Positions 1-64,000 of a DNA stretch of 64,000 nucleotides are shown piece after piece (the first letter of the stretch is position 1; every line of letters starts with the position of its first letter). Source of the DNA: Candidatus Peribacteria bacterium (GTDB lineage Bacteria; Patescibacteriota; Gracilibacteria; Peribacterales; Peribacteraceae); contig SICN01000001.1 of the NCBI GenBank assembly GCA_009691405.1, forward strand, positions 11,651 to 75,650, given 5' to 3'. Made by a program: the position numbers and the translations under genes. The notes under the pieces are model-generated. The model searched no databases and was not told where the DNA came from. It saw only the letters and a program-made list of their open reading frames with translations.

Positions 1-342
1 GGCTTTGCAGGCGAATTCCAGATCGGCGGCATGGCAGAAGTGATTCACACCGAGCGCGCTTACGAGCATGCCGCTCGTGGGTTTGACCGCGTACGGATGA
101 CTTTCCGATCCGACGAACAATGCGCCGACTGCTTGTGGGTCGATGTTCCCGGTTTGCAGAGCAATCTTCGCCGCTTCCCATGCGATCGTGAAGGTGTCTT
201 CATCGGACGACGGTACGGACTTCTCGAGAATGCCGAGCTGATCCGCTTGTTCCGTTCCGCGCTTCCAGTGAGTGGCAATCACCTTTGCTTCGATACGGTT
301 TCCAGGGATATAGCGACCGAAACTGAGGATACAGGCGTGCAT
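1..342 (-). CDS. mvaS: Hydroxymethylglutaryl-CoA synthase, archaeal-type (5' part only; runs off the window start)
   Basis: Not in the ORF track. Manual minus-strand translation: MHACILSFGRYIPGNRI...EKSVPSSDEDTFT...GSESHPYAVKP...DLEFACKA, with the catalytic Cys motif. Alternative ATG at 348; TATAAT just upstream. Confidence 0.9.
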   Translation of the reverse strand, partial: MHACILSFGRYIPGNRIEAKVIATHWKRGTEQADQLGILEKSVPSSDEDTFTIAWEAAKIALQTGNIDPQAVGALFVGSESHPYAVKPTSGMLVSALGVNHFCHAADLEFACKA

Positions 343-372
343 GAGCATGGGATTATATCATTCTATTTGAGC

Positions 373-1539
373 TTATCTCGCGAGCGTGTTGTGTGCTTTC
401 GCCAGATCATGAGTTGCTTGCGCCGCAAGGAGCGATACCTCTCCTGCTAGCACCGCCGCAGCGATGCTCTCCGCAAGTTGCTGCTTGATCGGCAGACCGG
501 ATTTATTTTTCAGAAGCAGATTCAAGCACTGTGCCTGACCCGGCAATGTCGTTCCACCACCGCGAACACCGACTAAGATTGCAGGAATTCGTACGCGGAC
601 AGAAAGTCCGCTCCCTAGATCTTCCACGGTCGTATCTGCGAGCGATCCTTCGACCGTGTGCGCGATATCTTGTCCCGTTGCGAGATAGAGAGCGGCGATG
701 ATGTTCGCCGCGTGCAAATTGCTGCCGAGAGCTCCGGCAAGTGTTGATCCATGAATCAGCTTTGCCTGTGCGACCTGCATCATCGCTTCGGGCGTTGTCT
801 TCAGTACGTCTTCGATGATTTCTTTCGAGAGAATCACACTCGCGTGCACTTCGTATCCGCGACCGAGATCGTGCGTGCGTTTGCTTGGCTTCTTATCACT
901 GTCCACATTGCCCGCAATCGTCACGCACCGAATGCCTGTCACTGTGGTAACTACCCAATCCGCTATTGCCTGAGCTGCGAAAGTCACCATGTTCATGCCC
1001 ATCGCTTCATCCGTATCGCAGGAAATTGTGAGGAACACATACTGTTTCTGAAGATCGAGCGTGAAAGCTTTCACAGTGAGATGACTGCTCGTTGCTTGTG
1101 CGGCGGCTTTCCAGAGAGTTTCTTTGGTTCGCAGTGTGTCCACAAGTTCTTGCACTTTTCCCGATGACGGTGCGCGGAAGGCAATTGATCGCGTGATGCC
1201 GTGATGGATGGCTTTCGTGATGCTTACTCCGGCTATCGATGTCGCTTTGCACCCCCTGTTGATACTCGCTACGAGTGCACCTTCGGTTGTGGCGATCGGA
1301 AGATGGAGTTCGGTACTGTGATTATTTGAGAATGTGAGTTTTAAAGGTCCTGCGTAACCGACAGGAACAGAGACGACCCCGAACATCTGTTCACAGTTTT
1401 TCTTCTCGCTCTCGCCGATGACGTTTTCATTCGGTTCGAGATGACTGAGGCTGAAGCTGAGTTCTCGTTCGATGAGTGTGCGACGCTGGTTGATGCGCTG
1501 TGATGAGCTCAGTTGTTCTGGGAGGTTACGGAGGTCCAT
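373..1539 (-). CDS. hmgA: HMG-CoA reductase, class I (NADPH)
   Basis: Motifs TTEGALVAS, DEAMGMNM, GNVDSDKK, GQDIAH, GGGT and C-terminal catalytic His (LAKAH). Start moved to MDLRNL at 1539, which has TATTCT 6 nt upstream; the ORF-track extension runs through repeats. Confidence 0.92.
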   Translation of the reverse strand: MDLRNLPEQLSSSQRINQRRTLIERELSFSLSHLEPNENVIGESEKKNCEQMFGVVSVPVGYAGPLKLTFSNNHSTELHLPIATTEGALVASINRGCKATSIAGVSITKAIHHGITRSIAFRAPSSGKVQELVDTLRTKETLWKAAAQATSSHLTVKAFTLDLQKQYVFLTISCDTDEAMGMNMVTFAAQAIADWVVTTVTGIRCVTIAGNVDSDKKPSKRTHDLGRGYEVHASVILSKEIIEDVLKTTPEAMMQVAQAKLIHGSTLAGALGSNLHAANIIAALYLATGQDIAHTVEGSLADTTVEDLGSGLSVRVRIPAILVGVRGGGTTLPGQAQCLNLLLKNKSGLPIKQQLAESIAAAVLAGEVSLLAAQATHDLAKAHNTLAR

Positions 1540-1553
1540 GAGAGCAGAATATG

Positions 1554-1690
1554 TTCTTTCTTTGTTTGTGCAAAGAAAGAACCAAAGAAAGCACAGCGCG
1601 CCAATTCCCGCCAGCTCACCCCCATCAGCCTTCGCCAAGGCTACGGCCGACAAGCCTGTGGCGCGCGCCAACCCTTTGGATGTCGCTTTA
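1554..1690. repeat. Composite palindromic intergenic element containing a family-A element (1625-1656)
   Basis: TTCTTTCTTTG...CAAAGAAAGAA inverted repeat, followed by TCAGCC-TTC-GCCAAGGC-TAC-GGCCGA-CAAG. Confidence 0.7.
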
Positions 1691-1692
1691 CT

Positions 1693-2715
1693 TCACGACA
1701 GATGCGATGCTCCTCCCGTTTTTGCCTTAAAAATTATGCAATCCTTCTGCGCTTCCGCAAAAGCTACCACTGCCGCAAGGCTGTCTCCGGTGCAGATCAA
1801 ATGCACGGTTGGCCCCGCGTCCATTGTATACAGCACGTTCAGTTTGTCGCTTTTTCTCAGACGCTCGATGTCGCGGATGATCCGGTGGGTTGCGTTGGAA
1901 AGATACTGCAGAGACGGGGTCTGCGTTTGCATTACGCGGTGCATCTCGAGTGCGTCTTCCTCGGAAACTTTTCTGAGTTTCTCAAAATCTTTTGTTTCGA
2001 GTGCGCTGATGCATTCCTGCATTCGTCTTGGAATTTCGTTGAGCCGCTTTGCAAACAGTGGGCTTGTTGCGGCTTTCGCATGGCCTTCCGTCGATCCGAC
2101 TTTTTTCTCTTTCTGGTCGGGTACGAGAATGATGTCGTGAAGCATCCAGTCCTGTTCGCTTGCGATTTGTCTTCCGTATGCCGAACCGATGCCCTCGCCG
2201 TGATTTTCGAGCGCAACATAGCCGCCGAAGCTGTTGCGTGCGCCCGATCCTGCGCCAAGCCTGCCGAGGATGCTGATTTCTTTCCGTGAGAGAGCGTCGC
2301 CTTTCACGAGAGCGCCGTAGGCTTCCGCGAGACAACTGAAGACAGCGGCAGATGATGCGATACCGATGGCGGGTGGGACGCCGGAGTGAATGACGATAGA
2401 AACGTTTTCAGGAAGTTCTTCATCGCGCCCGATGGTTCGGAGAAATTCCTTCGACAGTGCGTAGTGTTTCTCAAGCCTTGCAATGGACGCATCGCTCTGG
2501 GGTTTTTCGACGCCGTCATGATCGTACGATTGCACCGAAATTTTTTCAGCCAGTTCAATCGCTACGCGCACTGTTGGGAAATCCAGCACCATCGACACAG
2601 AGTCGGCAGCCGGAAGGCGCCACTCATTATTGCGATTGCCCCAATACTTGATGAGAGCGATGTTTGGTGAGGAGTGAGCGTGGATCATGGAAGTATCGGC
2701 GAACGCGGCAAGCAT
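1693..2715 (-). CDS. mvaD: Diphosphomevalonate (or phosphomevalonate) decarboxylase, GHMP family
   Basis: NIALIKYWG, GIASSA, RLGAGSG and DAGP motifs. Start could instead be ATG 2688 (MIHAHSSP). Confidence 0.88.
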   Translation of the reverse strand: MLAAFADTSMIHAHSSPNIALIKYWGNRNNEWRLPAADSVSMVLDFPTVRVAIELAEKISVQSYDHDGVEKPQSDASIARLEKHYALSKEFLRTIGRDEELPENVSIVIHSGVPPAIGIASSAAVFSCLAEAYGALVKGDALSRKEISILGRLGAGSGARNSFGGYVALENHGEGIGSAYGRQIASEQDWMLHDIILVPDQKEKKVGSTEGHAKAATSPLFAKRLNEIPRRMQECISALETKDFEKLRKVSEEDALEMHRVMQTQTPSLQYLSNATHRIIRDIERLRKSDKLNVLYTMDAGPTVHLICTGDSLAAVVAFAEAQKDCIIFKAKTGGASHLS

Positions 2716-2772
2716 GCCGCTCCCATTGTATCCAAAGTATTGAACTCATGGGGAGCGCGATGCTTCGCGCGT
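2703..2772. repeat. Inverted pair of 22-23 nt REP-like palindromes (family B)
   Basis: 2703-2725 on minus reads TGGGAGCGGCATGCTTGCCGCGT; 2751-2772 on plus reads GGGAGCGCGATGCTTCGCGCGT. An identical copy of the first lies at 45421-45443. Confidence 0.75.
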
Positions 2773-2774
2773 CG

Positions 2775-3599
2775 TTATGGCAGCACGAGCACCATTCCGC
2801 CGCCCCCCGACCTGCTTCCCGCACCGAGGATCTTTGCAGCTCCGCCGTTCACTTCGATTTCCGCGATCATCGTTTGCACGCTTTCGGGTACCACGCCGAG
2901 TGCGATTTGCGCGCGGTGATGGTCGTGCAGAACATCTCGAATCGATTCTCCTTCAAGAATTCTCTCCGTGCAGCGACCGATCGTGTCGATCGCTTGTCGC
3001 ACTTCGGGTTCGTTATCTTCGTAGCGTGAGCGTATCCATGCAACCAGTGTGGGAGTCGGCTCGGACGGATTGCCGGTGTCGATCAGTTTCATGCCGCGGA
3101 GAAGCTCCGAAGACAATTCGATTTGTTCTGGTACCCTGTCTTTCTCGAAGAGGATCGGTTTCTCTTCCCAGATGACCGTGAAGTCGATGCCGCTGTTGCC
3201 TGTATTCATTTCGTTCTCCAATTCGAGTGCAATTTTTGCTGAGTCCGGACCGATAAGGCAGCGGCACATGGCGATGATGAGGGATGTCGAGCTGCCCATG
3301 CCTTTTCCGAGGGGCAAAGCATTCTCGATCGTGAGTGTGCCGGAGACAGGCTTCGCTTTGTTGATGATTTTTTCAGCGACCTTCCGTGCATAATCGATCC
3401 AAAGTGCCCCCACCCCTTCCCCTCCCCCGAGAGGGGAGGGGACGAAATGGATGGTGATGCCATTATTCTTTTGGCTTTCCTCCAATGTGATGTTCATTCT
3501 CAAATCTGACGGTATCGCGATGCCGCGTTTGCCGAAGAGCACGGCATACTCGCCGCTGAGGATGATTTTGCCGGAGGCGGACGCAGAACGTGTCTTCAT
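2775..3599 (-). CDS. mvk: Mevalonate kinase (GHMP)
   Basis: GKIILSGEYAV, PLGKGMGSS, SGID and AKILGAG..GGGG motifs; mevalonate cluster context. Confidence 0.85.
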   Translation of the reverse strand: MKTRSASASGKIILSGEYAVLFGKRGIAIPSDLRMNITLEESQKNNGITIHFVPSPLGGGEGVGALWIDYARKVAEKIINKAKPVSGTLTIENALPLGKGMGSSTSLIIAMCRCLIGPDSAKIALELENEMNTGNSGIDFTVIWEEKPILFEKDRVPEQIELSSELLRGMKLIDTGNPSEPTPTLVAWIRSRYEDNEPEVRQAIDTIGRCTERILEGESIRDVLHDHHRAQIALGVVPESVQTMIAEIEVNGGAAKILGAGSRSGGGGMVLVLP

Positions 3600-3611
3600 A
3601 GCATGGATTCT

Positions 3612-4313
3612 TTAACCGCCGAATCTTCTCTTTCTTCGTTCATACTCTTTCAGTGCGGCATCGAGATCATCGACCCCGATATCGGGGAAGTATTTCGGGC
3701 TGAAGATCCATTCGGCGTACGCGCTCTGCCAGAGGAAAAAATTGCTTGTGCGTTGTTCGCCCGAAGAACGGAGGATGATGTCGATTGCGGGGAGCTCCGG
3801 ATGGTCGAGATGTTGACGAATGGATTCTTCCGTGACCGCGGGCAGGGATGCCCGCACTGTTTGCGTGTGCAATTTTTCTATCGCTCTCACCACTTCATCT
3901 TTTCCTCCGTAGTCGACTGCAAGGTGCAGGGTGAAACCGGTCTCATCTTTTGTTGCTTCTTCCGTTTGCTCGATCAGCGTGCGAAGCGAAGTTGGAATGC
4001 GATCACGTCTTCCCGAATGCACGAAGCGTGTGTGATTTTCTTTCAGTTCACGTCCCTCTTTTCGAAGATACTCTTCAAGCATCGTCATGAGCATCGAAAT
4101 TTCTTTTTTGTCGCGCTTCCAATTTTCGGTCGAGAAGCACCAAACCGTGAGGACATTCACTCTCGGGTCTTTCCTGCACCAGTCCGTGAGCGTGCGGAAA
4201 TTCTCGACGGCCTTCTCGTGACCTTTCCACACGGCTTCCAGCTTGTGTTCTTTTGCCCATCGACGATTGCCGTCGGGGATGATGGCAAGATGGAGTAAAG
4301 GTGTGTCGATCAT
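3612..4313 (-). CDS. uppS: Polyprenyl (undecaprenyl) diphosphate synthase
   Basis: IPDGNRRW, FSTENWKR, YGGKDE and RSSGEQRTSNFFLWQ motifs. Start at 4313 overlaps the idi stop (ATGA). Confidence 0.93.
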   Translation of the reverse strand: MIDTPLLHLAIIPDGNRRWAKEHKLEAVWKGHEKAVENFRTLTDWCRKDPRVNVLTVWCFSTENWKRDKKEISMLMTMLEEYLRKEGRELKENHTRFVHSGRRDRIPTSLRTLIEQTEEATKDETGFTLHLAVDYGGKDEVVRAIEKLHTQTVRASLPAVTEESIRQHLDHPELPAIDIILRSSGEQRTSNFFLWQSAYAEWIFSPKYFPDIGVDDLDAALKEYERRKRRFGG

Positions 4314-4840
4314 GATTGCAGAGAGGAGAGTGCTTTCGGAAGTCCAAGATGGAACCATGGTGCGTATTGATCTTTCTTCGCTGCCATATCGGACGACAGT
4401 GCAGCAAGGCTGATCCATTGCCACTCCAATACTTCTTCGGGATTCGAATTCATATGCTGATCTTCCGGAACGATGCCTGTGAGAATCGTATCGTACTCAT
4501 CTTCGACTCCATGTCCGCTCGGATCCTCCGCGCGATAGGTGAATGAGGGTCCTTCTTCAAGCGCACAGGTGAAGCCAAGTTCTTCTTGAAGTCTTCTTTC
4601 TCCGGCTTCACTTGAAGACTCTCCGCGCAAGGGATGACTGCAGCACGTGTTTGCCCAGAAGAGAGGCCACAGCATTTTCTTCGCGCTCCTCTTTTGTATG
4701 ATCATCTTCGACTTCTCCGGATTGAAGACGTAGACCGAGAACGCGCGATGTCGGATACCGGTTCCCGTATGTGCGGCAAGAAGCCCCACATCGCCGAGGT
4801 CGCTGCCTGCTTCGTCCGTATGGATAACGGTGCGTGTCAT
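4310..4840 (-). CDS. idi: Isopentenyl-diphosphate delta-isomerase, type I (Nudix)
   Basis: HRAFSVYVF, WANTCCSHP, RRLQEELG, NPEEV and APWF motifs. Start MTRTVIH has TACACT 6 nt upstream. Confidence 0.92.
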   Translation of the reverse strand: MTRTVIHTDEAGSDLGDVGLLAAHTGTGIRHRAFSVYVFNPEKSKMIIQKRSAKKMLWPLFWANTCCSHPLRGESSSEAGERRLQEELGFTCALEEGPSFTYRAEDPSGHGVEDEYDTILTGIVPEDQHMNSNPEEVLEWQWISLAALSSDMAAKKDQYAPWFHLGLPKALSSLQS

Positions 4841-4922
4841 GGGAAAAGTGTATCCCAAAGGGGGAGTAAATGTCTTGCGCTTCAGTTGAATCCGTTTGCC
4901 TATCGGCGGTACGATAGCATTC

Positions 4923-5546
4923 ATGGATTTCAGCCATACTCTCAGGAAGCAGCGTCTTGCTTTGGGGCTTGCAGTCGTTGCGGGACTTTCTTTTGCTTAT
5001 GCCGCCGTTCGCGATCTTCAGGAAGATGTTTCAAAGACACGCTTCACCGGCGTTATCACAGCGCTCGCAAAAGACGATGCATCGGGCAGCCACAATTACG
5101 ATATGTTCCTCAAAGTCGATACGGTGACGGGTGATGCTACCGACTTCAAACACAGGAACGAAATCAGCGTCGATTCCTTCAGTTGGAACGAGTCCCGCGC
5201 GATCGGCGCGCCGCGCCCTTCGATGGACGCCTTCGTCGTGACCATGCCTGGGAGCAGCGCATCGCCGAAATTGTTTCTCTACGGTGCCGGCGGCACGAGA
5301 ATTCCGAGAGTCGCTTTGAGCGTGAAAATGAAGGGGGGTAGTGAAGATTTCCTCAAGTGGGTGCTGACCGATGCACAAGTGCTCTCCTATAAGACCGTCA
5401 CCAATACGCACGGGGACGGAGTGATGGACCAGGTCACGTTTAGTTTTGCGAAGATCGAAACAGAGATGCACCAAGTGCTCCCCGACGGTTCCCTCGGCCC
5501 CGCGGCAAAAGCCGGGTGGGATCAGAGGACGAACAAGGCGAATTGA
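4923..5546 (+). CDS. hcp: Orphan Hcp-family (T6SS tube-like) protein with N-terminal hydrophobic signal/anchor
   Basis: DMFLKVDTVTGDATDFKHRNEISVDSFSW, ASPKLF, VTFSFAKIE and DGSLGPAAKAGWD match the Hcp1 pattern. N-terminus RKQR-LALGLAVVAGLSFAYAAV. Confidence 0.85.
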   Translation: MDFSHTLRKQRLALGLAVVAGLSFAYAAVRDLQEDVSKTRFTGVITALAKDDASGSHNYDMFLKVDTVTGDATDFKHRNEISVDSFSWNESRAIGAPRPSMDAFVVTMPGSSASPKLFLYGAGGTRIPRVALSVKMKGGSEDFLKWVLTDAQVLSYKTVTNTHGDGVMDQVTFSFAKIETEMHQVLPDGSLGPAAKAGWDQRTNKAN

Positions 5547-5550
5547 TATT

Positions 5551-6264
5551 TTATTTCGCCAATCTTCTCTTCCGTACAAGTTCGGAAGCTTTGAAGAGAC
5601 TTTCGAACGTCCCTGCATCGATCCATTCTTTCTTCAGAATCGTTGCTTCGGCATTTCCATGTTCCACGTACCAGCGGCTGACATCCGTGATTTCGAGTTC
5701 GCCCCGTGGTGAGGGTTTCATCGTGCGGATGAAATCGAAGCAGTGGTTGTCGTAGACGTAGCAGCCCGTCACTGCCAGATTCGATTTCGGTTTCAGGGGC
5801 TTCTCTTCGATCGACATGACGCGGCCGTTTTCCATCTCCGCCACGCCGAAGCGTTCCGGATCGTGCACTTCTTTCAGTAGAAGCAGCGTCCCGCTCTTGA
5901 AAGACTTGATCACGGATGAAAGATCATCGAAAAATACGTTGTCACCGAGAATGGCGCAGACACTCTCACCGTTGGCGAACGTTTCTGTGAGACCCAGAGC
6001 TTGTGCGATCCCTTTCGGTTGATCCTGCACGCAGTAGTGAAACGTGCAGCCGAAACGTTTCCCGCTGCCGAGGAATGCCGCCATCTGATCCATGTGTTCG
6101 TTGCCCGTGACGATCGCGATGTCGGTGATCCCCGCATCCAGAAGCACCTGCAGTGGGTAAAGGATTAGCGGTTTGTCGTAGACGGGAAGAAGGCTTTTGT
6201 TCGTTATTTCTGTCAGAGGTTTTAGCCTTGAACCGCTTCCGCCGCAGATGAGAACGCCTTTCAT
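5551..6264 (-). CDS. rmlA: Glucose-1-phosphate thymidylyltransferase (short form)
   Basis: GGSGSRLKPLT, KSLLPVYDKP, LGDN, RGELEITD and WIDAGT motifs. Confidence 0.9.
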   Translation of the reverse strand: MKGVLICGGSGSRLKPLTEITNKSLLPVYDKPLILYPLQVLLDAGITDIAIVTGNEHMDQMAAFLGSGKRFGCTFHYCVQDQPKGIAQALGLTETFANGESVCAILGDNVFFDDLSSVIKSFKSGTLLLLKEVHDPERFGVAEMENGRVMSIEEKPLKPKSNLAVTGCYVYDNHCFDFIRTMKPSPRGELEITDVSRWYVEHGNAEATILKKEWIDAGTFESLFKASELVRKRRLAK

Positions 6265-6309
6265 GGCTGCATTCTGACATTTTCTTGATGTTCTTGCTAG
6301 AATGACACC
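6265..6309. promoter_or_regulatory. Back-to-back -10 boxes, putative leaderless promoters for rmlA and rmlB
   Basis: CAGAAT on minus (6271-6276) and TAGAAT on plus (6298-6303), each 6 nt from its ATG. Confidence 0.6.
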
Positions 6310-7263
6310 ATGAATCTTCTTGTAACGGGCGGCGCTGGCTTTATTGGCTCACACTTCGTGCTGCGTCATGTTGAGGCTTTTCCGAAAGACCGTCTCGTTG
6401 TGCTTGATAAACTGACGTATGCCGCTGACAAAAAATTTCTGAGTCCGGTCCTCCAGAGCATCACGTTTGTCGAAGGCGATATCGCCGATATGACGCTCGT
6501 GAAGACGCTCGTGAGCGATCACGCCATCGATACAATCGTCGATTTTGCAGCAGAAACGCATGTGGATCGGAGCATTGCTGATCCGTTTCCGTTTCTCCAG
6601 ACGAACGTACTCGGCGTGGCGAGTTTGATCGAAGCGTGCAAAGCAAATCCTAGCGTCAGATTTCTGCATGTTTCGACGGATGAAGTGTACGGCGATCTCA
6701 AAGACGACGATGCCCCCAAACGCATCGAGGATCCGCTCCGTCCGAGTTCCCCGTATGCCGCGAGCAAAGCCTCTGGAGATCTTCTCATCGAAGCCGCGGA
6801 GCGCACATACGGCATCAAAGCGGCGATCTCGCGTTGCACCAACAACTTCGGTCCGCATCAGGCTGGTGAAAAATTCATTCCGACCGTCATACGCTGCGCC
6901 ATGCACGATCAGCCGATTCCGATTTACGCTGAGGGCAAAAACAAAAGGGATTGGCTCTATGTGACGGATCACTGCGATGCGCTTGAAATGATTCTGAAAA
7001 CGCCGAACGCATTCGACGCATGCAAGATTTTCAACGTTTCTGCCGACAGCGAGAAGGAAAACATCGACGTGGCCAGAGCGATCCTGAAGATTCTCGGAAA
7101 GCCCGAGAGCCTTTTTGCTTTCGTCAAAGACCGTCCGGGTCATGACTGGAGATACGCACTCGATTCGTCTCAGACCCGCGCACTCGGCTGGAAGCCGAAC
7201 ATCAGCTTCGAGGAGGGACTCTCAAAGACGATTTCGTGGTACGGGCAGCGTTTTGTCGGCTAA
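6310..7263 (+). CDS. rmlB: dTDP-glucose 4,6-dehydratase
   Basis: GGAGFIG, DKLTYA, AAETHVDRSI, STDEVYG, YAASK and DRPGHDWRY motifs. Confidence 0.93.
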   Translation: MNLLVTGGAGFIGSHFVLRHVEAFPKDRLVVLDKLTYAADKKFLSPVLQSITFVEGDIADMTLVKTLVSDHAIDTIVDFAAETHVDRSIADPFPFLQTNVLGVASLIEACKANPSVRFLHVSTDEVYGDLKDDDAPKRIEDPLRPSSPYAASKASGDLLIEAAERTYGIKAAISRCTNNFGPHQAGEKFIPTVIRCAMHDQPIPIYAEGKNKRDWLYVTDHCDALEMILKTPNAFDACKIFNVSADSEKENIDVARAILKILGKPESLFAFVKDRPGHDWRYALDSSQTRALGWKPNISFEEGLSKTISWYGQRFVG

Positions 7264-7275
7264 CATACTCGACTC

Positions 7276-8370
7276 ATGCACATCCTTCTCGCCACAGGCA
7301 TTTACCCGCCCGATATCGGCGGGCCTGCCACGTACGCAGAAAAATTGGCGCAGGAGTTTCTCAATCTCGGTCACACCGTGACGGTCGTCACGTATGGTTC
7401 GGTGCGTCCGAATGCCTCTGAGCGCGAAAGATTGACTGTCATTCCCGTGAGCAAGGTCGGGAGCGTCTTGTCCCGTTGGTTTCGCTATTCGCGGGCGCTA
7501 CGGAAGTACGGCAGCGATGCCGATGTCATGATCGCATTCTCGTCGGTGAGCACGGGAGTCCCCCTGATGTTTTCCGGTCTCAAGAAGCCGAAGAAAATCC
7601 TGCGTCTGGGAGGAGATTTTTTCTGGGAGCGGTATACGGACGGCGGCGGGATGAAGAGCCTTTCTGACTGGTACCGATCGGTCTGCGGTTTTTGGCGGAT
7701 CGTCAATTTCACGTTTATGGCTGGCATTCTCCGGTCGTTCGATGCTCTCGTGTATTCGACGGAATTTCAGAAATTTATTCATGAAAAAGAGTATGCGGGG
7801 TTGCCAAAAAGCACGGTGATTGAGAATGCAAGACCCACCTGCGCCCCGAACAGCGGGGCTTCGGTGGGCAGGCCACATCAACCGTTTAGGCTTCTTTTCA
7901 TGGGTCGCTTCGTAGGATTCAAGAATTTGCTGGCACTGCTCGATGCGATCGTGAACATGCCAAATGTCACGTTGACGCTTGTCGGATCTGGTCCGATGGA
8001 ACAGGCGCTCCGTGCAAAGACGACAGCGTTGAATCTCGGCAGCCGCGTGCGATTTCAAGCACCGGTTTCGGGTGAAGAGAAGAGTCGTGTTTTTGCAGAG
8101 CATGATCTTTTGATTCTTCCGTCGGTGACGGAGATTAGTCCGAATACGGCGCTCGAGGCCGCAGCCGAAGGATTGCCTGTGCTCTTGACTACGGAAACAG
8201 GACTTTCGGGGAGTGGGATGATTTGCCTGAAGCCGCTTCGGTTAGCCAGCCAGATTGCTTCCGCGATCCGTGAGTGCATCGAGCATCCCGTATCCACCTC
8301 GAACGATGTGCAGGTCAGGACGTACGCGAAAGTGGCGCAAGATTGGATGCAATTTTTTTCTTCCCTATGA
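7276..8370 (+). CDS. Glycosyltransferase family 4
   Basis: GIYPPDIGGPATY, GRFVGFKN and EISPNTALEA motifs. Carries an in-frame family-A element at 7834-7874. Confidence 0.88.
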   Translation: MHILLATGIYPPDIGGPATYAEKLAQEFLNLGHTVTVVTYGSVRPNASERERLTVIPVSKVGSVLSRWFRYSRALRKYGSDADVMIAFSSVSTGVPLMFSGLKKPKKILRLGGDFFWERYTDGGGMKSLSDWYRSVCGFWRIVNFTFMAGILRSFDALVYSTEFQKFIHEKEYAGLPKSTVIENARPTCAPNSGASVGRPHQPFRLLFMGRFVGFKNLLALLDAIVNMPNVTLTLVGSGPMEQALRAKTTALNLGSRVRFQAPVSGEEKSRVFAEHDLLILPSVTEISPNTALEAAAEGLPVLLTTETGLSGSGMICLKPLRLASQIASAIRECIEHPVSTSNDVQVRTYAKVAQDWMQFFSSL

Positions 8371-9470
8371 AATTACTGATGATTTCAGGCGACAGATCAC
8401 TCGCTTCCGGAAAAGCAGGAGCTTTTTCGGAGACGATTGCCGAGCTCTGCAAGCATTTCGAGCGCATTGATATTCTCTGTCCTCGAGTACAAGCAACGCA
8501 GCAGGTACGAGTGTTGCATGGAAACGTGTTTGTTCATCCCTCTTCATTCGGTCTTTGGTATCAGCCACTCTGGATTCTGAAGAAAGGCAGAGAGCTGTTT
8601 CAGGCTCATCATCACGATATCATGACGGTCCACGACTATCCCCCGTTCTACAACGGCATTGGAGCGAGATTATTGAAACGATCGATTGGTATTCCCGCCA
8701 TTCTTGAAATTCATCACATCGTCGGTTGGCCAGAGGCTTCATCGATCAGCGAAACGATCGGTCGCCTCATGACGAAGTTTTTCATCGGCAGGCACAGTCG
8801 AAAATTCGATGCGGTGCGAGTTGTGAACGCAACGGTCAAAGCGACGCTTGCATCATGGGGAGTTGTAAATGAAAAAATATCGGTTGTGCCGTCGGTGTAC
8901 CTCGATCATGCGATGATCGAGAGCGTGAAAAATCAGGAGAAGAAATTTGATCTCGTGTTCGCTGCGCGGCTTACAGACAACAAAGGATTGCTTCCGCTTC
9001 TTGGCTCTCTCGTGCTGATGTCTGGTAAAACATTGCTGGTCATCGGCGACGGTCCGATGCGAAAAAAGGCCGAATTGCTTGCGACTTCACTCCGCGTTTC
9101 TACTCGAGTCACGTTCGTCGGCTGGCTGCCGACCGCTCGAGACGTACTTGCGGGAATTTCTTCGGGGCGCATATTCGTTATGAACTCGAAGAGTGAGGGC
9201 AACCCGCGTGTGGCGATCGAAGCGATGGCACTTGGAGTACCTGTACTCGCAACGAGAGTCGGCATTATGCCGGATGTGATCGAAGATGGTGTGAACGGAG
9301 TGTTTACGGATGGCACTGCCAAAGATATTGCAGCAAAAGCGTCTGTTCTTCTCTCGGACCTCGGAAAACTTGAGGCGATGGGCCGGGAAGCGGAGAAGAT
9401 TTCTGGGCGTTTCGAAAAAACTGCGGCGATCAAGACGTATGCCGATTTTTTGAAATCTCTTGCTCTCTAA
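8367..9470 (+). CDS. Glycosyltransferase family 4
   Basis: ARLTDNKG and EGNPRVAIEAMALG (ExxxxxxxE). Start MKLLMISGD overlaps the previous stop. Confidence 0.88.
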   Translation: MKLLMISGDRSLASGKAGAFSETIAELCKHFERIDILCPRVQATQQVRVLHGNVFVHPSSFGLWYQPLWILKKGRELFQAHHHDIMTVHDYPPFYNGIGARLLKRSIGIPAILEIHHIVGWPEASSISETIGRLMTKFFIGRHSRKFDAVRVVNATVKATLASWGVVNEKISVVPSVYLDHAMIESVKNQEKKFDLVFAARLTDNKGLLPLLGSLVLMSGKTLLVIGDGPMRKKAELLATSLRVSTRVTFVGWLPTARDVLAGISSGRIFVMNSKSEGNPRVAIEAMALGVPVLATRVGIMPDVIEDGVNGVFTDGTAKDIAAKASVLLSDLGKLEAMGREAEKISGRFEKTAAIKTYADFLKSLAL

Positions 9471-9474
9471 TTCT

Positions 9475-10485
9475 ATGCGCATTCTTTTCATCACACAGAA
9501 ACTCAAAGAGCAGGATGCCTTCGGTGTTCTGTGGGTGCGTGAGTTACTCCGTCAGGGCTTCGAGGTGACGGTGATCTGCCTCGAAGGCTCGGGTGAGACG
9601 TTCGAATTTCCGGTTCATTCGCTCGGCAAAGAGTCCGGACTATCTAAATTGCAGTCGATTGTACGTTTCGAGAAGCTGATCGCGACACTGCCCTACGATC
9701 GTGTGTTCGTGCATATGGCTCCGGTCTGGTACGCACTTGGTTTTTGGCTCTGGGCCATCAAGAGAGTGCCGACGTATCTTTGGTACACGCATTACAAAAT
9801 GCAGCTCGGGGTGCGGCTTTTCGGTTGGTTCGGTACGCGATTCTTCTGTGCGACCCCGCAAAGCTTGCCGCAATACGATGGATCACCGAAGAAAACGGTC
9901 GTCGGGCACGGCATCGATCTTTCGTTTTGGCCGAAACGTCGCAATCTCTGCATGGACTCTCATCGTTTGCTTGTGGTTCATCGATTGAGTCGTTCAAAAC
10001 GCTTGGAACTTTCGATTCTCGCTCTCCCTCTTCTCGATTCTTCGTACACGATCGATGTCTACGGCAACGAGGCGGAGCCCGATTATGCTGCAGAAATGAA
10101 ATCACTCGTCGAGAAATTGAAGTTACAGTCGCGCGTGACGTTTCATGGCACGGTGCCGATGCAAAAACTCCCCGAGATTTACTCTCGTCATCGTTTGATC
10201 CTGAATATGGCGAGCGAGACGATCGACAAGACGATGCTCGAGGCCATGACCTGCGGCTGCTATCCCGTAACCACGCTTGGAAACGCCGTTGCAATCGCTT
10301 CTTTCGAAGAAGGGGAAGTCTTTGCGCCACGTACCGACACACCCGAAACAATTGCAGCTTTTATCCGACAGTACGCTGAGAAAGCACCGATCGATGTTGA
10401 AAGAATGTATGAGATCGTGAGTGAATATCACAGTCTCAGCAAACTGGTCGAGAAGATGGGGCAGTACATACGACGCGGAATGTGA
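9475..10485 (+). CDS. Glycosyltransferase family 4
   Basis: GHGID, RLSRSK and ETIDKTMLEAMTCG motifs. Confidence 0.85.
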   Translation: MRILFITQKLKEQDAFGVLWVRELLRQGFEVTVICLEGSGETFEFPVHSLGKESGLSKLQSIVRFEKLIATLPYDRVFVHMAPVWYALGFWLWAIKRVPTYLWYTHYKMQLGVRLFGWFGTRFFCATPQSLPQYDGSPKKTVVGHGIDLSFWPKRRNLCMDSHRLLVVHRLSRSKRLELSILALPLLDSSYTIDVYGNEAEPDYAAEMKSLVEKLKLQSRVTFHGTVPMQKLPEIYSRHRLILNMASETIDKTMLEAMTCGCYPVTTLGNAVAIASFEEGEVFAPRTDTPETIAAFIRQYAEKAPIDVERMYEIVSEYHSLSKLVEKMGQYIRRGM

Positions 10486-10488
10486 TTC

Positions 10489-11586
10489 TTACAATACTTC
10501 TTTGAGCGCCTTGCAGACCTCTTGAATCATCTCTTCCGTCAGTTCCGGGAACATCGGCAGTGACAGCAGTTCTCCTGCCATTTTTTCCGCAACCGGGAAA
10601 TCGCCTTTCTTCCAGATGCCTGCATACGCTTCCTGCAGATGAATCGGGATCGGATAGTGAATGCCGGTCGCAATGCCTTTTTGCTTCAACTTGTCCTGCG
10701 CGACATCACGATTTTCTACTCTGATGACGAAGAGGTGATAGTTTGAACTTCGATCGTCGTGTGCCGTAAAGAGCCGTATGTTCGCGTTATTCTTGAGAAG
10801 TGTGCGGTACAGTGCAGCGTTCTTTCGCCGTGCATCGTTCCATGCATCAAGGTGAGGGAGTTTGACGGAGAGTACCGCACCTTGAATGCCATCCATCCGT
10901 TCGTTCTTGCCGACGATGGCATGTTTGTACTTCTCTTGCATGCCGTGGTCCCGCAGCATCCGGATTTTTTTGTCGATACTGTCGTTATTTGTCGTAACGG
11001 CTCCGCCTTCGCCGTACGCACCGAGGTTTTTCCCGGGATAAAAACTGAAGGCGCCGGCTTCGCCCATGCAGCCTGCCTTTTTCCCTTTGTACAGGGCTCC
11101 GTGGGCTTGGCACGCGTCTTCGATCACGAGCAGATCGTGTTTCTTTGCGATCGAAAGCACTGTGTCCATGTCCGCACACTGTCCGTACAAGTGCACAGGG
11201 ATGATCGCTTTAGTGTTCTTCGTGATCGCCTGTTCGATTCGCGTCACATCGATGAGCGCATCGTCTTCAGTGCAGTCGACAAGCACGGGAGTCGCGCCCG
11301 AAAGCGAGATCGCTTCGGCGCTTGCGAAGAAAGAATTGGCAACCGTGATGACATCGTCACCCTGTCCGATACCGTACGCGCGGAGAATCAATTCCAGTGC
11401 GGACGTGCCATTGCCGACGCCGATGCAGTGCAGAGTCCCGCAGTAGGCCGCAAACGATTTCTCAAATTTCTCGACGAATGGTCCTCCTGCGAACGCGCAC
11501 GAATCGACGACGGCCTGCATGGCGGGATCGATCTCACTTTTGATGCTTCCGTACTGCGCTTTGAGGTCGAGGAAGGGAACCAGCAT
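10489..11586 (-). CDS. DegT/DnrJ/EryC1/StrS sugar aminotransferase
   Basis: VPFLDLKAQY, PVHLYGQ, EDACQAHG and SFYPGKNLGAYGEGG motifs. Start has TACACT 6 nt upstream. Confidence 0.93.
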   Translation of the reverse strand: MLVPFLDLKAQYGSIKSEIDPAMQAVVDSCAFAGGPFVEKFEKSFAAYCGTLHCIGVGNGTSALELILRAYGIGQGDDVITVANSFFASAEAISLSGATPVLVDCTEDDALIDVTRIEQAITKNTKAIIPVHLYGQCADMDTVLSIAKKHDLLVIEDACQAHGALYKGKKAGCMGEAGAFSFYPGKNLGAYGEGGAVTTNNDSIDKKIRMLRDHGMQEKYKHAIVGKNERMDGIQGAVLSVKLPHLDAWNDARRKNAALYRTLLKNNANIRLFTAHDDRSSNYHLFVIRVENRDVAQDKLKQKGIATGIHYPIPIHLQEAYAGIWKKGDFPVAEKMAGELLSLPMFPELTEEMIQEVCKALKEVL

Positions 11587-11645
11587 GGACAGAGTGTAGC
11601 AAAGAAAGCTTCCCGCTTTCAGCATTCAGTCGTAAGCTGCTTCGG

Positions 11646-12464
11646 ATGTCCGATGCCCTCATTCCCTGCACCGTGCAAGTCCTCACGCATAATAATGCGT
11701 CGACCATTCGTCGGAATCTCGACTCGCTTAGGGAATTCGGCGAAGTGATCGTGCAGGACGGGTATTCGACGGACGGCACTCGAGAGATTGCCCGCGAGTA
11801 TCCGAATGTACGTCTTCTGGATCAGGATCGGAGGTTTCTCGGAGGAGACGGATACATCAACGATTTTTCTTCCATGCGGAATCTCAGCATTTTTGCCGCG
11901 AAGTACGATTGGATTTTCCCCGAAGATGCCGACGAGTATCTGTCCCCTGAAGTGATCAAAGAAATCCGTTCGATCGTCGAATGCGGCGTGCCCGGTGTGT
12001 ATCAGGCATTCAGAAGATTCTTTATCAACGGTGAACCGGTGATGCATTCTTCGGGATACCCCGCGATGCAGATCCGCCTGTTCCATCGCTTGTGCACCGT
12101 GACGGGATACCGTAAGCCCGTACATGAACTATTGACGCTGCAGCCGAACGTGTTGGTCCGGATGCTCCGTCATGAACTGCCTTTGCCTCTGCCGCCCGCA
12201 GAGAGCTTGCATCGAAAGTACCGTCGATATCTCGATATGGAAGCCAAGCGTCACCAAGGGATCACTTTTTTGCAGTGGTTGAGTTCGGTTGTCCGCAGGA
12301 GCATCCGTACGATGACGTATATTTCACTGAGAACGCTCTGGATCCGGATCACCCCCCGCTCGGGGAAGCGAATGCCTATCGCCTATGAATGGCAGGCGAT
12401 TGAGTATTCGTTTCTCCTCATGATCCTCACGTTTCCACTGTTCAATCGTTCACCGAAGCAGTGA
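11646..12464 (+). CDS. Glycosyltransferase family 2 (beta-1,4-glucosyltransferase-like)
   Basis: DGYSTDGT, DFSSMRN, DADE and PVHE motifs. Confidence 0.85.
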   Translation: MSDALIPCTVQVLTHNNASTIRRNLDSLREFGEVIVQDGYSTDGTREIAREYPNVRLLDQDRRFLGGDGYINDFSSMRNLSIFAAKYDWIFPEDADEYLSPEVIKEIRSIVECGVPGVYQAFRRFFINGEPVMHSSGYPAMQIRLFHRLCTVTGYRKPVHELLTLQPNVLVRMLRHELPLPLPPAESLHRKYRRYLDMEAKRHQGITFLQWLSSVVRRSIRTMTYISLRTLWIRITPRSGKRMPIAYEWQAIEYSFLLMILTFPLFNRSPKQ

Positions 12465-13070
12465 TGGAAGTTCCGCGATCGATGCGAGAAGATGCGTCGG
12501 GTGCAGCGCCCGAAGAAGTGTCTCGTTCCGTATACCCGACAGCACTCCACACGTCGTGAGACCGAGCGACTGTCCCGCAAGAATATCCGCTTCGGTGTCA
12601 CCGATGATCCAGTCGCCTGCCTTCGCGTTCGGACGCATCAGTTCGGCTTTCGCTTTCACTGGATCAGCGCCCGCAGCGGCGATTCTGACGTCGGAAAAAA
12701 CTTCACGCAGCCCGAATTCGTCGATTTCTTCCCGTGCGGCAGGCGCATTTTTTCGAAGCGTTACGAGGATGAGGATATGGGCATGCGCCAGCGTGATGAG
12801 TGTTTCTTTTGCGGTTGGCAAGAGCCTGTCGAAGGCAAGAAATTCAGGTGATTCGATGCAAAGATCCCGCTCCTTTTGGTACCGTGCGTTATCGATTTCC
12901 GGATAGTGTCGCTTTAGTATTTCTGACTCAGAAGTTTTGGAGCGTTTCAGTTCCCAGTATTTCTCTTCCGAGAGAACAGGAGCGGCGTTGCCGAGGCAGT
13001 GCAGATGCACGCGGTGGTAGCGCGTGCGGTTGGCGAGAATCGTGCCGTCGAAGTCGAAGAAGAGTGTCAT
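12450..13070 (-). CDS. HAD-family hydrolase/phosphatase
   Basis: FDFDGT motif I and IGDTEAD motif IV. Confidence 0.88.
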   Translation of the reverse strand: MTLFFDFDGTILANRTRYHRVHLHCLGNAAPVLSEEKYWELKRSKTSESEILKRHYPEIDNARYQKERDLCIESPEFLAFDRLLPTAKETLITLAHAHILILVTLRKNAPAAREEIDEFGLREVFSDVRIAAAGADPVKAKAELMRPNAKAGDWIIGDTEADILAGQSLGLTTCGVLSGIRNETLLRALHPTHLLASIAELPSLLR

Positions 13071-13972
13071 CGTGTGGCGGACAGAAAGGCATCGTACTGG
13101 ATTTTTAGCCCTTGCGAGAGAGGAATGAAGGCTTCGAATCCGAGTTCACGTTTCGCTTTCGAAATGTCGAACCGGAAATTCAGCTTCGGCTTCTGGCGTT
13201 CCTTGTAGATCGGTTGCAGTTTTTTTCCCGAGATTCGCACAATGTCTTCGACGACCGTTTTCAGCGTGACCGTTGTTCCGCTCGCGATGACGAATGTTCC
13301 GTTCGTTTTGTGCTCCAATGCGCACACGATCGCTCTCGCGGCATCGATCACGTTGATGTAATCCCGCTCGTCACTCCCGTCACCGAAGAGGATCGGCGCT
13401 TCTCCCGCTGCAATCTTTCGGATGAACAGGGGGATCGCTTTGATCGCAGGTTCTCCTTCACCGTAGATCTGCGTGATGCGGAGGATCGTGAGCGGGCATC
13501 CGCGCTCGTCGCAAAATTCCCGCAGGATTGTTTCACTCTGCAGCTTGGCTTTGCCGTACTCGGTGATTGGCTCGGTCGGATGCGTTTCGTCGATTGGAAG
13601 CGATCTGGGAACGCCGAAGACGTCGATGCTGCTCGCGTAGATGATGTGTTTGATTTTGTGATGGAGAACATCGAGCAGATGCCGCAACCCTTGAGTTTGC
13701 GCTTCTTGCAGCGATTCCTGCTCTTCATGAGTGCAGCTTGCTTTCGGCATTGCAGCCGCGAGATGGATCAGAATATCGGTGTCGTCGATTGTCCTCTTGA
13801 TGTTTTTCATTTCCTGTCCGTTCGTGAGATCCGCGACGATTGCACGGACGTTGCTTCCGTATGATCCCGGTGTTCGCACGATCGCCGAGATTGTGAACGA
13901 TTCTTTCGGAAGCAAAGGGATGACATGTGATCCGAGAAATCCCGTTCCACCGGTAATCAGCACGTTCTTCAT
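13067..13972 (-). CDS. NAD-dependent epimerase/dehydratase
   Basis: GGTGFLG and YGKAK motifs. Start MKNVLITGG overlaps the upstream stop. Confidence 0.88.
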   Translation of the reverse strand: MKNVLITGGTGFLGSHVIPLLPKESFTISAIVRTPGSYGSNVRAIVADLTNGQEMKNIKRTIDDTDILIHLAAAMPKASCTHEEQESLQEAQTQGLRHLLDVLHHKIKHIIYASSIDVFGVPRSLPIDETHPTEPITEYGKAKLQSETILREFCDERGCPLTILRITQIYGEGEPAIKAIPLFIRKIAAGEAPILFGDGSDERDYINVIDAARAIVCALEHKTNGTFVIASGTTVTLKTVVEDIVRISGKKLQPIYKERQKPKLNFRFDISKAKRELGFEAFIPLSQGLKIQYDAFLSATR

Positions 13973-15060
13973 CCTGCGTGCAGGGAAGATCGTCGCGCTC
14001 GCAGTGCAGCCGCATTGCTCTCGATCGCATCGACCGTCGTCAGAATCGGTTCGATGTCCATCCCGCGGATCCATGCGAGATTATCCGGTAGTGGATTCAT
14101 CTTTTTCGTCATGGGCGGGAGAGGTTCTCCGAAGGCGAGTTTTACGTACATCAGAGGCATGTTGAGGCCTGCCTCGCTGAAGAATAAGTGCGTGGTGAAG
14201 AAGCGTCCGATGTTGATCTCGGTCGGATTCGGCACGCCGTGTTTGTCGTAGGTCATGTCGACGGAGAAGATGCCGTGCGGACGCTTGTCGATCGCCGCGA
14301 TGGTTTTGAGTGCGAGTTCGTCGAGTGCGGGATCGCTGACGGTGACACCGGTGCCCGTGAGTCCTGTGACTCCCGAGGGCGCGCGATTGGCGAATTCCCA
14401 GTAGAGCCGTTTACGTCCTTGCGCGACGATCAATTCGCCATTTTGCCAGATCGATTGCCACGTTACCGAATCTTTCTCGAGGCATTCCGCCGCGCAGAAA
14501 GACCCCCATCCCCCCTGAAAATCGAGCCATGCCTTTGCCTGGCTCCTGCTCTCCGTGGGGAGCGATCCTTTTCCGAACGCACCCTGTGTCGCACGGATCC
14601 AGATGCGGGGACCGAACAGCGAGAACGCTTCGTCGAGATCGGCTTCCGTTTCAATCATCATCGTGCGAGGAACGGGCAGACCCGCTTTCGCCCAGCATTC
14701 GTACGACAGGAACTTGTTCTGGCAGATGCGGACGGTCTCTTTGTCCGGAAGCAGCACCGCACACGCGAGTTCTTCTCTGTGCTCGGAGAGGAAAGAGATT
14801 TCAAAATCCGGTTGTGCGAAGACAAGTTCCGCTCCGGTTTCTCGGATGATGCTGTTGAGGATCGGGAGGTAATCGGGATCGCTGGCGAGCGGGATGAGAT
14901 AGGTTTCATCCGTTTCTGCGCGCTTCAGGTAGTACTTGTCCGCATCGACGCCGATCAAACGAAACTGCTCGTTTTTCGCCATCCTGAGCGAGCGAACAAA
15001 GTTCGTCGCTGGAGCCCCTCCGGCGCCGGTGATGAGAATTGTTCGCATAGGGATAGTCAC
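13969..15060 (-). CDS. ATP-grasp (carboxylate-amine ligase-like) protein
   Basis: ITGAGG N-terminal domain, CQNKF, VDM...TEINIGRF, and GLNMP tail. Confidence 0.8.
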   Translation of the reverse strand: MTIPMRTILITGAGGAPATNFVRSLRMAKNEQFRLIGVDADKYYLKRAETDETYLIPLASDPDYLPILNSIIRETGAELVFAQPDFEISFLSEHREELACAVLLPDKETVRICQNKFLSYECWAKAGLPVPRTMMIETEADLDEAFSLFGPRIWIRATQGAFGKGSLPTESRSQAKAWLDFQGGWGSFCAAECLEKDSVTWQSIWQNGELIVAQGRKRLYWEFANRAPSGVTGLTGTGVTVSDPALDELALKTIAAIDKRPHGIFSVDMTYDKHGVPNPTEINIGRFFTTHLFFSEAGLNMPLMYVKLAFGEPLPPMTKKMNPLPDNLAWIRGMDIEPILTTVDAIESNAAALRARRSSLHAG

Positions 15061-16061
15061 AATGTAATTGGATGGTTTTTTCCGAGGGATTCATCAGCGG
15101 CTTCGAGAATCCGCACCAATCGTAGTCCGTCCTCGCCGGAAACCTTCGATTTTTCTTTGCCTGTGATGCATTGTAGAAAGTGTCTCGCTTCGACTGCCAA
15201 AGCTTCCGTTGAAAGGAGCGCGGGAATCACAACGTCGCCGCTTCGGTACTTCGGGAAGAACGGATCGGATTTCATTGTGTCGCTGTCGATGCCTTTGTCG
15301 TAGATGCGGATCTTCTCGCTCGGTTCCGTGTCGTCGTAGACGATCATCGCTTTGCGACCGGCGATGAGTGTCTTCCGGATTTTCACCGGAGAAAGCCAGC
15401 TTGTGTGGATGTGTGCGGCAAGCCCCGAGGAGAACTTGAGATGGAGGTGCGCGTCCTCGACATGCCTTCCGTAGTGAGCACTCCCGGTCGCCATAATTTC
15501 GGTGATGTCCTCGAGATTTGCGATCGCAGACAGGATGGCGAGATCATGGATTGCAAGATCCCACAGAACGTTCGTGTCTTTCTGGATGAGTCCTAAGTTA
15601 ATGCGCGTGGAATCGAAGTAGAGAAGATCCCCGAGTTGCTTGTTTTTTACGAGCTCCGCAATGCGCGTTACTGATGATGTGTACGCAAAAGTGTGATCCA
15701 CGAGCAGCTGCAGTTTTTTTTTCTTTGCAAGAGCAACAAGCTTTTTTCCTTCGGCACTCGTGCTTGTCATCGGTTTTTCGATCAGCACATGTTTCCCCGC
15801 TTCGAGTGCGGCTTTCGCAAGAGAAAAATGGCTCGAGGTGGGCGTTGCGATCACGATGGCATCGAGTGTTTTGTCCTTCAGGAGATCTTCATAGCGCTGC
15901 GTGAAGACGGTACCCGGATACAGTCTCAAGAATTTAGCACAGCGATCTTTCGAGAGATCGCAACCGTACTTCAGATCGCAATCTTCCAAACTGGAGAAAT
16001 TTCTGAGCCAGTTTGGTCCCCAGTATCCAAGACCGACGATGGCAACGGAGAGTTGCTTCAT
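15057..16061 (-). CDS. Gfo/Idh/MocA oxidoreductase (nucleotide-sugar dehydrogenase-like)
   Basis: GLGYWG, EKPM, WDLAIHD and SWLSPVK motifs. Confidence 0.9.
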   Translation of the reverse strand: MKQLSVAIVGLGYWGPNWLRNFSSLEDCDLKYGCDLSKDRCAKFLRLYPGTVFTQRYEDLLKDKTLDAIVIATPTSSHFSLAKAALEAGKHVLIEKPMTSTSAEGKKLVALAKKKKLQLLVDHTFAYTSSVTRIAELVKNKQLGDLLYFDSTRINLGLIQKDTNVLWDLAIHDLAILSAIANLEDITEIMATGSAHYGRHVEDAHLHLKFSSGLAAHIHTSWLSPVKIRKTLIAGRKAMIVYDDTEPSEKIRIYDKGIDSDTMKSDPFFPKYRSGDVVIPALLSTEALAVEARHFLQCITGKEKSKVSGEDGLRLVRILEAADESLGKNHPITL

Positions 16062-16068
16062 GCCGTCA

Positions 16069-17313
16069 TCATACCAGTTCTTCTCCGCGTGCAGGGATTC
16101 CCTGAGGTGTACAGATTCGTTCGATGGTGCTCGTGAATATTCGCTTTACTGCGTCTTCAGAGAAAAGTGAGAATGCCTTCCTGTATGCATTCTCTGCAAG
16201 CTCATTACGCTTTGCTGGGTCAAAGAGTTGCTCGAGTCCCGCAACATATTCTTCCGGCGTTTTGCAGAGCAGTACCTCTTTGCCATTCTCGAACGGATAT
16301 CCTGCCGTCTTCGTTGTAAGCAGCGGGAGAGAGCGGCAGAGCGGTTCGAAGACTTTCTGCTGCATGCCCGTCCCCGAGATCCACGGGCAGAGTGCCGCAT
16401 CCATTGTGAGCAGGAATGCTCCGAGATCCTCGATGTATCCGGTCGTCCGTACGTCGGGTCCGAGAAGAGACTCGTATTGTTTCGGGAATTTCTTTCCCGT
16501 CAGGTGAAATCGGACTTTACCCGGGAGTTTTTCGCGCACAAGCGGTACGATCTTCGTGAGAAGAAATACGAGAGCATCGCGATTGTGACCCATGTTGTAA
16601 TTCGAACTCAAAAATACCACGTCGAGGATTTCTTTCTTCTCATGATTCTTTTTCACGAAACATTTGGAGAGTCCGCGAAGCGGCATGACACCCGTTCGTT
16701 TCGCGCCGAGACCCGCATAGAATTTCTCTTCGTCAGGAGAGATTGCAAGAATCAGATCGCTTTCCTGCGCGGCAATACGTTCGCCCGGATGCTTCGGGAG
16801 AGATTTGAGACGGGACAGCAGACTGCCTCCGTGTTCATCGATGCAGTTCTGGGGTTCATTGAGCGATGACTTGACGATCATCGGGATGCCATAGTTTTTG
16901 AGCAGTCTCAGAACAGGCCAGTGCGAAGAGTATTCCATCCAGACGAGATCAGGCTTGAATCGCTCCACCGTTTCGATCACGACTCGTTCGTATGCCGGAT
17001 CCGTGTACTCGAGTGCCGCACCGTCGAGGAGCGCGGGGTTTTTGAGAATAGAGAAGAACTTCATGAACAGAAGCATCCACGGATGCCTTGGATGTTCCAC
17101 CAGAGTCAGAGGGATGCCTTCTTTTGCGAATGAACTTCGCGCTCCCGTCGCATCCTGAAAATGATGAATTTTCGCAATCACTGAAATCTCATACCCCAGA
17201 GCTTTCATCTGTTGCATTCCGGCAAAACGATCCTGTTGGCAGGCTCCCGTCACCGGGAACGGAACCCACGGAGTGAGGGTGAGAATCCGGCGCGGTTCCT
17301 GCGAAGTGTTCAT
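16069..17313 (-). CDS. Glycosyltransferase family 4
   Basis: GT-B pattern: HNRDAL, GYIEDL, GTGMQQKVFE. Confidence 0.8.
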   Translation of the reverse strand: MNTSQEPRRILTLTPWVPFPVTGACQQDRFAGMQQMKALGYEISVIAKIHHFQDATGARSSFAKEGIPLTLVEHPRHPWMLLFMKFFSILKNPALLDGAALEYTDPAYERVVIETVERFKPDLVWMEYSSHWPVLRLLKNYGIPMIVKSSLNEPQNCIDEHGGSLLSRLKSLPKHPGERIAAQESDLILAISPDEEKFYAGLGAKRTGVMPLRGLSKCFVKKNHEKKEILDVVFLSSNYNMGHNRDALVFLLTKIVPLVREKLPGKVRFHLTGKKFPKQYESLLGPDVRTTGYIEDLGAFLLTMDAALCPWISGTGMQQKVFEPLCRSLPLLTTKTAGYPFENGKEVLLCKTPEEYVAGLEQLFDPAKRNELAENAYRKAFSLFSEDAVKRIFTSTIERICTPQGIPARGEELV

Positions 17314-17320
17314 TGTCTTC

Positions 17321-18361
17321 TTAGAGTGTGATGCCGAAGAGTGCGCAGTCGGCTTTCATCATAATGTGTGCAAGTTCTTCGAGCGTCGTCTTCGATTCCC
17401 ACCCGAGAATCTTCTTCGCTTTTGCAGGATTACCGAGAAGCGTATCCACTTCCGCGGGACGCTGGTACCGAGGATCAATCGCGACGATCGTTTTCCCTTT
17501 CGCATCGACGTAGATTTCATCGTTGCCCTTTCCGGATTTCTCCCAGCGAATGCCGGCGTGATTCAAACATCCCTCAAGGAACTCCCGCACCGAGTGCTGC
17601 TTGCCGGTGGCGAGCACAAAATCATCAGGAGTCGGCTGCTGCAGCATCCTCCACATTCCTTCCACGAATTCCGGTGCGTATCCCCAGTCGCGTCGCGCTT
17701 CCAGATTCCCAAGATAGAGACACTCCTGTTTGTTGCTCAAAATTTTCGCAATGCTCATCGTGATTTTTCTCGTGACGAAATTTTCACCTCTGCGCGGAGA
17801 TTCATGGTTGAAGAGGATGCCGTTTGTTGCGAACATGCCGTAGCTCTCGCGGTAGTTCTGCGTCAGGAAGTAGGCATACGCTTTCGCACATGCGTAAGGA
17901 CTGCGGGGATGGAACGGAGTGGTTTCCGTTTGCGGAGTCTCTTTGACTTTTCCGTAGAGCTCACTGCTGCTTGCCTGATAAAATTTTGCCGGGATCTTGC
18001 TCGATCGCAGTGCTTCTAAGATTCTGGTCGCGCTGAGGCCCGTGATGTCGCCCGTGCTTTCGGGAATCTCGAAGCTGACGCCGACGTGGCTCTGGGCACC
18101 GAGGTGATAGACCTCGTCGGGAACCGTTTCGAGGATGACTCGCAGCAGTGAACTGCTATCGGAGAGATCACCGTAGTGCAGGAAGAGGGGGTATTTCGAC
18201 GAGTGGCGATCATGGAACAGGTGTTCGATGCGTCCGCGGTTAAAGGTGGAAGCTCTCCGCACAAGACCGTGCACTTCGTACCCTTTCGAGAGAAGCAATT
18301 CCGCGAGGTAGGAACCGTCTTGCCCCGTGATGCCGGTGATGAGTGCCTTCTTTGTGCTCAT
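17321..18361 (-). CDS. gmd: GDP-mannose 4,6-dehydratase
   Basis: [34 protein letters not shown] and RDWG motifs. Confidence 0.95.
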
Positions 18362-18415
18362 GGGTCTTGTACAGTGTAGCGGATGTACATTCAGGAGTCG
18401 TGGTACCATTGCACT

Positions 18416-19363
18416 ATGCCTGATCTACACGGGAAAAGGATCGTTGTGACCGGCGGAAGGGGGTTTCTCGGTCGAGCGATTTGCGATGAACTGAGAGTAG
18501 CCGGCGTACAAGATATTGTCGTGACGGAATCCAGGAAGCACGATCTTCGTGAGAAAAAGATCTGCATGGAGGTGCTAGACGGCGCAGATATCGTCATTCA
18601 CTGTGCCGCGCACGTCGGCGGCATCGGACTGAATGCAGAGCGTCCTGCCGAGATGTTTTATGACAATGCGATCATGGGCATTCACTTGATTCACGCTGCA
18701 AAAGAACAAGGACTGTCGAAAGTCGTTCTTATCGGCACTGCCTGCGTGTACCCCAAACTTTGTCCTATTCCGCTTCGGGAAGAGAAGCTCTGGGACGGGT
18801 ATCCGAATGAGGAAACAGGGTACTACGGGCTCGCAAAGAAGATGCTTTTTGTGCAGGCGGACGCGTATCGAAAGCAGTATGGTCTTTCGAGTATTGTGCT
18901 GATCCCCACCAATCTCTACGGTCCTTTCGATACGTTCGATCCCGTGTACGGTCATGTGATTCCTTCACTGATCTTTCGCATGGTGGAAGCGAAGGAGAAG
19001 AAACAACCGACATTCACGGTATGGGGAACAGGGAAAGCCACGCGGGAATTTCTTTTTGTACGCGATGCGGCACGGGCAATCGTTCTCGCGACGGCAACGG
19101 AGGAGGAGTGCGGTCCTCTGAATCTCGGGACCGGAGAAGAAACGCCGATCAGAGAACTTGTGAGTCTGCTTCAGAGGATTGTCGGATACGAGGGGACAAT
19201 CCTCTGGGATGCCGCGAAACCCGACGGACAGCCGAGACGATGTATGGATGTCTCGCGAGCGAAGAAGATTCTCGGCTTTACCGCAAATATAGGTCTTGAG
19301 GACGGGCTTCGAGAAACGGTCTCATGGTTTTTGGAGCAGCGGAGAAAAGAGAGAGTAGTGTAA
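18416..19363 (+). CDS. fcl: GDP-L-fucose synthase
   Basis: [35 protein letters not shown] and KPDGQPRR motifs. Confidence 0.92.
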
Positions 19364-19385
19364 GATTCTTTCGCATCATTTTTCC

Positions 19386-20831
19386 ATGATTTCTATGACT
19401 GAAGAAAAGACGTGGGATTGGGGAAAGATTCTCTTCCGACTTGCCGCTTTGATGTATGCGATTGCGCTGGTTGCGTATTTTTTTCATGCACTCGACATCA
19501 ATCCGCAATTTGATACGCAGGGCATTCGTTATTCACTCGAGTTGCTCTCCGCTAAAGACCAAGGTCAGTTGTGGGACTGGCTCACACAGATTCCTCCGCG
19601 GAAATATCCATTGCTCTATATTCTGCCCTTCTCATTGCTCGAGAGTTTTTTTTGGGTGTCGAATGAGGGGATGGACATGATTCATGTCCACGCGATTACG
19701 CGCTTGGTCACCGTTTTGTATGCCTTGGGGACTTTTTGGGTACTGGGTCGCATCACGCGTCGACTCTTCGGGGATCATCGAGCGGCAACCTTGCTCCTCA
19801 TGACCAGCACGAACTTTTTTCTCTTCTCGACGGCTGTCCGTCCTCACATGGCAGCCGCCTTTTGGATGCTTATGACATTCTCTTTCTCCTTTGATCTGCG
19901 GCACGATTCCTCACTGAAGATGAAGTGTCTGGCGTTCGGATCTGCAGCATGTTCTTTTGCGGTTCTGCAGAGCGGACTTTTTGCATTCTTCTTCCCCGTA
20001 TTTGCAATACTCTTCTATGATCGTCACGTTCAACCCTTCTTGAAGGCAGCCGGTTGGAGCATTGGAGCAGGTGCTCTCGGGCTCATCGTCGGCTATCCGT
20101 TCGTGCTCACCATGTTGTCGGGGGCTACGGGTGCGACGACGCTGGCTGCCGGCATGAATCATGATGTTGGTATTTTCATGCTTCCCGAGCTTTTGCCTCT
20201 CAAATTCTGGCAACTGTTCGCGTGTGACAGCATTCTTCTTCTTGCCGCCGCATACGGCGTATGGAAAACATGGCAGAAGAAAGAGAAGACCATGCCGATC
20301 TTGATCACGCTCTTTCTGTTTGTTCTGGTTTTTGGCATGCAGCCCATCACTTCGCCCAGATTTTTTATTCCCGTACTTCCGTTTTTTGCCATTCTTGGCG
20401 CTCCGGCGCTCATCGGTCGACGAAGATTGCACATGGCAATCGCGTGTCTGTGCATTCTGATGTTTGCGAAATTGGCTTTGTTGGCAGCACAGCCGAATAC
20501 ATATCAGCGAGCCAGTGCGTTCGTGAACGCTCAGGACGGGTTTCTTCTCACGCGCATACCGACGTATTTTCTGAATGTTCCCGATGAAAAATACGCGAAG
20601 ACCGATCAGGATGCCAAGCGCCTCTTCTTTTTGCTGAAAGAAAACGAGCACATTCCGGACGTAGAAGCATTACCACTGTGCGCATCATTCATTGCAACTG
20701 ATTTGCCTACTGAAAATCTCATCTCCAATTACATGTTCCTATGGCAGGAGGTAGAGTGGCCACTGCTGTACTTGGCAGGAACCAAATCACTCGGGATCAA
20801 TCTTCGGATGTACTGTACTCCGCCGCTCTAA
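19386..20831 (+). CDS. Polytopic membrane protein, GT-C-like glycosyltransferase
   Basis: About 10-11 hydrophobic segments, an acidic residue in the first loop, and PRFFIP (RY/FxxP) motif. Start may be ATG 19395. Confidence 0.55.
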   Translation: MISMTEEKTWDWGKILFRLAALMYAIALVAYFFHALDINPQFDTQGIRYSLELLSAKDQGQLWDWLTQIPPRKYPLLYILPFSLLESFFWVSNEGMDMIHVHAITRLVTVLYALGTFWVLGRITRRLFGDHRAATLLLMTSTNFFLFSTAVRPHMAAAFWMLMTFSFSFDLRHDSSLKMKCLAFGSAACSFAVLQSGLFAFFFPVFAILFYDRHVQPFLKAAGWSIGAGALGLIVGYPFVLTMLSGATGATTLAAGMNHDVGIFMLPELLPLKFWQLFACDSILLLAAAYGVWKTWQKKEKTMPILITLFLFVLVFGMQPITSPRFFIPVLPFFAILGAPALIGRRRLHMAIACLCILMFAKLALLAAQPNTYQRASAFVNAQDGFLLTRIPTYFLNVPDEKYAKTDQDAKRLFFLLKENEHIPDVEALPLCASFIATDLPTENLISNYMFLWQEVEWPLLYLAGTKSLGINLRMYCTPPL

Positions 20832-20853
20832 ACATTTTTCTCCGGATTCACGT

Positions 20854-22023
20854 ATGCGCATCGCCTACTGCACCAACGTCCGTCTTCCGAGTGAACGGGC
20901 GCACGGCCACCAGATCGCCAAGGTCACGCAGGCGCTTCGGGAGCTCGGCCACGAGGTCGAGATCTTCGCTCCGTACAGGAAGAATGCCATCGATGAGAGT
21001 TTCGCGTCGTACTACGGGCTGACGGACAACGTGCATTTGCATCATCTCGGGACGATCGACGGCATCGCTGCATGGTGGGCACCCGGTGTTCTGGGGCTCA
21101 AACTCACGACATTCCTCTTCGGTCGTATTCTTCAGAAGATTCTTTTGAAGCGTGCGAAAGAGTTTGACGTGATCTATACGCGTACTCCGGAACTTCTGTC
21201 GGTACTCTCGAGGATCGGCGTACCGTTGATTGTGGAGCTCCATCGCATCCCACGCCTCGGACGATGGAGATTTCTCTCGCTCATTCGCTCCTGCTCACTC
21301 ATCGTCACGCTCACGAGCCCGATGCGTCAAGCGCTCATCGATCTGGGAGTTTCCGATATTCCGGTGGTAGCCGAAGGCGATGCCGTCGATCTTCACGATT
21401 TCGAAGCAGTGCCCGATTCGAAAGCAACGAGAGATTCTCTTCGAGTGCCGTCTGGCATGCCGCTCATCGTCTACGCCGGACAATTGGAATCGATGGGACT
21501 CTCGAAAGGCATCCCCGAGCTTCTCGATGCACTCGAGATCCTCAGCAAGCGCGGGCTTGAGTATCGGGCGGTCATCGCCGGAGGCCCAGAAAACATTGCC
21601 GAGCACTTCAGAGAGACGCTCCCTAGGCTCCTGCGGACGTGTGTTACCTTCACGGGTCATATCCCGCACCTTAAAATCCCCACACTCCTCACGGCTGCCG
21701 ATGTTCTCGTCTATCCGGCACCGAAGTCGGATCATCCTTTCTATCGCCGTGATACGTCGCCCCTCAAACTGTTTGAGTACATGGCTGCCGGTCGACCGAC
21801 CGTCACGGCGGATCTTCCGCCCATTCACGATGCGCTCGATGAAACCATGACGCGTTTCTTTCCGGCAGGAGACAGTGAGGCGCTTGCGGAGAGCATTCGA
21901 CTCACACTGGAGGAGCCGCAAGAGAGCGCGAAGAGAGCAAGGCTTGCAAGGATTCATGTTGAACATTTCACATGGGAAAAACGCATGATTCGCATCTTGC
22001 AGGCTGCTAGAATCGCATCATGA
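20854..22023 (+). CDS. Glycosyltransferase family 4
   Basis: RLPSERAHG and TSPLKLFEYMAAG motifs. Confidence 0.9.
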   Translation: MRIAYCTNVRLPSERAHGHQIAKVTQALRELGHEVEIFAPYRKNAIDESFASYYGLTDNVHLHHLGTIDGIAAWWAPGVLGLKLTTFLFGRILQKILLKRAKEFDVIYTRTPELLSVLSRIGVPLIVELHRIPRLGRWRFLSLIRSCSLIVTLTSPMRQALIDLGVSDIPVVAEGDAVDLHDFEAVPDSKATRDSLRVPSGMPLIVYAGQLESMGLSKGIPELLDALEILSKRGLEYRAVIAGGPENIAEHFRETLPRLLRTCVTFTGHIPHLKIPTLLTAADVLVYPAPKSDHPFYRRDTSPLKLFEYMAAGRPTVTADLPPIHDALDETMTRFFPAGDSEALAESIRLTLEEPQESAKRARLARIHVEHFTWEKRMIRILQAARIAS

Positions 22024-23096
22024 TCACTGTTCTCAGCAGCGCCTCCGCACGTCCGAACTTTGTGAAGCTGGCTGCCGTGCACCATGCGCTTTCGAAGCAC
22101 AAAGACATTCGGCACATCATCGTGCATACGGGACAACACTACGATCCGCTCCTCTCGGATATTTTCTTCACGCAGCTCGGGATTCCCGAACCGGATAGCA
22201 ATCTTGGCGTGAGGGGCGGGGATAGGGAAGAGGTGATCGATTCAACGATGATCGCGATGGAACTTGCACTGGAGAAGTACAAACCGGATATTGTGCTTGT
22301 CTATGGTGACGTCAACGGTGCCGTCGGTGCGGCGCGCGCTGCGAAGAACGCGGGCATACGACTTGGGCACGTCGAAGCAGGTCTTCGGTCGTTCGACGTT
22401 TTAATGCCTGAAGAATTAAATCGCATCGAAATCGATCAGCTTGCGGATGAGCTGTTCGTGACCGAACAATCGGGAATCGACAATCTCGGGGTCGAAGGCA
22501 TGAAAGGCAATGTGCACTTCGTTGGCAATACGATGATCGATACGTTGATCCGTATGATGCCGCAGATTGATGCAGTGACGCTCGCACCCGAGTTACCGGA
22601 ACGTTTCGCAATCGTCACGTTGCATCGGCCCAGTAATGTCGACGATCGTGACGTGTTGATTGCAAATTTCGAATTTTTGAAAGACATCGCAAAATATATT
22701 CCTGTGTTGCTTCCCGCGCACCCGCGTCTTGCTGCTGCTCTTCAGAAAGCCGGCATCGATCCGAAGAAGCTTGTATCACTTGGCATCTTCATTACGGAAT
22801 CGTTCGGCTATCTGCAGTTTCTGCATCTTCTCAAACATGCAGCGTTCGTTCTCACCGATTCCGGTGGCATTCAGGAAGAAGCTGTGCTCCTGAGGAAGCG
22901 CTGCTTCACCATGCGCAGGAATACCGAGCGTCCGAGTACGATCGACAGTGGTAGCAATGTTCTGATTGATCCGAATGTTTCGTCAGATCGGACGAAAGTT
23001 CTGGAGTTTGCAAACAATCCCGTCACTCTCGTTATCAAAATCCCAGAGAAATGGGACGGAAAGGCAGGGGAGAGGATTGCGAAAATCCTCTCCTAG
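22020..23096 (+). CDS. wecB: UDP-N-acetylglucosamine 2-epimerase (non-hydrolysing)
   Basis: ARPNFVK, HTGQHYD, HVEAGLRS, MPEELNR, DSGGIQEE and TERP motifs. Confidence 0.93.
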   Translation: MITVLSSASARPNFVKLAAVHHALSKHKDIRHIIVHTGQHYDPLLSDIFFTQLGIPEPDSNLGVRGGDREEVIDSTMIAMELALEKYKPDIVLVYGDVNGAVGAARAAKNAGIRLGHVEAGLRSFDVLMPEELNRIEIDQLADELFVTEQSGIDNLGVEGMKGNVHFVGNTMIDTLIRMMPQIDAVTLAPELPERFAIVTLHRPSNVDDRDVLIANFEFLKDIAKYIPVLLPAHPRLAAALQKAGIDPKKLVSLGIFITESFGYLQFLHLLKHAAFVLTDSGGIQEEAVLLRKRCFTMRRNTERPSTIDSGSNVLIDPNVSSDRTKVLEFANNPVTLVIKIPEKWDGKAGERIAKILS

Positions 23097-23170
23097 ACAA
23101 CGTTGCTCGTACGATCTTATACATCTTCTATGATTCAAAACTTTTTTGATGACAGATAGATGCTTCCATT

Positions 23171-23713
23171 TCAGCGTCTTTTCTCAAGCTCCTCCTTAAT
23201 CCGCAAATCCACTGCTTTTTGCTCCGAAGTCTTCATTTCCAATATCTGATTGAGGGCTGACTCTGCTTCTGTGATGGCAGACTCTGCCTCATTGAGATTA
23301 GGCTTTGCTTCTTTCGTAAGAGCTTCTGCTTTTGCAATATTTTCAGCTGCCGACTTGAGTAGGGGAGAGGTGACGAGAAGTCTTTGATCAAGCTTATCTA
23401 TGTTGCTCTTAAACAAATCGTATTTTTCTGGCCTAGCACCGTCTGCCCCGATCTGCCAAATCATCCTCTCTTTCATTACTTCTGCCTCTTCTAACTGCAT
23501 CCTATATTCCAAATTTTTTGCCGAATCTAGCATTACTAATAGCTGATCAAGTGTTTTGAGTTTCGGACCTTCATTTATTCCAGATCCCGCTACTTGGGAT
23601 GGTCCACTGTTGCCTTCTTGATTGCAACCTATGGCAGCGAGCGCAAGCATCCCGGTTGTAACTAATGTACGGAAAACCCCAGATCTATTTGGTTCGTTTA
23701 CTGAGACGTGCAA
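23171..23713 (-). CDS. Hypothetical helical lipoprotein (AT-rich; start uncertain)
   Basis: Lipobox-like LAAIGC, then a coiled-coil-like region. An in-frame ATG-TAA lies upstream at 23759-23764. Confidence 0.55.
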   Translation of the reverse strand: MHVSVNEPNRSGVFRTLVTTGMLALAAIGCNQEGNSGPSQVAGSGINEGPKLKTLDQLLVMLDSAKNLEYRMQLEEAEVMKERMIWQIGADGARPEKYDLFKSNIDKLDQRLLVTSPLLKSAAENIAKAEALTKEAKPNLNEAESAITEAESALNQILEMKTSEQKAVDLRIKEELEKRR

Positions 23714-23773
23714 TTGGCGAGGGACTTCAGAATCTTGCGGAGGAAATGATGTGGGAGATTACATATACACCTA

Positions 23774-24694
23774 TTATATATTAATAAAAGTATTTGTCAA
23801 GTACCACTCAACCGCCTTCTGTATTCCTTCATCGAACGAAGTTTTTGGCTCGTAGCCAAGCTTCTTCCTTGCTTTTGAAATGTCTGCAACGTAGCGGATG
23901 ACTTCGCCGGTTCGGGATGCTCCAAGGTTGACTATCGAAGAGCTTCCGGTGATCTTCTTGATGTCCTCAGCAAGCTTGATGATTGTTTGCCCTTCACCTG
24001 TTGCTAAGTTGTAGGTGTCGTTCTTTGCGGTTTCGAATTTGTCGATGCCCGCGATGATGCCGCTCACGGTGTCGTCGATGTATGTGAAGTCCAAGCATTT
24101 GTCTTTGCCGAAGATGGTCATCGGTTCGTTTTTGCGCGCGAGGCGGATGAAGAGCGGAACGACGCGCACCGAGTTGTCGTACATACCGTAGACATTGCTG
24201 AATCGGAAGGTGATCTGGTCGATCCCGTAGCATCTCCTGTACGCTTCCACGAGTGCCTCTCCGCCGACTTTGCTTGCGGTATAGGGGCTTTCGCAATTGT
24301 GCACGCGCACGAGATCTTCGGTGTACTTGTCGACACCGGTATTGCCATAGCTCTCGCGAGACGATGCGAACATGAAACGCTTGATGTTGTTTGCGCGCGC
24401 GAATTCGAGTGCATTGAATGTCGTGAGAAAATTGTCGCGTGCCCTGTCCGGGTGCTCGACGAGTTCATAGACGCGCGCGTTGGCGGCAAGGTGGATGAGC
24501 ATGTCTGCATCGACATGCATTGCCTTCACCGCCTCTTCATCACGCATGTCGAGCAGGGTTGTGATGTTCCGGACATCTTTGTTCCACTTGTTTGGGAGCC
24601 AGTCGAAACCGGTTACAGTGTCTCCCCGTGCGAGAAGTTTCTCGCAGAGTCGTGTACCGATTGTGCCAGAACTTCCAGTAACGAGGATTTTCAT
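23774..24694 (-). CDS. NAD-dependent epimerase/dehydratase
   Basis: GSSGTIG, YTASK, RFSNVYG and DFTYIDD motifs. Confidence 0.9.
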   Translation of the reverse strand: MKILVTGSSGTIGTRLCEKLLARGDTVTGFDWLPNKWNKDVRNITTLLDMRDEEAVKAMHVDADMLIHLAANARVYELVEHPDRARDNFLTTFNALEFARANNIKRFMFASSRESYGNTGVDKYTEDLVRVHNCESPYTASKVGGEALVEAYRRCYGIDQITFRFSNVYGMYDNSVRVVPLFIRLARKNEPMTIFGKDKCLDFTYIDDTVSGIIAGIDKFETAKNDTYNLATGEGQTIIKLAEDIKKITGSSSIVNLGASRTGEVIRYVADISKARKKLGYEPKTSFDEGIQKAVEWYLTNTFINI

Positions 24695-24784
24695 CGGGAG
24701 GAGTGTAGCAGGGTCTGTATTGACCTTTAAGCTTAAAGCTCATTGCTCCTGACAAATCTCCTTCACATCTCTACACTGTCACTC

Positions 24785-25780
24785 GTGCTTTCTCTGATCC
24801 TCCCTACCTACAATGAAGCGGCGAATATCAGTAACCTTCTCGAGATGCTCGATGGGGTGCTTGCAAACATTCCGCACGAGATCATCGTGGTGGACGACAA
24901 CTCTCCGGATCAGACGTGGAAAATCGCAACGGAAACCTCGAAGTTGCGCGGATGCATCAAGGTGCTTCGGCGTATGCACAAGAAGGGCCTCAGTTCCGCG
25001 GTTGTCGACGGGTTGGATGCGGCACACGGGACGATTCTCGCCGTCATGGACAGCGACGGTCAGCACGATGCTCAACTTCTTCTGTCACTTGTGGAGCACA
25101 TTCGGCAGGGTGCTGACATCAGTATCGGTTCCCGTTACGTGGAAGGCGGAAGTGTCGGTTCGTGGGTGAGAGATCGGCGCATCATCAGCAGAGTCGGCAC
25201 GTTCTTCGCTAAACGTTTGTCACGGGTTCCGGTGAGCGATCCGCTCGGAGGGTTCTTTGTATTGAAGCGCAGCGTATACCAAATCGTACGTCCGACATTG
25301 CATCCGACGGGCTTCAAAATTCTTTTGGAAATCCTTGCAGCTGTTCCGAAGCAGACCAAGCTGACGGAGGTTCCGTTGATTTTTCGCATGCGACTGCACG
25401 GTCAGAGCAAGTTATCGCTTCGAGTGCACGTCGCTTTTCTGTGTCAGATTATTCGACTGTCCTTTCGTTCGTTTGTGGAATTGCTCCGGAAGTCAGGGAT
25501 GATTCTCTTCATGACGCTGATCGTGATGACTGCTGTTTGGCTCTTCCCTCGTTTGCTCTCCCTACGTCTTCTCTACACGGATCCGACGATGCGAGAACGC
25601 GTGCAATCCGCTCTCACGACCGTTGCAGATAGGGAAGGATGGTTGCTCTCGGATATTGAGCTGCGCTCGGTTTCTTCGGACTCGATCGAAATATTGCATC
25701 GAGATCATCTTCGAACCGAGGCACCCGTTCGCGCTTGCACCATTCATCTTTCTTCATCGACTCTGTCATGTCCGGAATAA
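24785..25780 (+). CDS. Polyprenol-phosphate glycosyltransferase (DPM1-like GT2) with C-terminal TM and extension
   Basis: PTYNE, DDNSPDQT, MDSDGQH, GFKILLE and GQSKL motifs. GTG start has TACACT 7 nt upstream. Confidence 0.85.
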   Translation: MLSLILPTYNEAANISNLLEMLDGVLANIPHEIIVVDDNSPDQTWKIATETSKLRGCIKVLRRMHKKGLSSAVVDGLDAAHGTILAVMDSDGQHDAQLLLSLVEHIRQGADISIGSRYVEGGSVGSWVRDRRIISRVGTFFAKRLSRVPVSDPLGGFFVLKRSVYQIVRPTLHPTGFKILLEILAAVPKQTKLTEVPLIFRMRLHGQSKLSLRVHVAFLCQIIRLSFRSFVELLRKSGMILFMTLIVMTAVWLFPRLLSLRLLYTDPTMRERVQSALTTVADREGWLLSDIELRSVSSDSIEILHRDHLRTEAPVRACTIHLSSSTLSCPE

Positions 25781-26967
25781 CACTCAGAATCTGGCTTCTT
25801 GAATTCTATGCGTTAGCGCTTGCGCTCATTCGCATGCCGGGTGGCGTGCATACGGACGAAGCGAAGTACCTCCTTTCGATTCCTTATCCTCATCCTCCGA
25901 TTCTCCGTTCGCTCTTCGCGATGCTACGAGAGATGCCCCTGCAGGAATTTTTCATTCGTTTTCTCATCGCCAGCGCTCTCGTGCAGGCGGTATGGCTTCT
26001 CGTCGATATCGGTTACGTTCTCTCACATCGGAGGCGGATAGTGCTGGTGTTGAGTTGGCTTTTGAGCTCTGCTCTCGTGTTGCAGGCAGGTACGGTGATG
26101 ATGGTATCGCTCACCGCACTCTTCGGACTCGTGTGTGCTTGGCTTGCCCTTAGGCCGCAGCCAATTCGGCAAACATCAGCGCCTCTTCTTGCGTGCCTGT
26201 GGCTCTTCGCACTCTTCAGCGTCTACCAGTCCGTGCTCTACCTTCCTCTTCTCATCGGCATTCTCCGTGCTGCACAGACTTCCTATCGCAGAATGTTGTT
26301 GTTCCTCGCTCTGCCGCTTCTGCTGCTTGCGATGTACACACTGATCAATCCTCTCATCCTTGCGAGTATGGTGAATGTATCCTCGCAGGATGCAGTCTTG
26401 GAACTTGGCGTGCGCTTGTCGAATGTGCTCTGGATTTCTTTGGTCGCAGGAAGCGGCATTGTCACCCTTGCAGGGATCGTCGGGATTGCCTTAAGCAAGC
26501 GCATCGATTTCATCGCAACGCTCTTTCTCTTATCCGGATTCATCGCTCTTACTAGCCAGGATTACTACGCGATTCTCCTGACACCCGTGCTGTGTGCCGG
26601 TGTGATGTTGCTCCTTGGCAAACGGAAGATTTCGGGAGAACTTTTCATACCGCTTCATATTCTTTCGACTGCCGTCTTCATATTTATGGCTTTCCCACGC
26701 ACACCAATCACTCCTGCACGCATGACGATGCGATACTTGGCGGAGCAGAATATTCAAGGATTCGTGCTGATCGACGGACCATTCGGACACGAGTGGCAGT
26801 ACGAGAGCATAGGGCACTCGATCCGTCGTTTCACACAGACGCTCTCTTCATCGATCGAAGCATCGGCTGCCGCAATCGTTTGCACCAAACACACATGCGA
26901 AGAGGATGTCTCTGAAGATTGGATGAGGATGGAGGGTGCGCCGGTGGAGGTGTGGATAAAGCGATGA
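25768..26967 (+). CDS. Polytopic membrane protein, GT-C-like
   Basis: HTDEAKY first-loop DE motif, HPP, and many TM segments. Confidence 0.55.
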   Translation: MSGITLRIWLLEFYALALALIRMPGGVHTDEAKYLLSIPYPHPPILRSLFAMLREMPLQEFFIRFLIASALVQAVWLLVDIGYVLSHRRRIVLVLSWLLSSALVLQAGTVMMVSLTALFGLVCAWLALRPQPIRQTSAPLLACLWLFALFSVYQSVLYLPLLIGILRAAQTSYRRMLLFLALPLLLLAMYTLINPLILASMVNVSSQDAVLELGVRLSNVLWISLVAGSGIVTLAGIVGIALSKRIDFIATLFLLSGFIALTSQDYYAILLTPVLCAGVMLLLGKRKISGELFIPLHILSTAVFIFMAFPRTPITPARMTMRYLAEQNIQGFVLIDGPFGHEWQYESIGHSIRRFTQTLSSSIEASAAAIVCTKHTCEEDVSEDWMRMEGAPVEVWIKR

Positions 26968-27028
26968 GCTTTGAGCTCTGAGCGATGAGGGAACAGTGCT
27001 CAAAGCTCATGACTCATAGCTCACAGCT
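26961..27028. repeat. Inverted tandem heptamer repeat (GCnnTGA)4 / (CTCAnAG)4 between convergent genes
   Basis: GCGATGA GCTTTGA GCTCTGA GCGATGA...CTCAAAG CTCATGA CTCATAG CTCACAG. Both flanking stop codons fall inside the arms. Confidence 0.8.
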
Positions 27029-27968
27029 GATAATATTCCCTATACCATTCCACAAACTTCGGTACACCCTGTGCAATGCGTGTCTTCGGCTCGAAACCGA
27101 GCATTGTCTTTGCCTTCGAGATGTCGGCCAAACTCGCTCTGGTATCGCCGGGTTGCATGGGGTGAAATTCTTTCTTCGCTTCCTTGCCGCAAGACGTCTC
27201 GACCATGCGGATGTACTCCATCAATTCCTCCTGCCTTCCGCAGCCCAAGTTGAAGAGTTCTTCCGGATAATTTTTGTCGATCGCGGCGATGATTCCAGAG
27301 ACGATGTCGTCGATGTATGTGAAATCGCGTTGCATTTTCCCTTCGCCGTAGACGGTCAGCGGACGATCATGCAGGAGTGCGTCCGTAAAGAGGAAGAGTG
27401 CCATGTCGGGTCGACCGAGTGGACCATAGACCGTGAAGAACCGCAGTCCCGTGACGTTTGTGCCATAGAGCGAGTGGTAGGTATGTGCCATCAGCTCGTT
27501 GTCTTTCTTGTTCTGACCGTAGAGCGAGAGCTGATCATCTGTGCGATCCGATTCGGAGGAGGGGAGTTTGGTGTTGCCGCCGTAGACCGAGCTGCTTGAG
27601 GCGTAGATCAGTCCGGGGATTTTCTGTTTTCGAACTTCGTCGAGCACATGGAAGAACCCGGTGATGTTGATCGCGATGTATTCGTCCGGATGATCAAATG
27701 CGTACCGGACTCCTGCGAGTGCGGCAAGATGCAGCACACGATCGACGCCGTTCATCGCTTTTGCGACTGTGGCGCGGTCCAGAATATCACCTCTGATAAA
27801 CGTGAAGCCTTTCTTTTCTTGCAGCAGCTTGAGCCGCGCCTCCTTGAGTGTTGGGTCGTAGTAATTGCTGACATTATCAAGCCCGATCACTTCGTCCCCG
27901 CGCTCAAGCAGTTTGACAGTCGTGTGGTAGCCGATGAATCCGGCAGCGCCGGTCAGGAGGATTCTCAT
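27021..27968 (-). CDS. UDP-glucuronate 4-epimerase-like NAD-dependent epimerase
   Basis: GAAGFIG, LAALAGVRY, RFFTVYGPLGRPDMA and QPGD motifs; next to ugd. Confidence 0.88.
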   Translation of the reverse strand: MRILLTGAAGFIGYHTTVKLLERGDEVIGLDNVSNYYDPTLKEARLKLLQEKKGFTFIRGDILDRATVAKAMNGVDRVLHLAALAGVRYAFDHPDEYIAINITGFFHVLDEVRKQKIPGLIYASSSSVYGGNTKLPSSESDRTDDQLSLYGQNKKDNELMAHTYHSLYGTNVTGLRFFTVYGPLGRPDMALFLFTDALLHDRPLTVYGEGKMQRDFTYIDDIVSGIIAAIDKNYPEELFNLGCGRQEELMEYIRMVETSCGKEAKKEFHPMQPGDTRASLADISKAKTMLGFEPKTRIAQGVPKFVEWYREYYQL

Positions 27969-27991
27969 TAATCGAATTCTAGCAGATAATC

Positions 27992-28180
27992 TTAATTCGA
28001 AGGTGACACATGATCATCCATTCCAGCGACTTCGTTCATTGCTTGTCCGAAGGTATGTGTACCTGCAGCAACAAGTTGATGTATCTGTTTAGCTCTGACA
28101 TTCGCAGCTTCAGTACCGTGATCGAGATCGCCAAATAATTCATCATGGTGACCTTCAACAGTATTTACGGAAGATTTCAT
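27992..28180 (-). CDS. Small hypothetical protein
   Basis: 62-aa ORF filling the gap between ugd and the epimerase on the same strand; no recognisable motif. Confidence 0.4.
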   Translation of the reverse strand: MKSSVNTVEGHHDELFGDLDHGTEAANVRAKQIHQLVAAGTHTFGQAMNEVAGMDDHVSPSN

Positions 28181-28211
28181 CGTTGGGCTTGGGGAAAATA
28201 AAGCCGAATTA

Positions 28212-29534
28212 CTATACCCCAATCCCAAAATATTGCAAGCCCTCTCTTCTCACTTCGTCGGGTTCGTAGATATTCCGCCCATCAAACAGTAGTTTTCCAT
28301 TCATTTTCTTCTTTAATTCTTTCAGATCAGCTCCGCGGAAGACATCCCATTCCGTCAGGACAAGAAGTGCATCAGCCTTCTTCACTGCATCGTTTACATC
28401 CTTTGCATACGTCACGCTTTTGGGTAGCAGTGGTCTAGCACGATTCATCGCAACAGGGTCGAAGGCACTCACGGCGTGTCCGGCTTCGATCAGCGCTGTG
28501 ATGACATCGATACTTGGAGCTTCGCGCATGTCGTCGGTCTTCGGTTTGAAGGCAAGCCCCCACACGCCGACCTGGGATTTTTTTGGCAGTGTTGTGAGGA
28601 TTTTTGCGATGAATCGCTCACGCTGTTTCCGGTTCACCTTGTCTGTGGCTTCGACAATCGGCATCGAAAGACCGTATTCTTTTGCAGTCGCAAGAAGCGC
28701 TTTCACATCCTTCGGGAAGCAGCTCCCACCGTAGCCGATGCCCGCGTGCAGGAACTTCGGCCCGATGCGCTGGTCGAGCCCCATGCCGGCGGCGATATCG
28801 CGGATATTCGCCCCGGTTTTCTCGCAGAGTTCGGTGAGCATGTTGATGAAGCTGATCTTCGTCGCAAGGAACGCGTTGCTTGCATACTTCACGATCTCCG
28901 CACTCTCACGACTCATGAAGAGGAGAGGCTTATTCGCGCGCGTGATCGGTCGGTACAATTCTTCAAGCAGATGTTTTGAATCCAGTTTCTTGAATGTCGG
29001 ATCGTCGTTCAGCCCGACGATGATTCTGTCGGGCATCATCGTATCGGGGACAGCCATGCCTTCACGAAGGAACTCCGGATTGCTGACGACGTGCACGGAG
29101 AGGGACGATTTTCTCTTCTTGAGCACGGCATCGATTCTCTTCTGGCACTCTGCACCGGTGCCGACGGGGACTGTCGATTTGTTCACGAAGACAAGATTGC
29201 CATCGATCGTCTGTGCGACCGTTTCTGCAACCGTGAACACTGCGCGGAGGTCCGCTCGGTGCCCTTCTCCTTCTGGTGTTGCCACAGCCGAGAAGAGAAT
29301 TTTCGCATCAGGAAGAGCTTCCTCAAGTTTCGTCGTGAAGCGGAGTTTTCCGCTCTTCAGTCCCGACTGGAGAAGCTCCTCGAGTCCCGGTTCGTAGATC
29401 GGGCTTTTACCAAGCTTCAGCATCGCGACTTTCGCCGCATCGATATCGACGCCGACGACCTCATGTCCAAGTTCTGCAAAACATGCAGCGGAAACGAGTC
29501 CAACGTAGCCGGTACCGACGATTGTGATCTTCAT
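28212..29534 (-). CDS. ugd: UDP-glucose 6-dehydrogenase
   Basis: GTGYVG, KSTVPVG, NPEFLREG, GYGGSCFPKD and FKPKTDDMREAP motifs. Confidence 0.95.
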   Translation of the reverse strand: MKITIVGTGYVGLVSAACFAELGHEVVGVDIDAAKVAMLKLGKSPIYEPGLEELLQSGLKSGKLRFTTKLEEALPDAKILFSAVATPEGEGHRADLRAVFTVAETVAQTIDGNLVFVNKSTVPVGTGAECQKRIDAVLKKRKSSLSVHVVSNPEFLREGMAVPDTMMPDRIIVGLNDDPTFKKLDSKHLLEELYRPITRANKPLLFMSRESAEIVKYASNAFLATKISFINMLTELCEKTGANIRDIAAGMGLDQRIGPKFLHAGIGYGGSCFPKDVKALLATAKEYGLSMPIVEATDKVNRKQRERFIAKILTTLPKKSQVGVWGLAFKPKTDDMREAPSIDVITALIEAGHAVSAFDPVAMNRARPLLPKSVTYAKDVNDAVKKADALLVLTEWDVFRGADLKELKKKMNGKLLFDGRNIYEPDEVRREGLQYFGIGV

Positions 29535-29582
29535 GGGTGCTTGCAGTCTATCTCAAGCCGAAAAGAGATGTAAGATAGGGTT

Positions 29583-30527
29583 ATGAAATTTCTTGTGAAC
29601 GGGTCCATCGCCTTTGATCTTCTTCTCTCTCACGAAGGGTCGTTTTTGAGTGGCATTGATGCAAAGAATCTCGATCGTCTGTCCGTCAATTATCTTGCGC
29701 AGGAATACAAGCGCCATCACGGAGGTGTCGCTGCAAATATCGGTTGGAATCTTGCGCTTCTGGGTCATAGCCCGCTTCTTCTTGGTGCAGTCGGTTCGGA
29801 TGGTGCGGATTATGTGAAGCTTCTCGCGTCCAAGGGCGTGGATATGTCTCTGGTGGAGACTGTGCCCGATGCGGCGACGGCAACTGCTGTGATTGCGACT
29901 GACATCGATGAGCGCCAGATCAGCTTTTTCCATCCCGGTGCGGACGGAAGAGGAACACTGCCCGATTTTTCGGGTTTCAAGAAAGACATTGCGTATGCGA
30001 TCATGGGTCCGAGAAATCCGATGCTGATGCTTCGGGGTGGGGAAATGTGCGTGCAGCACGGCATTCCGTATCTCTTCGATCCAGGTCAGCTTGTCCATGC
30101 CTTTGGTAAAGACGAATTCCGCCATGCGGTTACTGGCAGCAAGGGACTAGTGGTCAACGAGTACGAGTGGGGGCTGGCTTCGGGAAAGCTTGGATGGAAA
30201 GAAGGAGAGGTCGTCTCGGCGTGCGGAATGCTCATCACGACACTCGGAGACAAAGGCATTCGTTTGGTGACGAAAGAAGAGGATCTCGTCATCCCTGCAT
30301 GCAAACCTCTCAAACTTGTGAATCCAACCGGAGCGGGGGATGCGGCACGTGCAGGCCTTCTTATTGGCCTTGCCTCCAAATGGTCACTCCGAGAGATAGG
30401 TCGTTTTGCCGCAGTACTTGGGTCACTCCTCGTTGAGCAGGAAGGAACGCTTCTCGATACTCTGGATACCAGCATGATTCAGAAGAGAGCAAAAGAGAAT
30501 TACGGGGAGGAGCTGCCAACACTATAA
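29583..30527 (+). CDS. PfkB-family kinase, adenosine-kinase-like
   Basis: GSIAFD, GGVAANI, FDPGQ, NEYE and NPTGAGDA motifs; upstream of ahcY. Confidence 0.8.
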   Translation: MKFLVNGSIAFDLLLSHEGSFLSGIDAKNLDRLSVNYLAQEYKRHHGGVAANIGWNLALLGHSPLLLGAVGSDGADYVKLLASKGVDMSLVETVPDAATATAVIATDIDERQISFFHPGADGRGTLPDFSGFKKDIAYAIMGPRNPMLMLRGGEMCVQHGIPYLFDPGQLVHAFGKDEFRHAVTGSKGLVVNEYEWGLASGKLGWKEGEVVSACGMLITTLGDKGIRLVTKEEDLVIPACKPLKLVNPTGAGDAARAGLLIGLASKWSLREIGRFAAVLGSLLVEQEGTLLDTLDTSMIQKRAKENYGEELPTL

Positions 30528-30602
30528 ATTCCAAAACGTAAAAGCCAAATTTCAAGATCGGCAATGATCGTTTTGGATTTTGGAATTTGGAATTTGGGTT
30601 TT
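30526..30602. repeat. Inverted tandem heptamer repeat (AAATTCC-like / TTGGAAT-like)
   Basis: AAATTCC AAAACGT AAAAGCC AAATTTC...TTGGATT TTGGAAT TTGGAAT TTGGGTT. Confidence 0.75.
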
Positions 30603-30634
30603 TCCTGTGGTCATCTCTCTGCTAGTCTCCCCGC

Positions 30635-31888
30635 ATGTCTTTCGTCAAAGATCCAAAGTTGGCAGAGCAAGGCAGACTCAATCTCGAAATTGCCGAGAAG
30701 CACATGGGTGCGCTCCTCAAGGTCAGAGAGCAGTTCATCAAGACCCAGCCGTTCAAAGGGCTCACGATCGGTATGGCACTGCATGTCACGAAAGAAACCG
30801 GAATCCTCGTGCGTACACTCACGGCAGGTGGCGCAAAAGTGGCGATCACCGGTTGCAATCCCTTAAGTACTCAAGATGATATCGCTGCGGCACTCGCCGA
30901 AGAGAAGGATGTCCTCGTGTGGGCATACAAAGGGGAGAGTCGCGAAGACTACTATAAGTTCCTCACTGCGGTGATCGAAACGAAGCCCGACATCACGATC
31001 GATGACGGCTGCGATCTCGTCACGGAGATTCACACGAAGCATCCGCATCTTCTCGCGAAACTGATCGGAGGATGCGAAGAGACGACGACAGGCATCATCA
31101 GGCTCCAGGCAATGGCCAGAGATAACGCTCTCAAGTGTCCGATGATCGCCGTGAACGACAATAAGACGAAGCACCTGATGGACAACTACTACGGCACGGG
31201 GCAGAGCACATTCGACGGCATTCTCCGCTCGACCAACATGTTGATCGCGGGAACGACGGTTGTGGTTCTCGGCTACGGAAGCTGCGGCAAGGGTGTAGCC
31301 ATGCGCGCGAAGGGACTCGGAGCCCAGGTGATCGTGACCGAAGTCGATGCGTTCTGCGCGCTCCAAGCTGCGATGGACGGTCATCGCGTGATGCCAATGG
31401 AAGAAGCGGCTTCACTCGGCGATCTCTTCGTGACTGTCACGGGAAATCTCCACGTGATCCGCATGGAGCATATCGAGAAGATGAAAGATGCAGCGCTCAT
31501 GGCAAACTCTGGTCACTTTGACAATGAGATCGATCTCAAAACTCTTGAGGCCAAAGCGAGCCGAAAGCGGAGAGTAAGGCACTACCTCGATGAATATCTT
31601 CTCAAGTCCGGACGTATCGTCTACGTTGCCGGTGAAGGACGTCTTGTGAATCTTGCCTCCGCCGAAGGACACCCGAGCGAGGTGATGAGCCTGAGCTTCT
31701 GCGGTCAGGCACTGGCATGCAAGTACCTCGTGGATCACAAGGGCATCATGAAGAATGAAGTCATCACGCTCCCGCCGGAGATCGACGATTACATTTCGAA
31801 ATTGCAGCTCACCGCGATGGGACTCTCTCTAGATGCGCTCACGGAGGAACAGAAAAAATATCTCGCGAGTTGGCAAGAGGGAACATAG
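30635..31888 (+). CDS. ahcY: S-adenosylhomocysteine hydrolase (short type)
   Basis: CNPLSTQD, DDGCD, EETTTG, DNYYGTGQS, GHFDNEID and EGRLVNL..AEGHP motifs. Confidence 0.95.
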   Translation: MSFVKDPKLAEQGRLNLEIAEKHMGALLKVREQFIKTQPFKGLTIGMALHVTKETGILVRTLTAGGAKVAITGCNPLSTQDDIAAALAEEKDVLVWAYKGESREDYYKFLTAVIETKPDITIDDGCDLVTEIHTKHPHLLAKLIGGCEETTTGIIRLQAMARDNALKCPMIAVNDNKTKHLMDNYYGTGQSTFDGILRSTNMLIAGTTVVVLGYGSCGKGVAMRAKGLGAQVIVTEVDAFCALQAAMDGHRVMPMEEAASLGDLFVTVTGNLHVIRMEHIEKMKDAALMANSGHFDNEIDLKTLEAKASRKRRVRHYLDEYLLKSGRIVYVAGEGRLVNLASAEGHPSEVMSLSFCGQALACKYLVDHKGIMKNEVITLPPEIDDYISKLQLTAMGLSLDALTEEQKKYLASWQEGT

Positions 31889-32126
31889 GGCATTGCGTGG
31901 CTCGTGTTTGCGGGAAAACGAGAGAAAGTCTATAATATATTAGACATAAAAAAATATATTCGTAGAATACTGCCAATCGTTTTTTGTACCGCTTCGTCGA
32001 TACGTGATCTTTGGAACCAACGCAACATGGAAAACAGTCTGTCTTTTTTCTGTTCAAGACAGAGCACTTTCGAAATTGGATTTTCGAGTGTTATCGAGGA
32101 ACAGTCGGTTAGAGGGAGAGTGTTGT

Positions 32127-32279
32127 ATGAAGCGCAAGACTGAGGGCCGTAGTGGGAAGGACCACAAGAAACGTCTGAGACTCCCCCCGGGAGCCTCATT
32201 CCCGCCCGATGCTCACTTCGAGCGCGGACCTGACGGCCAAAAAGTTTTGGTCTGCAAAAACACCGCTGTCAGTAAGTAA
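32127..32279 (+). CDS. Small basic hypothetical protein (50 aa)
   Basis: ATG preceded by GAGGGAG and followed by strong hairpins. Confidence 0.35.
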   Translation: MKRKTEGRSGKDHKKRLRLPPGASFPPDAHFERGPDGQKVLVCKNTAVSK

Positions 32280-32328
32280 TTGCTGACACACCCTCCGCTC
32301 ACGGAACTCTCCGTGAGGTCAACCACCC

Positions 32329-32384
32329 GTAGCCAGTCCCTAGTGTGCATTCTTGTACGCGTTCAGGGGCTGGCTACCTCTTTT
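32329..32384 (+). terminator. Hairpin followed by a U-rich tail, putative terminator
   Basis: GTAGCCAGTCCCT...AGGGGCTGGCTAC then CTCTTTT. A second hairpin, CTCACGGA/TCCGTGAG, lies just upstream. Confidence 0.45.
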
Positions 32385-32455
32385 CGAAGCCAGACTGTTT
32401 TCCATATTGCGATTGGCACCGATACACGGCGAATTGTTTTTGGTATGCTCTTTTT

Positions 32456-32546
32456 GGAGAGGTGGCCGAGTGTCCGAAGGCGCGCGACTCGAAATCGCGT
32501 AAACCCCAAAAGGGTTTCGAGGGTTCGAATCCCTCCCTCTCCGCCA
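32456..32546 (+). tRNA. tRNA-Ser(CGA)
   Basis: GGAGAGG/CCTCTCC acceptor stem, anticodon loop CT-CGA-AA, long variable arm, GGTTCGAATCC T-arm, discriminator G plus encoded CCA. Confidence 0.95.
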
Positions 32547-32654
32547 GCCTTCGCAAAGCGAAAGCTGTCCACCGTAGCACTTGAGCTCAGTGAATGTTTT
32601 ACAAATACAGAGTCGCTTTGCTATGGCTGGCAAGCCATCAAGTGCGAAGGCGGG
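32544..32654. repeat. Two interlocked, oppositely oriented family-A palindromic elements at the tRNA 3' end
   Basis: Plus: CCAGCC-TTC-GCAAAGCGA...TCGCTTTGC-TAT-GGCTGG-CAAG. Minus: CCCGCC-TTC-GCACTTGA...TCAAGTGC-TAC-GGTGGA-CAG. Confidence 0.75.
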
Positions 32655-32727
32655 CAATACAGCATTCTTTTCTATGAAGCGTGTTCTTATGAAAACAACC
32701 CACCCCCGAAGGAGTGGGCGATTGCCG

Positions 32728-32883
32728 CTAGTCTTTGAGAGATTGCAGGAAGTCTGCAACCACACAGATGACCAGCAGCGCCAGAGCGATGGGGATGATG
32801 CCCCAGGGACTCTGGATCATGTCCAGGAACTTGAGGAGTTGCATGATCGGTTCCTCGTTCCCCCCTGGACAATTGTTTGCCAT
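32728..32883 (-). CDS. Small single-TM membrane protein
   Basis: MANNCPGG...WGIIPIALALLVICVVA hydrophobic stretch; AT-rich promoter-like region upstream. Confidence 0.4.
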   Translation of the reverse strand: MANNCPGGNEEPIMQLLKFLDMIQSPWGIIPIALALLVICVVADFLQSLKD

Positions 32884-32962
32884 CGTCGAGTCACGAAGTG
32901 ACTCTATCGGCGGTGGACAACAGTGCCGAAGCACTGGTATTATTATATAATAATATATAAAT

Positions 32963-33769
32963 TTAGTCAATTGTCCGACCCCAGAGTTTTCTCGGAATGA
33001 TTTGTCTGATGACGTCATCCGTATCAATAGTGCACGGCAGATACCACCGTTTCATGCTTTCTGAGATATGGCTGAATGCGAATTGACCGTCTGTCAGCAT
33101 GACATCGATAAGGACAATGTTTTTCTTAAGAAGTTCTGCGATCGTACGCAATTTCTCGGTTCGTTTTTCGGTTGCAAAATTTCTTATTTTTTTGAAGGTT
33201 GGATCGAATGCAACATACTCTCCCGATGAGTTGATTTGGTACAGCGAATCAAACTCCATGAACGGCTCAAGCAATATTGTTCTCCCTCTTTGTTCAATGA
33301 GCACTTCATCGCTTCCATGCGGTCCCTGAAACACTTGGAAGCATTCGTTATGCAGATCGATGTCCAAGGCACGGACTTGTCTCAATTGGTTCATGCATGA
33401 TTTTATTTCCGATTGCAGCAGAAAATTAACCATCAGTTCCCCGATGAGACCTCTCAAATTATCTCTTCGCTTTGGATTCACCCAAACGTCTGCGTATTCT
33501 GTTTTCCATTCCTCCAAAATCGGAGGTGGAATTCTGGCAACCTGGAAATCATCAAGTCGTATGGATTGTGCTTCTTTTCTCAGCGAATCCGTAAATGCTC
33601 GTGCGGTGAGTGGTGGCACCGCTTCCGTCGTCAGTGCGGTTAGGACATTCGAACGCACGGCGTTTCGAGAGTCCGCTGTTGCTTCGGCGAACAATCCTTG
33701 ATGAGCGGGAGACGGCGGCATCTCGTGTTTGCGATCGACGCCGAGAGAATGTTCCGTGGAGATCGACAT
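32963..33769 (-). CDS. Hypothetical protein, possible PD-(D/E)XK nuclease-like fold
   Basis: Long ORF with GLIGE...EFDSLY...VAFDPT spacing; start uncertain. Confidence 0.5.
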   Translation of the reverse strand: MSISTEHSLGVDRKHEMPPSPAHQGLFAEATADSRNAVRSNVLTALTTEAVPPLTARAFTDSLRKEAQSIRLDDFQVARIPPPILEEWKTEYADVWVNPKRRDNLRGLIGELMVNFLLQSEIKSCMNQLRQVRALDIDLHNECFQVFQGPHGSDEVLIEQRGRTILLEPFMEFDSLYQINSSGEYVAFDPTFKKIRNFATEKRTEKLRTIAELLKKNIVLIDVMLTDGQFAFSHISESMKRWYLPCTIDTDDVIRQIIPRKLWGRTID

Positions 33770-33818
33770 GGAGATTCCAATGATACGCCTTATCTCCTGA
33801 AATATCTTCTTTGTCAAA

Positions 33819-34908
33819 CTAGCCCTCTTTCGCCTCTCTCTTCAGCTCCGCATCGATCAGGAGGTCCAAATCACCATCGAGCACGCCTTGGGTATCGCTT
33901 GTTTCGTAACCAGAGCGGAGGTCTTTCACCATTTGGTACGGATGCAGGACGTACGACCGTATCTGGCTTCCGAAATCCGCACTCGTGATCTTCCCTTGGA
34001 GTTTTCTCTTCTCGGCTTCTTCTTCGATGCGTTTCCTCTCCAGAAGTTTTGCTTTCAGGAGACTGAGTGCTCGTTCTCTATTCTGGATCTGGCTCCGTTC
34101 GTTCTGGCACGCGACGACGATGCCGCTTGGCAGGTGCGTCATGCGGACGGCACTGTCGGTTTTATTCACGTGCTGTCCCCCCGCACCGCCCGAACGGTAC
34201 GTGTCGATGCGCACATCGTTCATGTTGATCTGAATGTCGTTGCTCTCCGCCATGTCGGGCATGACTTCGACGAGCGCGAACGATGTTTGCCTCAGATTTT
34301 TCGCATTGAACGGTGACAGTCGAACAAGCCGATGCGTTCCGAGTTCGCATTTCAGATGTCCGTATGCGGTATCGCCTGTGACGTGAATCGTCATCGATTT
34401 GATTCCTGCTTCCTGCCCCTCCGTTCGCTCGATGACGTCGGCTTTCCATTCTTTCCGCTCGCAGTATCTTAAGTACATGCGACCGAGCATGCCTGCCCAA
34501 TCCTGTGCTTCGGTGCCGCCCGCACCTCCGGAGATCGTGACGTACGCGTTGCCGAGATCGTACTTGCCACCGAGATAGAGTGCGCGTTCCGCAATCCGCC
34601 ATTTCTCCGAGAGCGTTGCGTACTCTTTCTCGAGTGCCGGAAGATCGTCTGCGTGGCAAGATGCGGCGATATCGCTTAGATCACTCACCTGCGACCGAAG
34701 TTCCACCATAGGGAGCCACTGCTTCTTGAGCGCCTTCAGGCGATCGAACATGTTCTCCGCTTTCTTATGGTCATTCCATAGATCGGGAGCGGTCGTCAGG
34801 GTTTCAAGTTCTGTGATGTGGTCGGGGATTTTTCTTTTCTCAAAGAGAGTCCTTCCCCATGTTCACTGCTTCGAGGAGTTCCGATACTTTTCGCAGAAGC
34901 TCATCCAT
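33819..34908 (-). CDS. prfB: Peptide chain release factor 2 with programmed +1 frameshift
   Basis: SPF and GGQ motifs. Upstream frame MDELLRK...KDSL ends in CTT-TGA (34845-34840); the +1 frame continues EKRKIPDH..PDLWND into the main ORF. Confidence 0.93.
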
Positions 34909-34974
34909 GGGAGAGGCGGAAGATTATGGTGTATTCTATCAGACGTATCATCCAGTCGCCACAATTTCATTGTC

Positions 34975-35598
34975 ATGAAACCTTCCGACCCCGCACACGG
35001 CGACAGCACTCCTTCGAAAGTGCTCCTTGCTGCGATCGAGAGGCTCTCGCTCCCTGCACTGCTCTTTGGCATTGTGTTCTTCGTGACGATGATCGCAGTT
35101 ACGATCGTTCTCACGCCGGATCGGTTTCCGGTGCGGATCGGTGATCGCGTCGTTCGTCTCATCGATCTCGAAGCCGAGCAAGAGAAGCTGCTTCTTGAGA
35201 AGGCGGATCTTCAGGCGAAGCATATTGACGTTGTCGATGCGAAGACGCCTGCACTGCATCTTCTTGGCTCTCTTAAGCCACGAAACGTTTCGGTCGGTAC
35301 GGTGTTGCTTGCGATCGAGAGTGTTCGCACCCGATTCAAAACCGATAGTGTCGATCCTATTTCTCTCCCGCAAATTTCGGTCTCCGGATCGGGGACGGTG
35401 ATAAAGATTGCCGGAGAGGTGCGCGATATTGGAGGTTCCACCATGCGCACGCTCGCGTCGTTTGTCGATCAGCTTCGAGCAATTCCACTCGTTTCCTCCG
35501 TATCGGAGCCCGAGTACGTCGAGAGGAAGGAAACTGATGACAGCACGACTGTTTCGCCTTTCTCCATGACCATCATCCTTCACGATGCCTCTTCCTGA
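34975..35598 (+). CDS. PilN-like bitopic membrane protein
   Basis: One TM, a coiled coil, then IKIAGEV...LASFVDQLRAIPLVSSV...FSMTI, a ferredoxin-like PilN pattern. Confidence 0.55.
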   Translation: MKPSDPAHGDSTPSKVLLAAIERLSLPALLFGIVFFVTMIAVTIVLTPDRFPVRIGDRVVRLIDLEAEQEKLLLEKADLQAKHIDVVDAKTPALHLLGSLKPRNVSVGTVLLAIESVRTRFKTDSVDPISLPQISVSGSGTVIKIAGEVRDIGGSTMRTLASFVDQLRAIPLVSSVSEPEYVERKETDDSTTVSPFSMTIILHDASS

Positions 35599-36433
35599 TT
35601 TGCTCTCTTTGCGGCGCTCCATGAAGATCACACTCTTCACTCTTGGCATACTTTTGTCTGTTGCTGCATGTGGGCTTCTCATCGCACACACACGTTCATT
35701 CTCTCTCAAGCGTGATACGGCGGTGATGATCGGCACAACACTCCCCGAACTTCGTTCCACTGTATCTCTCCTAAAGGCGAATCAGGAGGCGGAGCAGCAC
35801 TTCTTCCGAAGCGCCCTGAGTGCAAGGGAGGAGCAAGCATCCGTATACATCCTTCCGGCAGGTCCTGCCGCATCGCGTGCGGTGAGTGTTTTGCAATCGA
35901 TTGCTCGGGTTCTTCGAGAAACGGGAGAAAGCCAAGGTTCGATCGACGCGCTGTCGTTCCAAGAGAAAGCGAGTGATCACGGTGACTATAAAACAGTGAG
36001 TGCGACACTCAAGATGACCAGTGACTTCCGTTTCGTCGCGCGTTTTCTCTCCATCCTGGCACTCAGCGGCGACATGATGATCCGGGATGTTTTTTCGGAT
36101 GAGGCATCCTCGACCTTCCTGCGACAGGTCAATGAGAGTGCTCCGCTGTCACTGAAAGCTGCGGAAGACTTTTTGTATGGCGATCTCCTCACGTACGCGG
36201 CGGAGCCGGATCAAGTCGAGCAGGCGATGCTCCAAGATATCCCCGAAGAGATGCAGCCCGATATCCGCGCATTCGTGCTTGCGTCGGGTCTTGCCGATGT
36301 GCGGAGATCGCTTTCCGACATTGCACCGAATCTCAAGAAAGAGCGCATTTGGCCGTTGCCGTTTCTCACGGTCGACAGTCTCCAAAGAGATGGGGAGAAG
36401 TGGCAGATCGGTCTGACCTTCTACAGGAGATAA
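35585..36433 (+). CDS. PilO-like bitopic membrane protein
   Basis: N-terminal TM, coiled coil and C-terminal LTFY strand; overlaps the PilN-like gene. Confidence 0.45.
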   Translation: MPLPDLLSLRRSMKITLFTLGILLSVAACGLLIAHTRSFSLKRDTAVMIGTTLPELRSTVSLLKANQEAEQHFFRSALSAREEQASVYILPAGPAASRAVSVLQSIARVLRETGESQGSIDALSFQEKASDHGDYKTVSATLKMTSDFRFVARFLSILALSGDMMIRDVFSDEASSTFLRQVNESAPLSLKAAEDFLYGDLLTYAAEPDQVEQAMLQDIPEEMQPDIRAFVLASGLADVRRSLSDIAPNLKKERIWPLPFLTVDSLQRDGEKWQIGLTFYRR

Positions 36434-36451
36434 ACAGGGTATCCTGCGCGT

Positions 36452-38194
36452 ATGCGTCTTACGGTTCTCGTGCCGGCCTATAACGAGCAGGAAAGTATTG
36501 GAGGTGTTCTCAGGTCGATCCCAAAGAGAATGGATCCGGACACCATCGTCGAAGTCGTAGTGATTGATGACGGTAGCACCGATGCAACGTCTGCTATCGC
36601 TCTCAAGCATGGAGCCACGGTTGTTGCGCACAGAAAACGCTGCGGTCTCGCCGAGGCGTTTCGCACAGGGCTTTCTGTGGCACTCGCGCGCAATGCCGAT
36701 CTCATCGCAACACTCGATGCCGACTCTCAGTACCGTGGTGAAGAGCTGACATTACTCCTCAAGCGGATGCGCGAAACGAGTGCCGATCTTGTGGTCGGCG
36801 ATCGCCAAGTTCGAAAGCTCCAGCACATGCCATGGAAGCACCGCATCGGAAACATGGTTGGAAGTTTTATGCTTCGATTGCTTCGCTGCACGACGGTCAC
36901 CGATGCATCGTCCGGTTTTCGTTTGTTCACGGCGCGTTTCGGACGGTTGCTCCGGATCAGGAGCATTCATACGTACACGCATGAGATGCTCATCCAGGCG
37001 AAATCGTACGGTCTCAGTGTTGCCGAAATTCCTGTGAGCTTTCTTCCGCGTGCTCATGGCAAGAGCAAGTTGGTGCGGACACTGCGGCACCATATTCTTC
37101 GGTCATGCGGGACGATCGTGCGGGCGTACCTTCGGAGGCAACCGCACTCGGGAGTGAAACATGTGCTCTTCATTACGCGCAGTCTTCAGCCGGGATCCGG
37201 CGGAATGCAGTTATATGCAAAGACACTCCTGAATGGACTAAAGCATCGATCAGATGTTGTTGTCGTTATTGTCGGATACACAGGATCGAAGATCGGACTG
37301 CCGTTCTTCTTGTTGCGTGCATGGTTTCTTGCACTCTTCACACGTGCTCGGTACGTGCACTTTGGTGATTCTGTGTGTGCACTCTTTTTGCCGGTTTTCC
37401 GTTTTCTGCGTCCCGATCTCAGACTTAGCGTGACGGTCTATGGGCTCGATCTGACGTATCCGAACGTTTGCTATCAGTATTGCCTCCGCCACACACTCCA
37501 CCATGCTCACCGCGTTGCGGCGATTAGTCACGAAACGGCACAGAGAGCGAGGGAGCGTGGAGTGAGGAAGGAAAATATCGTCGTTGTGCCCTGTGCGGTG
37601 CCCTCATCAGCCCTCATCTCTGCCTGTCAGCAGACAGGCTCACGATCTTCTTTTGCGCCGCATATTCTCCTCCTCGGTCGTCAAATCAAACGAAAGGGAA
37701 CCGCGTGGTTCCTCACAAAAGTTTTTCCTGAGCTTCGACGTACTGTTTTGGATCTTCGTGTCACGATTGCGGGAGACGGACCGGAACTTTCCAGCATTCA
37801 AACGATTGTGTCCGATGCGAAATTTGAAGAGTCGGTGACTGTTCTCGGTGCAGTCAGCGAAGTCGAAAAAGAAAATCTTTTTTGCTCATCGACACTGTTT
37901 CTCATGCCGAATATTCCGGTGAATGGTGACATGGAGGGATTCGGACTCACCTGCATCGAAGCTACGTCGAGAGGACTGCCTGTCGTTGCTGCAAAATTGG
38001 AAGGACTGCGGGATGCGGTGATCGAATCGGAAACAGGACTCTTCTTTGAGGCTGAGAATGCAGAAGATTGCGTGCGAGTTATCAAAGAGGCTCTCGCAAA
38101 AAAATGGCATTCCGAAGCGATAAAAACTGCATGCCGACAAAAATTTAGCGTGGATTCTTTCATTAATTCCTACTGCACCGATGTCTGGCTCTAA
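36452..38194 (+). CDS. Fused GT2 (DPM-like) + GT4 glycosyltransferase
   Basis: N-half PAYNE, DDGSTD, DADSQY, DASSGFR; C-half GGMQ, YGLD, KRKG, EGFGLTCIEA. Confidence 0.88.
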   Translation: MRLTVLVPAYNEQESIGGVLRSIPKRMDPDTIVEVVVIDDGSTDATSAIALKHGATVVAHRKRCGLAEAFRTGLSVALARNADLIATLDADSQYRGEELTLLLKRMRETSADLVVGDRQVRKLQHMPWKHRIGNMVGSFMLRLLRCTTVTDASSGFRLFTARFGRLLRIRSIHTYTHEMLIQAKSYGLSVAEIPVSFLPRAHGKSKLVRTLRHHILRSCGTIVRAYLRRQPHSGVKHVLFITRSLQPGSGGMQLYAKTLLNGLKHRSDVVVVIVGYTGSKIGLPFFLLRAWFLALFTRARYVHFGDSVCALFLPVFRFLRPDLRLSVTVYGLDLTYPNVCYQYCLRHTLHHAHRVAAISHETAQRARERGVRKENIVVVPCAVPSSALISACQQTGSRSSFAPHILLLGRQIKRKGTAWFLTKVFPELRRTVLDLRVTIAGDGPELSSIQTIVSDAKFEESVTVLGAVSEVEKENLFCSSTLFLMPNIPVNGDMEGFGLTCIEATSRGLPVVAAKLEGLRDAVIESETGLFFEAENAEDCVRVIKEALAKKWHSEAIKTACRQKFSVDSFINSYCTDVWL

Positions 38195-39227
38195 GCGATG
38201 TTCAATCGGCATGATTGTGTGGGATTACACTCCCTCGATCGGCGGCATGGGTCGGCACGTGGCAGGTTTGGTCTCGGGTTTGATTGCAGCAGGACACTCC
38301 GTATCGGTCTTCAGCCGTTTCGATCTCCCGTTGCCTTTTGGTCGAAGCATTCTCTTCTCATTTTTGCTCCCTTTCTTCCTTCCACGTTGGGCCAAGAAAC
38401 TTCAGCCGGATATTTTGCATGTCCATGCGGGTCCCGGTGGAGTGTTTCTTTTAAGGAAACCGAAGCGTTGTCCTCTCGTGGTGACTGCGAACCATACGTA
38501 TGCGGATCAAGCTCGTATCGGCGGTCAGCAGTGGAAGCGTGTGCTTGTTCCGCTTGAGCGGAGAACGTATCGTCTTGCCGACAGCATTCTTTGCATTTCC
38601 GAAGATACTGCGGAGTCTCTTGTGCGTGACTATGGAATTGCACGCGACAAACTGTCGGTGGTGCACTGCGGCATTGATGTCGCACGTTTTAGCCGCAGCG
38701 ATTGCGTGCTCTTGGAGCGCAAGCGTTCCTGTGTGTTCATCGGTCGCCATGATCGTCGCAAAGGATTCGATTTGCTGGAGGCTGCATGGAAGATCGTTGC
38801 AAAGAAAGTTCCCGATGCACATCTTTCCGTTGTCGGTGTTCACGGTCATGACACTTCTTCGTGTTCATTTCATTCTTCACTCACTGACTCAGAGCTTCCA
38901 AAACTTCTCGGTGCATCGATGGTTGTTGTTTGCCCCTCCAGACTTGAGGGATTTGGGCTTGCTGCAGCTGAGGCAATCGCTTCCGGAACGCCTGTTGTTG
39001 CAACCGATGTACTGGGTCTTCGGTCGGTGGTGCGTGACGGAAGTACTGGGCTTCTCACGTCACTTGATCCCAGAGACATTACAGAGAAACTGATCCTCCT
39101 CCTCACCGATGACACTGTCTGGGAGCGACTGCATCTCGGATGCAGAAAGCATCGAGGAGAGCTTGAGAGTGTGCTCGAAATTGAACGGCACAGAGTTCTC
39201 TATCTGCGGTATACTGCATCCCAATGA
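38181..39227 (+). CDS. Glycosyltransferase family 4
   Basis: GGMGRH, RRKG and EGFGLAAAEA motifs. Confidence 0.88.
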   Translation: MSGSKRCSIGMIVWDYTPSIGGMGRHVAGLVSGLIAAGHSVSVFSRFDLPLPFGRSILFSFLLPFFLPRWAKKLQPDILHVHAGPGGVFLLRKPKRCPLVVTANHTYADQARIGGQQWKRVLVPLERRTYRLADSILCISEDTAESLVRDYGIARDKLSVVHCGIDVARFSRSDCVLLERKRSCVFIGRHDRRKGFDLLEAAWKIVAKKVPDAHLSVVGVHGHDTSSCSFHSSLTDSELPKLLGASMVVVCPSRLEGFGLAAAEAIASGTPVVATDVLGLRSVVRDGSTGLLTSLDPRDITEKLILLLTDDTVWERLHLGCRKHRGELESVLEIERHRVLYLRYTASQ

Positions 39228-40810
39228 CGAAGGTTCTCCAGAAACGATTGATGATCGGGCTTGCGTGCGCTCTTCTCGTTCTTCTTTGCATAAAATACTT
39301 TTGGTCGTTGCTCCTGTTCCCCGGTGTGCCGTTTGGCTATGACGCGGGCATGTACCGCTACCTTTTCATCAAGCACGCGGAGGCATTTCCCCCTTTCTCA
39401 GTCACGCAACTTCCCCCATGGGCGGAGAGTCATCCACTCGGATTATTTTTCTTCTCGACAGTCCTCATGCGAGCGGGTGTCCCTGTCGATTCGCTGATCG
39501 GTTGGGTGTGGAATCTGTTTCCCGTGATTCTCAGCACAGTGCTCGCGATCGTGTTCGCACGCAAAAAAGGCATTCATCTTGGAATTCTGATTCTTGTCGT
39601 CAGTCTTCTCTCCACCGTTCAGTATCAGGGGTTTCTCATGATGTATTGGAAGGTCTTTGCAGCGTTTTTCTGTTGCATTCTGGCGTTTGATGCACGAGAG
39701 AGACAGTCACGAATGTGGGTTTTCTTCGGCATGCTCACAATCGCTATTCATCAGCAAATCGGACTCATCTTTGCACTCGCTGTTTTTTCTTCATTGCTCA
39801 GTTCGGCGCATCGCCGGAAGACTCTGGTGCAAGGTATTGGCTGGCTGGCTCTTTCTCTCGTGCTCGGACTGCTCTGGTATTTGCCGAATTTTACGCACGC
39901 ACTCTCAGATCTCTGGCCACTGCTTCGGGTATCGGCCTCTTCCACTGTCACGCTCGGCGTTGTTCTTTTCGTACTCGGTGCGCTCTTCATCTTCACGGTC
40001 GTTCCGAAGTACGGACATCGCATCCTCCTGATTGCGTGTGGCGTGATCGGAATCGTGCTCCTTCTTTTGCCTCACACCGGCATTGCACCTGGCTTCCTCA
40101 GTCATCTGACAAAAACCGATGTCGTTCCCGGTTCGTTCCTCACGATTCCGGAGTACCTCGAGCTATCACTCCCGATGCTACTGTTGGGAATTTTTGGATT
40201 GATGCATTCCCTGAAGAAAGAGAAGGGGACGGTGTGGCAATGGGCAGTTCTCTGGTCCGCTCTTGCGGTGTGCAGCATGTTCTTCTTCTATCGAAGGTTT
40301 TTGCTCCCCCTGGATTTCTTCCTACTCCCATTTTCTGCTCTCGCACTTCACGCGATGTGGACCAATCGCGATCACCGCTATCGTTTGCTCTGCGGTGCGT
40401 TTGTTTTCATGCAGGGATTTTTGGTGTTCCGGCAGATCGGCACGATCGATCCGCATGTGGATAGGCGCATGCTTCAGGAATTTTCCGAACTTCACAGGGT
40501 CATTGAACCCGTTTCGCAGGTGATCGTTCTCGATGTGATGGCGCCGTGGATTGTTGGCTATTTGCCACAGAATGCGGTCAGCGGTCCCGGTATTTTCGAT
40601 TCGCAGCCGCTCTCCGCATGGGAAAGATTTTTGTATGGTACTGCCGAAGAGAGACAAACATTCATCAGTCACTACCCGAAAGGCACGTATTTCTACGCGA
40701 CGGATGTTTTCCGCGTGTACTATCCGCCGGAAGTGCAGACACTTTTCACTCATCCGTGCTTGGAACGACTGGAAGCACTTGGGTTGTATCGATCGACCTG
40801 CGGGGTGTAG
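39224..40810 (+). CDS. Polytopic membrane protein, GT-C-like
   Basis: GYDAGMYR first-loop Asp, about 12 TM segments, and YRRF motif. Confidence 0.55.
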   Translation: MTKVLQKRLMIGLACALLVLLCIKYFWSLLLFPGVPFGYDAGMYRYLFIKHAEAFPPFSVTQLPPWAESHPLGLFFFSTVLMRAGVPVDSLIGWVWNLFPVILSTVLAIVFARKKGIHLGILILVVSLLSTVQYQGFLMMYWKVFAAFFCCILAFDARERQSRMWVFFGMLTIAIHQQIGLIFALAVFSSLLSSAHRRKTLVQGIGWLALSLVLGLLWYLPNFTHALSDLWPLLRVSASSTVTLGVVLFVLGALFIFTVVPKYGHRILLIACGVIGIVLLLLPHTGIAPGFLSHLTKTDVVPGSFLTIPEYLELSLPMLLLGIFGLMHSLKKEKGTVWQWAVLWSALAVCSMFFFYRRFLLPLDFFLLPFSALALHAMWTNRDHRYRLLCGAFVFMQGFLVFRQIGTIDPHVDRRMLQEFSELHRVIEPVSQVIVLDVMAPWIVGYLPQNAVSGPGIFDSQPLSAWERFLYGTAEERQTFISHYPKGTYFYATDVFRVYYPPEVQTLFTHPCLERLEALGLYRSTCGV

Positions 40811-40847
40811 TGGTGCTGAACCTTGACCACATCGCTTCTTTTCGGCA

Positions 40848-40871
40848 TCCTTCGTGTACACTCAGGACAAG
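40848..40871 (+). repeat. Family-D short palindromic element upstream of infC
   Basis: TCC-TTCG-TGTACA-CTCA-GGA-CAAG; same architecture as 49693-49722 and 53457-53480. Confidence 0.6.
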
Positions 40872-40916
40872 TCCTTTCGTGTGTTCAGAATAAGTTCTTC
40901 AACTGTTTTCCCCCTC

Positions 40917-41459
40917 ATTCCTCTGCGACAGCGTTACTCTCGTCCGGTCTTCCAGATCAACAAACCAAGAGTCAATGAACAGATTCGTGTGCCTGAGGTT
41001 CTTCTCGTTGCCGAAGATGGTGCAGCAGAGAAGCTTCCGATTGCCGAGGCGATTCGTCGAGCGCAGGAGCAGGGATATGACCTCATCGAAGTTTCACCGA
41101 AGGCTGTGCCTCCAGTCGTGAAGATCGGTGACTTTGGCAGCTATCTCTACAGACTGAAGAAGAAAGAGAAGCAGCAGAAGTCCCACAGCAAGCAGACAGA
41201 AGTGAAGGTGATCCGCTTCGGTTTTCGGACGGATGTTGGTGACCTCAATCGGTTGGCAGACCAAAGTCGTGAGTTCCTTGCTGAAAGGAACATGGTGAAG
41301 GTGTCGGTGACGCTTCGTGGCAGAGAGCTCAGCAATCAGCAGTTTGCCGTCGACAAGCTCAAGAAATTCATTCTGGGGCTTGCCGATGCAGCCGAAGTGG
41401 ATCAGCCGGCGAAGAAGCAGGGGAATCAGTACATAGTCATCCTGCGTCCTAAAAAGTAG
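40917..41459 (+). CDS. infC: Translation initiation factor IF-3 (probable ATT start)
   Basis: VNEQIRVPEV, DLIEVSPKAVPPVVKI and LRGRE motifs; followed by rpmI and rplT; in-frame ATT at 40917. Confidence 0.92.
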   Translation: MPLRQRYSRPVFQINKPRVNEQIRVPEVLLVAEDGAAEKLPIAEAIRRAQEQGYDLIEVSPKAVPPVVKIGDFGSYLYRLKKKEKQQKSHSKQTEVKVIRFGFRTDVGDLNRLADQSREFLAERNMVKVSVTLRGRELSNQQFAVDKLKKFILGLADAAEVDQPAKKQGNQYIVILRPKK

Positions 41460-41499
41460 TTGTCTTTCGGAGGATCTATGGCTACACTCTCTCGTCCGT

Positions 41500-41694
41500 A
41501 TGCCTAAACTCAAGTCCCACAGCGGCGCGAAGAAGCGACTCCGCAGAACCGGAAGTGGGAAACTCGCGTTCAACCGAAACAGTCGCAATCACCTTCTGAT
41601 GCAGAAGAGCAAGCGCCAGAAGAGGTTGAATCGCACGAAGATGCTGCATCCGACGAACGAGCGCGCTCTTGCACTGCTTGTCCCGAACATTTGA
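41500..41694 (+). CDS. rpmI: 50S ribosomal protein L35
   Basis: MPKLKSHSGAKKR..TGSGK...HLL. Confidence 0.95.
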   Translation: MPKLKSHSGAKKRLRRTGSGKLAFNRNSRNHLLMQKSKRQKRLNRTKMLHPTNERALALLVPNI

Positions 41695-41708
41695 TTCCCT
41701 GAACAATC

Positions 41709-42059
41709 ATGCGCGTAAAACGTGGTATTCACAGGCACAGAAGAGTCAAAGCCCTCCATCGCCTCACCAAGGGCTACAAGGGCATGCGCAGGAGCACCGT
41801 GAAGAAGGCGAAAGAAGCTGTCATCAAAGCCGGACAGAATGCTTATCGCGATCGCAAGCTCAAGAAGCGTGTGTTCCGTTCACTGTGGACGGTTCGTATG
41901 AATGCGGCACTGCGCGCAGTCGGACTCAACTACTCGCGTTTCATTCCCGCTCTTGCAAAATCCAAGATCGCTCTCGACCGAAAGTCCCTCAGTGAAATTG
42001 CCATTCATCATCCGGATATCTTTGATCAGATCGTGAAGGAGACGGGACTCAGCAAATAA
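41709..42059 (+). CDS. rplT: 50S ribosomal protein L20
   Basis: MRVKRG, AYRDRKLKKRVFRSLW, YSRFI and LDRKSL motifs. Confidence 0.96.
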   Translation: MRVKRGIHRHRRVKALHRLTKGYKGMRRSTVKKAKEAVIKAGQNAYRDRKLKKRVFRSLWTVRMNAALRAVGLNYSRFIPALAKSKIALDRKSLSEIAIHHPDIFDQIVKETGLSK

Positions 42060-42131
42060 GGTTTTGGTCTATTTTCTCCAGTGACCAAGGAGCGTCTTTT
42101 TCTGTGATTTGATATCCGAGAAGAGCTAAGC

Positions 42132-43100
42132 TCACCACTTCTTTCTTTCCACTCGGATAAATCCGGAGACCTCGAGGAACGTCATCTTCGGGTCAGCTTT
42201 CTTCATCTCATCAAGCATGAGGTTGATCCCAAGTGAGTCGCTTGCGATATGACTGCACTGGATGATATTCACATGGTGTTTCTTGGCTTCCTCCAAAGCC
42301 TTTTCGGTGACGTGCATCGAGAGCACAGTGCCAACTCCGGCTCTCGCTTTCGCTTCGAAGAATTCCTCGGGACCGTTCGTGCCGCCGGTGAACTCGGTCG
42401 CACAGATTTTCCCCGGACGGCTGCTCTTGCCGCCGCTCACGATGATCGGTGGATTTCCCTTCTTCGAGAATTTTGTGTACTCGGGAATCTCATCGATCGC
42501 CTTCAGGATCTCACCGAGGTCGTCGTATTCGTGACTGCAGATGTGCTTCTCCATGAATGCCCAGACCAAATTATCCGTGATCGTATGGCAGCAGACAGCC
42601 GGCACATTGAGAAGTGCGGCAGCTTGTTCCGTTCGGAAGAGATTGTCCGCGTGGATCGATCGCCACAGTTTCTCTCTCCGTGGCTGCAGTAATCCTTCTG
42701 CATAGTTAACTGGCACACCGACACCCATTAGGAGATCGACCTGCAGCGGCATCACCTTGTCGAGATCGGCAAGAGCTCTGCCATCCGGATGGTGGATTAG
42801 CGCACCATCGATCTTCGTTCCCTGGCTCCGGAGACGGTCTGCGAGGAGAAGTTCGGGTGTTTCGATGTCGATCCCGACCATGAGGTGCGTGAACTCGCTA
42901 TCCGCTTCCCCATTGATGATGCGAGAGTCCGGATACGGGTTCCACGTTCGCTCTACGTCGAAGTATTCGAGTTCTTTTCCTTCCAATTTCTTCTGTCTCT
43001 CCTTTTGTTTTCGAAACATCTTCTCGATTCGTTTCTTTCCGCGGGGATCGTATTCAATTCCCAGAGCGACCGCACGTTCGAAAAATTTCTGAAGCTTCAT
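42132..43100 (-). CDS. NIF3-like (NGG1p-interacting factor) metal-binding protein
   Basis: NPYPDSRI, GIDI, HHP, HTITDN, MH and HIASDSLG motifs. Start MKLQKFF has TACCCT upstream. Confidence 0.7.
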   Translation of the reverse strand: MKLQKFFERAVALGIEYDPRGKKRIEKMFRKQKERQKKLEGKELEYFDVERTWNPYPDSRIINGEADSEFTHLMVGIDIETPELLLADRLRSQGTKIDGALIHHPDGRALADLDKVMPLQVDLLMGVGVPVNYAEGLLQPRREKLWRSIHADNLFRTEQAAALLNVPAVCCHTITDNLVWAFMEKHICSHEYDDLGEILKAIDEIPEYTKFSKKGNPPIIVSGGKSSRPGKICATEFTGGTNGPEEFFEAKARAGVGTVLSMHVTEKALEEAKKHHVNIIQCSHIASDSLGINLMLDEMKKADPKMTFLEVSGFIRVERKKW

Positions 43101-43131
43101 AGTGGACTGAGGGTAGCGAAGATCAGAGACT

Positions 43132-44097
43132 CTACGCAATGTGTTTTTTCCGCTGGTACATGTGGTTCCACATGCCCATGAGAATGATGAGCGGGTGTCG
43201 CAGGCAAAATTTGACGAGTGTGTCGCTTCCTTTCGGTGATGCTTTCTTTCCGGAGCCGACACGACTCAAGAATTTGCTGATCATTTTTTCTACTGCCTTT
43301 TTTCTGGCTCCAACTGCAGCGCAGCGCAGTTCTCCGTGCAACGACATGATCAGGCGCTCGAAGCATCGCAGTCTGTCGTAGAGGCCTTCGCCTGCTTCCT
43401 GATTCTTGGCACTTGCACCGTCTGCATGGACACGGAAGATGCCGCTCTCATCGTCGCCGAGATTGATCCAGTCTGTGATCATAAGTAAGCGAAGCCAGTA
43501 CTCCGTATCCAGAAATTGCGGCATGTCTTCGAGGAATGCCCCCGCCTGTTGCATGACTGGTCGTCTCATCACAACGAAGCTCGGTTCTCCGATGATATTC
43601 GGATGCAGTTCGTGCAGGGTCCAGAACCGGAGCAATTCTTTTCCGTGATGCAGCCCGTTTCTGATATTTTTTTTCCTGAAGATCCGCACGGCTTGATACA
43701 GAGGCATCGTTGTCACGTTTTCATCGCCATAGTAGACGTGGTCGAGTGACACAAAGCCCGCATCCGGATGCTTCTGCAGTGCTTCGATGGCATTCTTCAG
43801 ATAGTCATGGTTCCAGACGTCGTCTTGAAAAAGAAATGCAACAAGTGGCTGATTCGATTGCCGTACGCACGCATTCCAGTTCCCGCCGATGCCGAGGCGT
43901 CGATCGGATTTTGTGAACCGGAATCGTGAATCTTTTAGAAACGGTTCGACAATGCTTTTCGTATCCCTCTCCGAGCAGTCGTCATGGATCAGTGCCGTCC
44001 AAGCTTGGAATGATTGCTGCTGGAGCGACTTCAGCGCTTCGATGAGGAAGCTCTGATTCGGGTTGTAGGTCGGGATAAGGACGGAAACAGAGGACAT
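43132..44097 (-). CDS. Glycosyltransferase family 2
   Basis: IPTYN, DDCS, GNWNAC, FQDD and IGEPS motifs. Confidence 0.88.
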   Translation of the reverse strand: MSSVSVLIPTYNPNQSFLIEALKSLQQQSFQAWTALIHDDCSERDTKSIVEPFLKDSRFRFTKSDRRLGIGGNWNACVRQSNQPLVAFLFQDDVWNHDYLKNAIEALQKHPDAGFVSLDHVYYGDENVTTMPLYQAVRIFRKKNIRNGLHHGKELLRFWTLHELHPNIIGEPSFVVMRRPVMQQAGAFLEDMPQFLDTEYWLRLLMITDWINLGDDESGIFRVHADGASAKNQEAGEGLYDRLRCFERLIMSLHGELRCAAVGARKKAVEKMISKFLSRVGSGKKASPKGSDTLVKFCLRHPLIILMGMWNHMYQRKKHIA

Positions 44098-44126
44098 GAG
44101 GCAAGTATAACCTGTACGCTAGGCTC
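44098..44126. promoter_or_regulatory. 29-nt divergent promoter region with two -10 boxes
   Basis: TATACT on minus (44104-44109) and TACGCT on plus (44115-44120), each 6 nt from its ATG. Confidence 0.55.
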
Positions 44127-44834
44127 ATGCGCATCGATATTCTGACACTCCTCCCCGGGATGTTCGAGGGTCCTCTCACCGAGAGCATCCTGAAGCGTGC
44201 TGCAGACTCCGGCGCTCTTGAGCTTCACGTCCACAATATTCGTGACTACTCGACGATGCGTCACAAGCAGGCAGACGATAAGCCGTACGGCGGGGGAGCG
44301 GGGATGCTTCTCATGGCGGAGCCGATCGTTCGATGCATTGAGGCGATAACATGCGAAGGGCAGGAAAGCAGGAAAAGGCAGAAAGGGCAGAAAAGTAGAG
44401 ACAAAAAATCTTGCGTTTCTGCAACTCCTTACAGAATCTATTTGTCGGCAGGCGGCAAACGTCTAACGCAGTCGAAAGTCGAAAGACTTGCGAAGAAAGA
44501 TTGGATCCTTCTTCTTTGCGGACACTACGAAGGCATCGATCAGCGAGTGATCGACGGCTGGATCGATGAAGAGATCAGTATCGGTGATTACGTCCTCACG
44601 GGCGGAGAAATTCCCGCGATGGTGATTGTCGACAGTGTCGTCCGAAAAATCCCCGGCGTGCTCGGGAAAGACGTCTCGGCGGACTTGGACAGTTTCTCCA
44701 AAGAGTTCGATCGCAAGCGCGAGTATCCGCAGTACACACGACCGGAGGTGTTTCGGGATCACAAAGTTCCCGAGGTGCTTCTCTCCGGGAATCACAAGAA
44801 GATAGAAGAGTGGAGGGAATCGAAACTCCGGTGA
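44127..44834 (+). CDS. trmD: tRNA (guanine37-N1)-methyltransferase
   Basis: DDKPYGGGAGM, CGHYEGIDQR, SIGDYVLTGGE and YPQYTRP motifs. Carries a repeat-derived insert at about 44353-44430. Confidence 0.95.
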   Translation: MRIDILTLLPGMFEGPLTESILKRAADSGALELHVHNIRDYSTMRHKQADDKPYGGGAGMLLMAEPIVRCIEAITCEGQESRKRQKGQKSRDKKSCVSATPYRIYLSAGGKRLTQSKVERLAKKDWILLLCGHYEGIDQRVIDGWIDEEISIGDYVLTGGEIPAMVIVDSVVRKIPGVLGKDVSADLDSFSKEFDRKREYPQYTRPEVFRDHKVPEVLLSGNHKKIEEWRESKLR

Positions 44835-45227
44835 TCAGAAGGCAGCAGCAAGATCCCTCAGGCGTTGTTTGAAACCAACTCGCGTAGGTTTCGTCGTGGC
44901 TTCAAGGCTTTTTTGTTTGTGAAATGAAATCTCGCTCCAGAGATGGCGGATCATCTGGCTTGCTGCATATCGCGTATCAGGATCGATGATGTGTTCCGGT
45001 GGCATCGAAGCAAGCTCCGATGATTTTGCTTCGAGAATGCCAATATTTGCTCTGTACGGAGGGAAAAGAGACAGTAACTCTTTGTGCGGTGTGTCACATT
45101 CCGCCGTAGCTGCTTGCTTGAGCAACACACGCAAATCTCCGATTGTCTTTGGGATTTTAAACGGTCCGACCAGTATGCATACCTGATCTAGTATTTCATC
45201 GTCTGTGGACACAGCCTCTCTTGTCAT
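44835..45227 (-). CDS. Hypothetical protein
   Basis: ORF convergent with trmD; start uncertain (ATG 45227 or GTG 45272). Confidence 0.45.
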   Translation of the reverse strand: MTREAVSTDDEILDQVCILVGPFKIPKTIGDLRVLLKQAATAECDTPHKELLSLFPPYRANIGILEAKSSELASMPPEHIIDPDTRYAASQMIRHLWSEISFHKQKSLEATTKPTRVGFKQRLRDLAAAF

Positions 45228-45420
45228 ATCTGCATACTTTTCTTTTTTTATTCCATCGACAATAACAATCACGTTCTGTTTTCTTACTCTGTTTCTTTTC
45301 TGAACAACACAAGAATTGCAGAGATCAGCGGTTTTTATAGGGAAATTTCTTTGCTATTTCTATTTTCGAACAGCAAGATTTTCTTGCAATTTTCGATGAA
45401 TATGATCATCGTTTTCTTCT

Positions 45421-45443
45421 TGGGAGCGGCATGCTTGCCGCGT
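45421..45443 (+). repeat. Family-B REP-like palindrome
   Basis: Identical over 23 nt to the reverse complement of 2703-2725. Confidence 0.75.
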
Positions 45444-45453
45444 ATACAGATGG

Positions 45454-46368
45454 TCACCGATGAAACTGCTCATGAATCTCTTTCAGCCTTTTATTCGTGA
45501 GGTGCGTATAAATTTGTGTTGTCGTGATGCTCGAGTGTCCGAGCATCTCTTGTACCGAGCGAATGTCTGCGCCGTTTCGAAGAAGTTCTGTCGCGAACGT
45601 GTGCCGGAGCGTATGCGGTGTCACTTTCTTCACGAGCCCTGCCTCCCTTGCCATTTGTCTCACGATGCGTTCGATCGCTTGCGGCTGCAGTCGCCTCTCT
45701 TCTCCAAACAAGCTCTTCACGCTTGAGCGATTGGAATTACTGAGGAAGAGCGGCGTGTAGTTGTCATCGCGTACATCTAGATACTCTCTCAGAAACTGCA
45801 CGGCCGTTTCCGAGATGAAGACGATGCGTGCCTTTCTTCCTTTCCCGATGACGCGGAATTCGCGTGACACCAGATTCACATCTTTGCGATTCAGATTGGA
45901 GAGTTCGCTCACGCGGAGTCCGGTGGAGTAGAGCAAATGCAGCAGTGCGAGATCACGAAGACCGTTCCGCTTCGTGACGTCGATCGATCGAAACATCGCC
46001 TCGAGTTCTTCTCTCGCAAGTACTTCCACCTGGCGTCCCGGGACCTTTGGCAGTTCGATTTTCTCCGGGGAGAGTGTTTGGATATCGTTTTTCTGCAGGT
46101 GCTTGAGCATCGCTCGAAGTGCGATCAGGTGATATTGCTGCGTCTTGATGTCGAGCGTCACGCCCTGCCCGACGATGGGTGTGCGGTGCAGATGCAGACG
46201 GTAATCGCGGATGAGATCACCTGTGATTCTGGAGACATCAGTTTTCGCTTTCGCGAAGCGCTCGAAACGCCGCAGATAATGGCTGTAGTTCTCCACGGTC
46301 TTCTTGCTCTGATACTTGCCTACCTCGCAGTGCGTGAGGAAGTCGTAGATGGCGTCACGGAGGAGCAT
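45454..46368 (-). CDS. XerC/XerD-like tyrosine recombinase
   Basis: TGLRVSE, GKGRKAR, HTLRHTFAT and LGHSSITTTQIYTH catalytic motifs. Confidence 0.92.
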   Translation of the reverse strand: MLLRDAIYDFLTHCEVGKYQSKKTVENYSHYLRRFERFAKAKTDVSRITGDLIRDYRLHLHRTPIVGQGVTLDIKTQQYHLIALRAMLKHLQKNDIQTLSPEKIELPKVPGRQVEVLAREELEAMFRSIDVTKRNGLRDLALLHLLYSTGLRVSELSNLNRKDVNLVSREFRVIGKGRKARIVFISETAVQFLREYLDVRDDNYTPLFLSNSNRSSVKSLFGEERRLQPQAIERIVRQMAREAGLVKKVTPHTLRHTFATELLRNGADIRSVQEMLGHSSITTTQIYTHLTNKRLKEIHEQFHR

Positions 46369-46386
46369 GATGAGAGAATACGCTTG

Positions 46387-47091
46387 TTACTTCCGGAGCG
46401 CTGCTTCGATTCTTTCCTGCAATTCTTCTTTCTCAAACAATCCGAGCCAGGAGTCCGAGCCGAGGGTGAAGAACGGAACGCGTTCCACTCCGTACTCTTC
46501 CGATGTTTTCCGGTTTCCTTCGAGCAGGTTTTTCTTTGCGACACACCGTGTGAGTTTCTGAAGATTCAGCCCGATAATATTTGCGAATTTCTTCCTATCA
46601 ACCGCGCGAATGTCATGCGTGGCGAGCCACTCGTCCGCTTCCGGAAATTTTTCTTGCTCAGCTGCACATATCGCAAGTCTTGCTGCGTTCTCTCCGTCCG
46701 CCGTCATCGGAACGAACACGAGTGCAATTGCCATCGATCCTTCTTCAGCCTGCTTTTTGATCCACGGCAGATCATTCGTGATGAATTGCCTGCAGTATGC
46801 GCAATCGTAATCGGAAAAAACGATCAGACGGTGCCGACTTTGGGTTTCCCCCATCACGATCGTGCCGCTTGCCGTGATGATTACCGGGAGAATGCTGCCA
46901 CTCCTCTCGGATACTTCCAGACTGTCGGTTGTCACTGGTGTCTTCTCGTTTGGAGATTCTACGAGCGTACTTTGAGGCATGCTGTCACTCCTCGTGATCG
47001 GTTCCTCCTGGGCAGGAGGGGTGGGAGCAGCCGTGCATGCACCCAGAAGCATGACTGCTACAAGTGCCTTGAACCAAGAATGAGGACGCAT
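46387..47091 (-). CDS. DsbA-like thioredoxin-fold lipoprotein
   Basis: Lipobox LLGAC; FSDYDCAYC (CxxC); cis-Pro motif GVERVP. Confidence 0.8.
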   Translation of the reverse strand: MRPHSWFKALVAVMLLGACTAAPTPPAQEEPITRSDSMPQSTLVESPNEKTPVTTDSLEVSERSGSILPVIITASGTIVMGETQSRHRLIVFSDYDCAYCRQFITNDLPWIKKQAEEGSMAIALVFVPMTADGENAARLAICAAEQEKFPEADEWLATHDIRAVDRKKFANIIGLNLQKLTRCVAKKNLLEGNRKTSEEYGVERVPFFTLGSDSWLGLFEKEELQERIEAALRK

Positions 47092-47132
47092 CGTGTTTCA
47101 TTCTGATGCCTTTCTCTGGATAATGAAACCCT

Positions 47133-47867
47133 ATGGTTGCCCGTGTGTTCATTCTTGGCGTTCCCGTCGACTCCGTCACGCTTGCGGAGGCTACGAAGCG
47201 AATTCGAGAAATGTTGCGTTCTGACTTTCAGCATCACATCCTCACGCCGAACCCCGAGATGATTGTTGCTGCAAAATTCGATCCGGAATTTTTATCGGTG
47301 CTGCAATCATCCTCACTCAATGTCCCCGACGGCTTTGGTCTTCTTCTGGCTTCGCGATATCTTGGTTCCGCTCTTTTGGAACGCGTTTCGGGTGTCGACC
47401 TCCTCGTCGAACTATGCCTTCACGCCGATAGACCAGTGTTCTTCCTCGGTGCCGCACCGGGAGTCGCAGCATCGGCTGCACATGTTCTTCAGAAACAAAA
47501 TGCCGCACTGATGATTGCAGGAACATATGCCGGTACTCCTGATTCAGCTGAGGAAGACGCAATTCTCTCGCGGATCAATGCAAGTGGTGCGAAGCTGCTC
47601 TTTGTTGCGTATGGTGCTCCCGTGCAGGATCTCTGGATTGCGAGGAACCTGAAGCGCATGCCGAACATACGCGTCGCGATGGGTGTCGGAGGATCGTTTG
47701 ATTTTCTCGCGGGTATCCAGAAAAGAGCTCCCGTGTTTTTGCAAACGCTCGGTTTGGAATGGCTCTGGAGACTTGCGCAAGAACCGAGACGCATCGGTCG
47801 AATCTTCACTGCAGTGATTGTATTTTCTCTCCTAGTCCTCTTCTCGCGCCGACGAAGGGGTATCTGA
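47133..47867 (+). CDS. WecG/TagA/CpsF glycosyltransferase
   Basis: TPNPE, PDG, RVSGVDL, GAPVQD, GVGGSFD and GLEWLWR..QEP.R motifs. Confidence 0.92.
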   Translation: MVARVFILGVPVDSVTLAEATKRIREMLRSDFQHHILTPNPEMIVAAKFDPEFLSVLQSSSLNVPDGFGLLLASRYLGSALLERVSGVDLLVELCLHADRPVFFLGAAPGVAASAAHVLQKQNAALMIAGTYAGTPDSAEEDAILSRINASGAKLLFVAYGAPVQDLWIARNLKRMPNIRVAMGVGGSFDFLAGIQKRAPVFLQTLGLEWLWRLAQEPRRIGRIFTAVIVFSLLVLFSRRRRGI

Positions 47868-48230
47868 TCCGTACAGTTTCACGAACTCGGAGAGAGTCCA
47901 GGTCCTTGGACTTGGATCAAATTTCAATTTCACAAGGTAATCGTTCTCGTCATTCGTCTGCACGTGATACGCATACACAGCTTTCTGTCCGTCAGGAGCA
48001 TCTTCTTTTCGCAGAAATCGTATGTCACTGATGTGAACATCTTCTTTGAGTTTCAGTTCCACGAGAGCAATAACGGTGATTTCTTTCGGCTCATTCAAGG
48101 AGACCGCGCCCTTCAGATTGAGCGTGCTTCTGCCAAGAGCGGAAGCCAGGATCACAACCAGAATCGAGAGGATCACCGAGACGATCAGCGAAGGCTTAAA
48201 ATGTCTGTGTTTGAAGTGTTCGATATCCAT
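47832..48230 (-). CDS. Hypothetical exported/membrane-anchored protein
   Basis: Basic N-terminus plus TM; TATAAT and AAGGAG upstream of the ATG. Confidence 0.65.
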   Translation of the reverse strand: MDIEHFKHRHFKPSLIVSVILSILVVILASALGRSTLNLKGAVSLNEPKEITVIALVELKLKEDVHISDIRFLRKEDAPDGQKAVYAYHVQTNDENDYLVKLKFDPSPRTWTLSEFVKLYGSDTPSSAREED

Positions 48231-48277
48231 TTCTCCTTATTATACACGAATTTCTTCCGTAATGCTACGATAGGGAC

Positions 48278-48946
48278 ATGTCGACACTCGTCCTTATCCG
48301 TCACGGTCAATCGCAGTGGAATCTGGAGAACAGATTCACGGGATGGACCGATGTAGCGCTTACAGAGCGAGGTCGTGAGGATGCGCTCCGGACTGCGGAT
48401 GTTCTCCGTGACGTTCGTTTCGATCTTGCCTTCACATCGCGTTTGCAGCGGGCATCGGTCACGCTCGATATCATTTTGAAAGCACTGAAACAGCAGACAC
48501 TGCCGATGGTCGCCGATTCGGCACTCAACGAGAGGCACTACGGTGATTTGCAGGGACTGAATAAAGCCGAGACTGCGGCGAAGTACGGGCAGGAAAAAGT
48601 GTTGCAATGGCGCAGAAGTTACGACATTCCGCCGCCGAACGGCGAGAGCATCGCCGACACGGCGAAGCGCGCACTCCCGTTCTTCCGCTACACAATCCTG
48701 CCGCTGGTTCAGAGCGGGAAAAATGTGATCGTGACGGCATCAGGGAACAGCCTCCGTCCCATCATCCAATTTCTTGATCAGCTCGACGACGAGACGACAG
48801 CAGCGATGGAGGTCGGTCTCTGCACGCCGTTCATCTATACGTTCGAGGGAGAGAAACTTGTGCGCAAGGAAAAGAGAGAAGTTCCGGGAATCGTGACTCT
48901 TGGTGCATCGCAGACTGCTCAGAAAGTTGAAGAGGGGAGGGTGTAG
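48278..48946 (+). CDS. gpmA: 2,3-bisphosphoglycerate-dependent phosphoglycerate mutase
   Basis: RHGQSQWN, FTGWTDV, LNERHYGDLQG and WRRSYDIPPPNGES motifs. The second His motif reads ASGNSLR. Confidence 0.85.
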   Translation: MSTLVLIRHGQSQWNLENRFTGWTDVALTERGREDALRTADVLRDVRFDLAFTSRLQRASVTLDIILKALKQQTLPMVADSALNERHYGDLQGLNKAETAAKYGQEKVLQWRRSYDIPPPNGESIADTAKRALPFFRYTILPLVQSGKNVIVTASGNSLRPIIQFLDQLDDETTAAMEVGLCTPFIYTFEGEKLVRKEKREVPGIVTLGASQTAQKVEEGRV

Positions 48947-48978
48947 GGGATGGCAGAAATGGCAGGAAGGGCAGAAGC
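48943..48978 (+). repeat. Tandem 9-mer repeat (GCAGAAAnG-like)
   Basis: GCAGAAATG GCAGGAAGG GCAGAAGC; same unit as the insert in trmD. Confidence 0.55.
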
Positions 48979-49017
48979 GTGTTTTCATTCATCCGATCCT
49001 CTACAATCAGGGTGTTC

Positions 49018-50331
49018 ATGAGTCAAATCACGTATTCCAGACCGGATTTCTTCGATGCAGTGGCGGCATTGCCGCAGGAGCATGTTCATATCATCCTGAT
49101 TGCGACGAAGCCCGATATCATCAAGCAGATTCCACTCTACAAGGAGCTGAAGACACGCGGGCACGCGGTGCTTCTTGGACACACGGGGCAACATTACGAC
49201 GAAAATCTGAGCGGTGGAATGCTCAAGGAATTCGGCGTGGAACCGGATTTCAATTTGAATGTTCGCGGAAGCATGTACGAAGTGGTGAGCCGGATCATCG
49301 AGCGGTTCGGTTTTGTGGTCGGAGAGATGAAAGCAAAAAACAAAATCGTGATTCCCTACGTGCATGGCGACACGACGACGGCGATGGCGGCAAGCAATGC
49401 GGGCTACTGTCACGGGTTTGCATCGGTGCATGTTGAGGCGGGGATACGCACGCTCACTCCGAATTACAAGAAAGGCGATATGATGGATATTGGTGAGTGG
49501 CGAAAATTTCTCATGCAACGTAAGAACTGGGAGTGTGGCAGCCAGGAGCCGTATCCGGAGCAGTTCAATACACGCTGCAGTGAGGCTGCAACCGGTGTGC
49601 ATCTTGCCCCTGTGGAACTCGATCGCGAATTCTTGGTTTCGGAAGGATATGCAGACGATAGGATTTTTGTTGTCGGGAATTCCGTTGTGGATGCCCTTCG
49701 ACTCGCTCCACTCGCTCAGGGTCTTCGACGACCAGTTTTCGAGAAATATCCGGTGCTTGAGGACGGTGACTTCGTTCGGTTTTGCATTCATCGACGGGAA
49801 AATTGTCTCTCTGAAAAACGTTTCCGTGCAATCTACGATGCGATGAAATCCCTCATCGAATCGGGTCGTACGGTTCTTCTCATCAGCATGATCCAGACCA
49901 ATCTCGCCTTCGAGCGTTTCGGACTCAAGACGGAAGTCGAGGCACTTGCAAAGAAGCACAAGAACTTCATTCTCTCACCTGTATGGTCAGAGTACGGCGA
50001 TGTCGTCGCGGCGATGAGCAAAGCTTCCGTCTGTGCGACCGACTCGGGTTCGATGCAGGAAGAGATGAATGCACTCTCCGTGCCGTGCGTTACCCTACGT
50101 TTCGGCTCAGACAGAAGCGAATCGGCGATCAACGGTGGTAATATTATTGCTCCGCCCGTCGATGCGAAGATGATTCAGAAGACGATCGAGTACGCATGGA
50201 ATAATCAGGAGATGCGTAGCGCTAAAAAGATCTACGGAACAGGTGTCAGCAGCAAGTGCATCGATGCTGTGGAGAGTGTGCTGAAGACAGGAAATGTTTT
50301 CCGGAGTGAGGAGGAAAGGCTTCGGATGTGA
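49018..50331 (+). CDS. wecB: Second UDP-N-acetylglucosamine 2-epimerase (divergent paralogue)
   Basis: TKPDIIK, HTGQHYD, HGDT, HVEAGIRT, PEQFN, HRREN and DSGSMQEE motifs. Confidence 0.85.
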   Translation: MSQITYSRPDFFDAVAALPQEHVHIILIATKPDIIKQIPLYKELKTRGHAVLLGHTGQHYDENLSGGMLKEFGVEPDFNLNVRGSMYEVVSRIIERFGFVVGEMKAKNKIVIPYVHGDTTTAMAASNAGYCHGFASVHVEAGIRTLTPNYKKGDMMDIGEWRKFLMQRKNWECGSQEPYPEQFNTRCSEAATGVHLAPVELDREFLVSEGYADDRIFVVGNSVVDALRLAPLAQGLRRPVFEKYPVLEDGDFVRFCIHRRENCLSEKRFRAIYDAMKSLIESGRTVLLISMIQTNLAFERFGLKTEVEALAKKHKNFILSPVWSEYGDVVAAMSKASVCATDSGSMQEEMNALSVPCVTLRFGSDRSESAINGGNIIAPPVDAKMIQKTIEYAWNNQEMRSAKKIYGTGVSSKCIDAVESVLKTGNVFRSEEERLRM

Positions 50332-50345
50332 TACACTTCGCCGCT

Positions 50346-50713
50346 ATGGAGCAGATCTCCGGTCAGCCATCGGTTATCGATTTCGATAGATTGCTTGAAG
50401 AAATGCGAGACATGGACGATCGAAACCGATTAGGGAATTGTTGTCGGGTGACGGACCATCCGAGGAGGAATTGACCGACATGGTTGATCGTTCGCGTGCG
50501 TTTGCAACGTCGGCGGAGCACACATCGAATATTGCGCTTCTGCAGCAGATTGCCAGAGTCCGCGTGCTTGCCAACACGTTGGGAATCAGAGCACTTCTTC
50601 TCGAGATGTTCAGAGATGACAATGATCGCGGTCGAGACGACGAGAATCCTTTCCCGATGCGACCGAATCATCCGCGCGGCGTTCGTAGTCTTTTCCCTGT
50701 GCTTGCGGCGTGA
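50346..50713 (+). CDS. Hypothetical: one frameshifted gene or two small ORFs (50346-50474 and 50480-50713)
   Basis: ATG 50346 has TACACT upstream; the second ORF lies in the -1 frame. Confidence 0.35.
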
Positions 50714-50741
50714 GTTCTCACTCCGTTGTACACTGCTGAGC

Positions 50742-52229
50742 ATGACCTTTCAGCACACTCGTGAACGGCTCACGCTTTTGCTTCTTGCACTGCTGCCATT
50801 TCATGCTTTTTTAGTGACGGTTTTGACTCGGGTGATCGCAGGACCGGGTCATGCACCGCTTCCCGAACTCGCGGTGTGGAAAGAGGCGATTCTTGGATTG
50901 ATTCTCATCCTTGCATTCGTAGAACTTGTGAAGAAACGAACGATACCGGTCGCAGATGTCATCGATTGCATCATCCTTTCGCTTGGTTTTGTTGCATTGG
51001 CACTTCGGCTGATGCATCACCAATCGGCAACAGTGTTTGCGTTCGGTTTTAAGTACGACTTGCTTCCACTCATTGCTTTCATCCTCCTCCGCCGAGTCAA
51101 CTGGTCTGACGAATTCCACACAACGCTTCTTCGACTGCTGCTCCTGGTCGGTTGCATTGTCGCAGCGTACGGCATCGTTGCCGAATTTCTCCCGCTCCGA
51201 TTTTTCGTCTGGCTTGGCTACTCCGATCTGCATTCTCTATACGTCGCAAACGGTCCGCTTGCAGCATTTCAGGAACTTGAAGGCGGGATGATGCGACGAG
51301 CGCAGAGCAGTATGAGCGGGCCGAATCAGTTGGGGCTTTGGCTGTTGATTCCTCTTGGGGTGTTGCTTGGAGGAAAGAATGTCGGAGAAGAAATGAGCGG
51401 GAAACGCATAGCAATCGGTGTGTTGTTGCTTTTGGCACTGATGCTCAGTTTTTCCCGTGCTGCCTGGATCGCAGCAGCGGTGATGATCATCTTTGCATTC
51501 GCCAGATCAACGAGTGCTCTGCATTGTCGTAAACTTTACGTCGTGATTCTTGGGTTCTTGGCATGCTTCGGCATTGCAGTCACTCTTCTGTTTCCATCAG
51601 TTTTTTTCCGCTTCCAGTCTTCATCCGATCACATCCGAAAACCCGTCGAAGCAATCAGGATAATGATGGATCATCCATTCGGTCTCGGTCTCGGTACGGC
51701 AGGACCCGCGAGCAATCGTTTTAGTGATACGTGCGTGAAACTTCCGAAAGATTCCGACTGGTCGTGGGCAAAGGATCGGCAGGATCTCTGCGTGTTTGTC
51801 GATGGCAATCAAGTCCAGCCTTCGCTCCCGTCGGGGGAGCTACGGCCGGCAGGCCAGCCTTCCGCCCGTGCGTGCTCCTGTCCGCTTCTCACCGAGAACT
51901 GGTATCTGCAGATTGGCGTCGAGCTCGGATGGATTGGATTGATTCTGAGCTTGTTGTTGCCAATTTTTATCTTGAGACAATTGATAATTGAAAATGGAAA
52001 ATTGAAAATAAATGTGGAATTATCAATTATCAATTATCAATTATCAATTTTTCTGGGTCTCTCTCTTGCTGCTCTCTTTTTACATGCATTCGAGGACAGC
52101 GCGGTTGCGTACACGGTTTGGGTGCTGCTTGCGTCTGCTTTTGCTACACTTCACCCATGTCATCGCCTTCTCAGCCGATCGCAGGGTCCATCGTCATCCT
52201 CGACTTCGGCGGACAGTACGCGCATCTGA
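50742..52229 (+). CDS. O-antigen ligase (Wzy_C)-like polytopic membrane protein
   Basis: RAQSSMSGPNQLG, SFSRAAW, HPFGLGLGTAG and ENWYLQIGVELG motifs. Carries two in-frame repeat inserts; 3' end overlaps guaA. Confidence 0.8.
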   Translation: MTFQHTRERLTLLLLALLPFHAFLVTVLTRVIAGPGHAPLPELAVWKEAILGLILILAFVELVKKRTIPVADVIDCIILSLGFVALALRLMHHQSATVFAFGFKYDLLPLIAFILLRRVNWSDEFHTTLLRLLLLVGCIVAAYGIVAEFLPLRFFVWLGYSDLHSLYVANGPLAAFQELEGGMMRRAQSSMSGPNQLGLWLLIPLGVLLGGKNVGEEMSGKRIAIGVLLLLALMLSFSRAAWIAAAVMIIFAFARSTSALHCRKLYVVILGFLACFGIAVTLLFPSVFFRFQSSSDHIRKPVEAIRIMMDHPFGLGLGTAGPASNRFSDTCVKLPKDSDWSWAKDRQDLCVFVDGNQVQPSLPSGELRPAGQPSARACSCPLLTENWYLQIGVELGWIGLILSLLLPIFILRQLIIENGKLKINVELSIINYQLSIFLGLSLAALFLHAFEDSAVAYTVWVLLASAFATLHPCHRLLSRSQGPSSSSTSADSTRI

Positions 52230-54025
52230 TCGCAAGCCGAATCAGACGCTTCGGGTTCAAGGCATACATTTTGCCTTCGGAAACGAAGGCGCAGGACCTG
52301 AAAGATGTTGCAGGCATTATTCTTTCGGGTGGACCTCAGAGTGTCTATGAAGCAGGGAGTCCCCAGGCAGATCCAGAAATTCTGGAACTCGGTATTCCTG
52401 TTCTTGGTCTCTGCTACGGTCATCAGTGGCTTGCCCACGCCCTCGGCGGGAGGGTGGCACCGGGCAATGTGAAAGAATATGGACTCACCGATATCGAGCA
52501 ATTGTCGGGTGACGGTCTGTTTGCGGGACTTCCTCAGCAGTTCACGGTTTGGATGTCGCACGGAGACGAAGTGAAAGAATTGCCGGAAGGATTTCTGACG
52601 GTCGCGAGTTCGAAGAATTGCAAGAATGCGGCGATGATGAATGCGGAGAAAAAAATCTTCGGGATCCAGTTCCACATCGAGGTGACGCACACACAGCACG
52701 GCATGGACATCCTCAGACGCTTCGTCGATCTTTGCGGACCGGAAGCATGGTCCATGAAAAGTTATGCTTCACACATCGGGGAGGAAATTCTCAGAGAGGT
52801 TGGAGAGAAAAAAGTCTTCATGCTTGTCTCAGGCGGCGTCGATTCGACGGTTGCCTTCACGCTCCTGAATAAAGTTCTCGGCGAAGATCGCGTGCAGGGT
52901 TTGCTTGTTGATACAGGTTTGATGCGCAAAGGCGAAGTGACTGCAATACAGAAAGCATTCGAGCCGCTTGGGATCAAGAATCTGCAGGTCGAAGACGCAT
53001 CGGAGCGGTTTTTTGCGGCACTGAAAGACGTGTACGAGCCCGAAGCGAAACGTGCAATCATAGGCAGAACATTTCTTGATGTGCAGCGCGCAGTCAGCGA
53101 GCGCATGGGACTTCGAATCGAAGACGGTTGGATGCTCGGGCAGGGGACGATCTACCCCGATACCATCGAGACCGGTGGCACGAAGAACTCGGACAAGATC
53201 AAAACGCATCATAACCGTGTCGAACTTGTGCAGCAGATGATCGAAGAAGGACTCGTGATCGAACCCCTGAAAGAACTTTACAAGGATGAGGTGAGGCAGC
53301 TTGGGGAAGAACTTGGATTGCCACATGAACTTGTCTGGAGACATCCGTTTCCGGGTCCTGGACTCGGCGTAAGGATTCTGTGTGCTTCAGCCTCCACCTC
53401 CATCCCCGCCTTCGCTCCTGCGGGAGCTTCGGTGGGCAAGCCTAGCCCTTTCCCCGCCCATTCGACAGGCTCAGGGCAAGCGGGGGGAAGGGAAAATATA
53501 GACAGAGTTGTGCTGCCAGTGCGCTCTGTCGGGGTGCAGGGTGACGGTCGGACGTATCGGCATGCGCTTGCGCTGTTTGCAGAGGATCACGAGTGTCCGA
53601 CTGATTCTCACTACGCACTCGCATCGTCGATCCCGAACGGCAGCAAGACGATCAACCGCGTTCTCTTCTGCCTCTCGCACGCCAAACTGTTTGAAATTTC
53701 TTTCACACCGACGTTCATCACCAAGGAAAGCGCAGATCTTCTTCGGGAAGCCGATGCAATCGTGACGGATGCGATTCGTGAAGCGAATTTGTACGAGAAA
53801 ATTTGGCAATTTCCTGTTGTACTTCTTCCTTTTGGAGAGAAAGAGGGCATGAGATCGATCATTCTCCGTCCGATCGAATCGACCGATGCGATGACGGCTG
53901 CGGCGTACAGACTCCCGAAGGAAGTTCTGAGGAGAATCACGCAGGCAATACTGAAGCTACGCGGCATCGATGCGGTGTTCCTCGATCTCACGAATAAACC
54001 GCCGGCTACGATTGAGTGGGAATAG
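52157..54025 (+). CDS. guaA: GMP synthase (glutamine-hydrolysing)
   Basis: DFGGQY, GLCYGHQ, QFHIE, SGGVDS, IKTHHN, RHPFPGPG and KPPATIEWE motifs. Start has TACACT 6 nt upstream. Confidence 0.95.
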   Translation: MSSPSQPIAGSIVILDFGGQYAHLIASRIRRFGFKAYILPSETKAQDLKDVAGIILSGGPQSVYEAGSPQADPEILELGIPVLGLCYGHQWLAHALGGRVAPGNVKEYGLTDIEQLSGDGLFAGLPQQFTVWMSHGDEVKELPEGFLTVASSKNCKNAAMMNAEKKIFGIQFHIEVTHTQHGMDILRRFVDLCGPEAWSMKSYASHIGEEILREVGEKKVFMLVSGGVDSTVAFTLLNKVLGEDRVQGLLVDTGLMRKGEVTAIQKAFEPLGIKNLQVEDASERFFAALKDVYEPEAKRAIIGRTFLDVQRAVSERMGLRIEDGWMLGQGTIYPDTIETGGTKNSDKIKTHHNRVELVQQMIEEGLVIEPLKELYKDEVRQLGEELGLPHELVWRHPFPGPGLGVRILCASASTSIPAFAPAGASVGKPSPFPAHSTGSGQAGGRENIDRVVLPVRSVGVQGDGRTYRHALALFAEDHECPTDSHYALASSIPNGSKTINRVLFCLSHAKLFEISFTPTFITKESADLLREADAIVTDAIREANLYEKIWQFPVVLLPFGEKEGMRSIILRPIESTDAMTAAAYRLPKEVLRRITQAILKLRGIDAVFLDLTNKPPATIEWE

Positions 54026-54042
54026 GCTATACTGTCATCTCC

Positions 54043-54615
54043 ATGGGAAAGAACACTCCTCTTTTGCCGCAAGAACTTGCCGCACTGGTCCTCAAGGCAC
54101 AGGACGGTGACACCGAGGCGTTCGGCAAAATATACGATGAGTTTTTGACGCCTGTGTACCGCTACGTTGTGTTCCGTTTTCCGGCGGATCTCACCGAGGA
54201 TCTGGTCGCCGACATTTTCGTGAAAGCATTCGAGAAACTGCACAGCTATCGTCCGATTTTCGGCGTGCCGTTCTCCGCATGGCTGTTTCGGATCGCTCGC
54301 CACACCATCATCGATGCGTACAGACGGAACAGGGGATTCGAGGAACTCAGCGAGGAGTTTGTCGACGAGAGTCGAGAGAGCGATCCGAAGCTCAGAACAG
54401 AGCAGTCCCTCTCGGTCAGGCGCGTGCGCGAAGCGATCATGAAACTCCCGGAGGACCACCGTGACGTCGTGTTGCTTCACTACATTTCGGGTCTCGGGCA
54501 TCGCGAGGTGGCCAAGGCGCTCCACATGACCGAAGGGTACGTACGCATCCTCAAATTCAGGGCGCTCAAGAAACTTGAGGGGCTTCTGAGCCTTTCCATA
54601 TTGCCCAATGATTGA
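54043..54615 (+). CDS. ECF-type RNA polymerase sigma-70 factor
   Basis: AQDGDTEAF, EDLVADIF, FSAWLFRIA and a region-4 HTH ending RALKKL. Confidence 0.9.
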   Translation: MGKNTPLLPQELAALVLKAQDGDTEAFGKIYDEFLTPVYRYVVFRFPADLTEDLVADIFVKAFEKLHSYRPIFGVPFSAWLFRIARHTIIDAYRRNRGFEELSEEFVDESRESDPKLRTEQSLSVRRVREAIMKLPEDHRDVVLLHYISGLGHREVAKALHMTEGYVRILKFRALKKLEGLLSLSILPND

Positions 54616-54663
54616 CTTTTTATAATATTCGTCTCTATTCATATGTTTTTTGCCGATCTTCGC

Positions 54664-54688
54664 TGTAACGCAATCGCTTCTTTTTCGT
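54664..54688 (+). promoter_or_regulatory. Putative ECF-sigma promoter TGTAAC-N16-CGT
   Basis: TGTAAC at 54664-54669, a 16-nt spacer, and CGT at 54686-54688, upstream of ATG 54717. Confidence 0.5.
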
Positions 54689-54716
54689 TTTAACAAGCGA
54701 AGATAGACATATTTCT

Positions 54717-56618
54717 ATGCTCGATGAAACCATCCTCCAAAGGCTCGCTCAAGACATCACCCCGGGTGATGACCAAAGGTCGCGTCTGAGGATGCGCATT
54801 CAGCAGCGGATCAATCCGCTTCAAAAGAGCGTAGACCTCACTCAGCCGTCACTGGTGTTCAGAAAATCTATGAAGGATCGAGTCCTTCTTGCACTGCAAG
54901 GATCTCCTGTGGGAGACAGCATGCGAGAACTTGCAAAGAGCGTCTCTCTCTCGGGGGAGCGAGTGCTCTCGCTTCGAGAGATGATCCTTGGGCGTCTTGC
55001 GCTCAGAGCCGAGCCGTCACTTGTTCATAGCAGCGTGAAGTGGGCGGCGTCTTTTGCGCTTTTCCTTCTGATTATTCGAGCGATGCCTCTTGTGTTCCTT
55101 GCTCCGACAACGCAGGCAGGAATCGGCGTGCAACTCATTCCCAATGGAGACGATGTGTCCGTGTTCGTCGGAGGGGTGTGGAGGAGCGTTATTTCTCCGG
55201 AAGTGGTGGGCGGACCCATGATGATTCGCACGGGGCAGTCGCAGGTGACGATCATCTTGAATGACGATGGAGTGATTCGTCTCGGGTCCGATACCACATT
55301 CAAACTTCATGACATCGGCGATCGCCCACAGTTTGTGAGTGCAGGACCTACGGCAACGCTCGTGCGCGGACAGATCTGGGTGCTGGGTCTTCTTCCTCCC
55401 GTGGTCGAGAGCATCCTCATCGAGACGACGAGGGGGCAAGTCGAAATCAACTCAGGCAGCGTTTCGATCACCGAAGACAACAAGAGCACAACGGTTGCGG
55501 TCTACGATCGCGGCGTGACATTCCGCGATGAGGAGCAAACATCGTTCATCGTGTCCGGAGAGAAAGGGATGATCAGCGACCGGACTCCCACCCTCTCCAT
55601 TCTTTCAATGCCGACTCGCGCATTTGGCAGTCCGCTCGTAAGCCAGAATCTGGAACAAGATGCCGTGCACCGAAACGAGATCGCAAAATTGCAGAAGGAG
55701 AGACGAGAGCGCATGGCGGGCATTCTTCCCACCTCCATTCTGTATCCCGCAAAACGAATTGCGGAGAGAGTGGATGTGCTCTTCACCCTCACGCACGACG
55801 GTCGTACGGAGAAGCTGATCGCACAGGCCGATACCCGCTTGAGTGAAGCGCTTGCCCTCATCCACGATGGTCAGAATACGGAAGCATCGGTTCCTCTCAG
55901 CGAGTACAGGGACAGTCTTGTGGCAATGGCGAGCGGAACAGGCGATAACCTGGTGAAGTACTTGATCAAGAGACAGATCGCCGATGCGAGTGCCACGATT
56001 TCTCCAACGACATCATCCGGAAAAATTCAGCTCGTCAGCCTCGCAGTGCTTGAGATCAGTGCCTCGGTTCCGGACACCGCACTGCAATCCAAAGACATCG
56101 AGGGATATGTGCTCGTGAACAAGCTGACCCAAATCAATCATGCCCTCTCCGTAGACAAAAATCTCACGGGTGCACTTCTCGCATACTCGGATGTCAGTCC
56201 GTACATCAAAGAACTCTTGTCCGAGAATGGAACGCATCCGCTTCTCCAGAAAGAAGCGAGGTCACTCTTGGTGTCCACTGCTTCTCTTTTGAAAGGAGCT
56301 AAGAATGCCGATCAGAACAAGATTCTTGTCGCCGTGGAACAAGACCTCAGCCAGTATCTGCCTCCGGAACAGGAATCGGTGCTCGTTACCGAGGCGAAAC
56401 TGAATGCGGTCATTCAGAAGATCCTGCAGCGCATTTTCATCTTCAAATCGCCCCTCAGCCGTTACAATCAATTGATGCAGGAGATGTTGGAGCTTCGAGG
56501 GAACCAAAATAGGGGCACGCTTCTGCGTCGCCTCTACAGCGCTCTTCCCGAGAATGGGCTCGGTGGATACGTACTCACGGAGATCAAGAATTTTGGGGAT
56601 GAGTTGAATGGGAGGTAG
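54717..56618 (+). CDS. Putative anti-sigma-like membrane protein (FecR-like beta domain plus DUF5667-like helical domain)
   Basis: One TM; IRTG..VTIILNDDGVIRL FecR-like segment; AGILPTSILYPAKRIAE..ADTRLSEA segment; directly downstream of the ECF sigma. Confidence 0.65.
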   Translation: MLDETILQRLAQDITPGDDQRSRLRMRIQQRINPLQKSVDLTQPSLVFRKSMKDRVLLALQGSPVGDSMRELAKSVSLSGERVLSLREMILGRLALRAEPSLVHSSVKWAASFALFLLIIRAMPLVFLAPTTQAGIGVQLIPNGDDVSVFVGGVWRSVISPEVVGGPMMIRTGQSQVTIILNDDGVIRLGSDTTFKLHDIGDRPQFVSAGPTATLVRGQIWVLGLLPPVVESILIETTRGQVEINSGSVSITEDNKSTTVAVYDRGVTFRDEEQTSFIVSGEKGMISDRTPTLSILSMPTRAFGSPLVSQNLEQDAVHRNEIAKLQKERRERMAGILPTSILYPAKRIAERVDVLFTLTHDGRTEKLIAQADTRLSEALALIHDGQNTEASVPLSEYRDSLVAMASGTGDNLVKYLIKRQIADASATISPTTSSGKIQLVSLAVLEISASVPDTALQSKDIEGYVLVNKLTQINHALSVDKNLTGALLAYSDVSPYIKELLSENGTHPLLQKEARSLLVSTASLLKGAKNADQNKILVAVEQDLSQYLPPEQESVLVTEAKLNAVIQKILQRIFIFKSPLSRYNQLMQEMLELRGNQNRGTLLRRLYSALPENGLGGYVLTEIKNFGDELNGR

Positions 56619-56694
56619 TACGAGGCTTTCCTGCCTTCCCGTTGACTTTCCCTTTGCTTCGCAGGTACCTTCCCTGAGCTTTCCCCGCGTTTCT

Positions 56695-57258
56695 ATGTAC
56701 ACCATCACCGATCTCAAGCCTGGGCGTGCCGTCACCATCGACGGCGATCCGTACCTCATCATGGCTTCACAATTTGGACGCAAGAGCATGAGTAAGGCGA
56801 ACATGCAGTGCAAATTGAAGAATCTGAAGACCGGTTCCATCGTCGCGAGAAACTTCCAAGGAAGCGAGAAGATCGAACCTGCATCAGTCGGATACAAGCA
56901 CGTCCAGTACTTGTACAAGAATCAGGGAGCGAGGGCGTTCATGGATCTCGAGACGTACGATCAATTTGAACTCCAAGATGACATGATCGGAGAGGGCGTG
57001 AAGTTTCTGGTCGATGGACTCGAAGTAGATGCACTCATGTACGAAGAGAAGCCGATCGGCATCAAGCTGCCTGTCACGGTTATTTTGCAGGTGATGGAAA
57101 CTCCCCCTGGTGTCCGTGGTGATACGGCGACCGGTAGCGGAAAGGCCGCAACCCTGAGTAGCGGTGCCGTGATCAATGTTCCACTTTTTGTGAACGAAGG
57201 TGACAAGATCAAAGTGAATACCGAGAGCGGGGAGTACGTCGAGCGGGCGAATGGCTAA
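56695..57258 (+). CDS. efp: Elongation factor P
   Basis: DLKPG..DGDPY, KLKNLKTG, QYLY, FMDLETYDQ, PGVRGDTA, VPLFV and GEYVER motifs. Confidence 0.95.
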   Translation: MYTITDLKPGRAVTIDGDPYLIMASQFGRKSMSKANMQCKLKNLKTGSIVARNFQGSEKIEPASVGYKHVQYLYKNQGARAFMDLETYDQFELQDDMIGEGVKFLVDGLEVDALMYEEKPIGIKLPVTVILQVMETPPGVRGDTATGSGKAATLSSGAVINVPLFVNEGDKIKVNTESGEYVERANG

Positions 57259-57692
57259 GCCGCTTCCGGCCATTCGTCATCCTCGTCATCCTCGTCATGC
57301 GTGCTCATCGGCGGCTCGTGTTCATCTTCATCGTGGTCATGCACGTTGAAATCCGGTTCCGCACTTTGCATGAGGGAATCGTCATCGTCCGTTCTCTTCG
57401 AATGAAGGGAGGGGATTTCGAATGTGTGACGGAAGAATTCTTCCAGTCTCCTTCCGACGGTTTGCACGCAGTGTTCCGAATTCATGGTTGCACGTCTGAT
57501 CGCCGTGTGGACGGTTTCGACTGCTTCGTGCTTGAGAAGACATGCTCGAATTGCGTTCCGCACGAGTGTCTCGAGTCGCTGAAATTTGTGGATCGCATGA
57601 TTCCATTCTCGATTGTCTACAAGTACGGAAACTCCAAGCAGAATGGTCTGCACGTGATGCTCGGTATCGAGAGTCGTTTCAGAATGGTGCAT
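57255..57692 (-). CDS. Hypothetical protein with acidic/His-rich tail
   Basis: 145-aa ORF downstream of gatB on the same strand. Confidence 0.5.
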   Translation of the reverse strand: MHHSETTLDTEHHVQTILLGVSVLVDNREWNHAIHKFQRLETLVRNAIRACLLKHEAVETVHTAIRRATMNSEHCVQTVGRRLEEFFRHTFEIPSLHSKRTDDDDSLMQSAEPDFNVHDHDEDEHEPPMSTHDEDDEDDEWPEAA

Positions 57693-57746
57693 TGCGAAAA
57701 GCTTGGAGAAAGTGACAATGCAGGTTATTGCATTTTTTTTGAAATG

Positions 57747-59201
57747 TCAACCTTCGATTGCCAGCATCTCCAGGAGGAGTGTATTCACTTTTGCAGCATC
57801 AGCTTGGCCTTTACTGAGCTTCATCACTGCACCGACAACGGCACCGAGGGCCGCAGTCTTTCCTTCCTTGAATGAGGCAATCGCTTTCGGATTCGCCGCG
57901 ATCGCTTCTGCGATGAATTTTTTGAGGGTTACGTTGTCGCTCACTTGCCCCATTCCTTCTTCTTTGATGATTGCACTCGCAGATTTTCCGGAGACGATCA
58001 TTTTCGCAAGTACGTCTTTGCCGGCATTGACGTTGATCGTTCCGGAGTGGATCGCTTTCGCGAGTTCGACCATATCGGCAATCGTTGGAGCATCGGCAAG
58101 AGTTTTGCCGTGTGCGGTCAGGAAGCCTGGCATTTGGGTGAGCACAATGGACGATGCCCGTTTTGGCTCTCCGATCGCTTTCTCGATTGCATCGAAACGA
58201 TCGCGGAGGACTTCCTGATCGATGAGCATTTCGGCTTCCGCTTCGGTAAGCCCCAAGCTTACATACCCTGCTTTCATTTCGGACGGCAATTTCGCGAGTC
58301 CCGACACGACGGCGGCAATAAATGATTCGCTGATATGGAGAGGAGGAATATCCGGTTCGGGGAAGTACCGATAGTCGGCGGCGGATTCTTTGTCACGAAG
58401 CAGCACGGTTTTCTCCTCCTCGTCGATCCAGCCTACCGTTGTCTCACCCGTCGGCTGCTTTCCTTCGTTCCAGAGCTTCGTCAGCATTGTCTCTTGATAG
58501 AGTAGGGCTTTCTCCAGGGCTTTGAATGAATTTAAGTTTTTGATCTCGATGCGAGGATACAGTTTCTCTTCACCCTTCGGGCGAAGCGAGATACTGGCAT
58601 CGAAGCGCATCATTCCTTTGTACATGTCGGCCTCACTCGTGCCGGCGTTGATCAAGATGCGTCGTAGTTCTTCGGCGAACGCACTCGCTTCTTTTGCCGA
58701 TCGCAGATCCGGCTCGGTGACGATTTCCATCAACGGCGTACCCGCGCGGTTGTAATCGCAAAGCGTGTATCCCGTTCGATGCATCAATTTCCCCGCATCG
58801 TTCTCGATGTGCAGCCGATGAATGCGGCATATGCCCGGAGCACTCTTATTCGTTTTCGGATCCGTCACGGAAAACTTCACGGTGCCGTGGCTCGCAAGCG
58901 GATGCTTGTACTGCGAGATTTGGTAGCCGGTTGGCAGATCCGGATAGAAGTAATTTTTGCGGTCGAAGTGGCTCTCTTCGTTTACGGTGCATCCGAGTGC
59001 GACCGAAGAGCGTACGGCTTTCTCGATGACGGCTTTATTCACGACGGGCAGAGACCCCGGGTGACCCATGCACACCGGACAGACGGTTGTGTTCGGCTCT
59101 TTGCCCCATGCATCATTGTCGCATCCGCAGAACATCTTCGATTTGGTATTCATCTGCGCATGGACTTCCAAACCGATAATAACTTCCAGTGATTGTTTCA
59201 T
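57747..59201 (-). CDS. gatB: Asp-tRNA(Asn)/Glu-tRNA(Gln) amidotransferase subunit B
   Basis: IGLEVH, FDRKNYFYPDLP, NRAGTPLMEIVTEP, EIKNLNS and DYRYFPEPD motifs. Confidence 0.96.
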   Translation of the reverse strand: MKQSLEVIIGLEVHAQMNTKSKMFCGCDNDAWGKEPNTTVCPVCMGHPGSLPVVNKAVIEKAVRSSVALGCTVNEESHFDRKNYFYPDLPTGYQISQYKHPLASHGTVKFSVTDPKTNKSAPGICRIHRLHIENDAGKLMHRTGYTLCDYNRAGTPLMEIVTEPDLRSAKEASAFAEELRRILINAGTSEADMYKGMMRFDASISLRPKGEEKLYPRIEIKNLNSFKALEKALLYQETMLTKLWNEGKQPTGETTVGWIDEEEKTVLLRDKESAADYRYFPEPDIPPLHISESFIAAVVSGLAKLPSEMKAGYVSLGLTEAEAEMLIDQEVLRDRFDAIEKAIGEPKRASSIVLTQMPGFLTAHGKTLADAPTIADMVELAKAIHSGTINVNAGKDVLAKMIVSGKSASAIIKEEGMGQVSDNVTLKKFIAEAIAANPKAIASFKEGKTAALGAVVGAVMKLSKGQADAAKVNTLLLEMLAIEG

Positions 59202-59220
59202 AATTCAGAAGGGAGAGGCC

Positions 59221-59252
59221 GACTTGCCGGCCGAAGCTTCAGCGAAGGCTGG
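59221..59252 (-). repeat. Family-A palindromic element (intergenic)
   Basis: Minus strand CCAGCC-TTC-GCTGAAGC-TTC-GGCCGG-CAAG. Confidence 0.75.
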
Positions 59253-59280
59253 TGATGGTTTCGAGTTCCATGCGTCTATC

Positions 59281-59754
59281 TTACATCAGATTTTCTTTGT
59301 GATAATCGACAATCAGCACCCCCTCCAGATGGTCCACTTCATGTTGCACAACGCGCGCGTCGAAGTCCGAGAGCTTCAGTTCACGTTCTTTGCCGGTTTC
59401 ACTCAGGAATTTCACAATAATGTCGCAGGATCTTGTGATCTGCAGCCAGAGATCCGGAAGACTTAGACAGCCTTCCTCCACCGTGTCAGTCTCCTTGCTT
59501 CGCCAGATGATATTCGGGTTCACGAGTGGCGTGAGTTTTTTTGAGATCATCGCGATGCAGATGCGTTCCGATCGGTTCACCTGCGGCGCTGCTAGTCCAG
59601 CGCCTTTCGCCGCGACCGTCGTTTGTTTCATATTCCGAATAAGTTCTTTTATTTCTTTTGTGATCTTCGGCACGTCTTTCGTCTTCGTTCTCAGAACCTT
59701 GGTATTTCGGCCGATGACAATCGGGAGAACAGGCACGGACGGAGTATACCGCAT
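59281..59754 (-). CDS. def: Peptide deformylase
   Basis: GAGLAAPQ, EGCLS and QHEVDHLEG motifs. Start overlaps the upstream stop (TAATG). Confidence 0.95.
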   Translation of the reverse strand: MRYTPSVPVLPIVIGRNTKVLRTKTKDVPKITKEIKELIRNMKQTTVAAKGAGLAAPQVNRSERICIAMISKKLTPLVNPNIIWRSKETDTVEEGCLSLPDLWLQITRSCDIIVKFLSETGKERELKLSDFDARVVQHEVDHLEGVLIVDYHKENLM

Positions 59755-60335
59755 TACGCCTTCACCCCAATGCCGCAGATTGCCTGCAGATCCTCGATCG
59801 AGGCTATTTCCCCGAGCTCCATCATCTTCATCAGCGCATGTGCCGTGAGTAGAACGTCCGGGAGTGCTCTGTGGCGAGCTGCCGGGATCGTGAGATTCAG
59901 ACGGCGCGCGACGGCGTCGAGACTGTGACCGAACTCGGTTGGGAAGAGCGCTCTGCTCAGGCGCATCGTGCAGAGACAGTCCGGCAGATCGACATATCCC
60001 CAACAGAGCTGTTTTTCGATTTCCATGAATCCCATGTCGAATGTCGCATTGTGTGCGACGAGAATCGATCCACTGCTGAATTCTAGAAATTTCGGCAACA
60101 CTTCCTCGATGCCAGGTGCGGTTTTGACGGCGTCGTCGCTTATCTTGTTCACCCTTTTCGCCTCCCAGGGAATATCGCGTTCGGGGTTCACGAGTGACAC
60201 GAACGATTTTGTTTCGTCGATGGAACCGTTCTCGATCCTGATACCGGCGATCTCGATGATCTTATGACCTCTGCGAGGATCCAGCCCCGTCGTCTCGACA
60301 TCGAAAACCGTGAGTGGAGGGAGGGGGGTTGGCAT
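59754..60335 (-). CDS. DEDDh 3'-5' exonuclease (DnaQ/PolC-exo-like)
   Basis: FDVETTG, AHNATFD and HRALPD motifs. Confidence 0.9.
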   Translation of the reverse strand: MPTPLPPLTVFDVETTGLDPRRGHKIIEIAGIRIENGSIDETKSFVSLVNPERDIPWEAKRVNKISDDAVKTAPGIEEVLPKFLEFSSGSILVAHNATFDMGFMEIEKQLCWGYVDLPDCLCTMRLSRALFPTEFGHSLDAVARRLNLTIPAARHRALPDVLLTAHALMKMMELGEIASIEDLQAICGIGVKA

Positions 60336-60384
60336 GAGGGGAGAGGGATCGTACGAAGCGAGTGGAGGCTATACCTTGGGATAC

Positions 60385-60462
60385 GAATTGAAAATTGATA
60401 ATTGATAATTGAGAATTGACCCCCCTTCGCTTTCTGTTCGGATAAAGCTTCGAGGGGCGAGC
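60385..60462 (+). repeat. Heptamer tandem (nAATTGA)5 abutting a family-A element
   Basis: GAATTGA AAATTGA TAATTGA TAATTGA GAATTGA, then CCCCCC-TTC-GCTTT...AAAGC-TTC-GAGGGG-CGAG. Confidence 0.75.
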
Positions 60463-60484
60463 ATTCTTTGTCTATACTCTCTTC

Positions 60485-61120
60485 ATGAAAAAACTCACGG
60501 TTGATGTCGTGCTGAAGAAGCTCAAAAAGCTCACTCCGAATGCAAAGTGCAGTCTCGATTGGAAGACGCCTCTCGATCTTCTGGTTGCGACTATTCTCTC
60601 TGCGCAGTGCACCGATAAACGTGTGAACATCGTCACGAAGTCGCTGTTTAGAAAGTACACATCACCCAAGGATTACGCATCGGTACCAGTTCGGGAACTT
60701 GAGCAGGACATTCATTCCTGCGGTACGTTTCACATGAAGGCCCTCGCAATCCAAACAAGTTGCAGAATGATCCTCGATCGTTTTGGAGGCGAGGTGCCAC
60801 GCTCGATGCCAGAGATGCTCCTGCTTCGCGGTGTCGGGCGAAAAACTGCATCCATCGTACTCTCGACGGCGTATGGCATTATCGAGGGGATCCCGGTCGA
60901 TACGCATTGCATACGCCTGAGTCACAGGCTCGGGCTGACTCGAGAGAAACTCCAGGGCAAGATCGAGGCTGATCTCATGAAGAAAACTCCGCGGGAGGAC
61001 TGGGCGATGCTCTCACATCTGCTTGTCGCTCATGGCAGGAACACGTGCATCGCGAGGTCACCGAAGTGCAGCGAATGCGTATTCTTGAAAAATTGTCCAA
61101 AAATTGGGGTGAAAAGGTAA
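60485..61120 (+). CDS. nth: Endonuclease III
   Basis: ILSAQCTD, HhH motif GVGRKTA, PVDTH and the CxxxxxxCxxCxxxxxC Fe-S motif. Confidence 0.95.
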   Translation: MKKLTVDVVLKKLKKLTPNAKCSLDWKTPLDLLVATILSAQCTDKRVNIVTKSLFRKYTSPKDYASVPVRELEQDIHSCGTFHMKALAIQTSCRMILDRFGGEVPRSMPEMLLLRGVGRKTASIVLSTAYGIIEGIPVDTHCIRLSHRLGLTREKLQGKIEADLMKKTPREDWAMLSHLLVAHGRNTCIARSPKCSECVFLKNCPKIGVKR

Positions 61121-61127
61121 ACAATGC

Positions 61128-61670
61128 ATGAGCAGTAATAAAAATAGGCTCAAGCTTTCCATCGTAGGTGCTCTGGTACTTGTTACGGTAGTGATTGCAT
61201 CACAATCATCGTTCATGAAGAGCGGAAAATTTCGCGGAGCGGTAGTCCCCGTTTGCGGCAACCTCATATGCGAATTGGGTGAGACATGTTTCTGTGGCAT
61301 GGATTGTGGTGCATGTGGAAACTGCGGAAACGGTACGATCGATAGTGGTGAAACGTGTGATGACGGCAATATTAATTCTGGCGACGGATGTAGTTCTACC
61401 TGTATGACTTGGGGAACGACAGGCACAACGGGTGCAACAGGAACCACAGGAACAACAGGGACTCCACCTCCTCCACTTCCTCCTCCTCCTCCTCCTCCTC
61501 CTCCTCCTCCGGCGGATACCTGTTGTTGCAACCCAGCCCCACCTCCTCCACCCCCTGATCCTTGTCTTAGAGGCACCCCTCCCCTCCCCATTTCCTGTCC
61601 GAATGGTAGTGTAGATTGCCCAATGGGCTGCCCGCTTTGCGGTCCGTTGAGTGGAATGTGTCGGTTATAA
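61128..61670 (+). CDS. Exported Cys-rich protein with Myxococcus-type Cys repeat (DUF4215-like), TG linker and poly-Pro
   Basis: N-terminal TM; CGNGTIDSGETCDDGNINSGDGCSSTC; (CCT)10 at 61479-61508. Confidence 0.8.
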   Translation: MSSNKNRLKLSIVGALVLVTVVIASQSSFMKSGKFRGAVVPVCGNLICELGETCFCGMDCGACGNCGNGTIDSGETCDDGNINSGDGCSSTCMTWGTTGTTGATGTTGTTGTPPPPLPPPPPPPPPPPADTCCCNPAPPPPPPDPCLRGTPPLPISCPNGSVDCPMGCPLCGPLSGMCRL

Positions 61671-61759
61671 GAATATGTACGTACATTTTTCTGATCGTAT
61701 GGTCGGGATCTTTGATGGGGCATGAGAAAGGAGGTCAATGCATCCGCTATGATTGATCC

Positions 61760-62242
61760 ATGAAACATTCAACATTCTTTGCCCTGCTTTCGGTCGGTCT
61801 CGTCATCATCATTCTCCTGAGATTCGCATGGGCTCAGTCTCCGTCTGTCAATTCTCGAAGTGACTCGTCATCGTCTTCTTCTCTCAATCTCATCATTCGC
61901 GTGTCACCGGATTTGGGGAAACAAACGTCGAGCGGGCTTTATCGCCCCTATGCGGCAGACACCGATCTTCGAGGCGAGAGCACGGTTCTTTTCTTTGCGG
62001 ATGACGAGGATCCATTCTCCGTTATTCATGAAACGATGCTCCGTGACGCGGCACTTGAGAGTCGCCTGCATCTTCTTGTCTACAAAGTCGATTTCGAGTC
62101 AGCCGGCAAGTTGAAGTTGCAGTATGGTGTGGTTCTTCCCGATACGTTCGTTCTTCTCAATAAGAATGCCGAAAGGATACAATCGATTCTCCATCCGAGT
62201 GATGCGGAATTTCACGCATTGCTGACCTCTTCTCCCCAATAA
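61760..62242 (+). CDS. Exported thioredoxin-fold protein lacking CxxC
   Basis: Signal/TM; VLFFADDEDPFS...YKVDFES..LKLQYGV..PDTFVLL follows the Trx pattern, but the protein has no Cys. Confidence 0.6.
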   Translation: MKHSTFFALLSVGLVIIILLRFAWAQSPSVNSRSDSSSSSSLNLIIRVSPDLGKQTSSGLYRPYAADTDLRGESTVLFFADDEDPFSVIHETMLRDAALESRLHLLVYKVDFESAGKLKLQYGVVLPDTFVLLNKNAERIQSILHPSDAEFHALLTSSPQ

Positions 62243-62246
62243 CCCT

Positions 62247-64000
62247 ATGGCTCTCTACGTGACGCTCTTCATTGCCGGTATGCTCACCATTCTCCTGCCG
62301 TGCATTCTGCCACTTCTGCCGATCGTTCTCGGCGTCAGCATCTCAGGCAGAAGCAAGTGGAGACCGCTTCTCACCGTCCTTGGCATGATCGTGAGCTTCA
62401 TCGGGTTCACGTTTCTTCTCACCGTCGTTCTCGGTGAGTTCATCGAACTTGCTGATACGATTCGCATTGCGACAAATTACGTTCTGCTGCTCTTCGGTAT
62501 CGGGTTTGCGATTCATCATCGTGCACTCTCTTTCATAGGCGCAATCCTTGGTGCTTTCTTTTTCATGGAGAATGGTCTTGTTGCAGTCGGGATTGCCGCA
62601 GTCGTTGGCATCGCACTTCTTGTTGTTGGCAGCCGCATCGCTTCCAGAATTCAGCAACTTGGTGCGGATGCTCAGAATACGGCAAGGCAAGAGTTTGGTG
62701 CAGATTCGCCGGTGACTGCATTCTTGATCGGTTTAACACTCGGCTTGGTGTGGGTTCCGTGTGCGGGACCTGCTCTTAGTTTTGCGCTGACACTCGTTCG
62801 AGAGAAGCCCGGGATCGAGGCGTTTTTTGCTCTCCTTGCTTATGCCGTCGGTACGGGTATTCCTCTCCTCATCATCGGATACGGAGGACAAGCGATGACG
62901 CACTCGGTGCGCTTCCTCAATCGATACACAGGGCACATCAAGACAGTTGCTGGAGTTCTCTTCATTCTCACTGCTATCGCACTGCAGTTCAATTTGTTCC
63001 AGAGCTTTCAAGTATGGCTCGTCAGCAATACGAAGTTCGGTGAGATCGGTACGCGTATTGAGGAACGGATTTTCAAGAAGACGATGCCGAGTGGAACGGG
63101 GAGTCTCCTCAAGAGCGAGAGCGGGGTATCATCCTCTGCGATGACACTGCCGACTCTTCCCCGTCTTATCCGTGCTCCCGAATTTGCGGGCCTCGGTCCT
63201 TGGCACAACAGTGAACCGTTCACACTGGAAAGTCTTCGAGGCAAGATTGTCCTCGTCGATTTCTGGACCTACAGCTGTATCAATTGCATTCGTACTCTGC
63301 CGTATCTTCAAGGCTATTGGGAGAAATTTAAAGATACCGGAAAATTTGTGCTGATCGGCGTTCACAGTCCCGAGTTCACGTTCGAAAAGAGCCAGAAAAA
63401 TGTCGCGATGGCGATCCGTTCTCATGGGCTTACGTATCCTGTTGCGCAGGACAATGATTTCGACACGTGGTCGGCGTTTGCCAATAAGTATTGGCCGGCA
63501 AAGTACTTGATCGACGGAGAGGGATACATTCGGTACATGCATTTCGGAGAAGGGGAATACGAAGGGACGGATCTGGCGATCCGGAGTTTGCTTCGTGAGA
63601 CCGGAGTCGATCTTGCTTCGCTGAGTGGCGGCACCGTTGTATCGCCTTCAGGAGGTACGATTCGCAGTTCGATTACCCCTGAGATCTATCTTGGTTCTCG
63701 TAGTTGGCCTGCCTTCGGGAATAGTTCGGGTGAGCCGGACAGCGCAGTGCATGCGTACACGTTCCCAGATGCGTTTGTCCTGGACACGTACTACCTCTCC
63801 GGTTCATGGCAACTTGTTGACGAAGAGCATCAGGTTCTTCGAAGCAAAGAAGGTCAGGTTCGTCTCGCATTCAGAGGGGGAGAGGTCAACCTGGTCCTTG
63901 GGTTAAAGACCGGAGCAAAGCTCGTCCAGGCGTCGGTGATCGTTGACGGAAAGGAAGGCAAGACGTTTACGATCGATCGGAATGATCTCTATCCTCTCTT
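62247..64000 (+). CDS. dipZ: DipZ-like CcdA/DsbD-TM plus redoxin fusion (3' end beyond the window)
   Basis: Not in the ORF track because it is open to the end. Manual translation: MALYVTLFIAGMLTILLPCILP...WVPCAGP...DFWTYSCINCIRTLP...GVHSPEF...YWPAKY...HFGEGEY...TPEIYLG. Confidence 0.9.
   Translation, partial: MALYVTLFIAGMLTILLPCILPLLPIVLGVSISGRSKWRPLLTVLGMIVSFIGFTFLLTVVLGEFIELADTIRIATNYVLLLFGIGFAIHHRALSFIGAILGAFFFMENGLVAVGIAAVVGIALLVVGSRIASRIQQLGADAQNTARQEFGADSPVTAFLIGLTLGLVWVPCAGPALSFALTLVREKPGIEAFFALLAYAVGTGIPLLIIGYGGQAMTHSVRFLNRYTGHIKTVAGVLFILTAIALQFNLFQSFQVWLVSNTKFGEIGTRIEERIFKKTMPSGTGSLLKSESGVSSSAMTLPTLPRLIRAPEFAGLGPWHNSEPFTLESLRGKIVLVDFWTYSCINCIRTLPYLQGYWEKFKDTGKFVLIGVHSPEFTFEKSQKNVAMAIRSHGLTYPVAQDNDFDTWSAFANKYWPAKYLIDGEGYIRYMHFGEGEYEGTDLAIRSLLRETGVDLASLSGGTVVSPSGGTIRSSITPEIYLGSRSWPAFGNSSGEPDSAVHAYTFPDAFVLDTYYLSGSWQLVDEEHQVLRSKEGQVRLAFRGGEVNLVLGLKTGAKLVQASVIVDGKEGKTFTIDRNDLYPL

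Follow-up and report, generated by a model that had tools for sequence, protein, structure and literature searches.

The window, a stretch of 64,000 nucleotides from a Candidatus Peribacteria genome of 1.01 Mb, contains seven loci of a small nested hairpin, here called family A, which lie between genes, inside genes for a GT4 glycosyltransferase, an O-antigen-ligase-like protein and GuaA, and at the end of a tRNA-Ser gene (Table 1). The dispersed unit is 30-43 bases long and has the architecture CCnnnC-TTC-(GC hairpin GC)-TWC-GnnnGG-CARG. This architecture was found at every place named in a preliminary description of the sequence, but the interval 32544-32654, which had been read as two copies, holds a single long-form element.

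Table 1. Features of the window that belong to, or adjoin, family A hairpins. E-values refer to covariance model R1.
Feature	Position	Strand	Remarks
Family A copy, 30-base unit TCAGCC..CAAG	1625-1654	+	Between two minus-strand genes; E=1.2e-5
Family A copy, 39-base unit in GT4 gene	7834-7872	+	In frame; E=3.8e-7
tRNA-Ser(CGA) gene	32456..32546	+	ARAGORN; encoded CCA is the first three bases of the long-form element
Long-form family A element	32544-32634	+	18-base arms, 51-base loop; begins on the tRNA-Ser CCA
Long-form element plus GCGAAGGCGGGC stub	32544..32663	+	~117 bases, no gene; sequence shared with G002 resumes near 32664
Family A copy, 39-base unit in O-antigen-ligase-like gene	51815-51853	+	In frame, read (Q)PSLPSGELRPAG
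Family A copy, 36-base unit in guaA	53405-53440	+	In frame, read PAFAPAGASVGK
Second micro-hairpin in guaA, not family A (CCCCGC..ttcgacaggctcagggcaa..GCGGGG)	53452..53485	+	24-base in-frame insertion relative to G002
Family A copy, 30-base unit	59223-59252	-	E=1.8e-5
Family A copy, 42-base unit, weakest of the window	60420-60461	+	Intergenic; E=4.3e-6

The three genic copies keep the reading frame, as had been claimed, and related genomes reveal how variable their sites are. In the GT4 gene (7276..8370) the copy is translated as RPTCAPNSGASVGRP, just ahead of the C-terminal Rossmann half of a protein whose Glycos_transf_1 domain (Pfam) covers residues 197-309. The same site in G002 carries a copy with the same shell but another inner hairpin, shorter by 3 bases, and in G005 and G001 it is occupied by unrelated filler. 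The copy in the O-antigen-ligase-like gene, whose product matches Wzy_C weakly (27.5 bits against a cut-off of 31.7), is a 39-base insertion with an empty site in G002, G003 and G005. At this site G004 has two tandem copies identical at 43 of 44 bases, between flanks that are only ~70% identical. The guaA copy adds exactly 36 bases to the gene as it stands in G002. It falls within a segment that comprises 112 residues here and 2 in the solved bacterial GMP synthase 7mo6. In G004, guaA contains a family A insert of 39 bases. On contigs from three other studies the guaA copy of the window is unchanged, and no copy-free form was seen among contigs from four other runs. The core of the second guaA micro-hairpin occurs twice in the genome, once as the inner loop of a family A copy on C29.

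Three further copies lie near gene starts or between genes. Compared with G005 and G003, exactly 30 bases are inserted at 1625, and this copy lies within the opening 21 bases of an ORF with a TTG start, a call that is probably over-extended. The minus-strand copy belongs to 76 bases that are inserted among the first codons of a gatB-like gene (57747..59201, minus strand) and are missing from G002, G003 and G005. The weakest copy is preceded by an array of AATTGAn heptamers and ends 23 bases ahead of an ATG at 60485; its site has a decayed look-alike in G003 and G005 and nothing in G002.

A covariance model, R1, was built from 37 of 38 clean family A copies, with the long form at 32544 excluded. 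The preliminary description had proposed such a scan for further copies, and they are plentiful: the genome has 46 matches at E<=1 and, with stricter filters, 38 at E<=0.001, giving ~40 copies overall, and four of five sister genomes have copies too. Six of the seven window loci were retrieved, the long form being the exception. Paired stem cells amount to 90.7% against 77.5% in shuffled alignments, a percentage that is inflated because the copies were selected by a scan that requires pairing. Two-sided changes were counted in 41 stem cells against 13.5 after shuffling, and none of 500 shuffles reached 41. About half of the stem mismatches (18/36) are A.C on the skew-favoured strand, or G.T if read on the opposite strand. 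The dispersed copies are almost all single and not arranged as inverted pairs. About a third of them (14 copies) lie inside real genes, and unit length is divisible by 3 in 12 of these 14, the periodicity that in-frame insertion had been expected to leave. Taking GC skew as a mere stand-in for replication direction, the local G-rich strand carries the same strand of 30 of 39 copies (P=0.001); relative to gene strand there is no bias (23 vs 21).

The analysis supports the view of family A as a dispersed family of hairpins whose stems covary, which differs in presence between sister genomes and is kept in frame within genes. Insertions with exact boundaries, 30, 36, 39 and 39 bases long and extending in each case from CCnnnC to CARG, lie beside empty sites, which had been predicted for orthologues. 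Five congeners have 0, 5, 47, 36 and 9 copies. Of the 24 genomes from the same taxonomic family, 20 have the element, and in the same class so do 6 of 16 further families. Along one 11-kb syntenic stretch the source genome has four copies and G004 three, with one site in common, and no family A copies were found in this stretch in G001, G002, G003 or G005.

It is extremely unlikely that the hairpins have no common origin and that replication creates each of them anew through template switching or the correction of quasi-palindromes. Such a process would accommodate inner hairpins that vary freely yet remain paired, the recursive architecture (stem-TTC-stem-TTC) of two copies and the one tandem doubling. 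Against it, at least 120 loci from many phyla share exactly a shell of ~24 specified bases (a rough chance estimate is ~0.1), and insertions at unrelated sites have identical ends. Template switching as the origin of the family is refuted by the recurring shell and these identical ends; it may shape the inner hairpins.

The exact shell, CCAGCCTTCGC-N4-30-GCTACGGCYGGCARG, led to a tie between family A and the CCA ends of tRNAs that the preliminary description did not contain. Among the 123 matches listed, the shell starts exactly on a tRNA CCA in 58, and 33 different anticodons are represented. For 10 of 44 copies in the source genome a tRNA gene is no more than 100 bases away, where 0.65 would be expected. 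The tRNA-Ser locus is especially informative. In G003 this gene is followed by a full hairpin plus a small GIY-YIG gene, a cassette at whose far end the 16 bases of the tRNA 3' end are repeated; in G002, G004 and G005 unrelated AT-rich DNA follows and there is no cassette. Since hairpin and gene occur together in G003 and are both missing from three congeners, they arrive together. The corresponding segment of the window, 32544..32663, is a gene-less remnant of such a tRNA-end cassette.

The preliminary description had recognised no mobilising enzyme in the window. The genome has seven GIY-YIG and two Y1_Tnp matches, none of them on contig C1, so that statement is correct. It had also listed GIY-YIG among the enzymes to seek, and genes of this kind are physically linked to the hairpin both in the source genome and in many phyla. 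Six small single-domain GIY-YIG genes lie outside the window, all beside hairpin repeats; five are intact ORFs of 78-98 residues and one is broken by a TAA stop. PF01541 spans nearly the whole length of the proteins (E 1e-14 to 1e-17), and among solved structures UPF0213 1zg2 comes closest (E=8.6e-6). A family A copy lies within 300 bases of four of the six genes (chance P ~3e-5). Among 26 small GIY-YIG genes of G003, G004 and G016, ten have an R1 match within 300 bases, upstream in all ten cases, and 16 are without a nearby match. Within the source genome alone, the link between hairpin and nuclease could partly reflect the clustering of both near tRNA genes.

Homologues of one of these nucleases, encoded on C39, extend the association. 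R1 matches were found in 71 of 80 loci encoding them, nearly all within 350 bases upstream and arranged as a forward copy followed by a reverse copy, and a tRNA or tmRNA gene lies just upstream in 69 of the 80; these loci are not independent because 28 of them are from Bradyrhizobium. Cassette leaders contain one forward and one reverse copy of the hairpin. A small GIY-YIG ORF was also found in 13 of the at least 120 shell loci listed, and the 12 strong ORFs lie 0-148 bases downstream of the shell on the same strand.

The reading that we lean toward, with a little more belief than doubt, is that family A provides the cis-acting hairpin of a very widespread tRNA-end GIY-YIG cassette, multiplied in this lineage as gene-less solo units that, by analogy, would be moved by the nuclease. 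The full cassette would run from a tRNA or tmRNA gene ending in CCA, through a forward hairpin that begins on this CCA, a short spacer and a similarly built hairpin in inverted orientation, to the gene for a single-domain GIY-YIG nuclease of 78-95 residues. In this lineage the hairpin would have multiplied as solo units of 30-43 bases, landing between and inside genes, and genic copies would persist only where the frame is kept and the extra loop is tolerated. The small nuclease might bind the folded hairpin on single-stranded DNA and nick beside it, after which replication or repair would copy or move the hairpin; both steps are proposed by analogy with Ssn nucleases. From the same analogy we infer that the solo copies are mobilised by the nuclease in trans. 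The variety of copies would result from tandem doubling, swapping of inner hairpins and loss of the nuclease gene.

We consider it unlikely, though not negligibly so, that the hairpin spreads alone or by host functions (gene conversion, slippage), or serves as a tRNA trailer or terminator, and that the GIY-YIG gene is a selfish gene homing beside hairpins, which would then be its landing pad and not its cargo. Consistent with this, the 8 kb fetched per locus contain no GIY-YIG ORF at 107 of the at least 120 cross-phylum shell loci listed. In four genomes of the family, each with 9-15 copies, no C39-type gene reaches 70 bits, and G011 has eight C39-type genes and yet one R1 match. The GT4 copy shared with G002 but with swapped inner hairpins, and the tandem pair in G004, also fit this reading. 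On the other hand, hairpin and gene are jointly present or jointly missing behind tRNA-Ser, and their order and orientation are constant in 71 of the 80 C39-homologue loci. In favour of the cassette reading, all seven genomes of the family with 36 or more copies have at least two C39-type genes, and three of the four with zero copies have none at >=70 bits. As to termination, the preliminary description had asked whether the copies behave as ordinary terminators, and such behaviour was not seen: a T-run follows only 1 of 37 aligned copies, and genic copies occur in both orientations, which argues against a terminator role.

A second alternative is that family A is a REP/REPIN-type element moved by a RAYT, that is, a Y1 HUH transposase, an analogy proposed in the preliminary description. 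Its size is REP-like and its stems are GC-rich; on the reverse strand GTAG directly precedes the inner stem in 15 of 37 copies, most others having GAAG. The genome also encodes a RAYT-like gene, intragenic REPs are described by Di Nocera et al. (2013; PMC3733652), and copy number correlates with Y1_Tnp count (rho 0.55) much as with GIY-YIG count (rho 0.52), both uncorrected for kinship. However, family A was found at 0 of 22 Y1_Tnp loci in the source genome and six relatives and at 0 of 13 in five genomes of other phyla, where two matches were marginal (E 0.08 and 0.23). G041 has at least seven copies and no Y1_Tnp match, and a different repeat flanks the RAYT-like gene of the source genome. 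With family A at 0 of 35 Y1_Tnp loci in 12 genomes, this model is largely refuted, and we regard it as very unlikely.

REPs nevertheless share much with family A. Di Nocera et al. (2013; PMC3733652) describe GTAG-tagged REPs, in 24 families, and CGTC-tagged REPs, among them REPs enclosed by a small outer palindrome (T. roseum GTAG-23) and CGTC REPs without a dedicated transposase. As in the REP/REPIN families described there, family A consists of small GC-rich palindromes in many copies, with compensatory stem changes and some copies in frame in genes. It differs in having a GIY-YIG gene in place of a RAYT, in the absence of any Y1 transposase gene flanked by its copies at the 35 loci, and in that most copies are single and not inverted pairs.

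As far as the published account allows comparison, the closest known system is that of the Ssn nucleases and their NTS/SRM repeats (Chenal et al., 2025, Nat Commun; PMC11893778), in which 94-residue single-domain GIY-YIG enzymes bind hairpin repeats and cut the adjoining single-stranded DNA. In both systems, going by the main text of that paper, single-domain GIY-YIG proteins of ~80-95 residues are encoded beside hairpin repeats that are multi-copy in the genome, and both are found across phyla. Proteins of the source genome are 30-37% identical to L416, a stand-in ORF beside an NTS copy: the C13 protein over 90 residues (36.7%, E=7.5e-13) and the C39 protein over 56 (37.5%, E=1.8e-8). Membership of the Ssn clade, cd10448, is defined by homology to SsnA of N. 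meningitidis at E<1e-10, and L416 served as the proxy for SsnA. The strand bias of family A would fit an enzyme acting on single-stranded DNA, as in Ssn. In contrast to NTS as described there, the family A hairpin is nested, has a 3x3 internal loop and is without the CGTC/HGTC tag; hairpins lie upstream of the nuclease gene and not on both flanks; and about a third of copies are genic, against 2% reported for NTS. The cassette also lies exactly behind the CCA of a tRNA or tmRNA, and the word tRNA is absent from the main text of PMC11893778. No copy of family A (0 of 38) or of family B (0 of 20) fits the published SRM motif, HGTCWYN(0-2)YYVSBRHN(0-5)WNVSBRGN(0-2)RNCYNB, and the motif has 3 matches genome-wide where Markov shuffles give 4-8.

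Small palindromic repeats have long been without a known mobiliser in many bacteria. A widespread hairpin tied to a tiny nuclease gene and to a tRNA CCA landing place is therefore a testable candidate engine outside the RAYT world, and since the cassette also occurs in Bradyrhizobium, which can be cultured, bench tests are feasible. For CPR bacteria, many in-frame hairpin insertions in housekeeping genes become linked to an identifiable origin. If the enzyme is an Ssn-type single-stranded DNA nuclease with a new hairpin specificity, it would add an enzyme-target pair to the toolbox. A bolder proposal, which we find possible though doubtful, is that the bare GIY-YIG domain of ~80 residues is a new hairpin-guided single-stranded DNA 'transposase' that recognises a nested hairpin and inserts its cassette precisely after any tRNA or tmRNA CCA throughout Bacteria, and that also scatters gene-less hairpins, from which essential proteins in reduced genomes gain peptide loops.

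Three other kinds of element invite comparison. Rickettsia palindromic elements, as described in PMC3733652, are palindromic repeats lying in frame in genes for functional proteins, to which they add short peptides. Family A likewise inserts in frame in genes with insert-less orthologues (guaA and the O-antigen-ligase-like gene); unlike the Rickettsia elements, it has units of 30-43 bases, is probably a separate sequence family, occurs in another phylum and is tied both to tRNA ends and to an identifiable enzyme gene. IS200/IS605 elements have hairpin ends that are recognised on single-stranded DNA, make no regular target duplication and show replication-biased orientation. Family A resembles them and their gene-less derivatives in lacking a regular target duplication, in a skew-related orientation bias and, presumably, in recognition of the hairpin on single-stranded DNA, but the enzyme linked to it is no Y1 HUH transposase, its unit is much smaller and it targets tRNA ends. 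Free-standing GIY-YIG homing endonuclease genes, such as the Seg family of phage T4, carry a DNA-binding domain and home between homologous sites. Like some of the genes studied here, Seg-type genes are small selfish GIY-YIG genes adjoining tRNA genes; in the cassettes, by contrast, the catalytic domain is bare and the insertion lies behind at least 33 different tRNA species.

Family A, the nested hairpin whose outer part or shell (6-base arm, TTC, TWC, second arm, CARG) surrounds a variable inner GC..GC hairpin, is most plausibly the hairpin part of a GIY-YIG cassette found at tRNA ends, in which a forward hairpin starting on the CCA of a tRNA or tmRNA gene is followed by a spacer, an inverted hairpin and a gene for a small single-domain nuclease. 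A structure-aware scan of the Candidatus Peribacteria genome that holds the window (G000; 1.01 Mb, 45 contigs, 51.7% G+C, 93.7% complete) gave 87 raw matches, compared with 20-38 in Markov shuffles, and about 38 clean copies could be separated by their common CC..C arms and CAAG tail. Of these 38, 37 were aligned, with a long-form copy excluded, and a covariance model (R1) was built from the alignment. Stem cells are paired in 90.7% of cases versus 77.5% after shuffling, a percentage that is inflated because the copies were selected by a pairing filter. Changes on both sides of a stem occur in 41 cells versus 13.5 in shuffled alignments (none of 500 shuffles reaches 41), and this covariation signal is lost once partners are slid by 1-3 columns. 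The double changes, together with later independent recoveries, are stronger evidence than the percentage paired. The preliminary description counted eight copies in the window, and the architecture is present at all of the places named; the supposed pair at 32544-32654, however, is a single long-form element (unit 32544-32634, 18-base arms, 51-base loop), so that the observation is sound save for this miscounted tRNA-Ser copy. When G000 was searched for a long autonomous version, with half-sites separated by 40-4000 bases and arms that pair fully, the long form behind tRNA-Ser (91 bases) was the sole match.

The model recovers the family well beyond the window: there are 46 matches at E<=1 in G000, including six of the seven window loci (the long-form element is the one missed). 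Within the taxonomic family of G000, R1 detects family A in 20 of 24 genomes, and elsewhere in the class it does so in 6 of 16 other families. Five congeners (G001-G005) carry 0, 5, 47, 36 and 9 matches. The window region is syntenic across the genus and sites could therefore be compared one by one (see table). Empty sites in congeners, which had been proposed as a check, exist for the guaA, O-antigen-ligase-like and 1625 copies. Every clean insertion begins precisely at the outer arm's first C and ends at the G of CARG, and no regular target duplication was seen. At the O-antigen-ligase-like site, G004 has two tandem copies that match G000 at 43 of 44 bases, while the identity of the flanks is only about 70%. 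The GT4 site holds unrelated filler in G005 and G001. In the guaA linker, immediately ahead of the SGGVDS loop, G004 carries a separate 39-base insertion at a site that is empty in the five other genomes. Across the 11 kb from 50400 to 61500, copies are found in G000 (four) and G004 (three) only. Contigs from four metagenome runs of two studies that cover this stretch contain no joint omitting a copy; one contig of run X4, at a depth of 2.5, lacks 3 bases of the loop of the 51815 copy, which may be an error.

Features of the cassettes and of selected family A sites (contig positions in G000 carry a C-number; other positions are those of the window)
Feature	Position	Description
C39 cassette (full form)		tRNA-Ile-CCA, forward hairpin, spacer, inverted hairpin, 78-residue ORF
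C29 small GIY-YIG gene		behind tRNA-Thr
C11 small GIY-YIG gene		behind tRNA-Leu
C15 cassette	C15:35417-35900	tRNA-Pro, 93-residue GIY-YIG gene, exact 32-base duplicate of tRNA 3' end, then reverse family A copy
C18 GIY-YIG pseudogene	C18:8300-8850	one TAA stop; between complete tRNA-Met and partial 5' copy
C13 small GIY-YIG gene		three family B copies downstream
RAYT-like gene	C13:12600-13410 (L050 1100-1910)	144 residues
Family A	1625	exact 30-base insertion vs G005 and G003
Family A in GT4	7834	same-site copy in G002: shell equal, inner hairpin wholly different and 3 bases shorter
Family A in O-antigen-ligase-like gene	51815	39 bases; sites empty in G002, G003 and G005
Family A in guaA	53405	exact 36-base insertion vs G002
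Unrelated hairpin neighbouring guaA copy	guaA	24-base insertion vs G002
Family A	59223-59252	portion of a 76-base insertion missing from G002, G003 and G005

Of 44 G000 copies, 14 are inside real genes, where either orientation occurs; genic assignment used a home-made gene caller with hand checks, and the copy table omits three R1 matches with E>0.02. Unit lengths divisible by 3, proposed as a test for genic copies, occur in 12 of the 14, compared with 13/27 outside genes (Fisher P=0.04). The GT4 and GuaA hosts are supported by Pfam, while the O-antigen-ligase label reflects a sub-threshold Wzy_C match. By sequence alignment, the GuaA insert falls in a segment of 112 residues, against 2 in 7mo6, a bacterial enzyme of solved structure. 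In guaA, the linker that follows ..GPGLGVRILC (window 53385-53511, with the matching position in G001-G005) is a hot spot where the filler differs in each of the six congeners, with heptamer-like runs in G003, G004 and G005. Judged from these sequences, the GuaA copy would fit insertion into a tolerant linker.

Two further features of the window concern gene starts and upstream regions. In a gatB-like gene (57747..59201, minus strand), the 76-base insertion, within window 59145-59252, detaches the original start MELETI..; its family A loop introduces a TGA in the former frame, and the remaining 46 bases give a new ATG, the protein now starting MKQSLEVI... Tandem AATTGAn heptamer arrays lie ahead of genes at window 60387-60419 and 52019-52052 and at 10 other places in G000. 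These arrays hold their position in congeners, and contigs of many other organisms stack on them in metagenome runs.

The preliminary description likened family A to REP/REPIN elements, which are moved by RAYT (Y1_Tnp) transposases. Published REPs share some of its traits: Di Nocera et al. (2013; PMC3733652) divided them into GTAG- and CGTC-tagged families, described intragenic in-frame copies and copies nested within small palindromes, and stated that the CGTC type has no dedicated transposase. G000 contains a single gene for an IS200-like TnpA and a single RAYT-like gene, and among the genomes compared Y1_Tnp count correlates with family A copy number (rho 0.55, kinship not corrected). Nevertheless, R1 gave no convincing match on 22 Y1_Tnp loci from G000 and six relatives, or on 13 from five family A-bearing genomes of other phyla, one of which has at least seven family A copies and zero Y1_Tnp matches. 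With family A at none of the 35 loci scanned, the defining feature of a REPtron is therefore absent. The RAYT-like gene of G000 has its own, different hairpin repeat on both sides, and mobilisation of family A by RAYT is very unlikely. That repeat, GGGAGC-GCGnGA-TGCT-TCnCGC-GGTC..GACAC, looks like part of a separate REP/RAYT-style unit.

The exact shell CCAGCCTTCGC-N4-30-GCTACGGCYGGCARG is present in at least 120 stretches, against a roughly estimated chance expectation of about 0.1, from hosts such as Acidobacteriota, Alphaproteobacteria, Verrucomicrobiota, Planctomycetota, Elusimicrobia, Nitrospirota and many CPR groups, including many Peribacteria records. Only two viral contigs contain it. 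In 58 of the 123 shell matches listed, a figure that counts tmRNA-linked copies as unlinked because ARAGORN sought tRNAs only, the hairpin's initial three bases coincide with the CCA encoded by a tRNA gene; the 3-base overlap is constant and 33 anticodons are represented. Outside Peribacteria copy numbers are low, with at least 2-22 scored matches in five genomes, all lower bounds. Within G000, a tRNA gene is found no more than 100 bases away from 10 of the 44 copies (0.65 expected), several of these copies being upstream of the tRNA, and an encoded CCA terminates 45 of 47 tRNA or tmRNA calls. Other recurrent trailers in G000 also begin immediately past CCA (e.g. C6:15496, C15:25297, C40:230, C21:2777, C29:10928); TTCGACTCGG..CTCATGG stands behind three tRNAs and CGTAGTACACGTCGCT..GTGACTACATGG behind two tRNA-Thr genes.

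The enzyme genes suggested as flanking partners included GIY-YIG as well as HUH/RAYT types, and the GIY-YIG part of that proposal held. G000 has seven PF01541 matches, one in a 790-residue frame and six small (UvrC-like ORFs of 531-850 residues were not counted as small), and NCBIfam assigned the small nucleases to no family at its cut-off. Hairpin repeats adjoin all six small genes; hairpin and GIY-YIG gene are physically linked. A family A copy lies within 300 bases of four of the six (chance P ~3e-5), a probability that is not decisive alone because family A and small GIY-YIG genes both favour tRNA genes. In three relatives (G003, G004 and G016), an R1 match lies within 300 bases of 10 of 26 small GIY-YIG genes, upstream in every case (chance P ~1e-8). 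A GIY-YIG-like ORF occurs in 13 of the 120 shell loci listed; the 12 strong ones share the strand and stand 0-148 bases downstream.

The nuclease of contig C39 has at least 537 relatives. At the best 80 of these loci, which are not independent because 28 come from Bradyrhizobium and apparently represent one inherited tRNA-Ala locus, R1 gives 125 matches spread over 71 loci. Almost all of these matches fall upstream of the gene, no more than 350 bases away, as a forward and then a reverse copy, and in 69 of the 80 loci a same-strand tRNA or tmRNA lies just upstream, with the hairpin beginning on its CCA. C39-type gene count correlates with family A copy number (rho 0.52, or 0.66 without G011; kinship not corrected), no better than the Y1_Tnp count does. 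All seven genomes with at least 36 copies have two or more such genes and three of four zero-copy genomes have none; the exceptions are four genomes with 9-15 copies and no C39-type gene. G011, from another genus of the same family, has eight C39-type genes and one R1 match, and its hairpins may be a subfamily invisible to R1.

A second hairpin family of G000, family B (TCTCGATACGC..hairpin..GCTACTCGAA(G/C)TGACAC), occurs at C13:32400-32560 and about 20-31 other places (e.g. C13:24854-24919 and C14:51530-51562). The C-terminus of the C13 nuclease (..EKRLKKWSRAKK..) is similar to an ORF adjoining a copy of the Neisseria NTS hairpin. The partial tRNA-Met copy on C18 is interrupted by a 37-base perfect hairpin.

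The closest known system is that of Chenal et al. (2025; PMC11893778), which describes SsnA, a 94-residue single-domain GIY-YIG enzyme that cuts single-stranded DNA beside the NTS hairpin, and related SRM hairpins flanking thousands of homologues. The small nucleases of G000 are 30-37% identical to the NTS-adjacent ORF and, at the sequence level, are close relatives. In contrast, the published SRM motif does not overlap families A and B in G000 (0/38 family A copies match), and the main text of that paper makes no mention of tRNA, whereas the cassette here stands at a tRNA end. It would be a variant of the Ssn/SRM kind whose hairpin and layout differ and whose landing site is precise. A literature search, partial for subscription journals and without supplements, found no description of a tRNA-end hairpin with a small GIY-YIG gene; the available part of PMC5217627 gave only a Methanopyrus tRNA-trailer palindrome. 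Supplementary Data 3-5 of the Ssn paper (homologues, motifs) may already include this clade. The present comparison connects the dispersed in-frame hairpins of this CPR lineage with tRNA-end GIY-YIG cassettes. In the G000 lineage the hairpin has bloomed into solo copies, some with predicted translation inside genes.

Different states can be compared at one tRNA-Ser. In G002, G004 and G005, plain AT-rich DNA follows immediately past the CCA. In G003 this position is taken by a hairpin from a different subfamily plus a GIY-YIG gene, with the final 16 bases of the tRNA repeated at the end of the cassette, and G000 has a gene-less 117-base piece consisting of the long-form hairpin and what is left of the second one, a stub. 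From these states it follows that hairpin and gene arrive jointly after the CCA, that the same tRNA was hit independently and that cassettes decay to hairpins. Given the exact duplicate at C15, direct repeats of the tRNA end bracket that cassette too. We infer that the nuclease mobilises the hairpin.

The CC..CARG strand lies on the locally G-rich strand in 30 of 39 copies (P=0.001; five copies with absolute skew <0.01 excluded), and with respect to the majority gene strand the copies split 23 to 21. If skew marks replication direction, the CC..CARG strand is the lagging-strand template, a placement that would suit an enzyme working on single-stranded DNA. The 37 aligned copies contain 9 wobble pairs and 36 stem mismatches on the given strand and 23 and 22 on the reverse strand, and the G.U/G.T asymmetry is ambiguous as an indicator of the folding strand. 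A.C on the CC..CARG strand, which is G.T on the opposite strand, makes up 18 of the 36 mismatches; these sit oddly with transcription of tRNA-linked copies as the CC..CARG strand and with the skew bias to that strand.
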